Assembly (NCBI GenBank): GCA_965248435.1
Contig: OZ252100.1
Span: forward strand, 5,152,001 to 5,216,000
Source: Candidatus Latescibacterota bacterium
GTDB taxonomy: Bacteria; Latescibacterota; UBA2968; GCA-2709665
Direction of reading: 5' to 3'
DNA: 64,000 nucleotides
Shown: in pieces, positions 1-64,000 of the stretch
Layout of the letters: each line of letters opens with the position of its first letter
How positions within the stretch are numbered: position 1 is the first letter of the stretch
The notes under the pieces: model-generated
Told to the model about the DNA's origin: nothing
Seen by the model: only the letters and a program-made list of their open reading frames with translations
The model's database searches: none
Program-made: the position numbers and the translations under genes

Positions 1-150
1 GTCGACGACGTGGTGACGACCGGGTCGACTTCGAACGCGTGCACGGACGCGCTTCTTGAAGCCGGGGCAAGGGAGGTCTTTGTCGCGGCAGCCGCCTGTC
101 CCTATTTCGATGAGGGTGATTGTCCTGGCGCCTCGGACAACCGGATATAG
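1..150 (+). CDS. ComF-family phosphoribosyltransferase-like protein, 3' end (partial)
   Basis: Frame 1 reads VDDVVTTGSTSNACTDALLEAGAREV..., the PRPP-binding DDVxTTG motif and C-terminal pattern of ComF; stop TAG at 148-150. Confidence 0.8.
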   Translation, partial: VDDVVTTGSTSNACTDALLEAGAREVFVAAAACPYFDEGDCPGASDNRI

Positions 151-304
151 ATCTTGACAGGCAATCCGGGATACGTATACATATACGCACGCTGCGGCAG
201 GCGCACGACAGTTCGGGTTTGGGTTCACGCTTCGTTCCGATGTCCGCGTGCGTGGCTGACTCGCGGATGGGTCACGCGTGGTCTCACGAATCAGGGAGGT
301 CGAT

Positions 305-1501
305 CTGGCAAAGGTCGCGATTACGGACGTGGAGTTGAAGGATGAGCGGGTACTCGTCCGCGTGGACTTCAACGTTCCGCTGGACAGCGGGGGCGTGGCC
401 GATGATACCCGGTTGAGGGCCGCCCTGCCGACGATCGAGTACATCGTGGAGCAGGACGGTCTGCCGGTGTTGATGTCGCACCTGGGTCGCCCCGGCGGTG
501 AGCGTGACCCGAGGCTTTCTCTCAAGCCTGTGGCGGAGCGCCTCGAAGCGCTCGTGGGGCGGGACGTGATCCTGACGAAAGACTGCGTCGGTCCGGAGGT
601 AGAGGCGGCCGTAAAAGGGGCGCGCAAGGGCACCGTGGTCCTTCTGGAAAACCTCAGGTTTCACGCGGAAGAGGAGAGCAACGATCCGGAGTTCGCGCGT
701 CAGCTCGCGTTGATGGGCACGGTCTATGTGAACGACGCGTTCGGAACCGCCCATCGCGCCCACGCTTCGACAGAGGGCGTGGTCCACTATTTCGCGAACT
801 GCGCGGCAGGGTTCCTGATGCAGAAAGAGCTGAGCTACCTGGGCGACGCGCTGGCCGATCCCAGGCCGCCGTTCGTGGCCGTGATGGGGGGCGCGAAGGT
901 GTCTGGAAAGATCGATGTGATCCAGAACCTGATGCCGCGCGTAGACACGCTCCTGATTGGCGGCGGGATGGCGTTTACGTTCTTCGAGGCGATGGGGTTG
1001 GAGATCGGCCGGTCGCTTCTGGAGGAGGATCGAGTCGAAGTGGCCGGATACCTTCTCAAACGCGCGGAACAGGAAGAGACCGAGCTTCTGCTGCCGGTCG
1101 ACTGCGTAGCGACGACCGAAATCAAGGAAGGCGCAGCATCCCGCGTCGTTCCACGGGATCAGTTGCCGGCGGACCTCGAGGGCGTAGACATCGGTCCGGA
1201 GACGCGCGCGATCTTCTCGGACAAGATCAAGGAATGTGGGACCGCCGTCTGGAACGGCCCGATGGGTGTGTTCGAGATCGATGCTTTTGCAGAGGGAACG
1301 AAGGCCGTTGCCGCCGCGTTCGCGGACGCGACCTCACGGGGTGCGACGACGATCGTGGGTGGGGGCGAGACTGCCGCCGCCGTCGCCGAGTACGGCCTTG
1401 CCGAGAAAATGAGTCACGTTTCCACGGGCGGCGGGGCCTCGCTGGAGTTTATGGAAGGGAAGGAGCTTCCTGGAGTGGCTGCTTTGCCGGATGAGGAATG
1501 A
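305..1501 (+). CDS. pgk: Phosphoglycerate kinase
   Basis: RVDFNVP, SHLGRP, LLENLRF, NDAFGTAHRAH, VWNGPMGVFE, STGGGASLE motifs; GGAGGT RBS directly before CTG at 305 (ORF track starts at 278). Confidence 0.97.
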   Translation: MAKVAITDVELKDERVLVRVDFNVPLDSGGVADDTRLRAALPTIEYIVEQDGLPVLMSHLGRPGGERDPRLSLKPVAERLEALVGRDVILTKDCVGPEVEAAVKGARKGTVVLLENLRFHAEEESNDPEFARQLALMGTVYVNDAFGTAHRAHASTEGVVHYFANCAAGFLMQKELSYLGDALADPRPPFVAVMGGAKVSGKIDVIQNLMPRVDTLLIGGGMAFTFFEAMGLEIGRSLLEEDRVEVAGYLLKRAEQEETELLLPVDCVATTEIKEGAASRVVPRDQLPADLEGVDIGPETRAIFSDKIKECGTAVWNGPMGVFEIDAFAEGTKAVAAAFADATSRGATTIVGGGETAAAVAEYGLAEKMSHVSTGGGASLEFMEGKELPGVAALPDEE

Positions 1502-1667
1502 ACGTGAATCGTGGATCGTTGGTCGTGGTTTTTGTAGAGACGCCCCGGTGGGGCGTCTCTATCGCGGGGTCGGGCGCCAGGGTCGGGCCGCAGCCGGTGT
1601 GTGCATCGGTCGGGGTGGGTTGTTCGCCCGTGCGAATTCCATAGAGCATTTATCGATAGTGAGCGTC

Positions 1668-2423
1668 ATGCGTAGACCGATCGTGGCTGGTAACTGGAAG
1701 ATGAACAAGGCGGGAGACGAGGCGGAGAGTCTCGCGAGGGAGGTCGCCTCTATCGTGGGCGATGTCGATGCCGTAGACGTCGTGATCTGCCCTCCTTTTC
1801 CTTCGCTGGAACGCGTGGCGCAGGTCCTCGAGGGAGAGCGCGTGATGCTCGGTGCGCAACACGTCCATTGGGAAGCAGAAGGCGCGTTCACAGGCGAGGT
1901 TTCGCCGGGCATGTTGTTGACTTGCGGTTGTCGTTGGGTTATATTAGGACATTCTGAACGTCGCACTCTGTTCGGCGAGACGGACGAAACCGTTAACCGC
2001 CGATTGAGGGCGACTATTTCGTCCGGGCTTTACCCGATCGTCTGCGTGGGTGAGCGCCTGGAGGAGCGAAAGTCGGGACAGACCGAAGCGAAGATCGAGG
2101 AGCAAGTCGAGGGCGCGTTTCAGGGTCTGTCCTCCGAGCAGGCCGAAGGGGTGGTGGTCGCCTACGAGCCGGTCTGGGCCATCGGGACCGGCGAAACGGC
2201 GACACCGGAACAGGCCGAAGCGGTCCATCATTTTATTCGCGAGCTTCTTGAACGGCTGTATTCATCCGAGGTTGCCGAAGCGGTTCGAATTCAGTACGGC
2301 GGTTCGGTGAAACCTGAAAATGCGGCGGACCTTTTCGCGAGGTCGGACATCGACGGCGGTTTGATCGGAGGGGCCTCACTCGAGGCCGATTCTTTCTCCG
2401 CCATCGTGAAGGCCGCCTCTTAG
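1668..2423 (+). CDS. tpiA: Triosephosphate isomerase
   Basis: VAGNWKMN, GHSERR, AYEPVWAIGTG, YGGSVK, GGASL motifs; ATG at 1668. Confidence 0.98.
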   Translation: MRRPIVAGNWKMNKAGDEAESLAREVASIVGDVDAVDVVICPPFPSLERVAQVLEGERVMLGAQHVHWEAEGAFTGEVSPGMLLTCGCRWVILGHSERRTLFGETDETVNRRLRATISSGLYPIVCVGERLEERKSGQTEAKIEEQVEGAFQGLSSEQAEGVVVAYEPVWAIGTGETATPEQAEAVHHFIRELLERLYSSEVAEAVRIQYGGSVKPENAADLFARSDIDGGLIGGASLEADSFSAIVKAAS

Positions 2424-2447
2424 TTCGACATCTTCTGGTAAGAGACT

Positions 2448-2825
2448 ATGGAAATCGTTCTGTTGATCATCCACATTCTGATTTGCATCATCCTCATCGT
2501 CTCGGTTCTTCTTCAGGCGAGCAAAGGGGGTGGGCTCGCGGGCGCGTTCGGCGGGAGCGGCGCTTCGGGTGCGATTCTCGGGAGCACGGGTTCCGCGTCG
2601 TTCTTGAGCAGGCTGACGACCTATCTTGGAGCCGTATTTTTTCTGACCTGCCTCGGGCTCTACTGGCTTTCATCCACCGATGTGCTTCCCGAGACGGCCG
2701 CGGAACAGGCAATCATGGGAGAGACAGGCCCCGTACCTCTTCAGGCGCTCCCTCAAACCGGTGGGAAAGGGTCAGCGGAAACGACAACACCCGCACCTGC
2801 CTCATCGGAGGAACAGCAGAGATAA
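2448..2825 (+). CDS. secG: Preprotein translocase subunit SecG
   Basis: Two TM segments flanking VLLQxxKGGGLAGAFGG; conserved tpiA-secG-tRNA-Leu order. Confidence 0.95.
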   Translation: MEIVLLIIHILICIILIVSVLLQASKGGGLAGAFGGSGASGAILGSTGSASFLSRLTTYLGAVFFLTCLGLYWLSSTDVLPETAAEQAIMGETGPVPLQALPQTGGKGSAETTTPAPASSEEQQR

Positions 2826-2842
2826 CCTGCCTGGACCTGGGT

Positions 2843-2929
2843 GCCGAAGTGGTGGAATTGGTAGACACGCTGTCTTGAGGGGGCAGTGGGGCTTGCCCCG
2901 TCGGGGTTCGAATCCCCGCTTCGGCACCA
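2843..2929 (+). tRNA. tRNA-Leu (anticodon GAG)
   Basis: GCCGAAG/CTTCGGC acceptor stem, D-loop GGAATTGGTAGAC, anticodon arm CTGTC-TTGAGGG-GGCAG, long variable arm, GTTCGAATC T-loop, encoded CCA. Confidence 0.97.
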
Positions 2930-2949
2930 ATGATAGTCGCATACATTTA

Positions 2950-3002
2950 AGGGCACTTACGCGAGCAACAGAAAGAAAAGGCGTGGGTGCCTTTTTTGTT
3001 TC
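2950..3002 (+). terminator. Probable intrinsic terminator after tRNA-Leu
   Basis: GGGCACTTACGC...GCGTGGGTGCCT imperfect stem followed by a T-run. Confidence 0.6.
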
Positions 3003-3394
3003 CCAAGATGCCGTCTCCATCATGTCTCCATCGGTAGGAGACGATCATATGCTGTCAGGGTTGGGGGATCTCGACGCCCTGCCAAACGGGATAGGATGTC
3101 CTATACTTGCATTTGCTTGATGATGCGGGAGGGCAACTGAGTGGGATCCTAATAGGAGGAAAGCCAAACAAAAGAAACTTGAGTAGCCAGCAAACTATTT
3201 TTAGACGATCCGCCGTAAAAGGAAGGGGAAAACTGACTAAGGTCACCCCTTCCTTATTTTTTTGCAAGGCCACAACTTTAGTAATGTTTACCGTAGGCAT
3301 CATTAGGACCATGTTTTTCGTTGATCAAGTCCATGAGAAGATCAGTCGCTTTTCTTATGCGGGAATCGATCATCATAACATCGGTCCTTTCTTA

Positions 3395-4906
3395 TCACGT
3401 AGATGTTGAATCGTGCTTCAATCCGCGGAGCAGACTGACTCCCAGGAGCAGCAATATCAGGGCGAAGGGCAGGCCGGTGGTGACGACACCGGTTTGCAAC
3501 GCCTTTAAACCCCCACCCAGCAGGAGCACGGAGGCGACGATCCCTTCCATTGAAGCCCAGAAGATGCGCTGGACCGTGGGCGGGTTGGGATAGCCGCCCG
3601 CCGTGATGATATCCACCACCAGCGAGGCGGAATCGGACGAAGTGACGAAGAAGATCGTGATGGCGACCACGGACAGAGCAGAGGTGATGGCGGCCAACGG
3701 AAATTGGTCGAGCAGCTTAAAGAGCGCTGTAGCGACATTAGCATTCACCGCCTCGACCACTCCCCCTTGCCCCGAAAGCTCCTGGAAGAGCGCCGTGTTG
3801 CCGAAGACGGTCAGCCACACAAAGGTCAGGAGTGTCGGCACCAGCAGGACACCGAGGAGAAACTCGCGGATGGTGCGCCCCTTTGAAATGCGCGCGATAA
3901 AGATGCCGACGAATGGCGCCCAGGCGATCCACCAGGCCCAGTAGAAAATGGTCCATCCGTGCTGCCACTCCGTGCCGCTATAGGCTTCGGTCCACAAACT
4001 CAAACGGGGCAGATTTGTCAAATAAGCACCCATGTTCTGCACCAGGGCGTCCAGCAGGCGCAGCGTAGGTCCGACGATAAATACGAAGGAGAGCAGCAAA
4101 AGGGCGATGATCATGTTGAGTTGGCTGAGCCGCCGGATGCCCTTGTCGAGCCCGAGGACGACCGATATCGTCGCCAGAAGTGTGATTCCCCCGATCAGGA
4201 CGACCTGCTGTGTCGAACCCTGCCCTAATTCAAAGAGGTAGTCGAGGCCGGCGTTTATCTGTTGGGCACCGAGGCCCAGGGATGTAGCCAGACCGAAGAG
4301 CGTGGCCACCGCCGCGAGGATATCGATCAGGTTGCCCAGACTACCATGAATGCGTTCGCCCAGCAGCGGATAGAACACCGAACGGATGGTCAGGGGTAGC
4401 CCGCGGTTAAACGCGAAATAAGCCAACCCCAGGGCCGTCAAACCATAGAGCGCCCAGGCGTGCACGCCCCAGTGGAAGAAGGTGATGGCCATAGAAAGCT
4501 GGGCGGCCTCGGGCGTTCGCGCTTCGCCCCAGGGCGGCGCAATAAAGTGGTGTATGGGCTCGGCGACGCTCCAGAAGACCAGGCCAATGCCCATGCCGGC
4601 GCTGAAAAGCATGGAAAACCAGCCCCAGGTGGTAAATTCGGGCCGCGCATCGGCCCCGCCCAAGCGGATCTCGCCGTAGCGGCTGAAAAGTAGATAGATG
4701 ACAATGCCCAGATAGACGTTGACCGTAGCGACGAAGAGCCAGCCGGCGCTCGATGTGATCGCGGCCTGGACTGCGGTGAAGACCGCGCTCATCTGCTCCA
4801 GGTAGAACAGACTGAAGGCGACGAAAAGGACGATCAAGCTCGTCGAAGTCCAGAATACAGTAGGGTGAATTTCCAGTTTCAGGCGATTGCGTACAGGTTT
4901 ATCCAA
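3395..4906 (-). CDS. BCCT-family (betaine/choline/carnitine) transporter
   Basis: WFSMLFSAGMGIGLVFW, FHWGVHAW, WTIFYWAWWIAWAPFVG, SSDSAS motifs; multiple TM helices. Confidence 0.95.
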   Translation of the reverse strand: MDKPVRNRLKLEIHPTVFWTSTSLIVLFVAFSLFYLEQMSAVFTAVQAAITSSAGWLFVATVNVYLGIVIYLLFSRYGEIRLGGADARPEFTTWGWFSMLFSAGMGIGLVFWSVAEPIHHFIAPPWGEARTPEAAQLSMAITFFHWGVHAWALYGLTALGLAYFAFNRGLPLTIRSVFYPLLGERIHGSLGNLIDILAAVATLFGLATSLGLGAQQINAGLDYLFELGQGSTQQVVLIGGITLLATISVVLGLDKGIRRLSQLNMIIALLLLSFVFIVGPTLRLLDALVQNMGAYLTNLPRLSLWTEAYSGTEWQHGWTIFYWAWWIAWAPFVGIFIARISKGRTIREFLLGVLLVPTLLTFVWLTVFGNTALFQELSGQGGVVEAVNANVATALFKLLDQFPLAAITSALSVVAITIFFVTSSDSASLVVDIITAGGYPNPPTVQRIFWASMEGIVASVLLLGGGLKALQTGVVTTGLPFALILLLLGVSLLRGLKHDSTST

Positions 4907-4934
4907 GACAGGTCTCCGATCGTCCGGGTTAAAT

Positions 4935-5771
4935 TCAAGATTTGACGAAGTGCTGGACGCCCCAGGTCAGGTAGCACCGCTGGCCGCCCTCGATCCAGCG
5001 CGCCAGCCCCACTTTCATGCGATCTATATAGTCATCGCTGACGACCTCTCGCAGATGCCCTTCTTTCTTTTTGGTTTCTTCCAGCACGCGCGTGTAATGG
5101 GTGATCAAATGCGGGGTGAAATCGCGGAATCCTTCGTTGCGCCAGCCAAATTTCCGGGCCTGGTCCAGGTAAAATCCAGGCGAGCCCAGCGTCTCCAGAT
5201 GGATGCGGTCGAGGATGGGTTGCAGCACCCCCTCGGGACAGTCGTCTGCCTGCATGGGATCGGTGAGGATAAACTCTCCACTCTTCTTTAACACGCGGTC
5301 CACTTCTTCGAGCACCTGTTCGCGGTGACCACTGTGCAAGATGGCGTCCTGGGACCAGACGATATCGAAAGTGCCATCCTCACAGGGGATATCTTCGAAA
5401 CTGCCATCGACGACTTCTATGTGGTCGTCCAGCCCCGCCTCGCGGTTCATTTGTCGATGGCGTTCGTTCTCCACTTCACTCAGGTTGAGCGCGGTGACGC
5501 GACACTCGTGATTAGCAGCCAGAAAGCGCGCCGCTCCACCGAATCCAGATCCAAGATCGAGCACCTGTGCAGTGGCACTGAGATTGTCGAGCTTCGCCGC
5601 CAAATGCGCCACAGTGCGGCGGCTGGCGACGGATATAGACTCATCCGAATCGGCATACATGCCAACGTGGATATCCTCGCCTCCCCATATCAAATAGTAG
5701 AAATTATCTGCGTCCTCGCTGTCGTAATACTCTCTGGCTACATCGACGGCCGGTGAATAATCGGTGGTCAT
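4935..5771 (-). CDS. Sarcosine/dimethylglycine N-methyltransferase-like SAM methyltransferase
   Basis: YYDSEDADNFY..WGGEDIHVG, VLDLGSGFGG, VWSQDAILHSG, TDPMQAD..PILDRIHL typical of SDMT. Confidence 0.88.
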   Translation of the reverse strand: MTTDYSPAVDVAREYYDSEDADNFYYLIWGGEDIHVGMYADSDESISVASRRTVAHLAAKLDNLSATAQVLDLGSGFGGAARFLAANHECRVTALNLSEVENERHRQMNREAGLDDHIEVVDGSFEDIPCEDGTFDIVWSQDAILHSGHREQVLEEVDRVLKKSGEFILTDPMQADDCPEGVLQPILDRIHLETLGSPGFYLDQARKFGWRNEGFRDFTPHLITHYTRVLEETKKKEGHLREVVSDDYIDRMKVGLARWIEGGQRCYLTWGVQHFVKS

Positions 5772-5983
5772 CTTCTATCCTCCTCAAGTTTCTTGTCGGT
5801 AGGCTTTCTTGGCAATGCGACTGAAGCGAGCCAACGGCTTTATATCACGCGTTCCTCGATGAACTTCTTGAGATCTTCCCTGGGGTGCTGATGACGAAAG
5901 GGAAGCCGTCAAAAGGGTCTAAGAGGACATTCTGGAGGTAGGAATGGACTCTCCCAGCGAACGAGAAACTGGGAGAATCCACA

Positions 5984-6054
5984 GGTAGGCTATTATTTGA
6001 TTCCGATTGCGTGGAAATTCAGTATGGCAGGCTCATTGGAGACTCCATCCCCCG
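5984..6054 (-). promoter_or_regulatory. Degenerate fluoride (crcB)-riboswitch-like leader element
   Basis: Minus strand GGGGATGGAGTCTCC resembles the crcB-motif P1; the downstream CTGAATTTCCAC / TAATAGCCTAC only partly match CUGAUGACUCCUAC. Confidence 0.3.
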
Positions 6055-6126
6055 TAACGGACACCGAATTGGCCCTATGATAAGTGCATCAACAGAAATT
6101 CACAAATGAAAAGTAAACTCACCCCA

Positions 6127-6239
6127 GTTCGAATCCCCGCTTCGGCACCAGTTAAAAAACAAAGGGTTACGTCAATTGGGCGTAACCCCTTTTTATTGCC
6201 AATTGCGCCACTGCTGCCATTTTGCTACCGTTTGGATCA
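6127..6239 (+). repeat. tRNA-Leu-linked repeat copy 1 (24 bp tRNA 3' end + terminator + arm)
   Basis: GTTCGAATCCCCGCTTCGGCACCA identical to the tRNA 3' end, then AAAGGGTTACGTC..GGCGTAACCCCTTTTT and TTGCGCCACTGCTGCCATTTTGCTACCGTTTGGATCA. Confidence 0.93.
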
Positions 6240-6256
6240 ATTGAGGGCTTAGGGGC

Positions 6257-6910
6257 ATGACGAAAATACCGCGTGGCGGCTTGGTAAGAACCGACAAGGG
6301 ATTGCGTTGCTGGTGGTGCCTTACGGACCCCCTCTACATTCGTTATCACGACCGTGAGTGGGGCCGACCTGTACGCGACGACACGCGGCTGTTTGAGAAA
6401 ATGTGTCTTGAGGGATTTCAGTCGGGTCTGAGTTGGCTGACGATTCTAAAGAAGCGCGAAAACTTTCGCGAGGCCTTCGATGGGTTTGACATTGAACGGG
6501 TCGCGCGATTCGGGAAACGGGACGTGACTCGACTGTTGAAAAATGCCGGTATTGTGCGTCACCGGGGCAAGATCGAATCGACCATCAACAACGCCAAACG
6601 CGCGCGCGAGTTGGTGGAAGAGGCAGGCTCTTTGGCGGCGTATTTTTGGCGTTTCGAGCCTGAAGCTTCGTCGCGTCCCAAACGGATGACGCTTGCGAAA
6701 ATCATGGCGATGACAAAGTCGCCAGAGTCGATTGCGTTGTCCAAAGATCTAAAAAAGCGTGGCTTTACCTTCGTGGGGCCCACCACGGCGTATGCCTTCA
6801 TGCAGGCGATGGGAATGGTGAATGACCATATTGAAGGGTGCGGAATTCGAGAGGAGGCGATCGCGGCGCGCACGAAGTTTCGTCGCCCGAGTTTCGTTGC
6901 CGACGATTAA
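6257..6910 (+). CDS. tag: DNA-3-methyladenine glycosylase I
   Basis: RCxW..YHDREWG, LEGFQSGLSW, GIVRHRGKI, GFTFVGPT, MQAMGMVNDH. Confidence 0.95.
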   Translation: MTKIPRGGLVRTDKGLRCWWCLTDPLYIRYHDREWGRPVRDDTRLFEKMCLEGFQSGLSWLTILKKRENFREAFDGFDIERVARFGKRDVTRLLKNAGIVRHRGKIESTINNAKRARELVEEAGSLAAYFWRFEPEASSRPKRMTLAKIMAMTKSPESIALSKDLKKRGFTFVGPTTAYAFMQAMGMVNDHIEGCGIREEAIAARTKFRRPSFVADD

Positions 6911-6951
6911 CCTTGTGCATAGAGGATATCCCGGAAAGAAAGGAACCCGAC

Positions 6952-8292
6952 ATGCCAAATCGCAAGACCGCTTTGATGCTGCTTGAGTTAGTTGGTTTGG
7001 CTTTTTTGGCTGTAGTTTGCAGCGATAACAAGACGTACAACGAAGCCGGGCAAAAGGCTTACGAGCAGGGCCACTACGCCGAAGCTGAAAAGCAATTTGT
7101 GGCCGCTCTCGAAGAAGCAGAAAAGGTCGGGCCTCAAGATCCTGGCCTCGCCACAAGCCTGAACAATCTGGCGGGAGTTTACAGAGCCCAGGGCAAGACT
7201 GCAGAGGCCGAGCCGCTATACAAGCGGTCACTGGCGATATTGGAAAAGGCCCTTGGGCCAGACCATCCTGTTGTGGCGGCCTCCTCGAACAATCTGGCGG
7301 GACTTTACAGAGCCCAGGGCAAGACTGCAGAGGCCGAGCCGCTATACAAGCGGTCACTGGCGATATTGGAAAAGGCCCTGGGGCCAGACCATCCTGATGT
7401 GGCGGCCTCCTTGAACAATCTGGCGGGACTTTATAGAGCCCAGGGCAAGTATGCAGAGGCCGAGCCACTATACAAGCGGTCACTGGCAATCAAGGGGAAA
7501 ACGCTTGGGCCAGACCATCCTGATGTGGCGACCTCCTTGAACAATCTGGCGGGACTTTACAGGGCCCAGGGCAAGTATGTTGAGGCCGAGCGACTAAACA
7601 AGCGGTCACTGGCGATATTGGAAAAGGCCCATGGACCAGACCACCCCTCTGTGGCGACCTCTTTGAACAATCTGGCGCTACTTTACAGAGCCCAGGGCAA
7701 GTACGCAGAGGCCGAGCCACTAAACAAGCGGTCACTGGCGATATTGGAAAAGGCCCATGGACCAGACCACCCCTCTGTAGCGACCTCCTTGAACAATCTG
7801 GCGCTGCTTTATCATGACCAGGGCAAGACTGCAGAGGCCGAGCCATTATACAAGCGGTCACTGGCGATATGGGAAAAGACCCTGGGGCCAGACCATCCTG
7901 ATGTGGCTACCTCCTTGATCAATCTGGCGGATTTTTACGGAACCCAGGGCAAGTATGCAGAGGCCGAGCGACTGAACAAGCGGGCACTGGAGATCATGGA
8001 AATGGTCCTGGGGCCAGACCATCCTGATGTGGCGATCTCCTTGAACAATCTGGCGGAACTTTACAGAGCCCGGGGCAAGTACGCAGAGGCCGAGCCACTA
8101 TACAAGCGGTCACTGGCAATACTGGAAAAGACCCTGGGACCAGACCATTCCCATGTGGCCAAAAGCCTGGAGAACTACGCTGCCCTGCTACGGAAAACGC
8201 AACGCAACTTCGAGGCGGAAGAAATGAAGGCTCGCGCAAAGGCGATCCGGGTCGAGCAAGCAATGAGAAACACATCCGTGATAAGTGAATAG
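6952..8292 (+). CDS. Tetratricopeptide-repeat protein (42-aa kinesin-light-chain-type repeats) with N-terminal hydrophobic/lipoprotein-like signal
   Basis: About 8 tandem HPxVATSLNNLAxLYxAQGKYAEAEPLYKRSLAIxEKxLGPD units (126-bp DNA repeats); LVGLAFLAVVC N-terminus. Confidence 0.92.
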   Translation: MPNRKTALMLLELVGLAFLAVVCSDNKTYNEAGQKAYEQGHYAEAEKQFVAALEEAEKVGPQDPGLATSLNNLAGVYRAQGKTAEAEPLYKRSLAILEKALGPDHPVVAASSNNLAGLYRAQGKTAEAEPLYKRSLAILEKALGPDHPDVAASLNNLAGLYRAQGKYAEAEPLYKRSLAIKGKTLGPDHPDVATSLNNLAGLYRAQGKYVEAERLNKRSLAILEKAHGPDHPSVATSLNNLALLYRAQGKYAEAEPLNKRSLAILEKAHGPDHPSVATSLNNLALLYHDQGKTAEAEPLYKRSLAIWEKTLGPDHPDVATSLINLADFYGTQGKYAEAERLNKRALEIMEMVLGPDHPDVAISLNNLAELYRARGKYAEAEPLYKRSLAILEKTLGPDHSHVAKSLENYAALLRKTQRNFEAEEMKARAKAIRVEQAMRNTSVISE

Positions 8293-8316
8293 GATAGGGG
8301 ATCGCTGGATTTGGCT

Positions 8317-8478
8317 TTGAGGGGGCAGTGTGGCACGCCCTGTCGGGGTTCGAATCCCCGCTTCGGCACCAGTTAAAAAACAAAGGGTTACGTCATCAAG
8401 ACGTAACCCCTTTTTATTGCCAATTGCGCCACTGCTGCCATTTTGCTACCGTTTGGATCACTTGATGCGAACCCAACT
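8317..8478 (+). repeat. tRNA-Leu-linked repeat copy 2 (55 bp tRNA 3' part + terminator + arm)
   Basis: Begins in the anticodon loop (TTGAGGGGGCAGT); variable arm differs from the intact tRNA; same terminator and arm as copy 1. Confidence 0.93.
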
Positions 8479-8736
8479 GCTGGGTTTTTCGCCTACAAGG
8501 GGTTTCACGAACCGGTTCGAATAGAATGTTATCGGGGGCGGAGTCTGTGTAGTTCGAAGATATACCCACTTCAGACGAGAACGTTAGTGGCCACCTGCAA
8601 AGGCAATGCTATGAACAGAGATATGGTAGAGCTAGCACAGATCGAGGATTCTTTCCGGGGGAGGTTCGAAGCCACCGTCCGGGATAGAGCGAAGCAAAAA
8701 AACGTGGTGTAACAGCTCATTAAGGAGATATCGCAA

Positions 8737-9621
8737 ATGGTCGACATTCCCTATGTGGTATCCGAGGAAGAAAAGTACTATTTCGACCTCAGAGGCTACC
8801 TGATCATCCGTAACGTGCTTTCTCCGGAAGAAATCGGTGCCTGCAACCACGCCATCGACCAGTTTACCGACCAGATTGTGCCCGGCAACGAAATCGGGGA
8901 ACTCTCCCGGGGCTCAGAGGCTCTGGCCGGCAGCGGCCGGATCGAATTGCGCGGCATGCTCGGCTGGCCCGAACCCCACCGCAGCCCTTTCCGCAACCTA
9001 CTGATCCACCCGGTCGTCGTCTCCCGCCTCAACGAATTCTCCGGCAAGGGTTTCCGCCTGGACCACGGCCCCCTCCTCATCAGCGCCAAAAAAGGCACCG
9101 AAGGCCACTGGCTCCACGGCGGCGGCGAACCCTTCAGCCCGGCCGTCTGGTACCACCAGCAAAACGGCAAAATCTACTGCCGCGGCATCACCGTCGCCTG
9201 GCAGTTGGCCGTCTGCGGTCCCGGCGACGGCGGCTTCTGCATCGTGCCGGGAAGCCACAAACTCAGCGAACCCACGCCGGAGGAAGTCCGTTTCGCAGAA
9301 GATGATATGGACCTCATTGTCCAGCCTGAAATGGATGCCGGCGACGTCCTCTTCTTTGCCGAAACCGCCACTCACGGCGCCCTGCCCTGGAAGGCTGACC
9401 ACGACCGCAGGTCCGTCCTCTACAAATACACCTCCCGGGCCGCGGCCCGGGAGGTGGGCAAGCACTTTACGCCACAAGAGCGTTACGGCGAATGGGTCAA
9501 CGAACTCACCCCCGAACAGCAGGCTGTCCTCTACGGCCCCGGCGTGCACCACGGAGGGCGGCTGCCCCTGCTGGAGTCGGATGGGAAATCAGTGCAGATC
9601 GTGGAAATGGAGACCAAATAA
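8737..9621 (+). CDS. PhyH-family Fe(II)/2-oxoglutarate dioxygenase-like protein
   Basis: FDLRGYLIIRNVLS, LHGG, GGFCIVPGSHK, AGDVLFF..HG. Confidence 0.88.
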   Translation: MVDIPYVVSEEEKYYFDLRGYLIIRNVLSPEEIGACNHAIDQFTDQIVPGNEIGELSRGSEALAGSGRIELRGMLGWPEPHRSPFRNLLIHPVVVSRLNEFSGKGFRLDHGPLLISAKKGTEGHWLHGGGEPFSPAVWYHQQNGKIYCRGITVAWQLAVCGPGDGGFCIVPGSHKLSEPTPEEVRFAEDDMDLIVQPEMDAGDVLFFAETATHGALPWKADHDRRSVLYKYTSRAAAREVGKHFTPQERYGEWVNELTPEQQAVLYGPGVHHGGRLPLLESDGKSVQIVEMETK

Positions 9622-10534
9622 TGGACGCCAAAGAACGCTACCTCTGGGATTTGAACGGGCACCTGATTGTCTGCAACGTCCTCAGCGAGGAGGATCTCAA
9701 AGCCGCAAACGATGCCATCGACTTCTGCGCCGACCGCATCGTGCCGGGCGATGAAAACCGCCTTTCCAGAGGCTCCACGTTCTGCAGGGCCTGGGGCGTC
9801 CCGGATTGCAGGGCACCAACCTGCTCGACATCGAAAAACCATACTGCGACATCTTCCGCAAACTGCTCGTCCACCCCGCCGTCATCTCCCGCCTGAAAGT
9901 CATGTGCGGCACAGGCTTCCGTCTCGACCACGGCCCCCAGTTTATCGGCGGTATCAAAGGCACCTCCGGGCACGCCCTCCACGGCTCCGGAGCCCCCCAC
10001 AAACCCTACGTGGCCTATCGCAACCGGAACGGTGAAATGCACTGCGCCGGCGTCACCGTCTCCTGGCAACTGGTCGAAGTGCCTGAAGGCAAAGGCGGGT
10101 TCGCCTGCGTGCCCGGCTCTCACAAATCCGACTTCGACATGCCCGAAGGCGTGCGCACCGTGGACGACGACATGGGCACCTCCATCAACCCCGAAGCCCA
10201 CCCCGGCGACGTTGTCTTCTTTATGGACGGGGCTCAGACCCACGGCACATATCCCTGGGTGAACGACCACGAGCGCCGTTCCATCCTTTACAAATTCGCC
10301 TCCCGTACCGCCGTTCGCTCAGGTGTCTCCGTCCAGATTGCTCCCCCGGAGATCTACTGGGATGAAAACATCGTCGACGGCATGACGCCGGAAGAGCGTG
10401 CTGTCATGTATGGCCCCTGCTCGGGCCACGGAGGCGTCGTCCCCTCCCTCGATGTCACAGAAGACGGCACCGTCATCGTGGAAGGTGGAGACGAGACCAA
10501 AGCACCCCCGACGCCTGATGGACCTCCGCAATGA
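9621..10534 (+). pseudogene. Second PhyH-family gene, frameshifted near 9782
   Basis: ATG 9621 (TAATG overlap) gives MDAKERYLWDLNGHLIV..., paralogous to the upstream gene; homology continues in the 9806-10534 frame (LHGSG, VPGSHK, PGDVVFF..HG). Confidence 0.8.
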
Positions 10535-10646
10535 CGGTCACAGGGAAGCCACTCGGGCGGGGTAGAGCTATCCTGATTACACAGCCTCCCGCTTAATCCC
10601 TCTCTGTTTCCCCATTTACATAACATCCAGTTCTGACTCAACCTCC

Positions 10647-10689
10647 TGGCACCCTCTTTGCCTGTCTGTAATGCAAAAGGAGGGTGCCA
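10647..10689 (+). promoter_or_regulatory. Sigma54-type -24/-12 sequence inside an inverted repeat
   Basis: TGGCAC-CCTCT-TTGC (GG-N10-GC) with mirrored GCAAAAGGAGGGTGCCA. Confidence 0.45.
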
Positions 10690-10854
10690 ATGTTTTGCCC
10701 GGAAGAACTACGACGCCAGACTGATTGAAGACTTGGAGCGGGCTTGTGACAATGGTCACTTATTTTGGTAGCATGGTTTTGCATCCTGTCTATATTGAGA
10801 AATCCGGCCTCAGTTCATAAGTGACCCCAACCCTACAGGACGGAGGAACCAGCC

Positions 10855-12393
10855 ATGCGATACTCTCGACTTAAGTGGGTTTTGCCCATCGTAGTCTGCA
10901 CTTTGGCCGTTGTGACATCTGCTTATGCTCAGGTAAGAAGGGCGCCTCCGCCTCCGGGTAGACAGACACAGCAGGACTCTGTTACCGAGATCAAAGAGTT
11001 GAAACGCCAGATTGACCAACTGATGGGTAAACTCCCCCCCAACGTACAGGACGAGCTTGAAAAGGAACTGGCACAACCTCCTGGACCGCTCTCTCGCGGG
11101 CAGCCCCCTCAGACAGGCCGACCGCTGCCGTCGGACCAAGAGGCGGTGAAGCGTAAGATCCTTACGCTGAAGGATGAGATGGACAAACTGATGAGCAAGC
11201 TGCCACCGCGCACACAGGCCGAGCTCAAGCAGGAGCTGGCACAACCTCCGGAATCACCCCAGAAACCGGGTAGACCACAGCCGGGCCGAGGATCTCCACA
11301 GCTCGGAGGAACGCAGCTGGCTCCGCCACGGCCTGGTGCCCCGCAGCCAGGTTCACAGCAGCAACCCGGAGCTCCGCCGATTGGCGGAACTCAGCCCGGT
11401 CTGCCACAGCCTGGCCATGGTTCCCCCCAGTTCGGCAGACCTCAGCCGGGCCCACCTCAGCCGGGTACAAAGCATGCCGGTCCACCCGGAAAATCCCAGC
11501 CAGGTGCCCAGCGGCCTGGTGTGACGGAGGCCGGTCCACCCAGGCCCGGCGTCCAACCGTCTGGACCCCAGCCGGCGCCTCAGCAGCCTCCACCCCAGAA
11601 AACGGGCGTCCAACCGTCTGGACAACCCGCCCTCCTGATCGACGAGGAGTGCGCGTTCGTGAGCAGCACCTCGATGGGGGAAGTCCCCCCCAGAAGTAAT
11701 GTGGTCCCGCCACTCACGGTCGAGGTGGAGGGGGGCAGGATCCCCAACAAACTATTCCGGTGGATCGAGGACTCTTTTGCCGGCAGCGGAGTCGCGACCA
11801 GATCGGGTGAGATCCACATCATCCGCATCTCAGACTACGAATCGATGGCCGTCCGCGAATTCCAGAACGCCCACATCTCGAGCGTCACCTTTTCCGCGCT
11901 GGACGCCAATAGCCTCGATCCAACCCGCATCACGGTTGCTTTCAACCCTGAGAGCATCGTCAATAAGGCGGGCACCGGCAAGACCTCCAGTCCGCCAGGG
12001 TGGCCAGGGCAGAAAGGTAGGACATACTTTCGCGTGACCTTGGATGGGTTACCAACCAGCCACGTGTCACGGATCGAGTCGTTCGCCTGGAGTCGAGACT
12101 TGGATGGGAACACGGTCACGGTCCCGGAGCTCGAGCTGACCATCTCAATGATCGACTATGATGTCTACTTGGAAAAATTCGAAGCGTTTGTGATCTCCGG
12201 TAACCTTGGGACCGAACAGGAACTTGCCGGCAGTCTGGAACTCCTCGCCGGTAATCTTAAGACCGTTCTGGCCACTATTGAGCTGGGGGGCGTCACGCCC
12301 GTCTCCATCGACATCGGCAAATTTGAGGCGAGCAAGGAAGCAATGGCCCGCTTCAAGGTCCGTCTCAATGTCGGTAGCATGCGGTTCAAATAG
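10855..12393 (+). CDS. Secreted protein: signal peptide, duplicated helical repeat, Pro/Gln/Gly linker, tandem phage-tail-tube-like domains
   Basis: AYA-Q signal cleavage; LFRWIEDSF..RSGEI..REFQNAHISSVTFSALDA..FNPE and FRVTLDGL..VSRIESF..PELELTI..FVISGN..GSLELL pattern of gp19-like double-domain tube proteins. Confidence 0.7.
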   Translation: MRYSRLKWVLPIVVCTLAVVTSAYAQVRRAPPPPGRQTQQDSVTEIKELKRQIDQLMGKLPPNVQDELEKELAQPPGPLSRGQPPQTGRPLPSDQEAVKRKILTLKDEMDKLMSKLPPRTQAELKQELAQPPESPQKPGRPQPGRGSPQLGGTQLAPPRPGAPQPGSQQQPGAPPIGGTQPGLPQPGHGSPQFGRPQPGPPQPGTKHAGPPGKSQPGAQRPGVTEAGPPRPGVQPSGPQPAPQQPPPQKTGVQPSGQPALLIDEECAFVSSTSMGEVPPRSNVVPPLTVEVEGGRIPNKLFRWIEDSFAGSGVATRSGEIHIIRISDYESMAVREFQNAHISSVTFSALDANSLDPTRITVAFNPESIVNKAGTGKTSSPPGWPGQKGRTYFRVTLDGLPTSHVSRIESFAWSRDLDGNTVTVPELELTISMIDYDVYLEKFEAFVISGNLGTEQELAGSLELLAGNLKTVLATIELGGVTPVSIDIGKFEASKEAMARFKVRLNVGSMRFK

Positions 12394-12625
12394 CCTGAAT
12401 CCAACGGAGACAACAACCAGAGCAGCAGCATCAGACTAGACCCTAGAATCCAGCCGGGACGAGAATCCCAATGAAAGGCGGCGGGACAGAATCTTCTCCT
12501 CACCTTCAAATCGGCCTGTAGGACGGACTTCCATTTGGCCTGGCAAACACATCTCGCGCTGGCCTCCCACCAGCCCGCCTGGAGGTTCTTGACTCACCAT
12601 ATTCAGTTGTCAAAGAGCAGATCCG

Positions 12626-12688
12626 CGGTATACCACTTCGGCCCGTTCGGTGTTCACGCACCGGCGGGCCTTTCTCTTTGCTTAGATT
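12626..12688 (+). repeat. 63-bp terminator-containing direct repeat, copy A
   Basis: CGGTATACC..GGCCCG.TCGGTG-TTCACG-CACCGGCGGGCC-TTTCTCTTT; 4 mismatches versus copy B. Confidence 0.9.
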
Positions 12689-12814
12689 CGCCACTTCTTC
12701 TGGGCTCTGGAATCACTATATTGAGTGATCACTGTCACGTGCTTTTTTGGTTTAAATGCGTAAACTAAACGTGCTTTCCGAGTCTTGCAGGAAACCCAAA
12801 AGGAGGAACATGCC

Positions 12815-13729
12815 ATGCGAACCCATAAATTACCCTTGGTCTTGACCCTTACGATTCTCCCTTTAATCATTTCCACACCAAGCAAAGCAGCCGACTTACG
12901 AACAGACCGATACGAACAAAAAGCAGTTCTGTTGATTGGGGGCCAAGATCCAAACGCAATCCGTGTTAATCTGGGGGAAAAGGTGCAAACCAGGTCCTCT
13001 GGGCAGCGTGTTGTGGAAACAAACCAGGGCCGGCTGCTTGATTTCAGCGTTTATATCGATCTAACATTCCCTACATCATCACTATCCAGTTGGATACATG
13101 AATCGGTTACCAAAGGAGTCGCCAGCACAAGGCTTGTCGAGCTCACAAGTTATGACCCCGCTTTGGGTAAAATGCGTCAGGATGTGTTCCCCAGCAACTA
13201 TGTCATCTCGCGGGTTATCTTCCCCATGTTAAACGCTAAGAGCAGCTCCCAAGCCGAAATGTCGGTCCAGATCATCCCCAGCGGTCTCCCGTTAGGCTCA
13301 GGAGGGGGAGGGGGATCTACTGGGCGTGTTGAACATAAAACCCAGACGCTGATTAGTGAGAGAGACTTCAGTGTGGAAAACAACATCGGTCTGCCTGAGG
13401 ACGTGCAAGTCCAAGCCGTTAGCCATCTGACCTGGCAGAAGGAAGGTGGCCAGGTCCAGATTTCACCGGTTCAATTGACACTACTCTTGACCAAAGACGT
13501 TGCAAAGGCCTTCTCTGACCTCATGACGAAAGTTCGCATAGGTGGCTTGCTGCGAGGTAGCATTACCCTGCATCTGATGAACCCGATGACCAGGTTGCCG
13601 ATGTATTCGATCGAGCTGCATAATCTGACGCTTGTTTCATTCCAGCAGTCTCAATTGATGGATCGATCCGGTCTCCTCTCCGGTGAGATGGTAATAAAAC
13701 CCGCACAGGTCATTTTTACTTCCCGTTGA
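12815..13729 (+). CDS. Secreted protein, divergent tandem tail-tube-like fold
   Basis: GGAGG RBS, signal peptide (..STPSKA-ADL); LSSWIHES..STRLVEL..VISRVIFPMLNAKS and GSITLHL..SIELHNL echo the upstream protein. Confidence 0.5.
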   Translation: MRTHKLPLVLTLTILPLIISTPSKAADLRTDRYEQKAVLLIGGQDPNAIRVNLGEKVQTRSSGQRVVETNQGRLLDFSVYIDLTFPTSSLSSWIHESVTKGVASTRLVELTSYDPALGKMRQDVFPSNYVISRVIFPMLNAKSSSQAEMSVQIIPSGLPLGSGGGGGSTGRVEHKTQTLISERDFSVENNIGLPEDVQVQAVSHLTWQKEGGQVQISPVQLTLLLTKDVAKAFSDLMTKVRIGGLLRGSITLHLMNPMTRLPMYSIELHNLTLVSFQQSQLMDRSGLLSGEMVIKPAQVIFTSR

Positions 13730-13756
13730 TTCGGTAGTCCATGGGCAGATGGGCAT

Positions 13757-13819
13757 CGGTATACCGCTTAGGCCCGCTCGGTGTTCACGCACCGGCGGGC
13801 CTTTCTCTTTGCTTAAATT
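13757..13819 (+). repeat. 63-bp terminator-containing direct repeat, copy B
   Basis: Near-identical to 12626-12688. Confidence 0.9.
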
Positions 13820-13891
13820 TTCGGAAAGGGACAGGCGGGAGGGTGCGGTTCAGGTGAAAATGGCGCTACTGGCCGTGGAGGAGGATAATAT

Positions 13892-13920
13892 TTGACATTG
13901 CGCCGAGACGGTGGTAAATA
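13892..13920 (+). promoter_or_regulatory. Possible sigma70 promoter for the cupin gene
   Basis: TTGACA-N17-TAAATA. Confidence 0.4.
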
Positions 13921-13980
13921 AATCTCACAGAGTAAGTGATGTCATGCGTGGACCAGAACAAACAGAGGGGAGGACTAAGC

Positions 13981-14355
13981 GTGAACCGCCTAATTACAAT
14001 GAGCACCCTGCTAACCAGTCTGACCTTGATCTGTGCTCCTAAGTCAGCAACAGCTCAAGATCCGGCAAAGGCGTCACCAACCAATTATAAGGTCGTGTTG
14101 GAGAATGATCGTGTTCGAGTTCTGGAGATGAGACTTCATCCTGGGGAAAAGGATAACAAGCACTCACACCCGTCTGAGATTGTTTATTTCGTTCACCCGG
14201 CCAAGGTGAAAATCACGCTTCCAGATGGAGAAACCATAGATGCGGAACTCAAGAAAGGTCACGTGATGTTTCACGATGCGTGGACACACACAGTACAAAA
14301 TGTAGGCACAGAGGAACTACTTGCGATTATCGTGGAGTTAAAGGAGATGCCGTAG
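13981..14355 (+). CDS. Secreted cupin-domain protein
   Basis: Signal peptide (ATA-QD), YKVVLENDRVRVLE..PGEK..HSHP..HTVQNVG. Confidence 0.85.
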   Translation: MNRLITMSTLLTSLTLICAPKSATAQDPAKASPTNYKVVLENDRVRVLEMRLHPGEKDNKHSHPSEIVYFVHPAKVKITLPDGETIDAELKKGHVMFHDAWTHTVQNVGTEELLAIIVELKEMP

Positions 14356-14612
14356 GGATCTTTCTGGATTTTGCTGTTGGATGACAATTCGAGAGTGAAC
14401 CCCCAGTGGGGGAACAAAACCAGAGTCTTCCGATATGACTTGACAGGCCTATTCAGGCAGTTGCAAATTACCCCTCGGCGGCGTCCCTTTGTATGGAATC
14501 TGTGGTGGTGCATATTGGGGACTGCCGAATGTAAGAACTCTTGAAACCCAGACGGTGTCCCTGATGTCGGGATGTCTTCTGGGTTCTTCGTCTTTACAGG
14601 GAAACTAAAAGT

Positions 14613-15629
14613 TTGACCGAAACCATTCTCGCTGACGGATACCCCGCCCTGAGCGCAGAGGTCACCCGTCTCCTCCAGGAGGGAAAGGTGCGAGCGGTCG
14701 CGGCGGTGGAGCGTGAAACGCTGGTGACCTATCACGGGATCGGGCGCGTGGTGAGCGAGTACCTGCTGGCGCACCCCGCGGGCTACGGCGAGCAGACGAT
14801 GACGCGACTTGCGTCAGACGCAGGGCTTAGCAGGTCTATAATTTACGAAGCCGTTGATTTTTATAGATTTAGACCAAAATTCCATGCGCGTGGAAAATTG
14901 GTCTGGACGCATTATCGAGCCCTCCTCAGGCTGCCGACGGACGCGGAGCGTGACGCGGGTGAGGCAGCGGCCCTGAAGCACTCCTGGAGCGTGCGCGAGC
15001 TGGAGGCGCAGATCAGGGCAGGGGCGATCGCGCCCGCTGCCCGGGCGTCTCGCGAGGTCGCGCCGACCCATCCCCTCGCAGCGCTTCGCGGGCAGTTTTA
15101 CACCTACAAGCTGATCGAGGGGAGCGAACCCGGTGATGGGTTACGGTTGGACCTGGGATTCGGGATACAGCTCGCCTGGCCGATTCCGGAAGAGGAGAGG
15201 TATAGAGCGGGGCAATTCGTGACCGCGTCGCGCGAAGCAGATGAGGCCTACTGCTTCGTTCAGGTCACCGACCGGACCGCCGCGTTCTACACGTATCGAG
15301 CGAAAGTCCTCAGGGTGATCGACGGAGATACGGTCTGGCTGGACATCGACTGCGGGTTCAGGGTGTGGACGCGCCAGAAGGTGCGCCTCCGGGGCATCGA
15401 TACTCCGGAGATCGAGACCGCGGAAGGCGTCCAGGCGCGAGACTTTGTCGTGGACGCGCTGAAGGGCCTGCCGTTCGTCGCGGTCACCACGACGAAGCCG
15501 GACAAGTACGATCGATACCTGGCCGATCTGTTCTACCTGGCTGGAGAAGAGGACAAAGAGGGGGTGCTCAAGGAAGGGGCATTTCTGAATCGCGAGCTCG
15601 TGCAGGCGGGGTTCGCCAGGAGAGTCTAG
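14613..15629 (+). CDS. DUF1016/YhcG N-terminal domain fused to a thermonuclease (SNase) domain
   Basis: YxxIG..YG..L.WTHYRxLL..WSVRELExQI (YhcG-N) then RVIDGDTV..VRLRGIDTPE..DKYDRYLA..LNRELV (SNase). Confidence 0.85.
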   Translation: MTETILADGYPALSAEVTRLLQEGKVRAVAAVERETLVTYHGIGRVVSEYLLAHPAGYGEQTMTRLASDAGLSRSIIYEAVDFYRFRPKFHARGKLVWTHYRALLRLPTDAERDAGEAAALKHSWSVRELEAQIRAGAIAPAARASREVAPTHPLAALRGQFYTYKLIEGSEPGDGLRLDLGFGIQLAWPIPEEERYRAGQFVTASREADEAYCFVQVTDRTAAFYTYRAKVLRVIDGDTVWLDIDCGFRVWTRQKVRLRGIDTPEIETAEGVQARDFVVDALKGLPFVAVTTTKPDKYDRYLADLFYLAGEEDKEGVLKEGAFLNRELVQAGFARRV

Positions 15630-15639
15630 ACAAGCTTCT

Positions 15640-15704
15640 TTCTTTGGCGATTGCGTAACTGCTACTATTTTGCTACCGTTTGGATGACTTGATGCGGACT
15701 CAAC
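15640..15704 (+). repeat. tRNA-Leu-linked repeat copy 3 (arm only)
   Basis: ATTGCGTAACTGCTACTATTTTGCTACCGTTTGGATGACTTGATGCGGACTCAAC aligns with 8422-8477. Confidence 0.85.
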
Positions 15705-15743
15705 CCCATGGCAAATGCCTACACACATCAGTGTGGTATCCCG

Positions 15744-16556
15744 ATGCGACTCATGTATGCGTTCTCAGTGCTGATTGCTGGCCTTTTGATTTCTTGCGAA
15801 GGCAAACAGGGACCGACGGGTCCAGAAAATCTCACTTTCGCTGATCTGAATCTTGAGGCGGCCGTTCGGGCCTCGATCTCGCAGCCAACAGGAGATATCC
15901 TATCATCGGACGTCTCTGGACTTACCAGTCTAAATGCTAGTAGCAGAGGCATCGTGAGCCTGGATGGGATCGAAAACCTCACCGTGCTGGACTCGCTCAA
16001 TCTCCTTAACAATCAGATCAGCGAACTGTCCGCATTGTCAGGCCTTACCTCACTGAAGAGTCTCGATCTTGGTATCAATCAGATCAGCGAACTGTCCGCA
16101 TTGTCAGGCCTTACCTCACTGAAGAGTCTCGATCTTGGTATCAATGAGATCAGCGACATCTCTGCGCTGTCAGGCCTCACCTCGCTGGGGTCGCTCTATC
16201 TCTTTAACAATCAGATCAGCGAACTGTCCGCATTATCAGGCCTCACCGGGCTCAGGGATCTCCGTCTGTTCAACAACGAGATCAGCGACATCTCAGCGTT
16301 GTCGAGCCTCACCTCGCTGGAGATTCTCTATCTGAATAAGAACGAGATCAGTGACATCTCTGCGTTGTCAGGTCTCACCGCGCTGGAGGTTCTCAGTATC
16401 GAGACCAATGAGATCAGCGATATCTCAGGACTCGTCAACAACGAGGGACTCGGCTCAGGAGATTTGGTGGGCCTATCTCCTAACCCTCTGAGCGAGGAGG
16501 CGCTATCGGTTCAAATCCCGGCACTCAAGGCACGGGGGGTGACGGTTATCAATTAG
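15744..16556 (+). CDS. Internalin-like leucine-rich-repeat lipoprotein
   Basis: LLISC lipobox; 22-aa NQISELSALSGLTSLxxLxL repeats; exact 66-bp duplication 16011-16076/16077-16142. Confidence 0.9.
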   Translation: MRLMYAFSVLIAGLLISCEGKQGPTGPENLTFADLNLEAAVRASISQPTGDILSSDVSGLTSLNASSRGIVSLDGIENLTVLDSLNLLNNQISELSALSGLTSLKSLDLGINQISELSALSGLTSLKSLDLGINEISDISALSGLTSLGSLYLFNNQISELSALSGLTGLRDLRLFNNEISDISALSSLTSLEILYLNKNEISDISALSGLTALEVLSIETNEISDISGLVNNEGLGSGDLVGLSPNPLSEEALSVQIPALKARGVTVIN

Positions 16557-16638
16557 GATTCCCACTTTTGCCAAGAGGCACGATGGATGAAGGTCGATCC
16601 CACCCGATCCTGGCGGCCTGCTCAGGTCTGGAGGACCT

Positions 16639-17364
16639 ATGCCAGAAAACGAAATAAGATTGGGAAAGCTGACTCGAAGGGAATTCCGAGAAGCGCACGA
16701 GGCGGGGCGTTTCAGCTCGGCGATCATCCCCACGGGATCCCTGGAGCAACACCTTGAACACCTGGCGATGGAGCACGATACGGCCTCCGCGTGCACCATC
16801 GCAGAGGAAGTCGCAAAGCGACTCTATCCCCAGGTCGTGGTCTGCGCCCCGTTGATGGTCGGGGTATCGGAGCACCACATGGCCCACAAGGGGACGATAT
16901 CGATCAAGGTGTCGACTTTCCTGGGCGTCCTGTTCGATACCGTCGAGAGCCTGGTAAGACACGGCGTGAGGAACATCCTCATCCTGAACGCGCACGGCGG
17001 TAACGTCGGCCCGATAGAAAGCGCGCTCCGGCAGTGGTTGCTCCATTTTCAGCTGACATCCCGAGAAGTGAATCTCCAGTTCTGTTCATACTGGGACCTT
17101 CTGGACGAAGCGTTCACGAGTCGACACCTGGAAACCAGGTCCTTCCCGGGCCACGCGACGGAGTTTGAAACCGCCTTCGCACTGGCGGCGAATCCCGAGA
17201 ACGTGCGCCTGGACGCCGTGGCAGGCCAGGATGTGGAGGGACCCGCCGAAGCGACTGCAGAGAAGGGCAGGGCCCTCGTGGAAGAGTCTGTACGCCGGGT
17301 GACGGCATTCGTGTCTGAGATGATTGACGGCAGGATTCAGGCGGAAGCGTTGAAGCACCACTAG
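16639..17364 (+). CDS. Creatininase/amidohydrolase-family protein
   Basis: PTGSLEQH..HL..D, GVSEHH, NAHGGN, GHATEFET. Confidence 0.9.
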   Translation: MPENEIRLGKLTRREFREAHEAGRFSSAIIPTGSLEQHLEHLAMEHDTASACTIAEEVAKRLYPQVVVCAPLMVGVSEHHMAHKGTISIKVSTFLGVLFDTVESLVRHGVRNILILNAHGGNVGPIESALRQWLLHFQLTSREVNLQFCSYWDLLDEAFTSRHLETRSFPGHATEFETAFALAANPENVRLDAVAGQDVEGPAEATAEKGRALVEESVRRVTAFVSEMIDGRIQAEALKHH

Positions 17365-17399
17365 AGACCCTCCTTCCTTTTCGCAGCGAGGCAAAAGCA

Positions 17400-18506
17400 A
17401 TGAAAATCAACCGTGTCGATCTCTACGAAGTGGACGTGCCCGACCGTCCCTGGGCCTGGTCGGACGAGGTGTTCGGAATGCCGGCCCACCGGAAACACAC
17501 GATTCTTTTTCTCGTGGTCCGCACCGACGCCGGGGTAGACGGACTGGGTGAGGTGCCCCTGACGTTCGGCCGGGAGCTGGTGGAAGCGGAGGTGGCCGGG
17601 TGGGTGGGACGCGATCCGCTCAGCCTAGACCTCGCGGCCGCGACTTCGATGTCTGAACCCGACGCGGCATCTGTCGCGATACGGCGCGCCCTGGAATGTG
17701 CGGTCCTGGACATCAGGGGCAAGGTGCAGGGCTGTCCGGTGTCGGACCTGCTGGGCGGGGCGGTGCGCGAGCGGATACCGGTCTCTCTCTGCACGGGATA
17801 CAAGACGGTCGAGAACACGGCCAGGGATGCGGTGTGGGGCTGGGAGCAGGGGTTCCGTACCTATAAGATGAAGTGTATCGTGGAGGAGGAACTCCCCGAT
17901 CTGAGGGATCGGGTGGCCTATGTCGCCGACCGGGTGGAGGCGATCCATCGCGAGGTCCCGGAGATGGCGGTGCGCCCCGACATCCGCCGCCGTCTGAAAG
18001 AGGTCTGGGCAGCCGAGGAGCTGGCCCGGCGGCTGGAGGGACACTGCGTGGACTGTCTGGAGAGCCCGATCACGACCGGGGCGGAGGACGGCACGTTTTC
18101 GGAGTGGCGCCGCCTGCGAGGGCTCATTTCGTTCCCGATCGCCGAACACGCAGCGGAGGACCTCGCGCGGACCATGCGGTCGGCGGATGCCGTGGACTAC
18201 GTGATCATCAGCGCACATACGGCCGCAGAGAAGGTCCGCACGGCCGCGACCGTGGAGACGCTCGGGCTTCAGGCTTGGGTCCAGTCCATAGGGCTGGGGG
18301 TGGACAACGCCCTTGCCCTGCACCTGTGCGCCGCCGGAAAGAGTCTGACCCGTCCCAACGACATCGTCGGCCTCTGGGCCAAGGAAGACGACTGCGTGCG
18401 GGAGGCGTTCTCCGTAGAGGAAGGCACGGTCGCCGCGCCCGGGGGACCCGGCCTGGGGGTGACCCTGGACATGGAGGCCGTGGAACGATACGCAGTGGGC
18501 CGATGA
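17400..18506 (+). CDS. Mandelate racemase/muconate-lactonizing (enolase superfamily) enzyme
   Basis: GLGE, ALECAVLDIRGK..LLGG..R, KxK, ESP, PxGPGLGV. Confidence 0.88.
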   Translation: MKINRVDLYEVDVPDRPWAWSDEVFGMPAHRKHTILFLVVRTDAGVDGLGEVPLTFGRELVEAEVAGWVGRDPLSLDLAAATSMSEPDAASVAIRRALECAVLDIRGKVQGCPVSDLLGGAVRERIPVSLCTGYKTVENTARDAVWGWEQGFRTYKMKCIVEEELPDLRDRVAYVADRVEAIHREVPEMAVRPDIRRRLKEVWAAEELARRLEGHCVDCLESPITTGAEDGTFSEWRRLRGLISFPIAEHAAEDLARTMRSADAVDYVIISAHTAAEKVRTAATVETLGLQAWVQSIGLGVDNALALHLCAAGKSLTRPNDIVGLWAKEDDCVREAFSVEEGTVAAPGGPGLGVTLDMEAVERYAVGR

Positions 18507-18521
18507 AGGGGGCGACGAGTT

Positions 18522-18614
18522 GGTTCGAATCCCCGCTTCGGGACCCATGAAAAAACAAAGGGTTACGTCATTGAGACGTAACCCCTTTTTAGTGCCAATT
18601 GCGCCACTGCTACC
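18522..18614 (+). repeat. tRNA-Leu-linked repeat copy 4 (20 bp tRNA part + terminator + partial arm)
   Basis: GGTTCGAATCCCCGCTTCGG then AAAGGGTTACGTC..GACGTAACCCCTTTTT..AATTGCGCCACTGCTACC. Confidence 0.9.
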
Positions 18615-18632
18615 GGCATACCGGAGACCGCG

Positions 18633-19022
18633 CTAACGCGATTCGTCCTCAGTGTCAAAATGGGCCGGCATGGTGATCTCGATGACCTCCCAGTCATCGG
18701 AATACTCCAGTACCTCGTGCTTGACCCCGGGCGGCTGATACCAGGCGTCGCCGGACTCCACACGGATCTCACCGATGTCTTCGAAGTAGAGCTGTGCCCA
18801 GCCCTTGATCATGTAGACCATCTGGAAGTCCAGATCGTGGGAGTGATAGCCAATCGGGCCCTTGCAGGGTTGGTCGGCGCGAATGATGTGCGCCAACACC
18901 TTGCCTCCCGTGGCGTCCCTGATCCCCAGGTCGCGGTAGCCGAAGTAGGGCCGCAGACCGTCCTTGACCCACTGGGCATCCTTTGCGTGCGCCGCAAACG
19001 TTTTGGTCGTTTTCTCGGTCAT
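18633..19022 (-). CDS. Cupin-domain protein
   Basis: GLRxYFxYRDLGI, HxHxLDFQMVY..GW, GDxWYQPPGVKH. Confidence 0.88.
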   Translation of the reverse strand: MTEKTTKTFAAHAKDAQWVKDGLRPYFGYRDLGIRDATGGKVLAHIIRADQPCKGPIGYHSHDLDFQMVYMIKGWAQLYFEDIGEIRVESGDAWYQPPGVKHEVLEYSDDWEVIEITMPAHFDTEDESR

Positions 19023-19208
19023 CGTGCTACTCCTATCGCCATCAGATAGTGAACCTGCTATCCACGAGGATTACCCAGCCGGTGTGACGGTGGATTCGGC
19101 CGAAGCTCATCCGAGGCTTTGGTCCGACCCGGAACATGTCTTAACTGTCCGCAATTTAATCAATGATCTCGAAGGTGTCAAAAACTGTCGGTGCCCGGCC
19201 TTCTTGCA

Positions 19209-19270
19209 GTCATTCAGGCGTAACCTTTTTTCTTTGGTAATTGCGCAACTGCACCCATTTTGCTACCGTT
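19209..19270 (+). repeat. tRNA-Leu-linked repeat copy 5 (half terminator + arm)
   Basis: GTCATTCAGGCGTAACCTTTTT..AATTGCGCAACTGCACCCATTTTGCTACCGTT. Confidence 0.75.
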
Positions 19271-19566
19271 CACAGACGAGCGGAAGAGTCCAGATTGTTG
19301 TCTTTCCCTACCACGAACAGGTTCGGATTAAGACCCTATGGGGTGGATTCTGCGAAGTTCGTGATACACCCCCGCGCCAGACAATATTGTTGGTTCGCTG
19401 ATACCGTAGTTGAACTAAACCGCTTCGCGGTGGCCTGCTGCAAGGCCTTTGCTCTTTGACAACCAGGATATGATACCGTGCAAGTCCGGAGCCACTTTGC
19501 AAATGGCTCTGTGCTTCGCATCCTCCTTCTGCTAACAACGTCCACCATCAGCAGAAGGAGAGAGCC

Positions 19567-20418
19567 ATGACCAAGCATCGGAAGCGAATGATCCGGGACA
19601 TGCAGTTGAAAGGTTTAGATCCGGATACGCAGAAGGCGTACGTGAGCGGAGTGGCCGGGCTGTGTCGTTACTGCAAGACACCGCCCGACCGGCTCAGCGA
19701 AGAAGAGATCCGCGCCTATCTGCACTATCTGATCACTGAGCGGAAGCTGTCCCAAAGCTATGTCAACCAGGTATACAGCGGACTGAAGTTTCTGTTCCAA
19801 ACGACGTTGAAGCGTGACTGGGTCGAGTGGGGCATCCCGCGTGCGAAGAAGGCAAAGAAGCTCCCGGTGGTACTCTCCACAGAGGAAGTGCAGCGGCTGA
19901 TCGACAGGACCAACAACCTGAAACACCGTACGCTGCTGATGGTCATTTACTCTGGTGGGCTCAGACTGAGTGAGGCCATCGGGCTAAAGCTTTCCGATAT
20001 CGACAGTGACCGGATGCTGATCCGTGTGCGGGGCAAAGGCCAAAAAGAGCGAGAGACGCTTCTGGCCCAGGAGGCGTTAAAGGCACTCCGCGTCTACTGG
20101 CGCAGCTACCAGCCTCGCGATTGGCTGTTCCCTGGCGAAAGACCGGATGCACCGCTCCACGCCCGCAGTGTCCAGAAAGTCTTCGAGCAGGCCTGCCGAC
20201 GCGCCGAGATACAAAAGCGTGCGAGTGTCCATTCTCTGCGTCACAGCTTCGCCACACATCTTCTGGACAACGGAGTGGACGTCCGTTTCGTCCAACAACT
20301 GTTGGGTCACACGAGCCTGCGAACCACCACCGTCTACCTCCACGTCACCACTCGCGATCTCACGCGTATCAGAAGCCCCCTGGACCTTTTGGGAGATGAA
20401 GACAAGCCGACCTTGTAG
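19567..20418 (+). CDS. Tyrosine recombinase (IS91-associated type)
   Basis: N-terminal SAM-like domain, YSGGLRLSE, GKGQKER, HSLRHSFATHLL, LLGH..TTxY. Confidence 0.95.
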   Translation: MTKHRKRMIRDMQLKGLDPDTQKAYVSGVAGLCRYCKTPPDRLSEEEIRAYLHYLITERKLSQSYVNQVYSGLKFLFQTTLKRDWVEWGIPRAKKAKKLPVVLSTEEVQRLIDRTNNLKHRTLLMVIYSGGLRLSEAIGLKLSDIDSDRMLIRVRGKGQKERETLLAQEALKALRVYWRSYQPRDWLFPGERPDAPLHARSVQKVFEQACRRAEIQKRASVHSLRHSFATHLLDNGVDVRFVQQLLGHTSLRTTTVYLHVTTRDLTRIRSPLDLLGDEDKPTL

Positions 20419-20430
20419 CAGAGGTCGGCC

Positions 20431-21615
20431 ATGTCACAGCCTCTCGAAGTCGCCGACATCTTCCGAGTCCACGGAGATGGGTATCAAGCACACTACGGTG
20501 ATCACATGCCGCTTCGGCAGAAGCGGGCCATGCGAGCCATCCAGATCTGCCGAACAGCTGCGCTGGGCGGACACGTGGAAGTGTGCGGGCAGTGCGGAAC
20601 GAAGCGGATCGCCTACAACTCCTGCCGCAACCGGCACTGTACGAAGTGCCAGTTCCTGACGACCGAACGATGGATCGACGCTCGTAAAGAGGATCTCCTT
20701 CCGATCCCATACTTCCACGTCGTCTTCACGTTGCCCGAGCCCCTGCGGCCGCTTGCTCTGCGGAACCAGAAGCTGATCTACAACCTGGTGTTTAAAGCCG
20801 CATCGCAGAGTCTTCTGGAGCTGGCGCGGGAACGGAAGTATCTTGGAGCGCAGATCGGCTTTACCGCCGTGCTTCATACATGGTCTCAGACACTCATCGA
20901 CCACCCGCATCTGCACTGTATCGTAACTGGAGGTGGGCTGACCCACGACGGTCAGGAATGGAAGGCGGCGCGACGGGGCTTCTTTCTACCCGTAAAAGTT
21001 CTGTCCCGACTGTTCCGGGGGAAGTTCCTCGCGTTCCTGAAGGACGCGCACCAGGAAGGCCTTCTGGCGTTTCCGGGATTGAGTGCTCCACTGGAAGATG
21101 CGTTCTTCGATCTGCTTCGGGGTCTTTACCAGAGGGAATGGACCGTTTACGTCAAGCCGACTTTTGCGGGTCCAGAACGCATCGTGGCCTATCTGGGACG
21201 ATACACGCACCGGATCGCCATCTCCAACCACCGGCTGGTCGCCTGTGAGGGCGACCGGGTCTCATTCCACTACCGGGACCGCCAGGCCGGCAACCGACGG
21301 AAGCTGATGACCGTCGATGCCTACGAGTTCATCCGGCGGTTCCTGCTTCACATCCTGCCGGATGGCTTCGTGAAGATCCGGCACTACGGACTGCTCAGCA
21401 ATCGGGGTCGCCGGAAAAAGCTCGCACGATGCCGTAGGCTCCTGGGCACTGTATGCACGACGGCTTCCGCAGCCACAAAGGCGACCTGGCAGGACCTTCT
21501 GTTCCGGGTAACAGGCATCGATCTTCAGGTCTGTGCGCAGTGCGGAGGCCCTATGCTCACAGTCGGAACCCTCGCGCCTCTGCGAGCGCCTCCGGCACAT
21601 GTTGCCGTAGCTTGA
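20431..21615 (+). CDS. IS91-family HUH (Y2) transposase
   Basis: Zn-binding CxxC..SCRNRHCxKC, HVVFTLP, HTW..HPHLHC, YLGRYTHR, HILPxGFVKIRHYG. Confidence 0.95.
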   Translation: MSQPLEVADIFRVHGDGYQAHYGDHMPLRQKRAMRAIQICRTAALGGHVEVCGQCGTKRIAYNSCRNRHCTKCQFLTTERWIDARKEDLLPIPYFHVVFTLPEPLRPLALRNQKLIYNLVFKAASQSLLELARERKYLGAQIGFTAVLHTWSQTLIDHPHLHCIVTGGGLTHDGQEWKAARRGFFLPVKVLSRLFRGKFLAFLKDAHQEGLLAFPGLSAPLEDAFFDLLRGLYQREWTVYVKPTFAGPERIVAYLGRYTHRIAISNHRLVACEGDRVSFHYRDRQAGNRRKLMTVDAYEFIRRFLLHILPDGFVKIRHYGLLSNRGRRKKLARCRRLLGTVCTTASAATKATWQDLLFRVTGIDLQVCAQCGGPMLTVGTLAPLRAPPAHVAVA

Positions 21616-22005
21616 GCTCCTACACCATCCCTTGTCCGCAAGCCCAACCACCCAACACGGCAGTAGTCTGTCCACTCTTTGAGCTTGGTAGAGCGACTAT
21701 GGGATCCTGCGACATCGGCCCCTCCAAACAGCTTCAAATACGGTCCGATGACTGGGCCAGCCCAGCGGTCCTTACACAAGAATCACTCATCCAATCCCCA
21801 TAGGCAGGTGAAGCGGCTTCGTTCAACACCGTGTATCCGGAATCCCGCTCCCGTCCACGCTTCTCCGACTCCGGATACACGCTTAATCGTTATACGAAAT
21901 TACCCATCCCTAGATAGACGTGGGGCGCTGCAAAAACAGAACCACTCCTGTACTTTTATACCGCTTCTGTATTTATCTGTAACAGGTCGATAAGGGAGGG
22001 ATATT

Positions 22006-23205
22006 TTGAAAATAACTGCCATCGAGACGATCCGGATCGAAGAGTTCTCCAATATGCTGTGGGTACAGATCCATACGGATGAGGGCTTGGTAGGGCTCGG
22101 TGAGACTTTATACGGACCACAGTCCGTAGAGGGCCATATCCATGGGATCATCGCGCCCTATCTGATCGGTCAAGATCCCCTGTTAATCGATCGCCACACC
22201 AGTCATCTGATCGGCTACGTTGGATTCAACGGATCCAGCGCTGAACAGCGAGGGCGCTCGGCCATCGATATAGCTCTCTGGGACGTGTGGGGACAGGCCA
22301 CGGGCCAACCCATTCATCAGTTGTTGGGTGGGGCCGTACGGGAGGATATTCGCGTTTATAATACCTGCGGTGGCTATGGGTATGCTCGCTTTAAGCCCGT
22401 GTACGATACTTCCGGTTTCGAATTACCCGACACGGGCGCTAAGGGTCCTTACGAGGATCTAGACGCCTTCCTCAACCATGCGGACGAATTAGCGCACAGC
22501 CTGTTGGCCATGGGGATTACGGGAATGAAGATCTGGCCTTTCGATGCAGCCGCAGAGGCCTCGAACGGGGCCTACATCTCCGCAGCCGATCAGGAGCAAG
22601 CATTACTGCCGTTCGCCCAAATTCGAGAAGCCGTTGGCAACTCTATGGACGTCATGTGCGAATTGCATGGATTATGGAATCGCCCTACAGCCAAGACAAT
22701 TGTTGCTGCGTTGGAAGAATTTAATCCGCTCTGGATCGAAGACCCCGTCCAGATGGATCAGCTTGAAAGTCTGGGTGAGGTACAGGCATCGACCCGTGTG
22801 CCCATCGCTACAGGTGAAACGCTGGGGGGCAGAGCCCAATTTAAAGACTTGCTGCAGCGCAATGGGTGCGGGGTGGTGATTATGGACGTCGCTTGGTGCG
22901 GGGGCATCTCGGAAGCACGAAAGATCGGGGCCATGGCCGAAGCCTGGCATGTTCCCGTTGCCTTCCACGACTGCACCGGCCCCGTGGTGCTAGCCGCTTC
23001 GACCCATCTGGCACTTAACGCCAGAAACTGTTTCGTTCAGGAAATCGTGCGGGCCTTCTACTACGATTGGTACAAAGAGGTGGCCACTCATCTGCCGCCG
23101 CTGAAAGAAGGACGCATTTCGGCCCCCGACGGTCCTGGACTGGGGCTCAAACTCATCCCCGACAGATTAAAGACCCGTGACGTACACGTCCGGCGAAGCG
23201 AGTGA
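22006..23205 (+). CDS. Mandelate racemase/acid-sugar dehydratase family enzyme
   Basis: GLGET, SAIDIALWD, MKIWPFD, ELH, WIEDP, GET, HDCTGP. Confidence 0.9.
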   Translation: MKITAIETIRIEEFSNMLWVQIHTDEGLVGLGETLYGPQSVEGHIHGIIAPYLIGQDPLLIDRHTSHLIGYVGFNGSSAEQRGRSAIDIALWDVWGQATGQPIHQLLGGAVREDIRVYNTCGGYGYARFKPVYDTSGFELPDTGAKGPYEDLDAFLNHADELAHSLLAMGITGMKIWPFDAAAEASNGAYISAADQEQALLPFAQIREAVGNSMDVMCELHGLWNRPTAKTIVAALEEFNPLWIEDPVQMDQLESLGEVQASTRVPIATGETLGGRAQFKDLLQRNGCGVVIMDVAWCGGISEARKIGAMAEAWHVPVAFHDCTGPVVLAASTHLALNARNCFVQEIVRAFYYDWYKEVATHLPPLKEGRISAPDGPGLGLKLIPDRLKTRDVHVRRSE

Positions 23206-23354
23206 GCACCAGTGATGGTGCGTGCATTATCACCGCCATGAATGTCAATATTGAGAGAGGCAACCACCCGCCTCCGCGGGACAGCAGCCGTCGGCCATGC
23301 TGACCGTTACACCCAAGCGGCCAGATTGGATAGGGCGCGCGCAGAGAGAATAGG

Positions 23355-24086
23355 ATGAATCACAAAGACGATAAACCTATCGGACTACGATCTTATGAAA
23401 GTTGGGCAGAACGCTATGCCGCGGCTGTAGACTCAAAACCTCCCAATGCACACTGTGAACGCCCTGCTATGCTGTCATTGCTCCCAGAAATCAAGGGAAA
23501 GCATGTGCTCGATGCCGGATGTGGTCCAGGTTGGTATGCTGAGCATTTAGTCTCCAGTGGCGCCAAAGTTACTGCTATTGATGTCACACCAAAGATGGTG
23601 GAAATTACAAAGGAGAGATTGGGCACGTCGGTAGATGTGTACGAGGCAGATCTGAGTAAACCTCTCGACTTTCTGGAGAGTGGATCAGTCGACTGCATCG
23701 TTTGCTCGCTAACGCTACACTACATCGAAGATTGGGCAGATGTCTTTACGGAGATGTACCGCATACTCCGCGAATCAGGCCATTTGGTGTTCTCCACACA
23801 TCATCCCTTCAACCCCTCAGTACTGGAACAAGGCAAGTACTTTGAGACAGAGCTGGTTGAAGATGTATGGGGAAGTTTTGGCAAGCCTAAAGTCAAGGTG
23901 CAGTTTTTTAATCGACCCCTAAGTGAGATGATTCTGCCCTTACATACGGCGGGTTTTCTTGTCGAACAGATTATCGAACCACTCCCTACTGAAGAATGCA
24001 AAGAACGGTATCCGGAGTTTTATAAGAGTGTGTCACAATGTCCTTGGTTTCTTTGTGTCCGAGCAAAAAAGAAATTGAAGGCATGA
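23355..24086 (+). CDS. Class I SAM-dependent methyltransferase
   Basis: ERPAM..VLDAGCGPG, SLTLHYIEDW, LVFSTHHP. Confidence 0.9.
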   Translation: MNHKDDKPIGLRSYESWAERYAAAVDSKPPNAHCERPAMLSLLPEIKGKHVLDAGCGPGWYAEHLVSSGAKVTAIDVTPKMVEITKERLGTSVDVYEADLSKPLDFLESGSVDCIVCSLTLHYIEDWADVFTEMYRILRESGHLVFSTHHPFNPSVLEQGKYFETELVEDVWGSFGKPKVKVQFFNRPLSEMILPLHTAGFLVEQIIEPLPTEECKERYPEFYKSVSQCPWFLCVRAKKKLKA

Positions 24087-24189
24087 GGCTATAGCGCGCG
24101 CACGGCAGCCGGCGCCTGACTGACACCTCGTTTCAGTCTGCGCCCCGCCTGGGGATGAATCTTTCACATCGCTGGGGGAATTCCACGAA

Positions 24190-25122
24190 ATGGATCGAAC
24201 CACGCTTGGCAGAACGGGCCTCGAGGTCAGCGTCGTAGGAATCGGCGCCGGAGGTCCGAGCCGGATCGGCAAGAGAACCGGTAAGACGGACCGGGAGTCG
24301 GCCGACATCGCCCTGAAGGCGTTCGAGGCCGGCGTCAACTTCATCGACACGGCTGAGGGATACGGTACCGAGCCGATCATCCGGCTGGCTCTCGAGGACA
24401 TTCCACGTGACCAGCTGATCATCTCGACCAAGAAAAGCTCGAAGGGTCGAACAGCCGACTCTGTCGTCACAAGCTGCGTAGAGAGCCTGGAGCGGCTCGG
24501 GACCGACTACATCGACGTCTACAGCCTCCACGCCGTCTTCCCCGATGACTACGCGCGATGCTGCGAAGAGCTCTACCCGGAGCTGGTCAAACTGCAGGAA
24601 GCGGGCAAGATCCGCTACATCGGCATCACGGAGACGTTCAACTCGGACAAGGCGCACGACACGCTGAAAGCCGCCCTCGCCGACGACCTGTGGGACGTCG
24701 CCATGGTCGGGTTCAACATCCTGAACCAGACCGCGCGGGACGCTGTTTTCGCGAGGGCGATCGAACAGGACGTCGGGATTCAAGTGATGTTCGCCGTTCG
24801 CACAGCAATGAGCGACCCCGCGTTCCTCGTCGAGGTAGTCGGCGGGCTGATCGAGGCCGGTCAGCTGGATGCGGGCGATCTGGACGACCTCGGCCATCCG
24901 CTCGACTTCCTCGTCCACGAGAGCGGCGCGGTCAGCATTCCCGACGCCGCCTACCGCTTCTGCCGATACGAGCCCGGCACGCACGTCATTCTGTCCGGAA
25001 CCGGCAATCCCGATCACCTGCAGGAAAACATCGCGAGCTTCGAGCGCCCACCGCTTCCTCAGGCCGACGTCGACCGCCTGAAGCACATCTTCCGCAACGT
25101 CGATTCCATCACCGGTCAGTAG
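24190..25122 (+). CDS. Aldo/keto reductase
   Basis: LGRTGLEVS, IDTAEGYG, SLERLGTDYID, GKIRYIG. Confidence 0.92.
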   Translation: MDRTTLGRTGLEVSVVGIGAGGPSRIGKRTGKTDRESADIALKAFEAGVNFIDTAEGYGTEPIIRLALEDIPRDQLIISTKKSSKGRTADSVVTSCVESLERLGTDYIDVYSLHAVFPDDYARCCEELYPELVKLQEAGKIRYIGITETFNSDKAHDTLKAALADDLWDVAMVGFNILNQTARDAVFARAIEQDVGIQVMFAVRTAMSDPAFLVEVVGGLIEAGQLDAGDLDDLGHPLDFLVHESGAVSIPDAAYRFCRYEPGTHVILSGTGNPDHLQENIASFERPPLPQADVDRLKHIFRNVDSITGQ

Positions 25123-25305
25123 GTGACCGCTCGATTCGACTTCGCGGTCGTGGGGTGTGGCTGCTCTCTGCGCATTTTGTTTTCTGAGGCCACGGCCACT
25201 TCGTCAGCCCGCAGACCGAACGTTACACGCAAGCGGCGCAAGAGTTCCCACCACCCCCACTCGGATTAATTGTGCACAGGAAAAATCGGAAAGCAGGCAG
25301 ACCTA

Positions 25306-25905
25306 GTGCGTTTTCATTTTATCCGACACGGTAAGAGAGACCGCAAGATCGGCGATCCTCCATTGACATCAGAGGGTCGAGAAGAGGCAGAACTACTCGC
25401 CAGGAAGTTAGCATCAAACGGCATCGCACGAATTTTCAGCAGTCCGCTGGCACGAACAAGAGAGACAGCGGAGATCATCGCCACCATTTTGAATCTTGAA
25501 GTTACTGAAGATTCACGGCTACGTGAACGAATGAATTGGGGTGACATCGAAGGCCAACCTTTCGACGAGTTCGTAACCGAATGGGAGCGGTGTAGCAGAG
25601 AACGAGACTACCAACCCAGTGTTGGCGATTCAAGCCTTGGCGCTGGTAGACGCATTGAGGCTTTTGTATCCGATCGCTACCTTCAAGCATTCAAAGACAC
25701 TGTGATTGCGGTGACCCATGGCGGCATCCTGGCAGACTTCCTTCTCAACGTTTTCTCATCTGAAGAACTGGGTCGCGTGTGTTCGAAATTTTGTGATGAC
25801 CCATACAGTGGCGAAGTCATGCGTGAGTGCTCGATTACAACCGTTTCGTATGACGGGAACCGGCATGGACTCGACGCTGTTGGGGTCGTCCTATTTGGGG
25901 ATTAA
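25306..25905 (+). CDS. Histidine phosphatase (PGM-like) family protein
   Basis: RHG, SSPLARTRETA, LRE, VTHGG; start uncertain. Confidence 0.88.
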   Translation: MRFHFIRHGKRDRKIGDPPLTSEGREEAELLARKLASNGIARIFSSPLARTRETAEIIATILNLEVTEDSRLRERMNWGDIEGQPFDEFVTEWERCSRERDYQPSVGDSSLGAGRRIEAFVSDRYLQAFKDTVIAVTHGGILADFLLNVFSSEELGRVCSKFCDDPYSGEVMRECSITTVSYDGNRHGLDAVGVVLFGD

Positions 25906-25994
25906 TTCTGAGCAGAAGTCGAATATTCACTACGTTTACGGCGGTCCAGCATATATCAAACTTATCTTGAATGTGATCCCTATCAGGAGTGATC

Positions 25995-26140
25995 ATGGTT
26001 GCCCGTGAAGTGGAGAGAGTTGAAGTCGTTGACTATGACGAATTATGGCCCGCCGCATTCCAGAGAGGACGTGAAGTGCTCATCAATGCGATCGGCGAGT
26101 ACGTGGTTGGCAGCATTCAACACGTCGGCAGTACTTCAGT
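25995..26140 (+). pseudogene. GrpB-family protein 5' stub
   Basis: VEVVDYDxxWPxxF..IQHVGSTSV, after which homology is lost. Confidence 0.75.
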
Positions 26141-26333
26141 TCACGGGCCCACTGGCTTCAGAAAGGTGGAGAGCTGTATAACAAGCCAACGCACTACGAC
26201 TCCAGACGAATTGCCTGTGTTTCATCAACGAATTCATAAACACAGGCTATTTTTGTTGATCGGCGACGGAGGACGAAGCGATCTTTCACGACCACGCAGA
26301 CATAGTCACAGATTAAATCCGTAAGGAGGTCAA

Positions 26334-26846
26334 ATGCCACTCAAATACAAAGAAGGCCAGACGTTTCCATCGATCAGCTTGATCGACGATCGAGGGAACG
26401 AAGTTTCGATTGCAGAGGTGGCGAGCCGACAGCCGCTGATCCTTGCGTTCTACCGCGGGCCCTGGTGACCGAAGTGACAGGTTCAACTGAAGGAACTGGT
26501 CCAGTTCCATACACGAACAGAAGTGGCTTCCTGCCGAATCGCCGTCGTTTCCGTGGATCCCCCAAGGGTTCAGGAAGCTTTCAAAGCGGGTTTGGGTGCT
26601 CGGTTCCCCTTTCTGAGTGACGAGAATCTGACGCTCACCGACGAGCTCGGCATCCGCGAGTCGACGGATACGCGTCACGGTCCGCTGCCCGTGCCCTTTA
26701 CGTTCGCGCTGCTGCCCGATCTGACCATTCATCGAATTTTCAACGGTTGGTACTTTGTCGGCAGACCCACGCCGGATGAGCTGAGGATCACGATTCGGGA
26801 AATGATGGCCAGGGCCGTGAAGGACCTCGACTTCAGGGGAGAGTAA
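26334..26846 (+). CDS. AhpC/TSA peroxiredoxin-like selenoprotein with UxxU motif (170 aa)
   Basis: AAGGAGGT RBS, ATG 26334; LAFYRGPW-TGA-PK-TGA-QVQL in frame with ORF 26523-26846 (VSVD, FPFLSD, GRPT); downstream hairpin. Confidence 0.85.
26481..26518 (+). promoter_or_regulatory. Bacterial SECIS-like hairpin
   Basis: GGAACT-GGTCC-AGTTCC upper stem-loop plus GTTC/GAAC lower stem; loop about 20 and 29 nt after the two TGA codons. Confidence 0.65.
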
Positions 26847-26968
26847 GACGGCGATTTGGCCCTGAATGAAGTCACACGCGCCAATTTTCTTTCTGCCTGT
26901 AACGAAAAAGGAGGGGCCAGGGGCAGTTCTGACGATAAGATTGTTCATAGCCCCCACTAGCCTCTACC

Positions 26969-27067
26969 GGGCAGTGGGGCGCGCCCCGTCGGGGTTCGAA
27001 TCCCCGCTTCGGCACCCATGAAAAAACGAAGGGTTACGTCATCAAGACGTAACCCCATTTTTGTGCC
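26969..27067 (+). repeat. tRNA-Leu-linked repeat copy 6 (about 48 bp tRNA 3' part + terminator)
   Basis: GGGCAGTGGGGCGCGCCCCGTCGGGGTTCGAATCCCCGCTTCGGCACC then GGGTTACGTC-ATCAA-GACGTAACCC. Confidence 0.93.
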
Positions 27068-27114
27068 TCGAAACCTCGGCGTCCGTATAGCGTCCATTCA
27101 ACCTTACGCCTCAC

Positions 27115-27423
27115 TCAGAGTTGGAGCGCCTTCTCTATCTTATCCTCCTTTTCCTCGGGCTGCTGCTGGCCTTGCATACGAAGGCCAAGGTCATCCATGA
27201 TCTCCTTCATACGGTTGATGCGTTCCTCCGTCTCCTCCATCTCTTCGGTTACTTCGGCCAGCCCATCCTTAGCGGACTTAAGTCTTTTCCGAGCGCCCAC
27301 CAGGCCTGACTTGACGCTGATCAGTCGCTGCTCAAGCTTTCGCTTTCCAAACGAGGTGTAGTACTTGACGACGACCACAGCGAAAAGAGCTACGGCAACC
27401 CAAATCATAGTCCAAAACCCCAT
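27115..27423 (-). CDS. Small membrane-anchored coiled-coil hypothetical protein
   Basis: N-terminal TM helix then charged heptad-rich helix. Confidence 0.7.
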   Translation of the reverse strand: MGFWTMIWVAVALFAVVVVKYYTSFGKRKLEQRLISVKSGLVGARKRLKSAKDGLAEVTEEMEETEERINRMKEIMDDLGLRMQGQQQPEEKEDKIEKALQL

Positions 27424-27801
27424 TGAGGGACTGAGTCAGATGGCTCACGAAAAACATCGTCCAGTTCCTATGTACGGCTTCCTCAAAGGTATGTCAAACA
27501 GTATCCTCAAACTCCTCTCCAGCCTGTCGCGTTCCTGACAGAAAATTGAGACCTGTTTTTTCAGTCTGATAGCGTTATCAGATACAACGTGCCGATCTCT
27601 GCTAAGGTCGAGAAAACTCTTAAGTACACGTGCAGAAAGAGGCTACACCTCGCCAGTTGCCGAGACGCATCTGTTGGTGCTGCCAGTATTAAGATAGAGC
27701 CTACTCTCTCTGAATCGTCAAGTTCAGTTCCTCGAATACGGGCTGGAACCGCAGGTCCCTCACTTCTGCCGCCGGCCGCTCCCTTGGCCGCTCTCCCTGC
27801 A

Positions 27802-27830
27802 TTGACAAGCTGGTGAGTCCAGCCTAGATT
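27802..27830 (+). promoter_or_regulatory. Sigma70-type promoter
   Basis: TTGACA-N17-TAGATT about 65 bp upstream of ATG 27896. Confidence 0.6.
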
Positions 27831-27895
27831 AGCGCCTGTGAACAGTGCGCTGAATCAAACTTCCTGTCCCTTATCGTCATAAGAAAGAAGGAAAA

Positions 27896-29089
27896 ATGAA
27901 CACCGATCAGTCACCGTCGGCGGCGGAGTCTGAGCCGATCTCGAACTATTACCGCGCATCGGCCTTTGCTGACGCCAAACCCGAGCTTGCGGCTCCCGGG
28001 GCCACGCCAGAGAGGTTGGCTCACCTGAAGGAGCACGGTTTTGTCATCATCGCCGACTTTGTCGGCAACCCATTCATCCCCGTTCTCCGCGAGGCGGGCC
28101 GCCGTGTTACCGAAGCGTGCTCACCCGAGAATGGCTACGGCAAGATCGACTGCTCGAAGGGCTACGTGCACCGCGCGAAAGAGGACGAGCCCTGGGCGAT
28201 TCGGGGCATCATCCATCCCGCCTTCAAGGAGCCCGTCTTCGCCGAGTTCCTCGGCTCTCCGGATTTCATGAGCTTCGTGGACTCCTGGTGCGGCGGCCTC
28301 CAGCCTGAGGATCTGGTGATGATTGCAATTCTCCTGTGGTGCAATCCCCGGCGGAACGAGAATAAGCTCAGCTGGCACCGGGACGTGAAGTGGTGGGGCA
28401 CCGGGGAGCGCTCCCTTGCGCAGCAGGAGGCCCGGGACGGCCCTGAGGCCTACTCCGAGGAGGTCGAAAAGGTCCGCTGGGAGGAAATCCGCGCCGAAAA
28501 CGCTGAGGCTGTCACTGAGCGGAACGGAGTGAGCATGTTCCTGGCGCTGGTCGACGACGAGTGCCACGAACTCGTGCCTGGCAGCCACGATCGGTGGCGT
28601 ACGCCGTTTGAGCACGACGTGCTCCTCCCGCAAGCCATGAAAGACCAGGGAGTAGCGCACACTCCAGGTTGGAACGGCGTGGACCCGCTGCCAAACCAGG
28701 TCGCGATCCGGCTCAAGGCCGGGGAAGCTGTCATCCGCAGTGGAGCCACGATCCACACCGGGCACACCGTCTCTGATCGTGAGCGCAACACTTTGTCAAT
28801 CGGTTGGTCGAAGTGGACGGGGCCGTTCACCGGGGAGCCCTCGGTGGTGGACGTGCGAAGCGCGTGGCAACTCGACCCCGCCGTGCGAGCAGCTTTGCCA
28901 CACGAGTGGATGAAGACGACGTGGGACCGTTGGGCCGAAACGCAGAAACTGGGGGATACGATCGAGGACCGGTACTCGGCGTTCGATATCGCGCGTATCA
29001 AAGCTGGGGAGGTGGTGGGTCGGCGCGGAGAGTTGGAGCGCCAGGCCGCGGCGGCAGGCGAAGTGTGGAAGCCCTTCCAAACCGTGTGA
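27896..29089 (+). CDS. PhyH-family dioxygenase-like protein
   Basis: EHGFVII, WHRD, LVPGSH, LKAGE..IHTG. Confidence 0.85.
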   Translation: MNTDQSPSAAESEPISNYYRASAFADAKPELAAPGATPERLAHLKEHGFVIIADFVGNPFIPVLREAGRRVTEACSPENGYGKIDCSKGYVHRAKEDEPWAIRGIIHPAFKEPVFAEFLGSPDFMSFVDSWCGGLQPEDLVMIAILLWCNPRRNENKLSWHRDVKWWGTGERSLAQQEARDGPEAYSEEVEKVRWEEIRAENAEAVTERNGVSMFLALVDDECHELVPGSHDRWRTPFEHDVLLPQAMKDQGVAHTPGWNGVDPLPNQVAIRLKAGEAVIRSGATIHTGHTVSDRERNTLSIGWSKWTGPFTGEPSVVDVRSAWQLDPAVRAALPHEWMKTTWDRWAETQKLGDTIEDRYSAFDIARIKAGEVVGRRGELERQAAAAGEVWKPFQTV

Positions 29090-29211
29090 AGAAGGACTCG
29101 TGTTGCCCGGGATTCAAGAATTTGCCCACTCAGGGGGGTAAGGCAGATCGAGAAAACATAAAGCATACTACCTCCCGAAGCATCGAGAGTTTGACCAGTT
29201 GACCCAACCAG

Positions 29212-29967
29212 CTACCCGCGACCGATGTAGGGCATCTTGGTGGCCATGATGGTAATGAACTGGACGTTCGCATCGAGCGGGAGGCTGGCCATGTGGACGA
29301 CCGCGTTGGCGACGTGCTCGACGTCAATCGTGGCCTCCGGGACCGTCTCCCCATAGGGCTGGAGGCGGCCGCCCTCGCGGGTTTGCCGGGACCGCTCGAC
29401 GAAAGCGTTCCCAATATCGATCTGCCCGACGGCGATGCTGTATTTCCGGCCGTCGAGGGACGATGACTTCGTGAGGCCAGTGATGGCGTGCTTCGTGGAT
29501 GTGTAGGGAGCCGAGTTGGGTCGAGGCACGTGCGCGGAAACGGATCCGTTGTTTACGATACGGCCGCCCTGCGGGTCCTGATCCTTCATGATTCTGAAGG
29601 CCTGTTGCGTGCACAGGAAGGTGCCGGTCAGGTTCGTATCGACGACCGACTTCCACTGCTCATAGGTGAGATCTTCGAGGAGTACGGAAGGCGCACCGAA
29701 GCCGGCGTTGTTGAACAGGAGATCGAGACGGCCATACGTCTCGACCACCTTTCCGAAAAGAGTCTCGACCTGGGATGGATCGCCCACGTCCGTGGGAACG
29801 ACGATGCCGGATCCGCCTGCCTTCTCGATCTCGGCCACTGTTTCATCCAGGGGTTCGGGACGGCGCCCGGCGACGCCGACCGCATAGCCGGCTTTGGTCA
29901 GTGCGATCGCAGTGGATCTTCCGATACCGGATCCACCTCCTGTCACGATTGCGATTTTGTCACTCAT
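29212..29967 (-). CDS. Short-chain dehydrogenase/reductase
   Basis: [25 protein letters not shown]. Confidence 0.93.
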
Positions 29968-29997
29968 GCGTCCTCTCCGGTGTCAAAATTCGAATTG

Positions 29998-31050
29998 CTG
30001 GATTCAATGACTAAGTGCAACACTTGGACTTGAAGACTTCAGCTGGTGTTTTGAAGTTAAGACATTTTCTTGGTCGGTTGTTGATCCGGTTCTGAATTTT
30101 CTTTAACTCGTGTTTGCTGACCTTTGAGAAGTCTGTCTTCTTGGGGAGGTATCTGCGGACCAGACCGATAGCGTTTTCCACAGCGCCTCGCTCCCAGCTG
30201 TGGAACGGTTTGCAGAAATAGGATTTGGTGCCAAGCACCTCGTTGACCCGTTGATGTTGGCCGTTTTCGGATCCGTTGTCATATGTGATGCTCTTCCTCA
30301 TGTGGGGAGGATGTCGCCCAAGGCGTCGATTAATCGCTTCGGCGACCTCCGAGGGTCCGTTCTTTGCCAGCTTAGCCAGGTGTAGGTATCTCGACGATCG
30401 CTCAAGACAAGCGCCAACGGCCTGTTTGCTCTCACGAGAGATGATGGTGTCGGATTCCCAGTGGCCAGGTTGTTTCCGTTTTTCGATGTAACGGGGACGT
30501 CGATCGATCGAAATACGGCCTGGAATGTGGCTTTCCCGGTGTTTTCGGGTATGCCACCGCGGCTTTCGTTTTTTGTGAGCTCGGGATAAGCAAGCAACCA
30601 GATCCCGCTGCTTGTGCACCTTTGGATCGTAGATATACTGGTAGATGGCTTCGTGGCTGATACCCGCGCTCGGACGCTCCTCGGGAAGCCTCCCAGCGAT
30701 CAACTCGGGAGACCATCCTTGCTTGAGTTTGGTCTCGACATATCGCCGGATAACCGGATTCTTCAGCCGTTTCCGCTTGCCGGCCTCCCGCTTACGTTTC
30801 TCAGCCCTTCTGTGAGCCTGGAGGCCCGAGTAACTCTCAGCTATCGGGGACGGATTACGTTTCAACTCTCTTGAAATCGTGCTGGCGCTCCGGTCAAGGG
30901 CCTTGGCAATATCTCTAAGGCTTGCACCAGTGGCTCGACAAAGCGCAATCTGCTCGCGTTCGTCTATCGTAAGATGCTTGTAATTGTTTCCCATACACTT
31001 AGGATAGGACAGTTGCTACCCTAAGTGTTGCACTTCCTTATTGAACTCGG
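29998..31050 (-). mobile_element. IS30-family insertion sequence
   Basis: Imperfect 30-bp terminal inverted repeats (..TTCAAT....AAGTGCAACACTT) at 29998-30027 and 31021-31050. Confidence 0.9.
30011..30994 (-). CDS. IS30-family DDE transposase
   Basis: YKHLTxxER..STISRELKRN HTH, WSPE, GHWESD, TYDNGSE, WERGxVEN, RPRKCL. Confidence 0.96.
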   Translation of the reverse strand: MGNNYKHLTIDEREQIALCRATGASLRDIAKALDRSASTISRELKRNPSPIAESYSGLQAHRRAEKRKREAGKRKRLKNPVIRRYVETKLKQGWSPELIAGRLPEERPSAGISHEAIYQYIYDPKVHKQRDLVACLSRAHKKRKPRWHTRKHRESHIPGRISIDRRPRYIEKRKQPGHWESDTIISRESKQAVGACLERSSRYLHLAKLAKNGPSEVAEAINRRLGRHPPHMRKSITYDNGSENGQHQRVNEVLGTKSYFCKPFHSWERGAVENAIGLVRRYLPKKTDFSKVSKHELKKIQNRINNRPRKCLNFKTPAEVFKSKCCT

Positions 31051-31169
31051 GATTCCGATAATCTGCTTGAGCAGCTGCTTCTGCCTTCCTCCATCTCACC
31101 CTGGTAGCAGATGCACTCCGTCGTTCGACCTGCTGTCTGCCCGTCAGGACAATGTTGGCTGATTGCATT

Positions 31170-32348
31170 TCAGTTTTTCCAACCCCCGACGAAATCCTCG
31201 ACGCCATAATCGGCAGGCATATTGTAGGGACAGAGACGCGCAGGTTCGTCTTGGAAGCCCGACACGTACTGTTCTGGTGCTGATTCCAGCTTTTCGTTGA
31301 ACGTCTGGAATCGCTGCCACAACGTCTCTGTCTCGGATGCGGTGAATCGGTCGGCGATCTCCTTGAACTGGGGCCAGGCGGAGCGCGTCCCGTTGGGATC
31401 GAATCGGATCTTCTTCGCCAGCTTTTCCAGGATGGCCACGCAGACGATCTGTTCCTCTTTTGCCGGATGGAGGGCATCCAGACCCTCCCGGAAGGCAGGT
31501 TCGTCCTTTGCGATCAGCGCCCTGTAGATAGAAGTAACTTGATCCAGTTCACGTTCGAAAAGCTCACGGGATCGCTTGAACGCGTTTCGAGACCCGGGTG
31601 ACAGGTGCCTTGTGAAATCAAGATCCCACACCCGGGTGTGGGGGTTAAGGGGATAGGCGGATCCGCCAAAGCTCCGGTAATTCGCGATCAGGGTTCGTCT
31701 CAGCTTTGAGCTGTAGTTGCTTGGCCAGTGCTGGATCAAATTCGTGTATACGACGCCGTCACCCGCCTTGAGATCCACGGGTGTGGGGAGGGGTTTGCGC
31801 AGGCTTTCCAGAAGGCAGCGTTTCTCCTCTTCGGTCATCGGCCTCCGATGGCTTCCTGGGACGACCCACAAGACGCTGTCATCGTAAAGTGCGATGTTCC
31901 ACTGGATGTTGGCGGGGCCGTTGGCCTGGAGGTCTTTCTGAAGGCCGCCGATCGGAGGCTGTTCATCCGGATGAATGTCGAAATGCCACCGATCAGGCCC
32001 GTGGTCGTGGACGGGATTGCACATCAAGTACATGAGCTTTATGGCGATGTTCCGCCCTCGCAGCAGGGCCCGGTTGACGGACATGATGTTTTCGTGGAGG
32101 AAGATCTCCACCGTCTCCGCCGTGTCCGGCTCGACGTTGTCCGCAATCGCAGGCCGGGGCAGTTGGCTGGTCTCCCAGACCCCCCCAGGGGGGTCCCCGG
32201 GCTTTCGATTTTTTGCCCAGACGACCTTCTGGCGCTCCAGAATGACTTCGAACCGGGCGCGCAGATCTTCCAGCCGGTCCAGGGGAATGACCTGAGGCAC
32301 GATCACAAAGCCGTCTTCCTTGAACTGTTTCAGAAGCTCAGATCCCAT
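31170..32348 (-). CDS. PhyH-family dioxygenase-like protein (paralog A)
   Basis: EDGFVIV, WHFDIHP, VVPGSH, LKAGDGVVY..H. Confidence 0.85.
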   Translation of the reverse strand: MGSELLKQFKEDGFVIVPQVIPLDRLEDLRARFEVILERQKVVWAKNRKPGDPPGGVWETSQLPRPAIADNVEPDTAETVEIFLHENIMSVNRALLRGRNIAIKLMYLMCNPVHDHGPDRWHFDIHPDEQPPIGGLQKDLQANGPANIQWNIALYDDSVLWVVPGSHRRPMTEEEKRCLLESLRKPLPTPVDLKAGDGVVYTNLIQHWPSNYSSKLRRTLIANYRSFGGSAYPLNPHTRVWDLDFTRHLSPGSRNAFKRSRELFERELDQVTSIYRALIAKDEPAFREGLDALHPAKEEQIVCVAILEKLAKKIRFDPNGTRSAWPQFKEIADRFTASETETLWQRFQTFNEKLESAPEQYVSGFQDEPARLCPYNMPADYGVEDFVGGWKN

Positions 32349-32460
32349 GAGGAACCCTCCCTGAATCGATGTTGCGGCAAGGCGTTTCTGCAAGTTCCTC
32401 CGTAAGATACGACAGCGCTTTCAATTTTACGATGATCATTTCAGCTGAAGCCTCGAGGTT

Positions 32461-32547
32461 GGAGAAGGGGCCGAAGAGGGGGTGCTCGAGAAGGGACGAT
32501 TTCTGAATCGCGAGTTCGTGACGGCGGGGTTGATCAGGAGAGTCTAG
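32461..32547 (+). pseudogene. 3' remnant of a YhcG-N/thermonuclease gene
   Basis: GEGAEEGVLEKGRFLNREFVTAGLIRRV* aligns ungapped with 15543-15629. Confidence 0.85.
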
Positions 32548-32589
32548 CCCTGGAGAGCAGGACGATCGCTCAGGGCGGGTCGACGTTAG

Positions 32590-32630
32590 AGGTTACGTCA
32601 TTTCACGTAGCCCCTTTTTGTTTCTTTGGG
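32590..32630 (+). repeat. tRNA-Leu-linked repeat copy 7 (degenerate terminator only)
   Basis: GGTTACGTCATTTCACGTAGCCCCTTTTTG. Confidence 0.6.
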
Positions 32631-32792
32631 TGCGGTCGATTCCGATCTGTTTCCAAGATCGGTCTTTGTGTAAATTACCACTCGGGAACGAACGAGGGTA
32701 GAGAAACCGTCACCTTTCCATCGCGGACAGTGGTCCCTGTGCAGGGACACCGCAGCTGCTATCTTGGGAAATCATCTTCAGGAGGACAGAAC

Positions 32793-33812
32793 GTGGCATC
32801 CGACATTACGACCACCGTCATCGGCAGCCTGCCCAGGCCCAAATGGCTGGTCCAGGACGACAACATCCGGCTCTGGCGGCTCAGCGGCGAGGCCCTGCAG
32901 GAGGGGAAGGACGACGCGGCCCGATTGGCCATCCGCGATCAGGAAGACGCGGGCATCGACGTGATCACCGACGGTGAACAGCGCCGCATGCACTACATCA
33001 GCCGCTTCATTTCCTCGCTGTCGGGGATAGACGCCCAGCAATCGAACTACGCCGACGTGGAGGAGGGGACCGTGAACAGGGCGGCTCCCGTCGTCATCGG
33101 CGAGGTAAAACGCGAGCACGCTTACGCGATCGAAGATCTGCGCTTTTTGAAAGCACACACCGATCGGCGAATAAAGATGACCATGCCCGGCCCGATGACC
33201 GCGATGTACTGGCTCGAAAACGAGCACTACGACAACGAGGCCGACCTGGGCATGGCGTTGGCTGCGGCGCTGAACGAGGAGATGCGGGACCTTCAGGCGG
33301 GAGGATGCGACGTCATCCAGCTGGATGAACCGCAGGCTATCGGGCGTCCTGACGCCTTTCGGGAGTGGGGACGCGCGGCGCTCGACCTCGCCTTCGAGGG
33401 GATCGAGACGACGACCTGCGTTCACTTCTGTTTCGGCTTTCGGGTTGAAGTCAGCGAAACCCCGGTAATACGGGAACCGGAGCGGATCGAAACCCTGGCC
33501 AGTCTGCTTCCCGATATCGGTTCGTGTCGGTCCCGACAGTTCGCCTTCGAATGCGCGTGCAGCCGCATCGAGCCGGAGTTCTTTTTGGGACTCCCGGATG
33601 AAAAACAGGTCCTCTTCGGTCTCCTCGACATCGGGTGCACCGTTGTCGAAGAAGCCGAGCGTATCGCAGAAAAGATCAGACACGCAGCCAATGTCCTGGG
33701 TCGGGACAGGGTGTGGGCGGCGCCCGACTGTGGACTCGTCTGGCTGTCAATGCAGACGGCCAGAGCAAAGCTCCGCGCCCTGGTGGAGGGCGCCAGGATG
33801 GCATCTCGATGA
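32793..33812 (+). CDS. Cobalamin-independent methionine synthase II-like (single-barrel MetE) protein
   Basis: GSLPRP, TDGEQRR, IQLDEP, HFC, PDCG zinc ligands. Confidence 0.9.
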   Translation: MASDITTTVIGSLPRPKWLVQDDNIRLWRLSGEALQEGKDDAARLAIRDQEDAGIDVITDGEQRRMHYISRFISSLSGIDAQQSNYADVEEGTVNRAAPVVIGEVKREHAYAIEDLRFLKAHTDRRIKMTMPGPMTAMYWLENEHYDNEADLGMALAAALNEEMRDLQAGGCDVIQLDEPQAIGRPDAFREWGRAALDLAFEGIETTTCVHFCFGFRVEVSETPVIREPERIETLASLLPDIGSCRSRQFAFECACSRIEPEFFLGLPDEKQVLFGLLDIGCTVVEEAERIAEKIRHAANVLGRDRVWAAPDCGLVWLSMQTARAKLRALVEGARMASR

Positions 33813-33843
33813 CCTGCCTTGCTTGCCTGCACTTGACTGCCCT

Positions 33844-34698
33844 ATGGAATTGAATGTCAACCGGCTGTGCCCTGCTCTAGGGGCCGAGATCACCGGTCTG
33901 AACGTCGCCCGGCCGATGAGCGACGAGCGGTTCGCCGAACTTCGCCGGATCCTGTGCGAGAACGACGGCGTAGTCGTGTTGCGCGATCAACACCTGACAC
34001 CGGATCAGCACATCACTTTCAGTCGTCGCTTCGGCGAGCTGTTCGGCGACAGGGAACAATTGCAGGATACGGTCACCAAGTACCTGCTGCCCGGCTATCC
34101 GCAAATCTTTCGGGCGTCAAACAAAGTCGTTGATGGACAGCCGCAGGGCCGGACGCGGGCAGGCAACTACTGGCATTCGGACGTGTCATTCAGACCCCAA
34201 CCGGCCATGGTATCCTTGCTTTATGCGATCGAGATTCCGCCGCTGGGTGGAGACACCCTGTTCTGCAATATGTATTCAGCCTACGAGCAGCTTTCCGAAA
34301 CCATGCAGCGGTTTCTCGGCGGTCTGCGCGCTCGGCACGATTTCGCCGTCAACACCGTTGGATTTTCTCACGAAACCATCGCACAGCAGGACCTTGCCGG
34401 CGGCAACGCGTGCGAGCATCCGGTGGTGCGCACCCACGCAGAGTCCGGGCGCAAATGCCTCTTCGTCAACCCGGGTAATACCTCCCACCTTATAGGCTTG
34501 CACCCCCAGGAGAGCAAGAGACTGTTGGATTTTCTCTACGAGCACTGCACCCGGCCCGAATTCATCTTCCGGCACCGCTGGGAAAAAGACGATCTCGTTA
34601 TCTGGGACAATCGCTGTACCATGCACTATGCGATCGTGGACTACGACGACGACCGGTATATGCACCGCACAACAGTGATCGGCGAGCGGCCGGTCTGA
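33844..34698 (+). CDS. TauD/TfdA-family 2-oxoglutarate dioxygenase
   Basis: LGAEI, WHSDVSF, GGDTLF, HPVVRTH, WDNRCTMH. Confidence 0.93.
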   Translation: MELNVNRLCPALGAEITGLNVARPMSDERFAELRRILCENDGVVVLRDQHLTPDQHITFSRRFGELFGDREQLQDTVTKYLLPGYPQIFRASNKVVDGQPQGRTRAGNYWHSDVSFRPQPAMVSLLYAIEIPPLGGDTLFCNMYSAYEQLSETMQRFLGGLRARHDFAVNTVGFSHETIAQQDLAGGNACEHPVVRTHAESGRKCLFVNPGNTSHLIGLHPQESKRLLDFLYEHCTRPEFIFRHRWEKDDLVIWDNRCTMHYAIVDYDDDRYMHRTTVIGERPV

Positions 34699-34753
34699 GC
34701 TCACGCCTCAGTGGAAAAGGGTGCATCAAGGACCTGGATTGGAACAGACCTCT

Positions 34754-35713
34754 ATGGCCGACCACAGAGTCCTGGTCACCGACCACAACATCCACCCTCA
34801 GGGCCTCGATCTCCTCGAAGCGCACGGCGTCGAACTCACCGTCCTGCAAGCCTACTCATCCCCCGAAACCGTCCTGAAGGCCGCAGCAGACGTCGATGCC
34901 ATTCTTGCCCGTGTGTCCCGCATCACGGCGGACGTCGTCCAGGCATCCCCCAACCTCAAAATCGTCTCCCGCCACGGCGTGGGCTACGACAACGTCGACG
35001 CGTGCACCCGCCTGGGCATTGCCGTCACCATTTCCGGAGACGCCAACTCCGAGGCCGTCAGCGAATATGCCTTCACCAACCTCATGGCCGTCGCCCGCAA
35101 GCTCACGCAGGCCAACGCCGAGGTAAAATCCGGCCTCTGGAACCGCGACGGCATCGTCGGTGTCGAATTTCGCAGAAAAACCCTCGGCATCATCGGCCTC
35201 GGCCGTATAGGCTCCCGCCTGGCCAAACATGCCGGGGGCTTCGACATGGACGTCCTCGTCTTTGACCCGTATGCCGATCCAGGTGTTGTAGACGAACTCG
35301 GCGCCGAGCTGGTTGACCTCAAAAACCTGCTCCAACGCGCCGACTTCATCTCCCTGCACACGCCCCTCACCGACGAGACCCGGCACCTCATCGGCAAATC
35401 CGAACTCGACCTCATGAAACCCTCCGCCATTCTGGTCAACACAGCCAGGGGCGGCCTCATCGACGAAGAGGCGCTCTACGACGCGCTGCCCGGAAACCAC
35501 CCCCTCACCCGGCTTGACAACCTCATCTGTTCCCCCCACATCGCCGGCCAGACCGCCGAATCCCTCGTAAACATGTCCATCGCTGCGGCCCAAAACATCC
35601 TCACTATCTTCCGGGGCGACCTCCCCGACGTCCTCATCAACCGTGAAGTCCTGCAAAACACGACTCGGATTTCCTGGAAGGTTGCGCTCGAAAAGGACGA
35701 ATCCGGGAGTTGA
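34754..35713 (+). pseudogene. D-isomer 2-hydroxyacid dehydrogenase with an in-frame internal deletion
   Basis: GVGYDNVD, GLGRIG, NTARG and SPHIAG present, but ALYDAL runs straight into PGNHPL with no GAxLDVxxxEP segment. Confidence 0.7.
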
Positions 35714-35766
35714 AGGCGGTGCGCTTCTGTAAAACCAGAGCCGCGTTGGGTAGTCTCTTTCCCGTT

Positions 35767-36951
35767 TCAGTTTTTCCAACCCGCGATGAAATCCTCGACG
35801 TCATAATCGGCTGGCATATCATAGGGGCAGAGGCGCGCAGGTTCGCTTTGGAAGCCCGACACGTATTGTTTCGCACCTGATTGAAGCTTTTCGTCAAGGG
35901 TCTCGAACCGCTGCCACATCGTCTCTATCTCGGAAAGGGTGAATCGGCCCGCGATTTCCTCGAACTGAGACCAGACCTGGCACGGTCCGTTGGGATCGAA
36001 TCGGATCTTCTTTGCCAGCCTCTCCAGGAGGGCTACGCAGACGATCTGTTCCTCTTTCGCCGGATGGAGGGCATCCAGACCCTCCCGGAAGGCGGGTTCG
36101 TCTCTTGCGATGAGTGCCCTGTAAGTAGAAGTCACTCGATCCAGTTCATCTTCCAGGAGTTCACGGGATCGCTTGAATGCGTTTCGAGATCCGGGTGACA
36201 GGTGCTCTGTGAAATCAAGATTCCATATCCGGGTTTGGGGATTGAGGGCATAGGCGGATCCGCCGAAGCTCCGATAATTCACGAGCAGGGTTCGTCTTAG
36301 CCTTGAGCTGTAGTCGCTTCCCCAGTGCTGGATGGTATTCGTATACACGACGCCATCGCCCGCCTTGAGATCCACCGGTGTACCGGTAGGGAGGGGTTCA
36401 CGCAGGCTTTCCAGAAGGCAGTGGTTCTCCTCATCCGTCATCGGCCTCCGGTGGCTTCCGGGGACCACCCAGAAGACACTGTCGTCGTAGAGGGCGATGT
36501 TCCACTGGACGTTGGCCGGGCCGTTGACCTGGAGGTCTTTCTGAAGGCCGCCGATCGGAGGCTGTTTGTCCGGGTGAATGTCGAAATGCCACCTGTCCGG
36601 ACCCCGGTCGCGGACGGGATTGCACATCATGTACATGATCTTTGGGGCGATGCCCTGCCCTCCCAGCAGTTCCCGATTGACGGACATGATGTTTCCGTGG
36701 AAGAAGAACTCCACCGTCTCTGCCGTGTCCGGCTCGACGACATCCTGAATCGCGGGCCGGGGCTGGACGCTGGTCTCCCAGACCCCGCCGGGGGGGTCCT
36801 CCGGCCCTCGATTCTTTGCCCAGACGACCTTCTGGCGCTCCAGACTGACTTCGAACTGAGTGCGCAGATCTTCCAACCGGTCAGGAGGAATGACCTGTGG
36901 CACGATCACAAAGCCGTCTTCTTTGAATTGCTTCAGAAGTTCGGATTCCAC
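35767..36951 (-). CDS. PhyH-family dioxygenase-like protein (paralog B)
   Basis: Collinear, highly similar to 31170-32348. Confidence 0.85.
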   Translation of the reverse strand: MESELLKQFKEDGFVIVPQVIPPDRLEDLRTQFEVSLERQKVVWAKNRGPEDPPGGVWETSVQPRPAIQDVVEPDTAETVEFFFHGNIMSVNRELLGGQGIAPKIMYMMCNPVRDRGPDRWHFDIHPDKQPPIGGLQKDLQVNGPANVQWNIALYDDSVFWVVPGSHRRPMTDEENHCLLESLREPLPTGTPVDLKAGDGVVYTNTIQHWGSDYSSRLRRTLLVNYRSFGGSAYALNPQTRIWNLDFTEHLSPGSRNAFKRSRELLEDELDRVTSTYRALIARDEPAFREGLDALHPAKEEQIVCVALLERLAKKIRFDPNGPCQVWSQFEEIAGRFTLSEIETMWQRFETLDEKLQSGAKQYVSGFQSEPARLCPYDMPADYDVEDFIAGWKN

Positions 36952-37137
36952 GGGGAACCTCCCTGAGTTGATGTTGGAACAAGGCGGATCTGCCAGTCCT
37001 TCGTAAGGTACAAAAAAGCTTTCGATTTCACGAAGATCATTTCATCGGGGAGCCCTGGACGGGGTTTGCGTAGCGTCTCGTCACTGCGGGTTGCGCAACA
37101 GATGAGGTTAGGAAAAATATCTCGAGAGGCTTTACAT

Positions 37138-37175
37138 TAATAGTGAGACACAACCGTAATAGTGAGACACAACCG
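37138..37175. repeat. Exact 19-bp tandem duplication
   Basis: TAATAGTGAGACACAACCG x2. Confidence 0.9.
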
Positions 37176-37318
37176 TGTCATTCGCATAATGCATGTGTCA
37201 CGCTGGCCGGCGACGAGCCACGCTAAGCGCCGGTCAGCTTTCGGGGGCCGGACGATCGAGGTGTTCTGCCTTAATTACCCTGACTACCTGTTGTTTTCAT
37301 CCAGGGAGGTAATGTCAA

Positions 37319-38848
37319 ATGGGTTCGATCAAGCTGGGGAACCGGGACCACCATCACCTCATGTTTCAGGTGGATGAGGGTTTTCCGTTCACGACGCTCG
37401 AGGTTCCGGCATCCGTAGAGGAGTTCATCGAGCGTTCCGTCGGCTGGTGCGCGGACACGCACGTGAACATACTGGACTATCACATGCAGGGCGATGAGAC
37501 AAAGGATGAAGTCGGGGAGGGTGCCAAACCGCCTTACAACGACCTTTCAAAGTGGAGGCACGAGAAGCACAGTGAGCATTTTCAAGCGCAGGGTGTGGAC
37601 ACGACCGAGGAAACCATCAAAGCGACACGCAAGGCGGAGATGGCCTTTTTCGCCGGCATCCGCGTGAATGACGTCCACCACTGTGCCCGTGATCGACACC
37701 CGAGGTTCTGGGCCGAACACCCGGAGTTTCACATCGGTGAGGATTGTCCGATCGATGCGAGGTGGAAGGGCGCCCTGAACTTCGCCCACGCAGAGGTCCG
37801 GGACTACCGGAAGGAGGTCATTCGCGAGATCCTGGATCGGTGGGACGTGGACGGCGTGGAGCTGGACTTCAACCGCATGCCCACGCTGTTCAAGGCGGCG
37901 GAGGTGGACGCGAATCGAGACACGATGACCGCGTGGATCGGTGAAATCCAGGACCTGGTCCGTGAGGCGGGAGAACGTCGTGGCCATCCTATCCCGCTGG
38001 AGGTTCGCGTGCCCTCGGTCGCAGAGGTCTGTCACGGCATCGGCATTGACATCTTGAGATGGATCCGCGATGGGCTGGTGGATATCGCGACGTTTTCAGG
38101 CATTCGATACGCCGAGTTCGAGATGCCGATCGAGGAATGCGTCAAGGCTGCGGAGGGGTCTGAAACGCTCGTGTTCGCGGGCTTCGAGCCCCGCTCGCCG
38201 TCGCTCCTGGAGGTCGATATGTGGCGGGCCGTGGCGACACACTACTGGAAGGCGGGAGTAGACGGCCTTCACATCTTCAACGCGGGCAACTATTACTACA
38301 TCGAAGGCATCGAGATGCCTCACTTGAAGGAGATAGCCGATCCGGAGATGATGGCGCGGAGAGACAAGAAATACCAGGTGACGCGCCGTTTGGAGTGGTC
38401 GGGAAGAGAACTGCCGCAGTTCACCTATCCGAAGCAGCTCCCGTGTTCGTTGAAACTTTCACAGGGTGCAACGATCCGAATCCAGGTGAATGACGACATC
38501 GGCGCCGCCCGGCGGGACGGGAGTCTGACCCGGCTCACACTCCGGCTCAGAATCAACAACATTTCACCCCCCGACGAGCTGGAGGTGAAACTGAACGGCG
38601 AAAGTCTGCCGCAGGGTCAAACCGAGTTCAACATTTGGGGGCACGTCGCGCACGGGGCGGGGAGCTACACGAGAGGGCACTCGACGAGCGGGTGGAGAAG
38701 CGCCAAATGGATCGAGTATGACGTAACGGAGGGCCCCGAGATCCAGACGGGGGAGAACGAGGTGGAGGTGATCCTCAAGAAGAAGAATGAGGAAGTGACT
38801 GTCGAACTGGTAATCGACAATGTTGAGGTCCTGGTAACCTACGTGTAA
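37319..38848 (+). CDS. Glycoside-hydrolase-like TIM-barrel protein (GHL10-like)
   Basis: RVNDVH, LNFAHAEVR, DVDGVELDFNR, GVDGLHIFN. Confidence 0.7.
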   Translation: MGSIKLGNRDHHHLMFQVDEGFPFTTLEVPASVEEFIERSVGWCADTHVNILDYHMQGDETKDEVGEGAKPPYNDLSKWRHEKHSEHFQAQGVDTTEETIKATRKAEMAFFAGIRVNDVHHCARDRHPRFWAEHPEFHIGEDCPIDARWKGALNFAHAEVRDYRKEVIREILDRWDVDGVELDFNRMPTLFKAAEVDANRDTMTAWIGEIQDLVREAGERRGHPIPLEVRVPSVAEVCHGIGIDILRWIRDGLVDIATFSGIRYAEFEMPIEECVKAAEGSETLVFAGFEPRSPSLLEVDMWRAVATHYWKAGVDGLHIFNAGNYYYIEGIEMPHLKEIADPEMMARRDKKYQVTRRLEWSGRELPQFTYPKQLPCSLKLSQGATIRIQVNDDIGAARRDGSLTRLTLRLRINNISPPDELEVKLNGESLPQGQTEFNIWGHVAHGAGSYTRGHSTSGWRSAKWIEYDVTEGPEIQTGENEVEVILKKKNEEVTVELVIDNVEVLVTYV

Positions 38849-38884
38849 AGTCAGTCGAGCACATCACAGCCACAGGAGACGGAC

Positions 38885-40063
38885 ATGAGCATAGAGTCGA
38901 CACACTGGTCGAAGGACAGGAAATCGTTCGGTTACAACATTCCTGACGATCTCAAGTGCGATACCCTGGAAGATGTGCAGGACCCGCTTGCCAGAGCAGG
39001 CCTGGAGGTGGAGCGCGGTGAGACCCAGGTCATCATCTCCAAGGAAGACACGGGCAGGTTTGCCACAGGGAGCATCGTGAAGTTCCCCAATGGCGACTGC
39101 ATCGTCTCCAGCCAGAATACGCAGGTGCGTTCCAGCGACGGCGGCAAGACCTGGAGCAAAGTCAAGTCCCTGTTTTGTGACTATGCCTGCAACCTGTCCA
39201 GCGGTGAAACGGTCCATTTCGTCAGGCGCGACGGACTTTTCTGCGAGGCCGCACCGCCGGATGAGAAGAGCGAGGTGGACGGTTTCACAAAATCATTCGG
39301 GTGGCTGCTCCGTTCCAGCGACAACGGCCTGACGGAAGAGAGGGAGAGGGTCTCAATCCACGTGCCCGAGAAGCTCAAACTGAGCGCGATGAGCCACGCG
39401 AGGATACTGGAGCTGCGTGACGGCAGCCTGCTCGGGATCGACTACGGCAGTTTTGAGGGTGACGGCGCAGCGACGCTTGAAACGTGGTGCACGAAGGAGG
39501 GCGTCATATGGTCCCGGGAAGTCGACAAATCCCGGTGCTTTGCCATCCGCTCCACCGACCGGGGAAAGACCTGGCACTATCTCTCCACCGTGGCCTTCGA
39601 CCTCAGCAAAACCAACACGCTAACCGTAGGCGGCTTCACTGAGCCGGATGCGGTGCTCCTTCCCAACGGAGAGATCCTCTGCTTCATGCGATGCGTAGCC
39701 GGCGGTACCATCCGCCCGCTCAGAATGAGCATATCAAACGACAGTGGGAAATCCTGGAGCATGCCCCTCCCCGTCGCGGACCGCGGCGTGATGCCCTATG
39801 CAACCGTGATGCAGAACGGCGTCGTGGCCGTCATCTACGGCCGACCCTACAACTGGTTGATGTTTAGCCTGGACGAAGGACACACCTGGGTCGGCCACTT
39901 TCAGTTCTACCACGGTCCGAAGGCCTGGGACGCGTGGAACTACTGTGCCGTCGAGGAGGTTGCGCCAGACACCCTGCTGGCTGTCTACGGAAATGCCGAC
40001 CCCGACAACACGAAAGAGGGCGAACTGGTAGGTACCTTTTTCACGGTCAAACGAAAGGGCTGA
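38885..40063 (+). CDS. BNR/Asp-box (sialidase-like) protein
   Basis: SSDGGKTW, STDRGKTW, SNDSGKSW, SLDEGHTW. Confidence 0.85.
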   Translation: MSIESTHWSKDRKSFGYNIPDDLKCDTLEDVQDPLARAGLEVERGETQVIISKEDTGRFATGSIVKFPNGDCIVSSQNTQVRSSDGGKTWSKVKSLFCDYACNLSSGETVHFVRRDGLFCEAAPPDEKSEVDGFTKSFGWLLRSSDNGLTEERERVSIHVPEKLKLSAMSHARILELRDGSLLGIDYGSFEGDGAATLETWCTKEGVIWSREVDKSRCFAIRSTDRGKTWHYLSTVAFDLSKTNTLTVGGFTEPDAVLLPNGEILCFMRCVAGGTIRPLRMSISNDSGKSWSMPLPVADRGVMPYATVMQNGVVAVIYGRPYNWLMFSLDEGHTWVGHFQFYHGPKAWDAWNYCAVEEVAPDTLLAVYGNADPDNTKEGELVGTFFTVKRKG

Positions 40064-40099
40064 CGAGAACAAGGAATGACTGGAGAAAGCGGACGCTCC

Positions 40100-40960
40100 A
40101 TGACAAAGCGCAGGGTCGTGCTTACAGGCGCAGCGGGGTATCTCGCCGACCGAATGCTGCCGGTCCTCCGGGAGCGCTACGATCTCGTCCTGCTCGACTT
40201 GCGAACGAGGAACCAGGAAGGGTGGGAGGTGGAGGGGATCGTCGAGGCCGATCTCCTCAGCCGCGACCGGGACACCTACCGGGAACATTTCCGAGGCGCA
40301 GATGCCGTGATCCACTGTGCGTTCATCCGCTGGGACCGATCGGACGTCGACTCCTACTTTTCGAGTGAGATGGGCAACGTGACGATGGCCTATAACATCT
40401 ACCAGGTCTGCGTCGAAGAGGACGTGAGGCGGGCCGTGATCTTTAGCTCCAATCACGCGGCGGACTACTACGAACAGTTGATCTGGACGGACCGGATGGA
40501 GCTTGTGACCCCCGATATGCGCCCGCTTTCCGACAACCTTTACGGTTGGGCGAAAGCCACCTACGAACACCTGGGCTTTGCCTTCGCGACCGGCGGCGTT
40601 ACCGGTGGTAGGAAACTGGAGAATGTTCAGCTGCGCATCGGGCACCCTCGCGAGATCGTCATAGAAGAAGCGGGAAGCCCGCCCGATCTGAAGAAACTCC
40701 ATCGTATACTGGGCGCCTATCTGAGTGTGCGGGACCAGCAGCAGTTGGTCATCAAGAGCCTTGAAACGGAAAACATAGAAGATGAACAGGGCGTGCCGTT
40801 TCAGATCTTTTATGGAATCAGCAGAAACACGCACAGATTCTGGAGCATTGCCAATGCGCGGAAAGTGATCGGCTACGCGCCCGAAGACGACAGCCAGATC
40901 CTGTTTGCTGAAGGGATTGCGAAGTTCATAAAGGCGGCCGGGGAAAGTGCTACTTCATAG
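40100..40960 (+). CDS. NAD-dependent epimerase/dehydratase (uronate dehydrogenase-like)
   Basis: TGAAG, SSNHA, YGWAK, LRIG, GYAPED. Confidence 0.88.
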   Translation: MTKRRVVLTGAAGYLADRMLPVLRERYDLVLLDLRTRNQEGWEVEGIVEADLLSRDRDTYREHFRGADAVIHCAFIRWDRSDVDSYFSSEMGNVTMAYNIYQVCVEEDVRRAVIFSSNHAADYYEQLIWTDRMELVTPDMRPLSDNLYGWAKATYEHLGFAFATGGVTGGRKLENVQLRIGHPREIVIEEAGSPPDLKKLHRILGAYLSVRDQQQLVIKSLETENIEDEQGVPFQIFYGISRNTHRFWSIANARKVIGYAPEDDSQILFAEGIAKFIKAAGESATS

Positions 40961-41275
40961 ATAAATATCGTTACGAAGGACTTCTGCACAGCACTATGGT
41001 GGGGATCAGGGAAAATGGCGCTACTGGGCGTAGAGGAACAGCCTGCTGAAACAAGTTGACCGAGCCAGATAATGGGCGTAAGTTTCAAATGGCACCCTGT
41101 CGGGGGGTGTTTCCACACATCCATTTCCGTTGATGTCGGGGCTCAATGGTCCTTAGACCGGTTCACTATCTGGGAATCGGCAATGTGCTCTTGAGCCTTT
41201 TTTGTTTTTTGTTATGTAAACTGTCCAAGGACAGGCCAGCCACCGTGTTGGAAACATCTATAGGAGGAGGTCTCC

Positions 41276-42343
41276 ATGAAAGCCCTGATCCCCGTTGTTG
41301 CTGCCGCCCTTTTCGTTTCTGCCTGTGCGGATAGCCCCACCTCACCGATTTTAGAACCAGCTTCAAAGAAGGCTGCCCCTCAGGCGACTGCAACTGGCGT
41401 CTGGGACACTAATGCACCCATGCCAAGTGCCCGGGGCGCCCTCGTTGCCGGGACGGTTGGAGACAGGATCTATGTAGTAGGTGGGGCCGAGAGATGGTGT
41501 TGCGAGCCCACAGTACCGGTGACGGAGGTTTACGACCCAGATGCCGACACATGGACAGTGGCAAGTCCGCCACCTGACGATGATATGTGGGGTCCATCTT
41601 CAGCTGTCGTAGACGGCAATCTCTATGTGATCGGAGGATGGCCATCTGGCTCCACCAACACACGCGTCTACGATCCGCTGACGGATGACTGGGATTACTT
41701 GGCGACGTTACCTGAGGCCTATAGTTGGGGTCACACGTCTGCCGTCGTGAACGATGAGATCTATGTAATTGGCGGAAGCCACGGTCCGCACGTCACGAAA
41801 TACTCACCTGATACCGATACCTGGACTACAGGCCTTGCCCCTCTTCCAGTAAACAGTTCCTCAGTTGCCGGAGCCACGATAGATGGGCTGATATACGTAG
41901 TTGGTGTGGACGATAACCTCCAGATTTACGATCCTGTGGCAGATTCCTGGAGCCTCGGAGCAGCTGTGCCCAAGAGGACCTGGAGGCCAAGCGTTAGTGC
42001 CATCTCTGGCCTTTTGTATCTATTCGGCGGAAGCACCGCCAGTATTAGCGGCGGCGGGGACCTGCCGGACGCACAGGTCTATGACCCCAACACTGATAGC
42101 TGGGATTCCATCCCTGACATGCCCACGAATCGATACTGGTCCGCGGCTGCCGTAAATGATGGGACTGTGTATGTTTTCGGAGGATGGGGGATCAATAACG
42201 ACGTGCCATTGGCCCTCAACGAATCTTTCTCGTTTGATCCGCCGCACAAGGAAGCGTGCAAGAATGGCGGCTGGGAAGCGTTTGGGTTCAAGAATCAAGG
42301 GCAGTGCGTACGCTTCGTCGAGACGGGTAAGGACAGCAGGTAG
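41276..42343 (+). CDS. Kelch-repeat lipoprotein
   Basis: VSAC lipobox; six YVxGG..YDP..W blades; C-terminal CKNGGW..FKNQGQCV module. Confidence 0.9.
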   Translation: MKALIPVVAAALFVSACADSPTSPILEPASKKAAPQATATGVWDTNAPMPSARGALVAGTVGDRIYVVGGAERWCCEPTVPVTEVYDPDADTWTVASPPPDDDMWGPSSAVVDGNLYVIGGWPSGSTNTRVYDPLTDDWDYLATLPEAYSWGHTSAVVNDEIYVIGGSHGPHVTKYSPDTDTWTTGLAPLPVNSSSVAGATIDGLIYVVGVDDNLQIYDPVADSWSLGAAVPKRTWRPSVSAISGLLYLFGGSTASISGGGDLPDAQVYDPNTDSWDSIPDMPTNRYWSAAAVNDGTVYVFGGWGINNDVPLALNESFSFDPPHKEACKNGGWEAFGFKNQGQCVRFVETGKDSR

Positions 42344-42370
42344 CGGCTTCCCATAGACCCTTAGACACTG

Positions 42371-42403
42371 GCCTCGGAGTCATACTCCGGGGCCCTTTTA
42401 TTT
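42371..42403 (+). terminator. Intrinsic terminator
   Basis: GCCTCGGAGT-CAT-ACTCCGGGGC then T-rich tail. Confidence 0.75.
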
Positions 42404-42495
42404 TAGGCCTGGCCCGCCCAGGTGAAGATGGCCCCGCGGGCCAGCAGCCTCATTTACCCGTTGATGCGGTTTCACGAAATCATTACAATTTAGCC

Positions 42496-43236
42496 GTGAT
42501 GAAGGGTGAAAAACTAGCCGACAAGATAGCCCTGGTAACCGGTGGCGGCCGCGGGATCGGCCGGGCCATCTGTCAGGCCTTCGCGCGCGAGGGCGCGCGC
42601 CTGGTCGTGGCGGACATCGATCCGGATACGGCGGAGCAGACCGCCGCAGCCCTGCCGACTGAGAGTCTGGCCGTCGAAATGGACGTGGCCTCCAGAGCGG
42701 CGGTCCAGGCCGGGTTCGACCGGGCGCTTGACCGGTTCGGACAGATCGACATCCTGGTCAACAACGCCGGCATCCTGACCTTCTCCACCTTCCAGGACTG
42801 CAGCGAGGAGCTGTGGGACCGGACCGTGGATGTCAACATGAAGGGCCCGTTCCTGTGCGTCCGGGCGATCCTGCCGCACATGAAGGAGCGCCGCCAGGGC
42901 GTCATCATCAACCTGACCTCCGTGGCCGTCAAGACCGGCGGTCTGGCGGCCGGGCCCCACTACACGGCGTCCAAGGCCGGGGTCCTCGCGATGACCATCG
43001 GTCTGGCGCGTGAGTGCGCCCCGCACCGCATCCGGGTCAACGGCATCGCCCCCGGAGTCATCCACACAGACATGACCAACACCCCCCAACACGATGAGTT
43101 CGTCAAGCAGATCCCCCTGGGCGAGAAGGGGCAGCCCGAGGACGTCGCCAACTGCGCGCTCTTCCTGGCCTCGGACGACTCACGCCACATCACGGGCGAG
43201 ATCATCGATGTGAACGCGGGCCTGTTCATGGATTGA
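42496..43236 (+). CDS. FabG-like short-chain dehydrogenase
   Basis: TGGGRGIG, NNAG, YTASK. Confidence 0.93.
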   Translation: MMKGEKLADKIALVTGGGRGIGRAICQAFAREGARLVVADIDPDTAEQTAAALPTESLAVEMDVASRAAVQAGFDRALDRFGQIDILVNNAGILTFSTFQDCSEELWDRTVDVNMKGPFLCVRAILPHMKERRQGVIINLTSVAVKTGGLAAGPHYTASKAGVLAMTIGLARECAPHRIRVNGIAPGVIHTDMTNTPQHDEFVKQIPLGEKGQPEDVANCALFLASDDSRHITGEIIDVNAGLFMD

Positions 43237-43258
43237 GTCCAGCTGGATCTTTTTCGCT

Positions 43259-44158
43259 TTGACCGAAACACAATCGGAGGACAGCCTCAGCGTGAAGGAA
43301 CCGGATCCCAAACCGGCTGCGCTCGTGTCCGTACACGGTGGACACAGTGGGCAATTCTGTAATCACGCATCGGATGCCCTTGAAGAGATCGTCCGTGCGT
43401 ATGTCGACAGGGGCTTCGAATGGGTGGGCATTACCGAACACATCCCGCCTGTCTCGGAGGAGTTTCTGTTTCCCGAGGAGACTGAGGATGGACTCACGCC
43501 CGAGTTGATGTATGATCGGTTCGCCGAGTATATCTCCGTAGCACGTGAGTTGCAGATCGAGTATCGAGATTCTGTTCGGCTCCTGGTTGGATTCGAAACG
43601 GAGTGCTATACTGGCTATGAAGCTCACGTCGCCAGTCTGCGGAGTCGTTTCCAACCGGACTACATCGTGGGCTCCGTTCATCACGTCAGAGATATCGTCA
43701 TCGATGGTTCGCCAGAGTCGTATGCCCACGCCATCGAGGTGGTCGGGGGGATCGATGCGCTGTTCTGTGAATACTTCGACCAGCAGTACGAGCTGCTGGA
43801 GATACTCGAGCCGGAAGTCGTCGGGCACTTCGATCTGATTCGGATGCACGACAAGGACTATCACGGGCGGCTGCAGAGTCCTGAGGTCAGAGAGAGAATT
43901 CGGAGGAATCTTCAGAGGATCAAGGAACTTGGGGCGGTTCTGGATTTCAACGTCAGGGCATTCGAAAAGGGAGGGACGGAACCCTATGTCTCCGGATCCA
44001 TTCTGAAGATGGCCCTGGATCTCGGGGTTCCTTGTGTTCCGGGAGATGACTCACACGGCGTTGCCGGAGTCGGCCTGAACGTGGAGAGAGGGATCGAAAT
44101 ACTGGAGCAACACGGGTTCAGCACAAACTGGCCTGTCCCGGGTGGCTGCGGCACATGA
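43259..44158 (+). CDS. PHP-family histidinol-phosphatase (HisJ/HisK-like)
   Basis: SVHGGHSGQFC.HA, TEH, GSVHH, GHFDLI, GDDSH. Confidence 0.88.
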   Translation: MTETQSEDSLSVKEPDPKPAALVSVHGGHSGQFCNHASDALEEIVRAYVDRGFEWVGITEHIPPVSEEFLFPEETEDGLTPELMYDRFAEYISVARELQIEYRDSVRLLVGFETECYTGYEAHVASLRSRFQPDYIVGSVHHVRDIVIDGSPESYAHAIEVVGGIDALFCEYFDQQYELLEILEPEVVGHFDLIRMHDKDYHGRLQSPEVRERIRRNLQRIKELGAVLDFNVRAFEKGGTEPYVSGSILKMALDLGVPCVPGDDSHGVAGVGLNVERGIEILEQHGFSTNWPVPGGCGT

Positions 44159-44290
44159 CGAGACCAATCATTACAGTTGTGGGCAGTTTTGCCTTGGGCA
44201 TGACCCTGCGGACCCAGCGCATGCCGATCTTCGGCGAGACGCTTGTCGGATCCGATTTCGACATGGGCCCTGGTCGCAAGGGATCCAAAA
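44155..44290 (+). pseudogene. Ribokinase-family 5' stub
   Basis: ITVVGS..RMPxxGETL..GPGRKGS, after which homology stops. Confidence 0.8.
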
Positions 44291-44496
44291 GTGTCCTCGC
44301 ATTGCTTAAACTCATCAGGGCCGCGGTGTGCGACTCCGATGCAATCAGCCCCTTTCACCTCCCAGCGGTTTGACTCCTCAGTGATCGTGAGTGAGTGGTG
44401 AGGATTTGGCCTTCCTGCCGTGGACTGTTTATGCCACTGAGGGTGAGGTGCCGCGGCCAAAGCCCCCGCGGCGCCTGAGCGGAGCCTTTCTTTTGT

Positions 44497-44528
44497 CCAA
44501 CTTTTCTTGGGCGAGCAAGAAAAGTTGG
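44497..44528. repeat. Perfect 13-bp hairpin within a structured intergenic element
   Basis: CCAACTTTTCTTG-GGCGAG-CAAGAAAAGTTGG. Confidence 0.8.
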
Positions 44529-44635
44529 CCGCTGGAGGCAGGGGTTGGGTGGTGTGGGCGAATGGCACAACCATGAGCGCAGAATGTCTTACTTCCAGAG
44601 GTATGGGATCTGTTCGAGGAGGTATAGATGATGCT

Positions 44636-45073
44636 ATGACCAGATCAAAGCTCAGGGTTCCTGTTGCGGTCCATCTCTTTCTTCAACGCGAAGGCAAGGT
44701 CCTTCTTCTCCGACGGTGCAACACGGGATACGAAGATGGTAATTACAGCGTCATCGCCGGCCATTTGGATGGTGGCGAAGAGATCAAGGCGGCGATGATC
44801 AGGGAGGCAGAAGAAGAAGCCGGCATATCGGTCCGGCCGGACGAGCTCGAGGTTGTGGGCGTAATGCATCGCAAATCGGAAGAAGAGCGAGTCGATTTCT
44901 TCTTCACCGCGCGATCGTGGAGCGGTGAAATCGTCAACTGCGAACCCCGAAAATGCGACGAGCTCGCCTGGTTTCCGTTAGATGACCTTCCCGAAAACAT
45001 GGTTCCATACGTCCGCCGTGCGCTGACGAATCACCGCGATGGCCGATGGTTCGACAGTTTCGGGTGGACATAA
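44636..45073 (+). CDS. NUDIX hydrolase
   Basis: GHLDGGE..AMIREAEEEAG Nudix box. Confidence 0.92.
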   Translation: MTRSKLRVPVAVHLFLQREGKVLLLRRCNTGYEDGNYSVIAGHLDGGEEIKAAMIREAEEEAGISVRPDELEVVGVMHRKSEEERVDFFFTARSWSGEIVNCEPRKCDELAWFPLDDLPENMVPYVRRALTNHRDGRWFDSFGWT

Positions 45074-45085
45074 GGACGGCCTGGA

Positions 45086-45958
45086 ATGAGATCCGAAACA
45101 GAAATGATGGACTTGATCAATAACTTCATCGCGACCGACCCGAACATCAGGGCAGCGATACTCAACGGCTCCCGAGCAAATCCGAATGCCGAGCGCGATT
45201 TTTTTCAGGATTATGATGTCTGCTGCTTTGTGAAAGACGTCGCACCCTACAGGACCGACAGGACATTTATCGAGCAGTTTGGCGAATTGATGATCGTTCA
45301 GACACCAGAGGACATGGATGATCCGCCACCATCGAAGGATGGAGCCTATGGCTACCTTATGCAGTTCACGGACGGAACCCGAATCGATCTGGGATTTCGC
45401 CCGGCCGAATCACTCCGTGGGATGACGCACGAATCACTCACCGTAGTCCTTGTCGACAAGGATGGGATTCTCCCGGACCTGCCGCCTTCGAGCGACAGGG
45501 ACTTCCTTCTAAAGGAACCGACGCGAAAGTCTTTCGATGACTGCTGCAATGAGTTTTGGTGGGTGAGCCCATACGTCGCGAAGGCGCTCTGGCGGGAGGA
45601 GTTGGTGAATGCCAAGTCTCTGATTGAGAAAGAGACCCGTGCCCAACTGATGAAGATGGTAAACTGGTATTTCGGGATCAAGACGGGGTTCAAAAGGAGC
45701 CCGGGTAAAGAGTCCAAACAGGTCAAGTCTGTTATCGAGCCCCACCTCTGGATGAAACTGGAAGCGACCTACGCCGGGCCCGATTTCGAGGCGACCTGGG
45801 ATTCGATATTGACGATGGGAGATCTCTTCAGGATGACTGCGAAGCACGTGGCAGAGTCCTATGGCTTCGAATATCCGGAAGGGGATGATCGCAGGGTGAC
45901 TGAGCACCTCCGGCACGTTCGCCAGCTGCCTAAAGACGCGAAGGAGATCTACCCCTAG
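45086..45958 (+). CDS. Aminoglycoside 6-adenylyltransferase (AadK/ANT(6))-family protein
   Basis: MRSExEM, NGSRANPN..DFFQDYD, YLMQFTDGTRIDL, NEFWWVSPYVAKxLWR. Confidence 0.92.
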   Translation: MRSETEMMDLINNFIATDPNIRAAILNGSRANPNAERDFFQDYDVCCFVKDVAPYRTDRTFIEQFGELMIVQTPEDMDDPPPSKDGAYGYLMQFTDGTRIDLGFRPAESLRGMTHESLTVVLVDKDGILPDLPPSSDRDFLLKEPTRKSFDDCCNEFWWVSPYVAKALWREELVNAKSLIEKETRAQLMKMVNWYFGIKTGFKRSPGKESKQVKSVIEPHLWMKLEATYAGPDFEATWDSILTMGDLFRMTAKHVAESYGFEYPEGDDRRVTEHLRHVRQLPKDAKEIYP

Positions 45959-45974
45959 CAGAAGTGAGTCCCCA

Positions 45975-47549
45975 ATGAGCAAAGTAAAGTGCGTCAACAG
46001 CACGGACATCACGGATGCGATTCGGCTGGGTTGCCGGACCATGCAGAACGTTTTCAACGCCGATGACAACCAGGTTCCCTTCTTCCGCTCGGCCGTGCGA
46101 CCGAGTGCGGCTTTGAGTTTCAATGCGTACGCCAGTGAATCCCACGTGCCGGGAAGGCATCTCAACGCGCTGTTGAATGCCGAGGATGCGGCGGGCGTTG
46201 AGCTCGATGAAAGCGCCGTAGAGAATCATCGACGCGCTGCCTTTCTCTCATACAGTGGCCCGGCCGCGCTTCCGCTCAACCGCCAAACGACCGACGGTCC
46301 CCCGGTCAATTTTTGCCCGCACAACCTTCGCGAGGGTTTCCACGCGCTGTGTGCCCTGGCAAGGTATCGCAATGACGATGAGGCATCAGCCCTGGCGGAG
46401 AGGAGCATCGCGGACATCGTCGACCTCTGGAGCGCGGAGGGCGGCTGGGACCTGAACCGTCTGGCTGCCCTCGGACTTCACTACCAGGAATGCCAGGGAT
46501 TTCTGCACGGTGAAGCGAGGATGCTGGGGCCGCTCGTCAAGCTCTACCGCACCACGGGTTGTGGTCCGGCCCTCGAGCTGGCGCTCGTCCTGAAGGAAAA
46601 GGCCATCGGCGAGTTCTTCCTCCCCGACGGGGGATTCGATTCGAAGCGCTTCGCCACCCGTCACATCCATTCCATCACCTGCGTCCTTTCGTCCCTCGCT
46701 CAGCTCGCGGATCTGGTCGGAGACGGGTCCCTCATGATGCGAGTGAAGGCGTTTTACGACGACGGACTCTGGGAAATGCGCGACGAGATCGGTTGGTCGC
46801 CGGAGAGGACGACGCAGGAGGACAGCGACCATGGAGAGGCCAACAACACCGGCGATATTCTGGAGACCGCGCTGATTCTTGGGCGGCGGGGATATCCGGA
46901 GTGTTATCACGACGCCGAACGCATCCTGCGCTGCCATCTCCTGCCCTCACAGCTTCGCGATGTATCTTTCATCAGTGATCCGCCCAATCCAGACGGCGTG
47001 GATGGATTGCGTGATGTCGCGAACCGGCATCTGGGTGCCTTCGGTTTCCCGGCGCCCTACGGCCACACATCCATCGGTAAGGGGCGCGGCACGTTCTCCT
47101 TCAACATGGACATTGTGGGGGGTGCTGTGGGCTCGCTTTGCGAGGCACTTCGAGAGGTGGAGAGGTCCGAGCCGACGGGTCGACGGATCAATCTGCTGTT
47201 CGACCACGAGACGAGTGCGACCCGCGTGCAGTCCCCTTATACGCACGACTGCCTTCGGGTCGAGTTGAAGCAGGTTGGACCGCTGTTCGTCCGCATTCCT
47301 CCCTGGCTCAACCGCGAGGAGGTCGATGTCGAGGGCAACGAGAGCCCGCCGATCTGGACGAACGGCTATCTCTTCTTCAACAAGGTCTCCGCAGGGAAGA
47401 CGATCCAACTGCGCTTCCCATTGAAAGAATCACAGATCATGCTTTCTGATCGCCTGCACATCCATCCGATTCGAGTGAAGATGCGGGGAGATGCCGTCGC
47501 GGCGATGGATCATTTCGATGCGGATTTGACGTTCTTCGATCCGTACTGA
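45975..47549 (+). CDS. Hypothetical (alpha/alpha)-barrel, GH127-like protein
   Basis: HxHS, GExNxTGD, DAERILR, C-terminal VRIPPW beta domain. Confidence 0.55.
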   Translation: MSKVKCVNSTDITDAIRLGCRTMQNVFNADDNQVPFFRSAVRPSAALSFNAYASESHVPGRHLNALLNAEDAAGVELDESAVENHRRAAFLSYSGPAALPLNRQTTDGPPVNFCPHNLREGFHALCALARYRNDDEASALAERSIADIVDLWSAEGGWDLNRLAALGLHYQECQGFLHGEARMLGPLVKLYRTTGCGPALELALVLKEKAIGEFFLPDGGFDSKRFATRHIHSITCVLSSLAQLADLVGDGSLMMRVKAFYDDGLWEMRDEIGWSPERTTQEDSDHGEANNTGDILETALILGRRGYPECYHDAERILRCHLLPSQLRDVSFISDPPNPDGVDGLRDVANRHLGAFGFPAPYGHTSIGKGRGTFSFNMDIVGGAVGSLCEALREVERSEPTGRRINLLFDHETSATRVQSPYTHDCLRVELKQVGPLFVRIPPWLNREEVDVEGNESPPIWTNGYLFFNKVSAGKTIQLRFPLKESQIMLSDRLHIHPIRVKMRGDAVAAMDHFDADLTFFDPY

Positions 47550-47606
47550 TTGCCGCCCAAGCAGAGGGTTCTGCGTCGGTGTATTGGTGAAGCGAGGTTC
47601 GTCATC

Positions 47607-48440
47607 GTGTCTGATTCGAATGAATCGACTGTCAACAAGGACCTGATCGTTCAGGGGCTGCGATCGCTGGGTTTGCAACGGGGCGATGTGGTGATGGTGC
47701 ACTCGTCCTTGAGCAGCTTTGGCCGCGTGGATGGCGGAGCCGACGCTGTAATCGATGCGCTGTTGGAGACGCTGGGTGAGGCAGGGACGCTGCTCATGCC
47801 GTCACACACAGACGTCCCGTCGAACAGTGCGGAATACGACCCGGAGACCACGCCGGTCCGAAAAAACATCGGCCGCATTCCAGCCACGTTCTGGCGCCGT
47901 CCCGATGTGCTGAGGGGCGCCCATCCACCCCGTCATCCCTGGGCTGCCAAGGGGCGGCTGGCGGCCGGATTGATTCGGCTGAGTGAAAGCCGCGCCATCG
48001 GCTCGCACCACGTGGCCGGAATTCTGAACGCGCTGGCGGCGCTGGATGGCTACATTATGACGATCGGGTGCAGCAACGAGGAAAACACGAGCATCCACAC
48101 GGCGCAGGTGGCTGCCTACAACGCTGTCGAGGGCGCGAACACGCAGAGGGCGGAGTTCCTGAAAGTAGAGGACCGCAACAGGGTGGACAAGCCGATGCTG
48201 GAAGCAGGCACGATGCGTATGGGGCAGATCGGCGACGCAAAGATCCGGCTGATGAAGTCACAAGGTTTTTTCGACGCGGTCAGGATGCTCTATGAAACGA
48301 AGTACCGGGGCAAGCTGATCGAAGTCCAGGACTACAGCGACGACCCGGACTATCCCAGTCGCGCAGAGTGTGAGGCGATGATCGAGGCGTTGAAGGACGA
48401 GGCGGCTGCGGAGATGTCAGACGAGACAACAACATTCTAG
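47607..48440 (+). CDS. AAC(3)/YokD-family N-acetyltransferase-like protein
   Basis: LGLxxGDVVMVHSSLSSFGxVxGGA, GTLLMP, NTSIH. Confidence 0.85.
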   Translation: MSDSNESTVNKDLIVQGLRSLGLQRGDVVMVHSSLSSFGRVDGGADAVIDALLETLGEAGTLLMPSHTDVPSNSAEYDPETTPVRKNIGRIPATFWRRPDVLRGAHPPRHPWAAKGRLAAGLIRLSESRAIGSHHVAGILNALAALDGYIMTIGCSNEENTSIHTAQVAAYNAVEGANTQRAEFLKVEDRNRVDKPMLEAGTMRMGQIGDAKIRLMKSQGFFDAVRMLYETKYRGKLIEVQDYSDDPDYPSRAECEAMIEALKDEAAAEMSDETTTF

Positions 48441-48454
48441 ACGGAGGAGGATAA

Positions 48455-49363
48455 ATGTCAAAAGTGATCTGTTTCTTCATGGCAGTGGTAGGCATTTTCC
48501 CGATGCTGCTATCAGTAAGTGTCGCTTCTGCTGAGGACCAGCACCTTTGGAAAGCGGCAGATGGCGTTTACAGATACGGCCCAGGCGACCACTATTATTC
48601 CATGTTTGTCGTGACCGATGAAGGGGTCGTTGCGATCGAACCCGTCACAACCGAGCATTCTGAGGGGTTGTTGAAAGCAATCAAAGGCGTGACCGATAAA
48701 CCCGTTCGTTATCTACTGCACAGTCACAACCACTGGGATCACTCGAAAGGAGGGCAAGTCTTTCGCGACGCAGGCGCGAAGATCGTAGCGCACGTGGAGG
48801 CCTATGAGTGGATGAAAGCCAATCCCCATCCAGATCTCGCGCTGCCGGACGAAGCCTGGGCCGGAAACCGAAGAGACCTTGTCTTGGGCGACAGAACGAT
48901 CGAGCTGCACTATCTGGGAATGAGTCACGGACTTGGCATGACCGTATTCCGGCTGCCGAAGGAGGGAATCGTCTATATTTCTGATATCGTGACCCCCAAT
49001 CGCGTCCTTTTTTCTATCGTGCCCGATTTCAACATCAAGGAGTGGGTGCGGACGTTGGCAGAAATTGAGAAGATGGATTTCCAAACCGCGATATACGCCC
49101 ATTCTAATGCTGAAGCGCCTTTCGGTAGCAAGCGAGACGTGACTCAAACGCGTGAGTTCATACAAGACTTGCAGGCAGCTATCGTGGCCGAATTCAAGAA
49201 GGGAACCCCTTTCGGAAAAATCGCCACCACTGTAAAGCTTCCAAAGTACGAGCACTGGGCGATGTACAACGAGTGGCTTCCCCTGAATGTTCTGAGAGTA
49301 ATGCTGGATATGCACATGGGGCCTTTTCCGTGGCGGCCCGACCACGCCTATGAGGCGAGGTAG
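48455..49363 (+). CDS. Secreted metallo-beta-lactamase-fold protein
   Basis: Signal peptide; SHNHWDH motif. Confidence 0.88.
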   Translation: MSKVICFFMAVVGIFPMLLSVSVASAEDQHLWKAADGVYRYGPGDHYYSMFVVTDEGVVAIEPVTTEHSEGLLKAIKGVTDKPVRYLLHSHNHWDHSKGGQVFRDAGAKIVAHVEAYEWMKANPHPDLALPDEAWAGNRRDLVLGDRTIELHYLGMSHGLGMTVFRLPKEGIVYISDIVTPNRVLFSIVPDFNIKEWVRTLAEIEKMDFQTAIYAHSNAEAPFGSKRDVTQTREFIQDLQAAIVAEFKKGTPFGKIATTVKLPKYEHWAMYNEWLPLNVLRVMLDMHMGPFPWRPDHAYEAR

Positions 49364-49471
49364 TTGATCTTCCGCGTCCAGCGATTTAACCGATGCCGGA
49401 AGGCTGGCTGGTCTCGTAATGGCAAGGCTTGATGCCGGAAGAGAGGCACAACAAGGGAGCCTGGCCCAGTC

Positions 49472-49918
49472 ATGAACGATAGAGATGACCTCTTTGACTT
49501 AGGTCGCTTTACGAGCGCACAAGAAAGTGTGTATGATCGTGCCCTCGAAGAGTTGAGAAGCGGCCGGAAGCGCACGCACTGGATGTGGTACATATTCCCG
49601 CAGATCGATGGGTTGGGGCACAGCTCGACTGCAAAACGGTATGCCATTAAGGGCATCGAAGAAGCACGAGGATACTTGGAGCATCCTGTTCTCGGACCAA
49701 GACTGCTGGAAAGTGCAGAAGCGGTTTTTGCCATCGAGGGGCGATCAGTTTCAGAAGTCCTTGGTTACCCGGATGATTTGAAGCTCAAATCGTCCATGAC
49801 ACTGTTCGCGTCTGTCACAGATCCGGACTCCGTGTTTGTTCGCGTCCTCGATAAATACTTCCAGGGCGAGCGCGATGACAGGACGTTGCAGTTGTTGGAG
49901 GGCCGCAACGAAGAATAG
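49472..49918 (+). CDS. DUF1810-family protein
   Basis: LxRFxxAQ, GRKRTHWMWYIFPQ, PDDLKLxSSMTLF. Confidence 0.93.
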   Translation: MNDRDDLFDLGRFTSAQESVYDRALEELRSGRKRTHWMWYIFPQIDGLGHSSTAKRYAIKGIEEARGYLEHPVLGPRLLESAEAVFAIEGRSVSEVLGYPDDLKLKSSMTLFASVTDPDSVFVRVLDKYFQGERDDRTLQLLEGRNEE

Positions 49919-49997
49919 ACGGGTAACAAGATACGCTCGGCGGACGAGCCACCCCACGCGGCGAGCGCCAAGCCGCTAGCCCGCAAGAGGGATACAG

Positions 49998-50414
49998 ATG
50001 GAACTAAAGGATATTGCGGATCTCTTCATAGCTGCAACGGGTAAGGTTGAGTTCTACTGGAACTTCTATACGGTTACCTTGCTCGCCCTTATCGGCTGGT
50101 TTGCCTCTATCAAGAAGGGGATCGCACTACGTCTAAAATTATTGATCACAGTTGGTTACCTACTTTTCGTGTTCATGAATCTTATCGGGCTGTTGAGCTC
50201 CTATACCTTCGCAGAAGCCCTCCGCCTAGATTTATTGTCGGCGTCGAAAACCATGCCAGGCACACTAGAGAACGCACGAGCCGTTCTTTCACAGAGATCG
50301 CTTGAGAGCCAGAAGACTTTTGCGATTTTCATCCACGCCATACTTGCGATATCGGTCCTTTATGTGGTTTGGTTTGGTCGGTTGGGGGAACAGAGGACCA
50401 ATAGAGGTGAATGA
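49998..50414 (+). CDS. Small multi-pass membrane hypothetical protein
   Basis: Three hydrophobic segments; lower GC; flanked by attC-like hairpins. Confidence 0.7.
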   Translation: MELKDIADLFIAATGKVEFYWNFYTVTLLALIGWFASIKKGIALRLKLLITVGYLLFVFMNLIGLLSSYTFAEALRLDLLSASKTMPGTLENARAVLSQRSLESQKTFAIFIHAILAISVLYVVWFGRLGEQRTNRGE

Positions 50415-50482
50415 TCCGAACGGTGGCAGACCTGCAGAAGCACTTAATTCTGCGCGTTTGCCACAACGAAAGGAGAGCACCC

Positions 50483-50866
50483 ATGAATATCCGCGGAACC
50501 GACTTTGTCTACTATCAGACCGCTGACATCGACCGGGCGATCGAGTTTTACCGCGACACGCTCGGGCTGGAGCTGCTGGGCCACTTCGAGGAGGTCAAAT
50601 GGGCGGAGTTCTCCGCGGGGAACGCGACCTTCGCCGTCAACGACCCCACGGCCTTCGACCCCAACGCCAAGCCGGCAGCGGGGGGCGCGGCGGTGGCCTT
50701 CGCGGTGGAGGACGTGGAGGCGGCGATCGCCGAGCTCCAGGGGAAAGGGGTCAAAGTCACGATTCCTACGCAGGAGACGCCTGTCTGCCATTTCGCCTGC
50801 ATCACTGACCCGGATGGTAACATGGTCTGGATCCACGAACGCAAGGATGGGACATACGGCGACTGA
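50483..50866 (+). CDS. VOC/glyoxalase-family protein
   Basis: AIEFYRDTLG, FAVEDV, DPDGN. Confidence 0.92.
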   Translation: MNIRGTDFVYYQTADIDRAIEFYRDTLGLELLGHFEEVKWAEFSAGNATFAVNDPTAFDPNAKPAAGGAAVAFAVEDVEAAIAELQGKGVKVTIPTQETPVCHFACITDPDGNMVWIHERKDGTYGD

Positions 50867-51033
50867 TCGGGCTCAATCACTTGGTCCGTGAAAACAAAGG
50901 CTTATATCCTCCAGATATAGGCCTTTTGTTGTGTGGATTCTCCCTTGTGAAAGGATTTGCAGGTGGGAAGATCCTTCTACATTTTCTTGTCTACTTAGGG
51001 GACTGCTTTTCTTGTGTCCAAAAAGGAGGAAGC

Positions 51034-51744
51034 TTGGCCAAGACAACCGTGATATCCGGCGTTGGCGCCGGACTTGGTGCATCTTTAGTCCGGAAATTCG
51101 CGAGAGAGGGTCACCAGGTGGGGATGCTCGCCCGTTCTCCCGGCTATATTCAGAGTCTGGAGGAGGAGCTGAAACGGGAGGGCCTGGCTGGGTTGGCTGT
51201 GCCGACGGATATCACCGACCCCGACCAGGTGAAGCGCGGGTTCGCGAACGTGCGAGAACAGTTCGGTCCTGTCGATATATTGATCAATCACGCCGGCAAC
51301 GCGGCCTGGGGAGATTTTTCAGGACTGACAGCGGAAGGTTTTGAACTATCGTGGCGAGTCTGTGCCCTGGGATCGTTCCTTTGCAGTAAGGAAGCGGTGC
51401 CTGACATGCTCACCAGCGGGGGCGGTGCGATGCTGTTCACGGGCGCGACGTCGTCGATTCGCGGCAGGGGAGGTGCGTCGGCCTTCAGCAGCGCGAAGTT
51501 CGCTGTGCGCGGCCTGGCGGAGGCGCTCGCCCGCGAGCTGTGGCCGAAAGGGATACACGTTGCGCACGTGATTATCGACGGCGTTCTGGATACGCCCTCA
51601 CTGCGGGAAGGGGGCGATGCAGAAGGCCCCCTGCTCGACACGGACGCCGTCGCCCAGGCCTACTGGGACCTGACTCAGCAGGGCAAAGGGGCGTGGACAC
51701 TCGAGATCGATGTGCGTCCCAACGAAGAGGATTTTTTCGTCTAG
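51034..51744 (+). CDS. Short-chain dehydrogenase/reductase
   Basis: GVGAGLG, TGATSSIRG, FSSAKF, GIHVAHVIIDG; GGAGG RBS before TTG. Confidence 0.9.
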   Translation: MAKTTVISGVGAGLGASLVRKFAREGHQVGMLARSPGYIQSLEEELKREGLAGLAVPTDITDPDQVKRGFANVREQFGPVDILINHAGNAAWGDFSGLTAEGFELSWRVCALGSFLCSKEAVPDMLTSGGGAMLFTGATSSIRGRGGASAFSSAKFAVRGLAEALARELWPKGIHVAHVIIDGVLDTPSLREGGDAEGPLLDTDAVAQAYWDLTQQGKGAWTLEIDVRPNEEDFFV

Positions 51745-51768
51745 GGCGATTCAAGACAGGAGGACGAC

Positions 51769-52167
51769 ATGGCAAACGAACTGTTTCGCGACGAGTTCGG
51801 GGCCGTTATTCATCACGTCGAAACAGACGTACTGGAACTCCACTGGCTGGAAGGAACGGCCGGAATGAGCGACGAAGATTTCAGGCGATGGTTGACGCTC
51901 TTCGCAGCGCACGGAGAGCAGGTCAAGCCGACGAACATGCTCATCGACGCGACGAAGTTTCAGTTCGCGGTCGACGGGGCCAGTACCGGTCCGTGGAGAG
52001 ATGAAAACATCATTCCACGTTACAACAGTGCCGGTGTTCAGAAAATGGCCTTTCTTCTGCCGGAGGGGGCGGCGCCGGGCAGTGAGCCAGCACCGGAAGG
52101 ACCCGCGAATTTTCCGACGGCCTATTTCGACACCGCGGCGGACGTCCAAGCCTGGTTTGCATCTTAG
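51769..52167 (+). CDS. Hypothetical protein (STAS/SpoIIAA-like)
   Basis: GGAGG RBS; LxWxxxT..LIDxxxF..W..IIP..GVxKMAF..YF pattern. Confidence 0.55.
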   Translation: MANELFRDEFGAVIHHVETDVLELHWLEGTAGMSDEDFRRWLTLFAAHGEQVKPTNMLIDATKFQFAVDGASTGPWRDENIIPRYNSAGVQKMAFLLPEGAAPGSEPAPEGPANFPTAYFDTAADVQAWFAS

Positions 52168-52180
52168 GGAGGACAGAAAT

Positions 52181-52627
52181 ATGGCGGTCAAGCCGGTCCC
52201 GGACGGATATCGTACGGTGACGCCGTATCTGGTCGTCCGTGGGGTTGCGGATTTGATCGACTTCTTGAAGCAGGCATTCGACGCTGAGGAGACGGAGCGC
52301 ATCACGCGACCTGACGGAGTTGTCGGCCATGCGGAGGTCCGGATCGGCGACTCGATCGTGATGATGGGCGAACCCCCCGGAGAGTTTGAACCCATGCCTG
52401 GAAGGATCTACCTCTATGTTTTCGACGTGGACGAAACCTACCGGCGCGCGCTGAATGCCGGTGCGACTTCAGAGACAGAGCCCGAGGACCGGTTCTACGG
52501 CGACCGCAACGGCGGGGTGAAGGACCCGTTTGGGAACATCTGGTGGATCGCTACCCGGGTAGAGAACCTGTCTTCCGAGGAGATCGCGAGACGAGCAGAG
52601 GAGGCGATGAAAGCGCAGTCGAACTAA
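52181..52627 (+). CDS. VOC/PhnB-family protein
   Basis: PVPDGYRTVTPYL, HAEVRIGDS, FYGDR..DPFGN. Confidence 0.93.
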   Translation: MAVKPVPDGYRTVTPYLVVRGVADLIDFLKQAFDAEETERITRPDGVVGHAEVRIGDSIVMMGEPPGEFEPMPGRIYLYVFDVDETYRRALNAGATSETEPEDRFYGDRNGGVKDPFGNIWWIATRVENLSSEEIARRAEEAMKAQSN

Positions 52628-52657
52628 GATGGCAAAGCATTCACGGGGATAAACATT

Positions 52658-53197
52658 ATGACCGGATCAACAGAGCACGAGATGGATGTCGCACGTTGGA
52701 CTCCGGACCACCCCAGGTGGTCCGAGCTGCTCCAGGCGTGTGAGGATCTGGATCAAGGTGGGCTGGAACAAAAGCAGAATGATGACCATTTGGGTTTCTA
52801 TACGGTGGTCGCGTATACAGAGGACGAAGTGATCGGGTTCCTGCGGTTCTGGACCCAGCAGATTGGCGTGGACGAAGAAAAGCCGCCGCTTTTCGCGAAC
52901 GGCGCGCAGGTCATCGAGGCCAAGAGTGTCGCCTTCGGCGTTCGCCCGCCGTTTCGACGGCGGGGGATCGTGCGCCGTCTGCAGGAGGCGGCGATCTCCT
53001 GGGCGCGTGAGCTGGGCTGTTACCAGCTCCGGTCCCGGAGCAGTTACTCCTGTGCGGAGAATCACGCCCTCAAGCTGTCGATGGGCTTCTGTATACAGCC
53101 GTTTGTCGGTGAAGAGCGGGATGAAAGTGCGTACTTTGTGCTGCCCCTAAAGATACAGACCGCGGACAGCAGACCACAGACCGCGGCTGTGAGATGA
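52658..53197 (+). CDS. GNAT-family acetyltransferase
   Basis: GVxPxFRRRGI motif A; NxxLxxxMGF. Confidence 0.8.
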   Translation: MTGSTEHEMDVARWTPDHPRWSELLQACEDLDQGGLEQKQNDDHLGFYTVVAYTEDEVIGFLRFWTQQIGVDEEKPPLFANGAQVIEAKSVAFGVRPPFRRRGIVRRLQEAAISWARELGCYQLRSRSSYSCAENHALKLSMGFCIQPFVGEERDESAYFVLPLKIQTADSRPQTAAVR

Positions 53198-53290
53198 GGA
53201 ATGTTATTCCAGACCACAGACCACGGACCGCAGACCGCCAAGGTCAAGAGGCAATTCATCTCGCGGTCCGCCGTCCGTCGTCCGCCGTCA
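53155..53290. repeat. Heptamer repeat tracts in inverted arrangement
   Basis: CAGACCA/CAGACCG/CGGACCG runs, then CGGTCCG CCGTCCG TCGTCCG CCGTC. Confidence 0.75.
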
Positions 53291-53309
53291 GCTTCTAGAG
53301 GAGAACGAT

Positions 53310-54632
53310 ATGCCTAGAGGACGACCGAATGCAAACATTACTGACGTACGACACATCCACGTCTGCGGAACCAAGAACACCTACTGTGGACACCCGAGAC
53401 AGGGCGGCATCTTCAATTTCGGAAACGGCGAGATCGCCCTGATCCACAACCACGGCTCGTCCGAATACAAAGGCCCTGAGGATGTCCACCACGGACACGT
53501 GGGATATCATGGAAGGGCGGTCTCGCTGCTGCAGCGATCGACGGACAATGGGGAGACGTGGCCGGAAGAGAACAACATCGTGGTCTTCGACGAGACGGCA
53601 GACATTGAAACCCGCCGGGAGTTCATCATTCGTGGGTCGGCCGAGCTGAAAGATCGAGCGCAAATCGACCTGACGGCGCCCGACGCGATCGTACATTTCG
53701 GAAACACGTGGGCGGGGCCGCCCGACGAAAAAGGGCATCCCCTGCAGGTACCGTTTGCCCTTCGCTCGGCCGACAAGGGCCATACGTGGGAGTCGACCCC
53801 GACGGTTCTCGTGCCGCCGCCCGGCCGCCAGCATCTCCACCGGGACAACACGCCGTTGATGCAGTTTCCGGACGGGACCTTGATGGGGACAGCGATGATC
53901 TGGCCGCACAGCGCGATCGCCGTCTACGGATCGGACGACAACGGGCTGACGTGGGAGTTCGTGTCCGAGGCCGTCAGCCCGGTTCCGCCTCTGCCGGCCT
54001 CCGGCAAGGCCGCGGTCGGCTATTCCGGACTGGTTCTGCTTCCGAGCGGTCGGTTGCAGTGCTATTCCGTGGAAGTCTCGGACAAGCGCAACGCCATTCT
54101 GATGTGCCATTCCGACGACGGCTACGACTGGAGCTCACCACGGTCGATCGTCGCCTGGGGACGTTCTCCCTGGGCCCCCCGACTCCGGTCCACAGGGGAC
54201 TTTGGGCGCGCGTCCTACACGTTCACCAAGCCGGACGGCTCTACGGGTACGGTCCTTTGGGACGATGGCCGGGCCGACCCCCACCTGGCCTGGATGCGGC
54301 CGGCCAGCACCGCTGATTTCATCTATCCTTCGCAGAAGCTGTATCGTTCCCAATGGCCGATGCTGCTCAGCGACGGACGGATCCTCGTCACGTTCGCCCG
54401 GCGCAAGGCGCCGTTCGGCATCGGGGGGATCGTGAGCCTGGACGGGGGCGAGACCTGGAGCGATGAGTTCATCATCCGGGACGACGCCAGCGGTCCGGAC
54501 ATCGGCTACCAGGTGGCCACCGAGCTGGACGATGGACAGATTTTCACCGCCTACTATTTCATGGTGGATGACGGCAACAACTTTGGCGGCTCCCGCTTCA
54601 TCGGCGGGAGTTTCTTCAGGCTGGAGACGTAA
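53310..54632 (+). CDS. BNR/Asp-box (sialidase-like) protein
   Basis: STDNGETW, SADKGHTW, SDDNGLTW, SLDGGETW. Confidence 0.85.
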   Translation: MPRGRPNANITDVRHIHVCGTKNTYCGHPRQGGIFNFGNGEIALIHNHGSSEYKGPEDVHHGHVGYHGRAVSLLQRSTDNGETWPEENNIVVFDETADIETRREFIIRGSAELKDRAQIDLTAPDAIVHFGNTWAGPPDEKGHPLQVPFALRSADKGHTWESTPTVLVPPPGRQHLHRDNTPLMQFPDGTLMGTAMIWPHSAIAVYGSDDNGLTWEFVSEAVSPVPPLPASGKAAVGYSGLVLLPSGRLQCYSVEVSDKRNAILMCHSDDGYDWSSPRSIVAWGRSPWAPRLRSTGDFGRASYTFTKPDGSTGTVLWDDGRADPHLAWMRPASTADFIYPSQKLYRSQWPMLLSDGRILVTFARRKAPFGIGGIVSLDGGETWSDEFIIRDDASGPDIGYQVATELDDGQIFTAYYFMVDDGNNFGGSRFIGGSFFRLET

Positions 54633-54635
54633 GCC

Positions 54636-55478
54636 TTGACCGAGAAAGTTGACTTGACGGAGCAGGTCGCATTCGTAACGGGCAGCGGACGAGGCATCGG
54701 GCGGGCAGCGGCGCTCGCGCTCGCGGAGGCGGGGGCTCCGGTCGCCGTAATCGCCCGGACCCGGGAACAGGTCCTGGAAACGGCAGCGCTCATCGAGTCC
54801 CGGGGCGGCAGGGCGCTCCCGATTTCCGCGGATGTAACGGACCCTGAGGCCGTTCAGGCCGCGGTGGATCAGACCTGTCAGAACCTCGGTCCGATAGACC
54901 TGCTCGTGAACAACGCCGCGATCGGTACGATTTCCGGTCCAATATGGGAAACCGACCCTGAGGAGTGGTGGGCCTGTCTGGAGGTGAATCTGCGCGGGCC
55001 GTTCCTTTGTGTCAGAGCAGTGGTTCCCCAGATGATATCCAGGGGAAGTGGCCGCGTGGTCAACCTCGCGAGTGGCGCCGGGACGATTCCGATCAAGTAT
55101 TTTTCGGCCTACGGAATCAGCAAGACCGCTCTGTTGAGGCTTACGGAGAACCTGGCCAGAGAAGCGGCCGAGAGTGGGGTGTGCGCGTTCTCCGTCGATC
55201 CAGGTAGCGTAAACACCGCCATGGCGGAGGGAATTTTGCATACCGAGCAGGGAAAACGCTGGCTGCCCTGGTTCTCCGGTATCTTCGAGAGTGGTGAGGA
55301 TTTCCCACCCGAAGCGGCCGCACACCTCATCAAGCTGCTGGCTTCCGGCCAGGCGGACTCTCTTTCCGGCCGGATGATCCGCGTCTCTGACGACCTTGAG
55401 AAGATGATCGCGTCGGCCGACAAGATCGAGCAGGATGCGCTCTACGCGCTGCGGATGCGAAAGCTGGACTCCGAGTAG
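54636..55478 (+). CDS. Short-chain dehydrogenase/reductase
   Basis: TGSGRGIG, NNAA, YGISK. Confidence 0.92.
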   Translation: MTEKVDLTEQVAFVTGSGRGIGRAAALALAEAGAPVAVIARTREQVLETAALIESRGGRALPISADVTDPEAVQAAVDQTCQNLGPIDLLVNNAAIGTISGPIWETDPEEWWACLEVNLRGPFLCVRAVVPQMISRGSGRVVNLASGAGTIPIKYFSAYGISKTALLRLTENLAREAAESGVCAFSVDPGSVNTAMAEGILHTEQGKRWLPWFSGIFESGEDFPPEAAAHLIKLLASGQADSLSGRMIRVSDDLEKMIASADKIEQDALYALRMRKLDSE

Positions 55479-55521
55479 AGGCATGCCCAATCAGACGCGA
55501 ATCACCAAAAGAGGAGGCGTT

Positions 55522-55941
55522 ATGAATGTGCAGCGTTTCATCATCTCAGCGATCGTTGTGTTCGCGTTTGTGTTTTTGTTCGAAATGCTGGTCCACGCCG
55601 TGATCCTCGCGGGCATCTATGAGCAGACTTCGAGCATATGGCGGTCTCATGAAGAGAGCCAGGGATATTTCGCGTATCTCGTGCTGAGTCAGCTTCTGTT
55701 CTCCATCGCGCTTGTTTTCCTCTTTACCCGCAACTACGAGGGCAAGGGGATTGGCGAAGGGGCGCGTTTTGGTTTGTATGTTGGACTCATCCTGGGGGCT
55801 GTGCAGGTCGGGGCCTACTGCTATCTGCCGATCCCATTCGTGCTTATGGTGGGCTGGGTTGTTGCCGGAGTTTTGAAGGGCCTCGGCGGCGGGATCGTTG
55901 CCTCGCTCGTCTACAAAGCCAAAGAGTCGCCAGTCGGATAG
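55522..55941 (+). CDS. Four-TM membrane protein
   Basis: Hydrophobic helices, EGxRFGLxxGL; GGAGG RBS. Confidence 0.75.
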   Translation: MNVQRFIISAIVVFAFVFLFEMLVHAVILAGIYEQTSSIWRSHEESQGYFAYLVLSQLLFSIALVFLFTRNYEGKGIGEGARFGLYVGLILGAVQVGAYCYLPIPFVLMVGWVVAGVLKGLGGGIVASLVYKAKESPVG

Positions 55942-55957
55942 GAGGGGACGTTTCAAC

Positions 55958-56938
55958 TTGGATGCCAAACAATTACACGCGGATGTGCTGCTTTTCGACG
56001 GATTGGTCGTCTCGAACTGGGGGCCTGCCGTGTTCGAGGACATGCATCGCGGTGGGCTCACGGCCGCGAACTGCACATGCTCCATCTGGGAGAATTTCAG
56101 CGGCTCGATGGACAACATCTCACAATTCAAGCGGTGGTTTGAGGAATACGACGACTTGATGATGCAGGTCTACACCGCGGAGGACATACGGCGCGCGAAA
56201 GCAGCCGGAAAGGTCGGGATTTGCCTCGGCTGGCAGAACACGTGCGGCATCGAGGATAGACTCGAACGTCTCGAGCTGTTCAAAGAACTGGGTGTCGGCA
56301 TCATGCAGGTGACCTACAACACGCAGAACTATGTGGGGTCGGGCTGCTACGAGTCGAACGACGGAGGTCTGTCAGACTTCGGCAAGGAGGTCGTGAGCGA
56401 GATGAATCGCGTCGGGATTCTGTGCGATCTCTCGCACGTCGGTCCGAACACCAGCCGCGACGTGATCCTGCATTCCAAAAAGCCGGTGGCCTACTCGCAC
56501 GTCCTGCCGGCGAACCTCAAGGCCCACCCGCGCAACAAGTCGGACGATCAGCTCAAGTTTATCATCGACCAGGGTGGATTCGTGGGCGTGACGATGTTCG
56601 CCCCCTTCCTCGCACGCGGTGCCGATTCCACGATCGAGGATTTCGTCGAGGCCATCGAGTACGTGATCGATTTGATCGGTGAAGAGCGCGTGGGAATAGG
56701 CACCGACTTCACCCAGGGCCACGGACTCGACTTTTTCGACTGGATCGCCCGGGACAAAGGCACGCGACGAAAAGTCGTCGATGTCGGCGAAGTTTTCACG
56801 CCCAAAGGGCTTGAGACCCTGAGTGACTACCCGAATCTCACGGACGCACTCGTCAAGGCCGGGTGGGACGAGCCGCGCATCCGGAAAGTGCTTGGCGAAA
56901 ACTGGCTGAACCTGTTGAGCGAGGTCTGGGGGAGCTGA
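55958..56938 (+). CDS. Membrane dipeptidase (peptidase M19) family protein
   Basis: GWQN, QVTYN, DLSHVG, HPRNKSD, GIGTDF, LGENW. Confidence 0.92.
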   Translation: MDAKQLHADVLLFDGLVVSNWGPAVFEDMHRGGLTAANCTCSIWENFSGSMDNISQFKRWFEEYDDLMMQVYTAEDIRRAKAAGKVGICLGWQNTCGIEDRLERLELFKELGVGIMQVTYNTQNYVGSGCYESNDGGLSDFGKEVVSEMNRVGILCDLSHVGPNTSRDVILHSKKPVAYSHVLPANLKAHPRNKSDDQLKFIIDQGGFVGVTMFAPFLARGADSTIEDFVEAIEYVIDLIGEERVGIGTDFTQGHGLDFFDWIARDKGTRRKVVDVGEVFTPKGLETLSDYPNLTDALVKAGWDEPRIRKVLGENWLNLLSEVWGS

Positions 56939-56940
56939 AG

Positions 56941-57120
56941 ATGATCGAAGTGGCGAACGGCGTTGAGATCTGGTGCGGTGAAGGCGGATACGACGTCCAG
57001 CTAACCGAAGACCTGGAAGCGAACATCTTCGCGTTCCTCGACAGGTGTGTGGAGTATGGTGTGACGCGCCTGTTTCCGGCGTTGAAAAGACTTCGATGCA
57101 ACGAGAAGAGGGCCACATGA
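56941..57120 (+). pseudogene. Probable truncated gene stub
   Basis: 59-aa protein-like N-terminus with RBS, ending abruptly at the next start codon. Confidence 0.45.
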
Positions 57121-57935
57121 ATCGTCTTGCACAGCTCGGGGTCGCCGCGGGCGCTTTCCTTATCGCAGGAATGGGGCCAGCGGTGTGTCGCGGCGCGGAC
57201 CCTGTCGGGAAAGACTGGCGTTCCGAGGAATTTGGAAAGATGGTCGCTCTGGGGGAAAGCACGACCGCAGGAGGATGGAGCACTTCACCCGACCGCTGCT
57301 GGGTTTCCGTTCTGGCGAACCTGATCAACGAGTTCCAGTCGGCCCCGATGGCGTTTGTCAACTCCGGGATCGGGGCGAACGTGGTCTCGACAAAGAGCCC
57401 CGCTTACGAGCGAAGCGGAAAACCCGCGGCGAGCGAGCGTCTCGACAAACACGTGATCGCCCACCAGCCAGACCTCCTGATCATCTCCTACGGCCTCAAC
57501 GACGCAAGGGGGGGCACGCCTCTCGAGCGCTTTCGAGAAGAGCTCGTCGATCTCGTGCGCCGAGTGCGTGAGCGTATTCAGCCGGTCATCGTGCTCCTCG
57601 GTCCATACTACATGACAGATTTCACGCAGGGAGGACCGCGGTGGAGTCACGCAGACCTTTCACTGTTCAAGCGTTTCAACGAGGTCATCCGTCAAGTCGC
57701 TTCCACGGAGAGCTGCCTCTACGTAGACCTGCTCGCCGCGAGCGGTGAAACGGATTGGATGGTCCACTATGACGGCGTGCATCAGAACGACCTCGGCCAC
57801 CGGATCGTCGCGAATCGCATTTTCGAAGTCCTGGCCCAGAACTGCTCTGGACTGGCGAAGAAGACCAGGGAAGCCGAGAAGACGAGTCCAAGGTGGAGGG
57901 ACGAATCGACGCTGAAGGGAGAGTTCGGATTCTGA
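57117..57935 (+). CDS. Secreted SGNH/GDSL hydrolase
   Basis: GEST, NSGIG, YGLND, DGVH blocks; signal peptide. Confidence 0.9.
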   Translation: MNRLAQLGVAAGAFLIAGMGPAVCRGADPVGKDWRSEEFGKMVALGESTTAGGWSTSPDRCWVSVLANLINEFQSAPMAFVNSGIGANVVSTKSPAYERSGKPAASERLDKHVIAHQPDLLIISYGLNDARGGTPLERFREELVDLVRRVRERIQPVIVLLGPYYMTDFTQGGPRWSHADLSLFKRFNEVIRQVASTESCLYVDLLAASGETDWMVHYDGVHQNDLGHRIVANRIFEVLAQNCSGLAKKTREAEKTSPRWRDESTLKGEFGF

Positions 57936-58030
57936 GGCAGTTGCACGAGTGAGGGTTGAATCCGAGCTCGTGATCTTGCAGCGTAACTATTTTACAGGGG
58001 ATTAAAACTCATCCCGCCAGTCCACAATCA

Positions 58031-58064
58031 AAGGAGGCCGCACCTGAAAAGGTGCGGCCTCCTT
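58031..58064. terminator. Bidirectional terminator-like hairpin between convergent genes
   Basis: AAGGAGGCCGCACC-TGAAAA-GGTGCGGCCTCCTT. Confidence 0.8.
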
Positions 58065-58090
58065 ATTGGATGGTGACCCGAATCGGAATG

Positions 58091-58453
58091 TTAGTTTTCG
58101 AACACCTTATGGATGTGCTCCCGAAGCGTCGACAGGTCGAACGGTTTCTTGAGGACCGCGACCGGATTCAGTTTCTCCAACCCCGCCTGGAACTCTTTCG
58201 AGTGCAGGTAGCCGGATATGATGATGACCGGGATCTCTCTGGGGAGGTCTTTGATCATCTCCAGTCCGTCGCTTATCGGCATGTTCAGGTCGGTGATGAT
58301 CAGATCGACGTGCTGATCACTCAGCATCACCTCCAACACTCCGTCGAGACCATCGGCCCCTTCCAGGATGTTGTAGTCCTCAGACAGGGTGTCCTTCAGC
58401 ACCCCCCGCAACTCTTCCTCGTCATCTACGATCAGAATCACGTTTTTCATCAT
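58091..58453 (-). CDS. Stand-alone response-regulator receiver
   Basis: ILIVDD, DLIITDLNMP..DG, IISG, KPF. Confidence 0.93.
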   Translation of the reverse strand: MMKNVILIVDDEEELRGVLKDTLSEDYNILEGADGLDGVLEVMLSDQHVDLIITDLNMPISDGLEMIKDLPREIPVIIISGYLHSKEFQAGLEKLNPVAVLKKPFDLSTLREHIHKVFEN

Positions 58454-58494
58454 TCCGCCTATCTGTTAAATCGGATTACAGGAGAGGACCATCA

Positions 58495-60129
58495 TTAGAA
58501 TTTGGAAATGGCAACTTCCTTCGAGGTGATGAACTCCAGAAGGGCCGGTGTACCCCCTTCTGTCTTTTGGATGCCGCGTTTGATCGCCGGGACGATCTCG
58601 CCGGGGGATTCCACTCGCTCGCCATAGCCCCCGAACGCCTTCGCCATGTCGGCGTAGTTCCCGGATATGTCCGTGCTCCGGTATTTTTCCGTGGAGACGG
58701 GCATCACGCCCAACTCGATCGCCATGGAAAAGTTATTCAAGAGGATCGAAAGGATGGGGATGCGTTCTCGAACCGCCGTTTCGAAGTCCATGCCGGTAAA
58801 TCCGATGGCCGCGTCTCCCCAGATGTTGACGCAGAGCTTTTCCGGTCTGGCGAGCTTCGCCCCCATGGCCAGGCCGAGCCCGTACCCGAGCTGCGTGCTC
58901 TTGCCCCACCCGATGTAGGAAAGCGGCGTCGTCGATTCCCAAAACGGCGACGTCTGGTCCCGAGGACTTCCGGCATCGTGCGTGACGATCGAGTTCTCAA
59001 CATCCACGGTATGCATCAGGTCCCAGATCACACGATAGGGCGTGAGAGGCGTTTCCTGAGACGTGAGCTTCGGCATCCACTGGGCCTGCCATGCTTGCTT
59101 GATTGTTCTAATCTCCTTCGCAACCTTGTCCGCTCTACCCCGAGGCCTGCCGCCGAGTCGTTCAGAGATTTCAGCGTTGAGCGCCTCCAGCGTCAATCCT
59201 GCGTCTCCGACGAGTGCCTGGTCGACGACGGCGTTCCTGTTGATGTCGGCCGGATCGAGGGTCGAGTGGATGATCGTCTTCCCCTCAGGGATCTGGATGC
59301 CGAAATGGGTCTCCGCAAAGCTGCAGCCGATTCCGAAAATGACGTCGGCGTTCTGGACGAACTCATGAACGGTCCCGGGAATCGCCGCCCCGGCGGAGCC
59401 GAGTGCCAGGGGATGGGTTTCAGGGAAGGCGCTCTTGCCGTTCAGCGTGGTGACAACAGGCGCCTCCAGAGTCTCAGCCAGTGTTCTGAGGCTGTCCCAG
59501 GCCTCGGCGTAGTGGACGCCCTGGCCGGCGTGGATCACCGGTCGCTCCGCTTCAAGCAAGGTTTCGGCCGCTTTTTGCACATCGCCCGGATCCGGCGCAG
59601 ACCGATAGACGGCAACGGGACGGTAATTCAGGTCGTCGGGGATGTCGGCATCCATCACATCTGTTGGAATCTCAACGAGCGTCGGTCCGGGTCGTCCATT
59701 CCTGGCTAGGCTGAACGCCCGTCGCAAGGCGTCGGACGTCGCACTCGGGTCCGTGAGCAGCTCGCAGGATTTCGTGATGTTCCGGAAATTCAACGAAGAG
59801 GTGAAATGGGGTGGGACGCTGGTAAGCGCGCGCGGTTGGCCCATGGGCAAGACGACAACGGGCACGGAATCGGCAAAGGCCTGGGCGACCCCTCCAAACA
59901 CGTTTTCCGAGCCGGGGCCGTGCTGCATACAGAAGACACCAATCTTCTTGCCTGAGTTCAACCTGCTCAGGGCGTCGGCCATGTGCATACCGATGCGTTC
60001 CTGGCGCACGATGATCGGTCGGATGTCTACTTTGGCTGCTGCCTCGATCAGGTGATTAACGGGATATGCGAAGAGGTACTCTACGCCCTCGGCTTTCAGG
60101 ATGTGAGCGACGGCATCGGCGACCTTCAA
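58495..60129 (-). CDS. Thiamine-pyrophosphate-dependent enzyme (acetolactate-synthase-like family)
   Basis: RQER, QHGPG, GRPGP, GDAAIG..N TPP motif. Confidence 0.92.
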   Translation of the reverse strand: MKVADAVAHILKAEGVEYLFAYPVNHLIEAAAKVDIRPIIVRQERIGMHMADALSRLNSGKKIGVFCMQHGPGSENVFGGVAQAFADSVPVVVLPMGQPRALTSVPPHFTSSLNFRNITKSCELLTDPSATSDALRRAFSLARNGRPGPTLVEIPTDVMDADIPDDLNYRPVAVYRSAPDPGDVQKAAETLLEAERPVIHAGQGVHYAEAWDSLRTLAETLEAPVVTTLNGKSAFPETHPLALGSAGAAIPGTVHEFVQNADVIFGIGCSFAETHFGIQIPEGKTIIHSTLDPADINRNAVVDQALVGDAGLTLEALNAEISERLGGRPRGRADKVAKEIRTIKQAWQAQWMPKLTSQETPLTPYRVIWDLMHTVDVENSIVTHDAGSPRDQTSPFWESTTPLSYIGWGKSTQLGYGLGLAMGAKLARPEKLCVNIWGDAAIGFTGMDFETAVRERIPILSILLNNFSMAIELGVMPVSTEKYRSTDISGNYADMAKAFGGYGERVESPGEIVPAIKRGIQKTEGGTPALLEFITSKEVAISKF

Positions 60130-60285
60130 AGAACCTCCTGCAAGTGTGGGTAGAATGTTTCGTTAATTCGGGGATCATTTCTTTACAGCTGACCCGACCC
60201 CGACGCGCTTTCAGTCGGTGTGGGCTATAGAACTATCAGTATGTTATTTCAGTACATATGTACGATTTTACATTTGGGGCAATTC

Positions 60286-60301
60286 TGGCATATCGATTGC
60301 A
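60286..60301 (+). promoter_or_regulatory. Sigma54 (-24/-12) promoter consensus
   Basis: TGGCAT-ATCGA-TTGCA, AT-rich upstream. Confidence 0.7.
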
Positions 60302-60312
60302 TTCAAAGAATC

Positions 60313-60400
60313 ATCAGCGGGGCGCAGGCCGGTCCAGCGACCCGCAACTTGCCCGGTGTGACGTTTGTTGTAGTCGGGGGGCGTCATATCGGGCTTTTCT
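60313..60400 (+). ncRNA. Candidate small RNA downstream of the sigma54 site
   Basis: Two hairpins (GCGGG..CCCGC; GCCCGGTGTGACG..CGTCATATCGGGC + TTTT); no credible + strand gene follows. Confidence 0.4.
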
Positions 60401-60481
60401 ATGCCCAGGACAAAAGGGACACCGGCTTGGGATGAATGAAACTACACAAAACCTGTCAAGTCAAGCTTGAACCGAATCCGT

Positions 60482-60862
60482 TCAGATCGCGGCCGTGGCC
60501 TCGATCTCCACGTGCGCACCCGCAGGCAGGGCGGAAACCTGGACACACGAGCGCCCTGGAGGATCTTCGGTAAAGTAGCCGGCGTAGACCGCGTTCATCT
60601 CGGCGAAGTCGGCGATATCCGTAAGGTATACGACGGTACGGACCACGTTTCCCATGCCCGCCCCAGCGGCCTCGAGGATGGCGTGGATGTTTTCCAGTGT
60701 CTGACGGGTCTCCGCCGCGATGCCGCCGTCCACGATTTTTCCCGTTTGGGGATCGATGCCCTTCTCCCCCGCAACGAAGATGAAGTTGCCCACCTTGATG
60801 CCCTGTGAATAAGGACCTACCGGCAGGGCGGCCTTTTCGCTGGTGATGACTTCCTTTTTCAC
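60482..60862 (-). CDS. RidA-family (YjgF/UK114) enamine deaminase
   Basis: GPYSQ, QTLENI, FAEMNxVY, PPxRS, LPxGAxVEIE. Confidence 0.93.
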   Translation of the reverse strand: MKKEVITSEKAALPVGPYSQGIKVGNFIFVAGEKGIDPQTGKIVDGGIAAETRQTLENIHAILEAAGAGMGNVVRTVVYLTDIADFAEMNAVYAGYFTEDPPGRSCVQVSALPAGAHVEIEATAAI

Positions 60863-60905
60863 TTAGCTTTCTCCTCCTCAACACATTTTTGGACGATTCG
60901 AAACC

Positions 60906-61328
60906 TTGTTTGACTCTACCCAGGAGCCCGCCGTGGCTGTGGCCAAGCATCTCGCGTTTCTCGATCAGGGTGCGGAAGCCTGGAACCGATGGCGGGAGGA
61001 GTTTCCGAAACTGAGGCCAGGCCTTACCGGGGCCAAGCTGGCGGGTCGAGAATTCGGAAAAATGGATCTCAAGAAGGTGAACCTGAGCGGTGCCGACCTG
61101 AGTGGCAGCGACTTCACCGGATCCGATCTGGGTTGGGCCGACTTGAGCGGTGCCGATTTGAGGCGGGCAGATTTGAGTGGAGCCCGGCTTATCTTCGCCG
61201 ACCTCACCGGCGCCGATCTAAGGGAGGCTAGAGGATTGAACCGGATGCAGGTGGGAGAAGCGATTACGGACAAAGCAACCCGCCTTCCGGGTGATCTTGA
61301 CCGACCGGCTGAAGCGCAGCGATCATGA
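60906..61328 (+). CDS. Pentapeptide-repeat protein
   Basis: GxxAWNxWR then ADLSG repeats. Confidence 0.88.
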   Translation: MFDSTQEPAVAVAKHLAFLDQGAEAWNRWREEFPKLRPGLTGAKLAGREFGKMDLKKVNLSGADLSGSDFTGSDLGWADLSGADLRRADLSGARLIFADLTGADLREARGLNRMQVGEAITDKATRLPGDLDRPAEAQRS

Positions 61329-62480
61329 TCGACTGATGTCAAGGACCCTGCTTCCGCCTGCCCCCTTTTCGAATGTAGAATTGTCGATCTTTTCCTTCAG
61401 CTTCTCCAAATAAAGGTCCTCATCCACGGGGATCTCTACCCAGCCGTCGGTCCACGCGGAGAGGAGCATGGCATTCGATAGCTCGAGGCTGTGGATGCCC
61501 TCTTCGCCTGGAGCGATCAGCGGCGTTCCTTCCAAGATCGACTCCACCCAGTTTTTCGTGAGAACGTGGTGTCCCTCTTCGACATCCGGGATCGGGATAT
61601 CGCATTCCCAGGTTTCAGGCATCCCGAACCCGCCCGTGTGTTCACGTGTAAACTGGCGGACCGGCACTCGCGTTCGCCAGAAGGTGATCCGCCCGTTCTC
61701 CGCCACGACCTTTCCCCGGTCCGCCGCGATCTCGAACCGGTCCGTGCCGGGGGCCTCGCCCGTCGTTGCCACGAACAGGCCGGTGGCGCCGTTTTCGTAC
61801 TCGACAAAGGCGGTCACGTCGTCCTCCACCTCGATGTCGTGGTACTTCCCGAACTGGCAGAAGGCTCGAACCCGTTTCGGCATTCCACATATCCACTGCA
61901 ATAGATCCAGGTTGTGGGGACACTGATTCATCAGGACCCCTCCGCCTTCACCTGACCACGTTGCCCGCCAGCCCCCGGAATCATAGTAGCTTTGCGCCCG
62001 GAACCAATGCGTGACGACATAGTTGATTCGGAGGATTTCTCCCAGTTCCCCCGAGGAGACAATCTCTTTCAGTTTTCGACTCTGAGAAACGGCCCGCCTC
62101 TGGAACATGATACTGAAGACGCGGTCGCTCTTTGCCGCCGCTTCGTTCATTTTTCGAACCTGCTTCGTATAGACACCCGCGGGCTTTTCTACCATCACGT
62201 GGAGGCCGTTCCCGAAAGCTTCGATCGCCAGCGAAGAATGGTCGTAGTGGGGCGTGCAAATGATGACGCCGTCCGTCGTGCCCGAGGAGAGGAGCGCCGC
62301 GGCGTCGCTGAACGTGTGGATTCCCTCCCCGAACCTCTCGCTCGCACCTTCGGTTCGTCGCGGGTCGCTGTCGCAGATCGCCGTCAATTCTGCGTGAGGC
62401 ACCCTGCCGGCGGAGATGTGGGCAGCGTGTCCGCTTCCCATGTTCCCTGCACCGATGATGCCGATTCGAACCTTGCCCAT
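61323..62480 (-). CDS. Gfo/Idh/MocA-family oxidoreductase
   Basis: GIIGAGNMG, TPHYDH, EKP, GGGVLMNQCPHNLD. Confidence 0.93.
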   Translation of the reverse strand: MGKVRIGIIGAGNMGSGHAAHISAGRVPHAELTAICDSDPRRTEGASERFGEGIHTFSDAAALLSSGTTDGVIICTPHYDHSSLAIEAFGNGLHVMVEKPAGVYTKQVRKMNEAAAKSDRVFSIMFQRRAVSQSRKLKEIVSSGELGEILRINYVVTHWFRAQSYYDSGGWRATWSGEGGGVLMNQCPHNLDLLQWICGMPKRVRAFCQFGKYHDIEVEDDVTAFVEYENGATGLFVATTGEAPGTDRFEIAADRGKVVAENGRITFWRTRVPVRQFTREHTGGFGMPETWECDIPIPDVEEGHHVLTKNWVESILEGTPLIAPGEEGIHSLELSNAMLLSAWTDGWVEIPVDEDLYLEKLKEKIDNSTFEKGAGGSRVLDISRS

Positions 62481-62696
62481 CCCTTTTCCCTGATTTCGAA
62501 GATGAAAGAAATTGTTTGCAGAAGATACAAACGCCCCGTTGCTTCGACAACAAAAACAGGAAGTGTGGAGGCAGGGTGAGACGCGATGGGGTCCCTGACC
62601 CTTGACGTCCTCTCCCACAGGAATATATTCTCGAGGTTTCGCATACTCCAGATCGAGATTTCACATCCGACGGCATAAGCCGGGAGGGTTTCCCTA

Positions 62697-64000
62697 TTGG
62701 ATTCGAACTGGTTTGAGATCAAACTGCCGCGCAACCTGGACCGATTGACGGACCCGGATCGCGATTTGGTGCGTGATGAGCAGATGGTCTCGATAGGCGG
62801 CGGCGTATGGCTTCTCCTTCTTCGAGGCTCGGAGAAGGGGCCGCTCTGGATTCTGAAACCGAGGTGGAAGCGGCCCAGGCCGATCGGAAATTTTGAAACC
62901 GTCCAGGCCATTGCCCCTGCGGGTGGGGAGGCGGCCCTCGTGCAGTCCGACGACGCCCTCTGGAAGATCAAGGAAAGCGGGAGAAGGAGGAAGCTGATCG
63001 ACCTGCCGAAAGGGTTGACCTCGGTCGACTTCCAATGGCAGGGCGGACGTGTGATTGTGGCCGGGTTCGTGGACCGAGCACAGGCCCCTGACGCTTCAGC
63101 GCCGAAATTCCAACCTGCTCCCAGGGGAGAGATCACGCTTTGCCGCTATGCAAAGAAGGGCGGGTGGGCCGATTTGGCGGAGGTAGCAGCGGGATGCGGC
63201 GGGCTCAGTCTTTCCGGCGACGGAAGCAGGATGGTCTGGAGAGAGCCGGTGAACACGGTGCCGGAGGAGGCGCAGAGGGCGGAGTTCAGGGGATTCGATC
63301 TGACCGATAAAGGGACTCGGTCGCTCACCGAAGGGGCGGGCAGGGCCGGAAAAGCGCTGATGGCTCCCGATGGTTCTGGCTTGATCTACGAGGCCAATCA
63401 CCAAACGAGCCTCCCGATCACGACCCATACAGACGTATGGTGGATGTCGTGGGACGGAGACAAGAGGCGGAGACTGACAAGAGGTGAGCGGCAAATCGAG
63501 GACTTCGGATGGGGTCCTGGCGGGAACTCTGTGTGGGTTTCGAATACCGATGGCGTGAATCGGTCGACAGAAGTCTTGTGTATGGATGGTTCGGTCGGCG
63601 AGGTTCTTGAGCCGGCCGCCACATCCCCCGTCGTTTGGTCGGATGAGGGGAAGCCGGCATACGAGACTGAGGATCGGGCAGAGCTCCCGAAGATCCGAAT
63701 CGACGGCCGAACTGTGGAGATCCCTCAGATCGAAGCCTTCGAGGACCTGCATGTTATGCCCGTCCGATGGTCTGCGCCGGATGGTCTGGATCTGCACGGT
63801 GTCGTATACGAGGCCGCAGAGACGCCTGGGGATGCGCCGCTCCTCGTCAAGGCCCACGGGGGTCCGGCCGGTACGGTGGAGGCGCTGAAAAGCGAGGCCG
63901 TGCGCTACCAGTATCTTCTACGGGCCGGGTATCGCGTGTTCAACCCGGCCTTTCGAGGATCTCTCGGATTTGGAGACGCCTTTTTGCGGGGAAATATCGG
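62697..64000 (+). CDS. S9-family (acylaminoacyl/prolyl oligo-) peptidase, 5' part running off the window
   Basis: GGGAGG RBS + TTG 62697; same frame ends DGLDLHG..PLLVKAHGGP..GYRVFNPAFRGSLGFG; absent from the ORF track, consistent with no stop in the window. Confidence 0.85.
   Translation, partial: MDSNWFEIKLPRNLDRLTDPDRDLVRDEQMVSIGGGVWLLLLRGSEKGPLWILKPRWKRPRPIGNFETVQAIAPAGGEAALVQSDDALWKIKESGRRRKLIDLPKGLTSVDFQWQGGRVIVAGFVDRAQAPDASAPKFQPAPRGEITLCRYAKKGGWADLAEVAAGCGGLSLSGDGSRMVWREPVNTVPEEAQRAEFRGFDLTDKGTRSLTEGAGRAGKALMAPDGSGLIYEANHQTSLPITTHTDVWWMSWDGDKRRRLTRGERQIEDFGWGPGGNSVWVSNTDGVNRSTEVLCMDGSVGEVLEPAATSPVVWSDEGKPAYETEDRAELPKIRIDGRTVEIPQIEAFEDLHVMPVRWSAPDGLDLHGVVYEAAETPGDAPLLVKAHGGPAGTVEALKSEAVRYQYLLRAGYRVFNPAFRGSLGFGDAFLRGNI

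Follow-up and report, generated by a model that had tools for sequence, protein, structure and literature searches.

How did an array of some 30 kb come to lie directly 3' of one tRNA gene in a Candidatus Latescibacterota bacterium, with neither a cognate integrase nor transfer genes inside it? The window analysed here is a stretch of 64,000 nt from a genome of 5.67 Mb in two contigs. In this window, the intact tRNA-Leu(GAG) gene (2843-2929, + strand; ARAGORN, Rfam tRNA score 50.7 bits) follows pgk (278-1501), tpiA (1491-2423) and secG (2448-2825), as assigned with Pfam, and anchors an array that extends over 2930-32590. The array is missing from the only genome of the same genus, G001, where secG and tRNA-Leu(GAG) are followed by a terminator hairpin and then by a homologue (85% identity) of the region at about 32730-33812. 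Synteny with this congener restarts past the last repeat. The native terminator hairpin, placed by the same synteny (32591-32625, + strand), now lies 29.7 kb from the tRNA gene and is followed by the syntenic MetE-like gene (32730-33812). None of the array cargo was found within 14-20 kb 3' of tRNA-Leu(GAG) in four further relatives (G002, G004, G007 and G020).

Six repeat units, A to F, punctuate the array. Unit A (6127-6244) consists of a 24-nt tRNA 3' piece (6127-6150), a hairpin (6164-6188) and the motif TGCTGCCATTTTGCTACC (6212-6229), and unit B (8317-8477) of a 55-nt piece (8317-8371), a hairpin (8385-8409) and the motif (8433-8450). Only these two units retain the entire attL-type half, composed of core, hairpin and motif; the other four have it in part. 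Unit C (15630-15704), which abuts the stop codon of a DUF1016/SNase-type nuclease gene, retains a T-run remnant and an arm with the motif TGCTACTATTTTGCTACC (15660-15677), and its tRNA piece is absent. Unit D (18522-18616) comprises an exact 20-nt tRNA 3' piece (18522-18541), a hairpin (18560-18584) and the single heptamer CACTGCTACCGG (18605-18616). Unit E (19205-19270) keeps the right half of a hairpin, CGTAACC (19219-19225), which has lost its folding, and an arm with the motif TGCACCCATTTTGCTACC (19250-19267), and unit F (26969-27058) has a 48-nt tRNA 3' piece (26969-27016) and a hairpin (27031-27055) but no motif. Folding energies of the hairpins in A, B, D and F range from -16.3 to -18.5 kcal/mol, and each hairpin has a T-run after it. 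The original prediction had counted seven co-oriented copies, and all of them do lie on the + strand where it placed them; the one at 32590, however, is only the diverged native hairpin, which has no BLAST match to the units. Its four tRNA 3' pieces (24, 55, 20 and about 48 bp) were recovered in A, B, D and F, and its spacing of 0.7-8 kb with unrelated cargo in each interval was measured as 0.7-7.8 kb with differing Pfam content. The occurrence of four piece lengths speaks against accretion, as one integrase family should give one length.

The tRNA pieces are identical to the intact gene in A (24 nt) and D (20 nt), and 93% and 96% identical in B (55 nt) and F (48 nt), respectively. In BLAST comparisons over the 5.67-Mb genome, unit B matched A over 118 nt (95%, E 5e-48), D over 90 nt (92%, E 6e-29) and F over 93 nt (91%, E 2e-28), with weaker matches for the arm alone (E 5e-8 and 7e-4). 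These similarities are far above the chance expectation in a genome of this size. A whole-genome search for the 18-nt motif with up to three mismatches gave four matches, every one inside the array, and no other copy; the claim that the co-oriented repeat is tied to this locus rather than spread genome-wide is thus borne out.

The hairpin had been described as a non-tRNA element. Our comparison revised this, as it corresponds to the tRNA-Leu(GAG) terminator, which is conserved 3' of this gene in five related genomes. Mutual identity among units A, B, D and F is 90-95%, compared with 86-88% to the native sequence of the congener, and this closer resemblance to each other indicates that the units arrived with the elements. 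Moreover, the loop of the variable arm reads CTTG in the intact tRNA gene, CACG in unit B, as in the congener, and GCGC in unit F; three alleles among the tRNA copies would fit separate integrations that each supplied one. Displaced tRNA pieces with different alleles, together with the congener that has no array, support the predicted accretion at tRNA-Leu.

The arm, with the consensus TGCTRCC-NTTT-TGCTACC and its heptamers spaced 11 nt, led to the integrases. A 20-mer of the motif occurs at at least 120 metagenome loci. Among the matches listed, 25 of the 26 minus-strand ORFs that end within 60 nt of the 20-mer belong to Pfam Phage_integrase, and a full same-strand tRNA gene stands at 18 of 103 distinct contexts, with specificities for Met, Arg, Val, Lys, Pro, Gln and Gly and with the motif 46-62 nt past the tRNA end; the distance in the window is 61 nt. 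Integrase genes that converge on tRNA genes beside the same arm were thus found in metagenomes, and the sequences indicate that the arm corresponds to the 3'-terminal stretch of a tyrosine-integrase gene that lies on the other strand. At 73 of the 103 contexts among the matches listed, no tRNA gene is adjacent; the motif is therefore not confined to tRNA sites, which counts against the accretion reading. The motif-bearing integrases listed are 24-100% identical (median 32%), at loci of 37-70% GC. Among the matches listed, the motif is read as GSK[MT]VA in 15 of 21 and falls at the stop codon or past it in 6 of 21, and it is conserved at the DNA level.

In lambda/P22-type attP, arm sites are direct repeats in tandem, offset by roughly one helical turn and set at a constant distance from the core; they adjoin or overlap the integrase 3' end, and their word co-varies with the integrase. 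Likewise, the present heptamers are 11 nt apart, lie 46-62 nt past the tRNA end and at the integrase 3' end, and have a co-varying word. Among relatives of these integrases in viral contigs, an exact 7-mer repeat with 11-nt spacing was present at the integrase 3' end in 37 of 56 distinct loci, compared with 0/56 and 2/56 in control windows within the integrase gene. The repeated word varies among loci and its two copies alter together, and such concerted change is a signature of arm-type binding sites. The heptamer pair thus most likely represents the P'-arm binding sites of a convergent tyrosine integrase, in agreement with the predicted link between the arm and this enzyme family. Unlike attP of lambda or P22, there are two repeats only and one arm only, and the binding is predicted from sequence. 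No Pfam arm-binding domain was detected in the motif-associated integrases at E<=1e-5.

Given these observations, we consider the region 2930-32590 to be a relic stack of tRNA-Leu(GAG)-targeting integrative elements, now reduced to CIME-like integrase-free modules, with a probability of roughly 0.55. That the integrase binds the motif, in which order the insertions and losses occurred, and by which route the integrases disappeared, we infer as follows. Elements would have inserted serially into tRNA-Leu(GAG), and every insertion would have swapped the 3' portion of the tRNA gene for the element's own copy, shoving the old 3' piece and all sequence behind it further downstream. The repeat would then consist of a displaced tRNA 3' end, an element-borne terminator hairpin homologous to that 3' of tRNA-Leu in relatives, and the heptamer pair, which in intact elements would overlap the 3' end of the convergent integrase gene. 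The integrase genes would have been lost from every module, in part at least with the IS91-family insertions beside two arms.

How completely they are missing is evident from our searches. Pfam analysis of the 30 ORFs in 2930-32590 and a six-frame search with PF00589 found no integration or transfer genes; no integrase pseudogene fragment was recovered from the array (tblastn E<1; six-frame PF00589), and the tRNA-proximal end of each module has no site-specific recombinase, only the 3'-terminal motif. No cognate integrase of the motif was found in the genome, and the array is therefore probably frozen today. The description of the array as integrase-less holds for a cognate or tRNA-type integrase, but not for tyrosine recombinases in general, since one is present (19567-20418, 283 aa). 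This gene starts 300 nt past unit E within an IS91-family insertion sequence (19310-21892, + strand, left boundary approximate; Pfam), which also encodes a Y2/IS91 transposase (20431-21615). The 2.5-kb element has six genome copies, the five others being 97-99.8% identical; the recombinase is thus not a tRNA-type integrase, and it is unrelated to the arm motif. An integron, which would need an intI gene beside attI and cassettes with attC hairpins at their ends, was also considered and rejected: the sole SAM_4-type recombinase belongs to this six-copy element, and the repeat combines a tRNA end with a terminator and an arm and is no attC. The absence of integrase debris and of left-side arm sites goes against accretion.

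The same absence of debris might mean that the modules never had an integrase. Each would have been minimal cargo with a portable attachment site, moved in trans or in cis by an integrase that some other locus or an earlier neighbour supplied, and the locus would have been a cassette-collecting platform. In keeping with this, the right ends of the units are sharp and non-random: unit B shares an extra 27 nt past the motif with unit C, both stop at the identical nucleotide in front of different cargo, and cargo genes begin 4-13 nt past units A and C. In the window, no more than nine codons upstream of the motif survive in any of the five arms, each of which is cut within 45 nt of the motif, and such uniform short arms count against decay, since independent random deletions should yield remnants that vary widely in length. 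Sites with tRNA, hairpin and motif but no integrase similarity exist elsewhere (e.g. L041, L093 and L112), and integrase-free islands at repeat-bounded tRNA/tmRNA sites appear, in the available part of one report, as possible cis-mobilisable elements (PMC3146451). Against this, units D and F have no whole motif and C and E no tRNA core, the other module flank carries no arm sites, and very few genomes of the phylum have the motif (2 of 168, with one further chance-like match). The public runs, available as contigs, a form in which neither could appear, showed no circles and no alternative junctions. The claim of minimal non-autonomous elements mobilised in trans found no support in this genome, which holds neither a helper integrase nor a further motif copy. 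We therefore regard such modules as unlikely. It is likewise doubtful that the unit is a portable minimal attachment site with a fixed end about 45 nt past the motif, on which an outside integrase would stack cargo in an integron-like but lambda-type manner. Ordinary decay of formerly autonomous elements accounts for the data at least equally well. Among the 59 metagenome loci listed, the integrase is full at 27, a 3' remnant at 14 and absent at 18, and the remnants listed are 90-680 nt long; the frequency of 3' remnants supports the decay reading.

The modules left between the units, annotated with Pfam, have little in common. Module 1 (2930-6126) carries a BCCT transporter gene (3395-4906, - strand), the sole copy in the genome and 47-54% identical to the single copies of relatives, and a SAM methyltransferase gene (4935-5771, - strand). 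It has its own distinct hairpin (2949-2994, -22.7 kcal/mol); its lack of the shared hairpin and motif does not suit accretion. Module 2 (6257-8292, + strand) encodes a 3-methyladenine glycosylase (6257-6910), present in 1 of 24 relatives, and a TPR protein (6838-8292) with 126-nt tandem repeats in its gene. The divergence of the BCCT transporter and the scarcity of the glycosylase indicate a foreign origin of the cargo. Module 3 (8737-15629, + strand) contains two PhyH-type dioxygenases (8737-9621 and 9806-10534), two unknown ORFs (10855-12393 and 12785-13729), a cupin (13936-14355) and the DUF1016/SNase-type nuclease (14613-15629); module 4 (15708-18506, + strand) contains an LRR protein (15708-16556), a creatininase-family protein (16639-17364) and an enolase-superfamily MR_MLE protein (17400-18506). 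Module 5 (18633-19022, - strand) is a small cupin-like ORF under the curated cut-off. In module 6 (22006-26957), a second MR_MLE gene (22006-23205) is followed by genes for a methyltransferase (23355-24086), an aldo-keto reductase (24190-25122) with 94% paralogues elsewhere in the genome and a histidine phosphatase (25270-25905), a GrpB fragment (25989-26324) and an unknown ORF (26313-26957, - strand). Module 7 (27059-32547) comprises unknown ORFs (27115-27423, - strand; 27896-29089, + strand), an SDR gene (29212-29967, - strand), an IS30-like element (about 29997-31051) with more than 30 genome copies, a PhyH gene (31170-32393, - strand) and a nuclease gene 3' remnant (32457-32547; BLAST).

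This PhyH gene is an 85% paralogue, a diverged copy, of a gene in the native flank (35767-36951), which suits an origin independent of any site-specific integrase. DNA may have been captured from related strains by homology at one end and an illegitimate far junction, or an IS91-family element may have carried the DNA left of its left end by one-ended rolling-circle transposition. Such origins would explain the ragged unit edges on both sides (the left ones fall at tRNA positions 33, 39, 64 and 63-68, or else within the hairpin loop or the T-run) and the genes that abut the tRNA pieces, ending 15-24 nt 5' of those in B and D, where no lambda-like P arm is therefore recognisable; no arm-site copies were found left of the tRNA pieces. 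The IS91-family element lies 42 nt right of the unit E motif, and a solo remnant resembling its left end (8505-8567, + strand) follows unit B at a distance of 27 nt, with a local alignment score of 37 to 19311-19371 that none of 500 shuffles reached (15.4 +/- 2.3). Nuclease and aldo-keto-reductase paralogues stand directly left of other IS copies, as co-mobilised flanks would. GTTC is a tetranucleotide that serves IS91 as target and termination site, and the pieces in A and D start exactly at GTTC; this tetranucleotide is in every tRNA T-loop, so that the coincidence is weak. However, an IS91/ISCR capture array should have an IS end at each junction, and such similarity adjoins just two of the six units; the right flanks of A, C, D and F score only 11-18, and no unit neighbours any of the five other IS copies. 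Moreover, the pieces fall into two length classes, of about 50 nt and about 22 nt, which agree with integration at the anticodon-loop and T-loop sublocations, reportedly the classical ones in tRNA genes according to Williams in 2002, and replaced halves explain the differing tRNA alleles better than local copying does. An origin of this kind seems improbable to us.

Very unlikely, in our judgement, is that the array was acquired whole as a pre-assembled composite island or is partly an assembly artefact merging strain variants. Transfer of whole accreted elements is documented in other systems, according to the portion of the source available (PMC5704250). Logan contigs from four runs all break at the repeats, bridging no unit, and the runs with this sequence also contain other, related organisms. 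Nevertheless, the genome assembly comprises two contigs, and over 1-4 kb the modules agree with contig pieces from three runs at 0 differences; the units, moreover, differ by 5-10% from each other, unlike collapsed strain variants.

The decayed stack that we favour has several counterparts. CIMEs and tandem accretion are said to be treated in works by Pavlovic et al. in 2004 and Bellanger et al. in 2011. As in those systems, the array is stacked at one site-specific target with att-derived repeats at the borders; it differs in having no integrase in any module and no helper, in its single recognisable arm, the tRNA-proximal (attL-type) one, and in its putative mobilisation. In the accessible text of PMC5704250, such elements are stacked at one target with att-derived repeat borders, and older ones have no integration or transfer genes. 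The Dehalococcoides ssrA islands, in the part of their description available (PMC3146451), are strain-specific, and 15 without an integration module are suggested to be cis-mobilisable. They resemble the array in the many direct 3'-end repeats downstream of a small RNA gene, in the conserved sequence past the repeat and in the reverse-strand integrase gene beside attL. Their serine recombinase gene overlaps the ssrA repeat and, as far as that text goes, is kept by many islands (PMC3146451), whereas here the family is the tyrosine integrases, the target is tRNA-Leu and the integrases are all gone. The tycheposons of marine Prochlorococcus, as far as the available text describes them (bioRxiv 10.1101/2020.12.28.424599), are likewise tRNA-anchored flexible islands in which newcomers push older elements inwards and partial tRNAs and degenerate remnants are strewn across the island, and the marine setting is shared with the array; their definition rests on recombinase and replication modules of their own, which the array lacks altogether.

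To conclude, tandem build-up at a tRNA gene is a known mode of bacterial genome growth, and the present locus is a tidy, fully integrase-stripped case. It illustrates how strain-specific functions, here over about 30 kb, can gather at one tRNA gene and outlast the machinery that imported them; among those retained are an osmolyte transporter and a DNA-repair glycosylase, as well as dioxygenases and enzymes of the enolase superfamily. Bare arms beside tRNA scars may represent 3' tails that lost integrase genes left behind, which would make orphan islands assignable to an integrase family. The 20-nt word, letter-for-letter identical at the 3' ends of very distant integrases, is a convenient candidate arm site. 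If the portable-site reading were true, this arm word would be common to integrases down to 24% identity, in hosts of 37-70% GC, among the matches listed.

The only tRNA gene of the window, a tRNA-Leu(GAG) at 2843-2929, lies downstream of pgk, tpiA and secG, and Rfam at gathering thresholds returned no other match over the whole window. It is followed by seven co-oriented repeat units on the forward strand, built from a tRNA 3' piece, a hairpin and a motif of two heptamers at 11-nt spacing (TGCTRCC-NTTT-TGCTACC). Units A (6127-6244; 24-nt tRNA piece, 100% identity) and B (8317-8477; 55 nt, 93%) carry the hairpin and the complete motif, unit D (18522-18616; 20 nt, 100%) has the hairpin and one heptamer only, and unit F (26969-27058; 48 nt, 96%) has the hairpin and no motif. 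Units C (15630-15704) and E (19205-19270) have no tRNA piece and a complete motif, preceded by a T-run remnant in C and by the right half of the hairpin in E, while unit G (from 32591) is a diverged hairpin with neither tRNA piece nor motif. In units A, B, D and F the hairpin is a 10-bp stem with a T-run behind it, at energies of -16.3 to -18.5 kcal/mol. The tRNA-bearing units resemble each other far above chance (E 5e-48 to 2e-28, BLAST, 5.67-Mb genome), and a genome-wide search for the 18-nt motif, allowing as many as three mismatches, gives four occurrences, all in the array. The copies listed in the original prediction are real and were well described, and BLAST together with the motif scan places all of them in the array. 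According to Pfam, the gene content of the intervals is unrelated.

Comparison with relatives revealed what the locus probably looked like before the array. In G001, the only same-genus genome compared, pgk-tpiA-secG-tRNA-Leu is followed by the hairpin; a homologue (85% identity) of window 32732-33814 comes immediately next, with a PhyH gene after it. Given this order without the array, the 29.7 kb from 2930 to ~32590 are extra, and the diverged hairpin at 32591 is the native terminator in its ancestral position. The hairpin had been described as a non-tRNA element; however, the same hairpin stands 3' of the intact tRNA-Leu(GAG) in G001 and in four further relatives (G002, G004, G007 and G020), and is thus the terminator of the tRNA. 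The array cargo was absent from the 14-20 kb inspected downstream of tRNA-Leu(GAG) in these five genomes; for G002, G004, G007 and G020 the tblastx comparison was noisy, and it is used here solely to state that strong matches are lacking. Among themselves, units A, B, D and F share 90-95% identity, but they are only 86-88% like the G001 sequence, and BLAST found no link between them and the native hairpin at 32591. The variable-arm loop reads CTTG in the tRNA gene, CACG in piece B and GCGC in piece F. The divergence of the units from the native sequence and their differing loops are as predicted by serial integration, in which every incoming element would put its own tRNA 3' half and terminator in place and displace the previous ones. 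Beyond the array, 33598-35713 and 37045-49483 have no counterpart at the G001 locus, one of them bearing TauD and a 2-hydroxyacid dehydrogenase and the other spanning ~12 kb; the flexible region therefore reaches beyond the last repeat.

The motif is rare in related genomes. Among 131 other genomes of the class, at up to two mismatches, only the match in G047, a genome of another family, looks real, the three others being at control level (three control matches); among 168 genomes of the phylum, at up to one mismatch, G047 was accompanied by one chance-like match within a coding region. A scan of genome contigs with a 22-mer returned the G047 record only. In that record the hairpin stands behind an intact tRNA-Leu(GAG), CCACTGCTACCGTTTTGCTACCGG comes next, and the contig ends 80 nt past the motif. 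An integrase fragment at another contig end of G047 was considered as the continuation and rejected, being of the XerC/IS91 type and showing no overlap. The exact motif letters were not found in the main texts of the literature searched.

Metagenome contigs, scanned with the 20-mer CTGCTRCCRTTTTGCTACCG, yielded at least 120 loci. Among the matches listed, 18 of 103 distinct contexts have a complete same-strand tRNA (Met, Arg, Val, Lys, Pro, Gln or Gly), with the motif 46-62 nt past its end, mostly 47-50; the remainder comprise an opposite-strand tRNA (5), a tRNA-end-like sequence uncalled by ARAGORN (6), a left side too short (1) and no nearby tRNA (73). A GGGGTTAC-type hairpin is frequent, though uncounted, between tRNA and motif. 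For integrases, we surveyed 59 loci among the matches listed in which 900 nt or more of sequence lie past the motif. At 26 of these, an ORF on the minus strand terminates no more than 60 nt from the motif, and 25 of the 26 ORFs are Pfam Phage_integrase; an integrase does stand beside the same arm elsewhere. By tblastn, the 59 listed loci divide into 27 with a full-length integrase, 14 with a truncated 3' remnant (90-680 nt) and 18 without any, several of which have other genes immediately after the motif. Two side groups differ in layout. In one (L036, L051, L057, L097, L098, L115) a third heptamer is inverted, TGCTACCGAACTCGGTAGCA, and neither tRNA nor integrase was detected nearby. In the other, a single integrase lineage (L072, L074, L085, L107, L154-L156), the motif lies 32 nt past the stop codon of the integrase gene, and a co-oriented tRNA-Ser(TGA) has its 5' end ~50 nt from the motif, a geometry that differs from the common layout of convergent tRNA and integrase genes.

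Read on the opposite strand, the motif is GGTAGCA-AAAT-GGTAGCA. Among the listed loci it is translated as GSK[MT]VA in the C-terminal tail of 15 of 21 integrases and falls on the stop codon or past it in the other 6, while the integrases bearing it share a median identity of 32% (24-100%) and their loci range from 37 to 70% GC. This variable position relative to the reading frame, the divergence of the integrases and the wide GC range indicate that the 20 letters are kept as DNA and not only as protein, within a sample that is biased by its choice through the exact motif. A less biased set came from integrase relatives in viral contigs (80 loci out of 536 confirmed), where 56 distinct loci that continue for 140 nt or more past the end of the integrase match were examined from -60 to +140 relative to that end. 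An exact 7-mer is repeated at 11-nt spacing in 37 of these 56, as against 0/56 and 2/56 in control windows within the gene. The word varies between loci with both copies altered in concert (ATGGTAGCAAA, ATGTTTGCAAA, ATGTGGTCAAA, ATGACACCCAA, ATGGCGACAAA), the ATGTTTGCAAA type belonging to the integrase of a Bacillus cereus prophage. In the attP of lambda and P22, arm-type (P') sites have a signature of four traits: they are repeated in tandem with a spacing of one helical turn, keep a constant distance to the core, overlap the 3' end of int, and co-vary with the integrase. By this analogy, the motif pair most likely represents arm-type (P') binding sites. The link of the arm to tyrosine integrases, part of the original prediction, is thereby supported and sharpened to an integrase 3' tail with a putative P'-arm site.

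Judged from their sequence, the units would each represent the attL-type, tRNA-proximal end of one element from the motif-associated integrase family, composed of a displaced tRNA 3' piece, a terminator and an arm pair that would overlap the last integrase codons. The vanished integrase gene would lie to the right of the motif and be read towards the left, and no more than nine codons ahead of the GSKMAA codons survive in the arms. A tblastn search of the array with 21 integrase queries (E<1) found nothing besides an IS-borne recombinase, which is also the only one of 16 genomic matches in a six-frame PF00589 search to fall in the window. The description of the array as integrase-less thus holds for tRNA-type integrases, but had overlooked this tyrosine recombinase ORF at 19567-20418. 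We consider tandem accretion at tRNA-Leu followed by integrase loss, leaving modules akin to cis-mobilisable elements (CIMEs), to be the leading explanation, with a probability of roughly 55%. Accretion through tyrosine integrases is supported by the tRNA 3' pieces with differing alleles, the absence of the array from G001 and the motif-integrase association.

The right ends of the units complicate the second step. Units B and C agree to the nucleotide in where they end, despite different cargo, A ends ~25 nt earlier, E 2 nt past the motif and D inside it, and the five right-end remnants are all <45 nt, compared with 90-680 nt at the listed metagenome loci. This tight clustering counts against simple decay, and favours either one already truncated ancestral unit or a minimal att site with its functional boundary there. 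Such a boundary would suit minimal integrase-free elements mobilised in trans by an integrase from outside, as originally proposed. However, neither a cognate integrase nor a further copy of the motif is present in the genome, units D and F are without a whole motif, and a search left of the tRNA pieces found no arm-site copies, with genes ending 15-24 nt before pieces B and D. We regard mobilisation in trans as less likely than accretion followed by integrase loss.

Accretion with integrase loss may have involved an insertion sequence (IS). The recombinase ORF is followed by an IS91-type Y2 transposase (20431-21615), together forming a 2.5-kb element with five further genome copies (97-99.8% identity), none with a repeat unit alongside; an integron reading of the recombinase was rejected, as it is IS-borne and present in six copies. 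The array copy (19310-21892, left boundary approximate) lies 42 nt right of the unit E motif, and at 27 nt to the right of unit B there is a solo left-end remnant (8505-8567; score 37 versus 15.4 +/- 2.3 for shuffles, 0/500), compared with scores of 11-18 for the flanks of the remaining units. Two more left ends, at genome positions C1:4625427 and C1:4651194, lie just downstream of tRNA-type integrase genes. Four left ends beside integrase-related sequence suggest a target preference or IS-mediated integrase loss. It is possible that the IS91-family element took part in shaping the array, since insertion with IS-mediated deletion could have removed integrases and one-ended rolling-circle transposition offers a possible way of copying the DNA to its left, although an IS end adjoins only two of six units. 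An IS30-like element at ~29997-31051 has more than 30 copies in the genome.

The cargo of the array is foreign. The BCCT gene of module 1, the first interval, is the only BCCT in the genome and is 47-54% identical to a single copy in 22 of 24 relatives; the module 2 glycosylase occurs in 1 of 24 relatives and has a 62% paralogue elsewhere in the genome. Closer paralogues exist for an aldo-keto reductase (94%) and for the module 7 PhyH (85% to the gene at 35767-36951). A DUF1016/SNase-type nuclease closes two modules, as a gene (14613-15629) and as a 3' remnant (32457-32547), abutting a repeat unit or the native terminator. Its two 74% paralogues (C1:3848649-3849646 and C1:1449837-1450827) are the immediate left-hand neighbours of two further IS91-family copies, one with an aldo-keto-reductase paralogue alongside. 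In module 3, a 63-nt direct repeat (94%; 12626-12688 and 13757-13819) with a terminator-like hairpin surrounds a lone unknown ORF (12785-13729), and may represent a further small insertion.

Four public read runs, as Logan contigs, were compared with 2600-22599. The contigs break at the repeats, so that they could not have displayed a circle or deletion variant, and they contained none. A contig joint from 2890 to 8374 was rejected as an array variant, for 39 other letters stand between its sides and it looks like the tRNA-Leu of another organism. Contigs of a seawater metagenome run match cargo of modules 1, 3 and 4 (3924-4815, 8727-9417, 14928-15137 and 16768-17968) with ~3% to 10% other letters. 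These matches, which are short and in which linkage to the repeats is not visible, indicate that a relative with part of the same cargo exists in the sea.

Comparable systems are known. The accessible text of PMC3146451 describes island stacks bounded by tRNA/tmRNA 3' end copies, recombinase-free members included, and among the Dehalococcoides ssrA islands 15 without an integration module, proposed to be cis-mobilisable. Decay of elements to CIMEs with subsequent accretion is described in the accessible part of a review (PMC5704250), and the available text on Prochlorococcus tycheposon islands (bioRxiv 10.1101/2020.12.28.424599) has old elements pushed inwards by new ones, leaving partial tRNAs and fragmented integrases. 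As far as the Dehalococcoides ssrA islands are portrayed in PMC3146451, the array at tRNA-Leu(GAG) is like them in being a stack bounded by copies of an RNA-gene 3' end, with members that have no recombinase.

Follow-up and report, generated by a model that had tools for sequence, protein, structure and literature searches.

Two neighbouring genes of a Candidatus Latescibacterota bacterium encode proteins with predicted Sec-type signal peptides, each predicted to be built from two fused copies of the tube module of phage-tail-like injection machines, although no gene for such a machine was found over cut-off in the genome. They belong to a large family, with 1054 clusters at 50% identity, in which many members from several phyla carry export signals. 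We consider it likely that both are exapted tail-tube proteins that are located in the envelope, form rings and work without any contractile machine. Full-text literature searches revealed no description of exported tube-fold proteins.

The two genes and their predicted tube modules

The analysed window is the whole stretch of 64,000 nucleotides from contig OZ252100.1 (assembly GCA_965248435.1, positions 5,152,001 to 5,216,000 of the forward strand). Its first gene encodes P0001 and its second P0002, and the following features were assigned in window coordinates:

10855..12393 (+), gene for P0001, 512 aa, with signal peptide, two helical repeats, Pro/Gln/Gly linker and tandem tail-tube module (predicted)
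10855..10929 (+), Sec-type signal peptide of P0001, residues 1-25, predicted cleavage between AYA and Q
10990..11250 (+), two ~31-residue helical repeats, residues 46-76 and 102-132, with the motif LMxKLPPxxQxELxxELAQPP
11251..11625 (+), Pro/Gln/Gly-rich linker, residues 133-257, 67% P+Q+G
11626..12393 (+), predicted tandem tail-tube module, domain 1 about residues 258-375 and domain 2 about residues 390-512, both long hairpins shortened
12394..12814 (+), 421-bp spacer between the two genes, with no terminator-like site called
12815..13729 (+), gene for P0002, 304 aa, with Sec signal peptide (residues 1-25, predicted cleavage between SKA and A) followed directly by a divergent, predicted tandem tail-tube module

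Both reading frames are intact. The ATG of P0001 lies 8 nt after GGAGGA, while the second frame is open from 12785 but is best started at the ATG at 12815, 7 nt after AAGGAGG. The signal peptides, MRYSRLKWVLPIVVCTLAVVTSAYA followed by Q in P0001 and MRTHKLPLVLTLTILPLIISTPSKA followed by A in P0002, show a basic n-region, an uncharged h-region and small residues at -3/-1; in P0001 the h-region spans residues 9-20 with a mean hydropathy of 2.93. These signals were read from the sequence and scored with a crude hydrophobicity rule, which misses some, as protein P0019 is scored "none" but starts MKRISTLVMAISLTGASASALA. In the model of P0002, residues 1-30 average pLDDT 47-50, consistent with a signal peptide outside the fold. 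The two repeats of P0001 share 19 of 31 identical positions, and the searches made with them found no family.

The sequence-only reading had proposed a tandem tube fold, export signals, an absence of sheath, baseplate and spike genes and shortened hairpins, and these proposals were supported. The motifs it had listed (WIEDS, RSGEI, REFQNAHISSVTFSALDA, FNPE, FRVTLDG, VSRIE, FVISGN, GSLELL) are all found in the translation; only its "PxLxI" is inexact, the sequence being PELELTI.

Pfam alone leaves P0001 below threshold for PF06841 (Phage_T4_gp19; E 8.8e-4, 19.5 bits, or 22.9 bits for the C-terminal part alone, against a cut-off of 28.2), and P0002 has no hit. However, 73 of 76 aligned homologues match PF06841 at E<=0.01, and the family profile hits solved eCIS tubes, namely 8bl4_v at 4.5e-14, Afp1 (6rao_A) at 1.3e-6 and Pvc1 (6j0b_a) at 3.1e-6. 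The AF2 model of the last ~255 residues of P0001 (pLDDT 93.1, pTM 0.90) shows the order beta x4, helix, beta x4 in both halves. It matches double-domain tubes at Z 15.8 (8xan, 8ed0, 9iny; 233-238 of 258 residues aligned, rmsd 3.3-3.6), with each half matching single eCIS tubes (Afp1/Pvc1-like) at Z 12-14.6 and the T4 tube 5w5f at Z 13.2; a Foldseek search was also made. For P0002, which the sequence-only reading had called a weak echo of the first protein, hhalign of the family profile gave a probability of 96.3 and E 2e-9 over 184 columns, although direct BLASTP of the two proteins gave only E 0.12. Its AF2 model (pLDDT 80.5), which rests on an alignment of mostly distant relatives, hits the same targets (8xan_A at 8e-6, 8ed0_A at 1.2e-5).

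Compared with eCIS inner-tube proteins (Afp1, Pvc1, Streptomyces and Algoriphagus CIS tubes), the proteins have two fused tube domains instead of one, a Sec signal peptide and truncated hairpins. The best whole-module structural matches are the fused tail-tube proteins of siphophages (T5 pb6, P74-26 TTP and the SH-Ab15497 major tail protein; Z 15.7-15.8, rmsd 3.1-3.6), which share the topology of two tube domains in one chain. Identity in these superpositions is only 8-17%, and no tblastn match was found in 50,697 phage records for the window's module or for a core member of the family, with 1 locus in IMG/VR. The fusion is probably independent; in addition, the window's proteins have no phage context and no decoration domain, and carry export signals. 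Hcp (TssD) of type VI secretion shows the same fold at Z 9.3-10.9 per domain, and 8 of 76 family members also hit PF17642. Hcp is a single-domain hexamer, whereas here a pseudo-hexamer would be built from three double-domain chains; Hcp also typically lacks a signal peptide and leaves the cell through the T6SS.

Genomic context and the wider family

The neighbours of the two genes are PhyH dioxygenases, a cupin, a nuclease and an LRR protein. In the genome, which is 97.5% complete in two contigs, profile searches gave one sub-threshold match to the sheath family PF04984 (19.6 bits, in a 423-aa ORF with no tail genes beside it), only a 13-bit match with three stops to PF04965 (gp25), none to PF05943 (VipB) or PF04717 (spike), and nothing over cut-off for PF06841 other than these genes. 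This makes it very unlikely that the proteins are parts or cargo of a contractile system encoded elsewhere in the cell or supplied by a partner organism. Such a reading could rely on close relatives being genuine eCIS structural genes, but Sec export would probably remove the proteins from the compartment where CIS particles assemble, and the hairpins needed for a continuous tube are truncated. The genome also encodes Omp85-family proteins (8 matches over cut-off), so a Sec-exported soluble protein would be periplasmic or beyond.

In Kofleriaceae and other Myxococcota, signal-less members of 302 aa sit between the sheath genes of ordinary eCIS operons in 51 of 51 loci. In one CIS-context locus, L021, the order is Pvc16_N, sheath, 302-aa double tube, sheath and 146-aa gp19 tube; CIS_tube, GPD and Phage_base_V domains were identified in the downstream ORFs of its sister loci L051, L060 and L052, and L021 holds phmmer matches to each of them. 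The ~302-aa protein, annotated only as "phage tail protein" or "tail tube protein gp19", aligns end to end with P0001 residues ~258-512 and starts directly at the first strand. Myxococcota eCIS loci carry a fused double-tube gene beside a normal single tube, which raises the question of how a three-fold tube subunit fits a six-fold sheath. The sequence-only reading had named signal-less homologues in ordinary CIS operons as evidence against itself; this holds for one large branch, but it gives the likely ancestral setting and does not refute the idea.

Of 28 members outside such operons, from about ten other phyla, 18 carry signals (10 Sec, 1 lipoprotein and 7 Tat) and 10 none. Sheath genes are absent from 3 of 5 and 4 of 5 orphan-bearing genomes tested, 7 of 10 in total. 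Export is not universal among orphans, since 10 of 28 have no signal and 3 of the 5 genomes tested that hold signal-less orphans also lack a sheath. About half of the 148 nearest cluster representatives also carry Sec, Tat or lipoprotein signals, and signal-bearing members come from Chloroflexota, Planctomycetota, Verrucomicrobiota, Gemmatimonadota, Armatimonadota, Actinomycetota, Nitrospirota and others. On a FastTree of 180 rows the signals are scattered, needing 35 changes for 87 signal-bearing rows against 93 without, and appear in several separate lineages. As 70 of 177 forks are unsupported and the tree has no root, the direction "CIS first, export later" is inferred from homology to single-domain CIS tubes and is not shown by the tree.

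Within its phylum, the window's genome is the only one of 168 genomes with the family, which is also missing from the same-genus genome. It holds a paralogue, P0004, elsewhere, 45-47% identical to P0002 and lying among the housekeeping genes mutL, miaA, der and nusA. Among the relatives, P0003 is 75% identical to P0002, and P0006 is 47% identical to P0001 over its whole length, including signal, repeats and linker. Signal peptides are present in P0001, P0002, P0003, P0004 and P0006. It is very unlikely that the genes are decaying remnants of a lost prophage or eCIS with chance hydrophobic N-termini. The lack of other tail genes, a nearby mobile element and a neighbouring PhyH gene that looks frameshifted would fit decay. 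On the other hand, the frames are intact with Shine-Dalgarno sites, the models are of high confidence, all three paralogues have signal peptides, and clades of relatives share the same kind of signal (7 of 7 rows in the P0002 clade, 6 of 6 in a Tat clade).

Predicted assembly and possible roles

Counting residues between alignment anchors revealed that both long beta-hairpins, which line the lumen and join successive rings in CIS tubes, are cut down in P0001. Whereas 17 of 17 CIS members have 26-29 and 22 residues, P0001 has 13 and 9, its sister P0006 12 and 3, P0002 21 and 7, and P0004 26 and 7. Most exported relatives keep full-length hairpins (medians 26 and 22); a ring instead of a tube would be a feature of this small clade and not of the class.

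A homotrimer model of P0001 residues 255-512 scored ipSAE 0.59 against a best control of 0.02; the pass mark was reached by 20 of 30 solved pairs and 1 of 23 single chains. The runs share at least 84% of contacts with a partner pLDDT of at least 83, and domain 2 of one copy (178-249) touches domain 1 of the next (1-24, 68-80, 116-118). This pass may come from likeness to the solved T5 and P74-26 rings, and the score did not include ring closure (copy 1 with copy 2).

Taken together, we suggest that each protein is exported across the inner membrane of a diderm cell and cleaved by signal peptidase I, as inferred from sequence; no expression data exist, as no RNA run holds the stretch. P0001 most likely assembles head-to-tail into a trimeric ring hanging on a ~125-residue Pro/Gln/Gly tether below two helical repeats. 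With the hairpins cut to about half and about 40% of their length, single or capped rings are expected and not a long tube. P0002 would be a second, very divergent ring subunit without a tether. No conserved partner gene was found across orphan loci, and what the rings do in the envelope is not shown; our preferred reading is a ring-shaped binding or scaffold platform in the periplasm or at the cell surface, comparable to the apparent role of Hcp rings as carriers.

A self-polymerising extracellular or periplasmic tube or filament appears unlikely here. Double-domain tube proteins of this type do form tubes in phages, most exported relatives keep both hairpins, and one relative, P0050, carries a near-threshold cell-wall-binding CWB2 domain (24.3 bits against a cut-off of 24.9). 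However, both hairpins are truncated in P0001 and P0006, the second one is in P0002, P0003 and P0004 (7), and no tape-measure, initiator or terminator gene lies nearby to set a length.

Similarly doubtful is an anti-phage decoy or plug, in which exported rings would bind the tip, tape-measure or ejection proteins of an infecting phage in the periplasm and block DNA entry in the way superinfection-exclusion lipoproteins do. The phage/CIS-derived fold, the very patchy distribution and the fast divergence between paralogues would agree with it, as would a PDC-S02-like DUF1016+SNase nuclease two genes downstream and an integrase plus IS91 transposase 6 kb downstream. Without experimental support, this reading faces the lack of any PADLOC match for P0001, P0002 and P0004, the housekeeping surroundings of P0004, and a Tat-signal clade in Limnocylindria/Chloroflexota whose conserved housekeeping neighbourhood looks vertically inherited. 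The phage-assembly decoy of the sequence-only reading fits poorly with a protein that leaves the cytoplasm.

Tail-tube proteins (gp19, gpV, Hcp, Afp1) are known as cytoplasmically assembled parts of phage tails and contractile injection machines. Here, the predicted module appears cut loose from the machine, having gained a classical export signal and lost the hairpins that make it a tube. Only tentatively, exported tandem tube-fold proteins could form a widespread class of envelope or extracellular nanostructure that arose several times from an eCIS double-tube gene, with rings where the hairpins are trimmed and self-assembling tubes where they are intact. In this bacterium, the tethered P0001 ring and the untethered P0002 and P0004 rings would then form a periplasmic stack or cap that captures or conducts a macromolecule, possibly incoming phage tail parts, with no sheath, baseplate or spike involved. 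The Tat signals are notable because Tat moves folded proteins, and possibly already oligomerised ones. If these proteins form rings or tubes outside the cell, they would be a new kind of bacterial envelope structure and a compact self-assembling scaffold.

The two genes and the predicted fold of their products

The two reading frames are as claimed in the sequence-only reading, which had placed two Sec-signal proteins with a tandem tail-tube fold between 10855 and 13729. The second frame, ending at 13729, is best begun at the ATG at 12815. Both ATGs follow good Shine-Dalgarno sites, and a spacer of 421 bp separates the genes, in which a consensus scan called no terminator and found no more promoter-like sites than in shuffled sequence. 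The genes and the neighbouring features discussed here are as follows:

9624-10534 (+), the second of two tandem PhyH-family dioxygenase genes, seemingly split by a frameshift near 9800, with the N-terminal part in the ORF 9492-9896 and the rest in 9806-10534, either a pseudogene or an assembly error
10855-12393 (+), P0001, 512 aa, with GGAGGA 8 nt upstream of its ATG
12815-13729 (+), P0002, 304 aa, with AAGGAGG 7 nt upstream of its ATG
14613-15629 (+), a protein combining DUF1016_N/ParB-HTH with a staphylococcal-nuclease domain
19567-21615 (+), a tyrosine integrase gene followed directly by an IS91-family (Y2) transposase gene, both flanked by two enolase-superfamily genes, a mobile element in an otherwise metabolic stretch

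P0001 consists of a Sec-type signal peptide (residues 1-25, AYA|Q), a short Pro-rich stretch, two helical repeats of 31 residues with 19 of 31 positions identical, a linker of 125 residues that is 67% Pro, Gln and Gly, and a C-terminal module of 255 residues, while in P0002 a signal peptide (SKA|A) is followed directly by the module. Here and for the relatives, signal peptides were judged from the sequence and with a crude rule of our own. The Pro/Gln/Gly tether and the helical repeats of P0001 look like an anchoring or spacing device, but no family or partner could be assigned to them: for the repeats, Pfam Metal_resist (E 0.67) and NCBIfam LIC_11485 (E 0.023) were both far below cut-off, the ESM Atlas gave no usable hit, and a word-indexed search with residues 27-135 gave no hit at E<=0.01. 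No RNA run was listed as containing the stretch; the 4 runs that contain it belong to one study and sample.

Pfam alone was not enough to assign the module, since P0001 scored 19.5 bits on PF06841, below the cut-off of 28.2 bits, and P0002 scored nothing; NCBIfam and PHROGs gave nothing usable for either protein. An exhaustive phmmer search with residues 255-512 of P0001 against 1.84 billion cluster representatives, however, revealed 1054 proteins at E<=1e-3 and 271 at E<=1e-10, most of them about 300 aa long. Of 76 that were aligned, 73 match PF06841 and 8 also match Hcp/TssD, and the resulting profile hits solved eCIS tubes, namely the Streptomyces CIS tube 8bl4_v (4.5e-14), Afp1 (1.3e-6) and Pvc1 (3.1e-6). 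The AF2 model built on this alignment is confident (pLDDT 93.1, pTM 0.90) and shows the same strand-helix-strand pattern twice. Foldseek put double-domain siphophage tube proteins first, and structural alignment (VIA-align) gave Z 15.7-15.8 over 233-238 residues to the SH-Ab15497 major tail protein, the P74-26 tube and T5 pb6, whereas each half alone gave Z 12-14.6 to eCIS tubes and about 9-11 to Hcp.

P0002 is too far from P0001 for BLASTP (E 0.12), but it matches the family profile by hhalign with a probability of 96.3 and E 2e-9 over 184 columns. Its model has a pLDDT of 80.5, with the signal peptide disordered, and hits the same structures. In addition, P0002 has a 45-47% identical paralogue, P0004, at G000:C1:201529-202452 (-) in the organism's own genome (G000), equal to positions 7527-8453 of the fetched locus L005. 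P0004 also carries a signal peptide and stands alone among the housekeeping genes mutL, miaA, der and nusA, next to a 925-aa protein that, from reading the sequence, looks like an FG-GAP/VCBS-like repeat protein.

Members of the family inside and outside eCIS operons

Where sources name the family at all, it is called "phage tail protein" or "tail tube protein gp19". We fetched 80 genomic loci using a tight alignment of core members. In Kofleriaceae and other Myxococcota, the 302-aa protein starts directly at the first strand, without a signal, and lies in a standard eCIS operon. In one such locus, L021 (7617-18626), the order is Pvc16_N, sheath, the 302-aa double tube, sheath and a 146-aa gp19 tube, followed by two large unknown ORFs; CIS_tube, GPD and Phage_base_V domains were identified by Pfam in the downstream ORFs of the sister loci L051, L060 and L052, and L021 holds phmmer matches to each. 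Fifty-one loci with a complete family gene are of this kind, and none of the 51 has a signal. L021 and about 50 sister loci (L009-L061, L088) carry a fused double-tube gene between two sheath genes in addition to a normal gp19 tube gene, and a three-fold tube subunit inside a six-fold sheath would be unusual for a contractile system.

Twenty-seven other loci, encoding 28 proteins, show no CIS gene within 10 kb by phmmer with the Myxococcota proteins as queries. They come from Gemmatimonadota, Armatimonadota, Methylomirabilota, Verrucomicrobiota, Planctomycetota, Chloroflexota (including Limnocylindria), Acidobacteriota, Actinomycetota, Nitrospirota and Burkholderiales. Of these 28 proteins, 10 have Sec signals, 1 a lipoprotein signal, 7 classical Tat signals (TSRRRFLGTAAGATG...) and 10 none. 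Only 1 of the 27 loci, L078 (4735-7089, +) on a Myxococcales MAG contig, has two family genes side by side, a 469-aa protein with an N-terminal extension of 177 residues and then a 305-aa one. No partner gene is shared across phyla, and only lineage-internal synteny was seen. For example, the Tat-signal members of Limnocylindria/Chloroflexota (loci L068, L073, L075, L076, L084 and L087) sit in a shared neighbourhood that, from reading the ORFs, looks like housekeeping genes (thymidylate-kinase-like, pdxS/pdxT-like, glycosyltransferases), suggesting long vertical inheritance of the exported form there. Another family member, P0050 (638 aa), has a signal peptide and a near-threshold CWB2 cell-wall-binding domain (24.3 bits, cut-off 24.9) ahead of the tube module, which hints at surface display in a Gram-positive organism.

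A whole-genome search for the sheath domain found none in 4 of 5 genomes with signal-bearing orphans and none in 3 of 5 genomes with signal-less orphans, although these are MAGs and absence is therefore not proven. The one sheath found in a signal-bearing genome, the Armatimonadia MAG G050 with the orphan locus L058, lies at L091:9198-10430 (+; G050:C80), on a different contig from the family gene. It is a 410-aa sheath-like gene (phmmer E 1e-62 to a Kofleriaceae eCIS sheath) with no other CIS gene on its 34-kb contig. It does not link L058 to a CIS and may be an orphan sheath.

Among the 148 nearest cluster representatives with a start codon, our rule called 77 signal-bearing. On a FastTree of 180 members the signal needs 35 changes and the CIS context needs 4; many forks are unsupported, so these are rough figures. 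Even so, signal-bearing and signal-less proteins are clearly interleaved, while some clades are uniform, with 6 of 6 being Tat in Limnocylindria/Chloroflexota and 7 of 7 being Sec around P0002. P0001 groups with P0006 (support 99), which keeps the whole layout of signal, repeats, linker and module at 47% identity, inside a small clade that our rule scored 4 of 5 Sec; the fifth, P0019, has a visible signal peptide that the rule missed. P0002, P0003 and P0004 form their own long branch (support 100), and the two neighbours are therefore not a recent tandem duplication. The family showed no tblastn match in 50,697 phage records and one locus in IMG/VR.

Genome context and probable acquisition

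The assembly is 97.5% complete in two contigs, and nothing passed the cut-off for sheath, gp25, VipB or the spike OB domain. A sub-threshold sheath match at G000:C1:4656840 is a 423-aa protein in a locus without tail genes. PF14065 (Pvc16_N) gave 0 matches, but this is uninformative because its control was found in no genome. That the two proteins are remnants of decay or, alternatively, parts of a hidden CIS is in each case considered very unlikely.

The family was found in 1 of 41 genomes of the same order and in 1 of 168 genomes of the phylum, that one genome being the organism's own. A 17-kb DNA query found the neighbouring PhyH genes in relatives, but nothing for 10855-13729, and the integrase and IS91 transposase lie 6 kb downstream. 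The genes were therefore most likely acquired by transfer, although the GC content, 0.50 for P0002 and 0.60 for P0001 against a genome mean of 0.566 (sd 0.043 in 900-bp windows), is not decisive for recent transfer. The patchy distribution, the fast divergence and the nuclease encoded two genes downstream of P0002, which matches the PADLOC candidate defence family PDC-S02 (best E 2.8e-18), would fit an anti-phage decoy or plug, but PADLOC gave no match for P0001, P0002 or P0004 themselves, and we regard this role as unlikely. The genome encodes Omp85-family proteins, so the cell has an outer membrane, and a cleaved Sec substrate would end up in the periplasm or beyond.

Predicted assembly and possible role

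Self-association is supported by a model only. Three copies of the module gave an ipSAE of 0.59 against a best control of 0.02, the runs agreeing in at least 84% of contacts with a partner pLDDT of at least 83; this mark was reached by 20 of 30 solved pairs and by 1 of 23 single chains. In the model, domain 2 of one copy packs against domain 1 of the next, which is the lateral contact of a tube ring, but this may reflect likeness to the solved T5 and P74-26 rings, and ring closure was not scored. The stretch between the anchors that bracket the first long hairpin is 26-29 residues in 17 CIS members, but 13 in P0001, 12 in P0006 and 21 in P0002, and the second stretch is 22 in all 17 CIS members, but 9 in P0001, 3 in P0006 and 7 in P0002, P0003 and P0004. 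In the solved structures of Hcp, gp19 and Afp1, these hairpins appear to build the continuous inner barrel and the ring-to-ring contacts. We infer that the proteins make rings that do not stack into long tubes, an inference that applies only to the present clades, since most other exported relatives keep full-length hairpins.

Although their role is not known, we prefer a ring-shaped binding or scaffold platform in the envelope, because it asks least of the data; a filament or conduit is unlikely, being weakened here by the trimmed hairpins. By profile and fold the proteins belong to the tail-tube superfamily, but they differ from an eCIS structural gene in context, in the presence of a signal and in hairpin length, and they share topology, but no detectable sequence kinship, with the fused tube proteins of T5 and P74-26. 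PF06841 has been treated as an eCIS core domain (Geller et al. 2021, PMC8213781), and full-text searches found no paper on Sec- or Tat-exported tube-fold proteins, leaving aside supplementary domain tables such as those of that study, which might list PF06841 genes outside eCIS loci. What appears to be new here is thus the exported form of an otherwise known fold, and the interest lies less in this one locus than in the multi-phylum exported radiation that it reveals.
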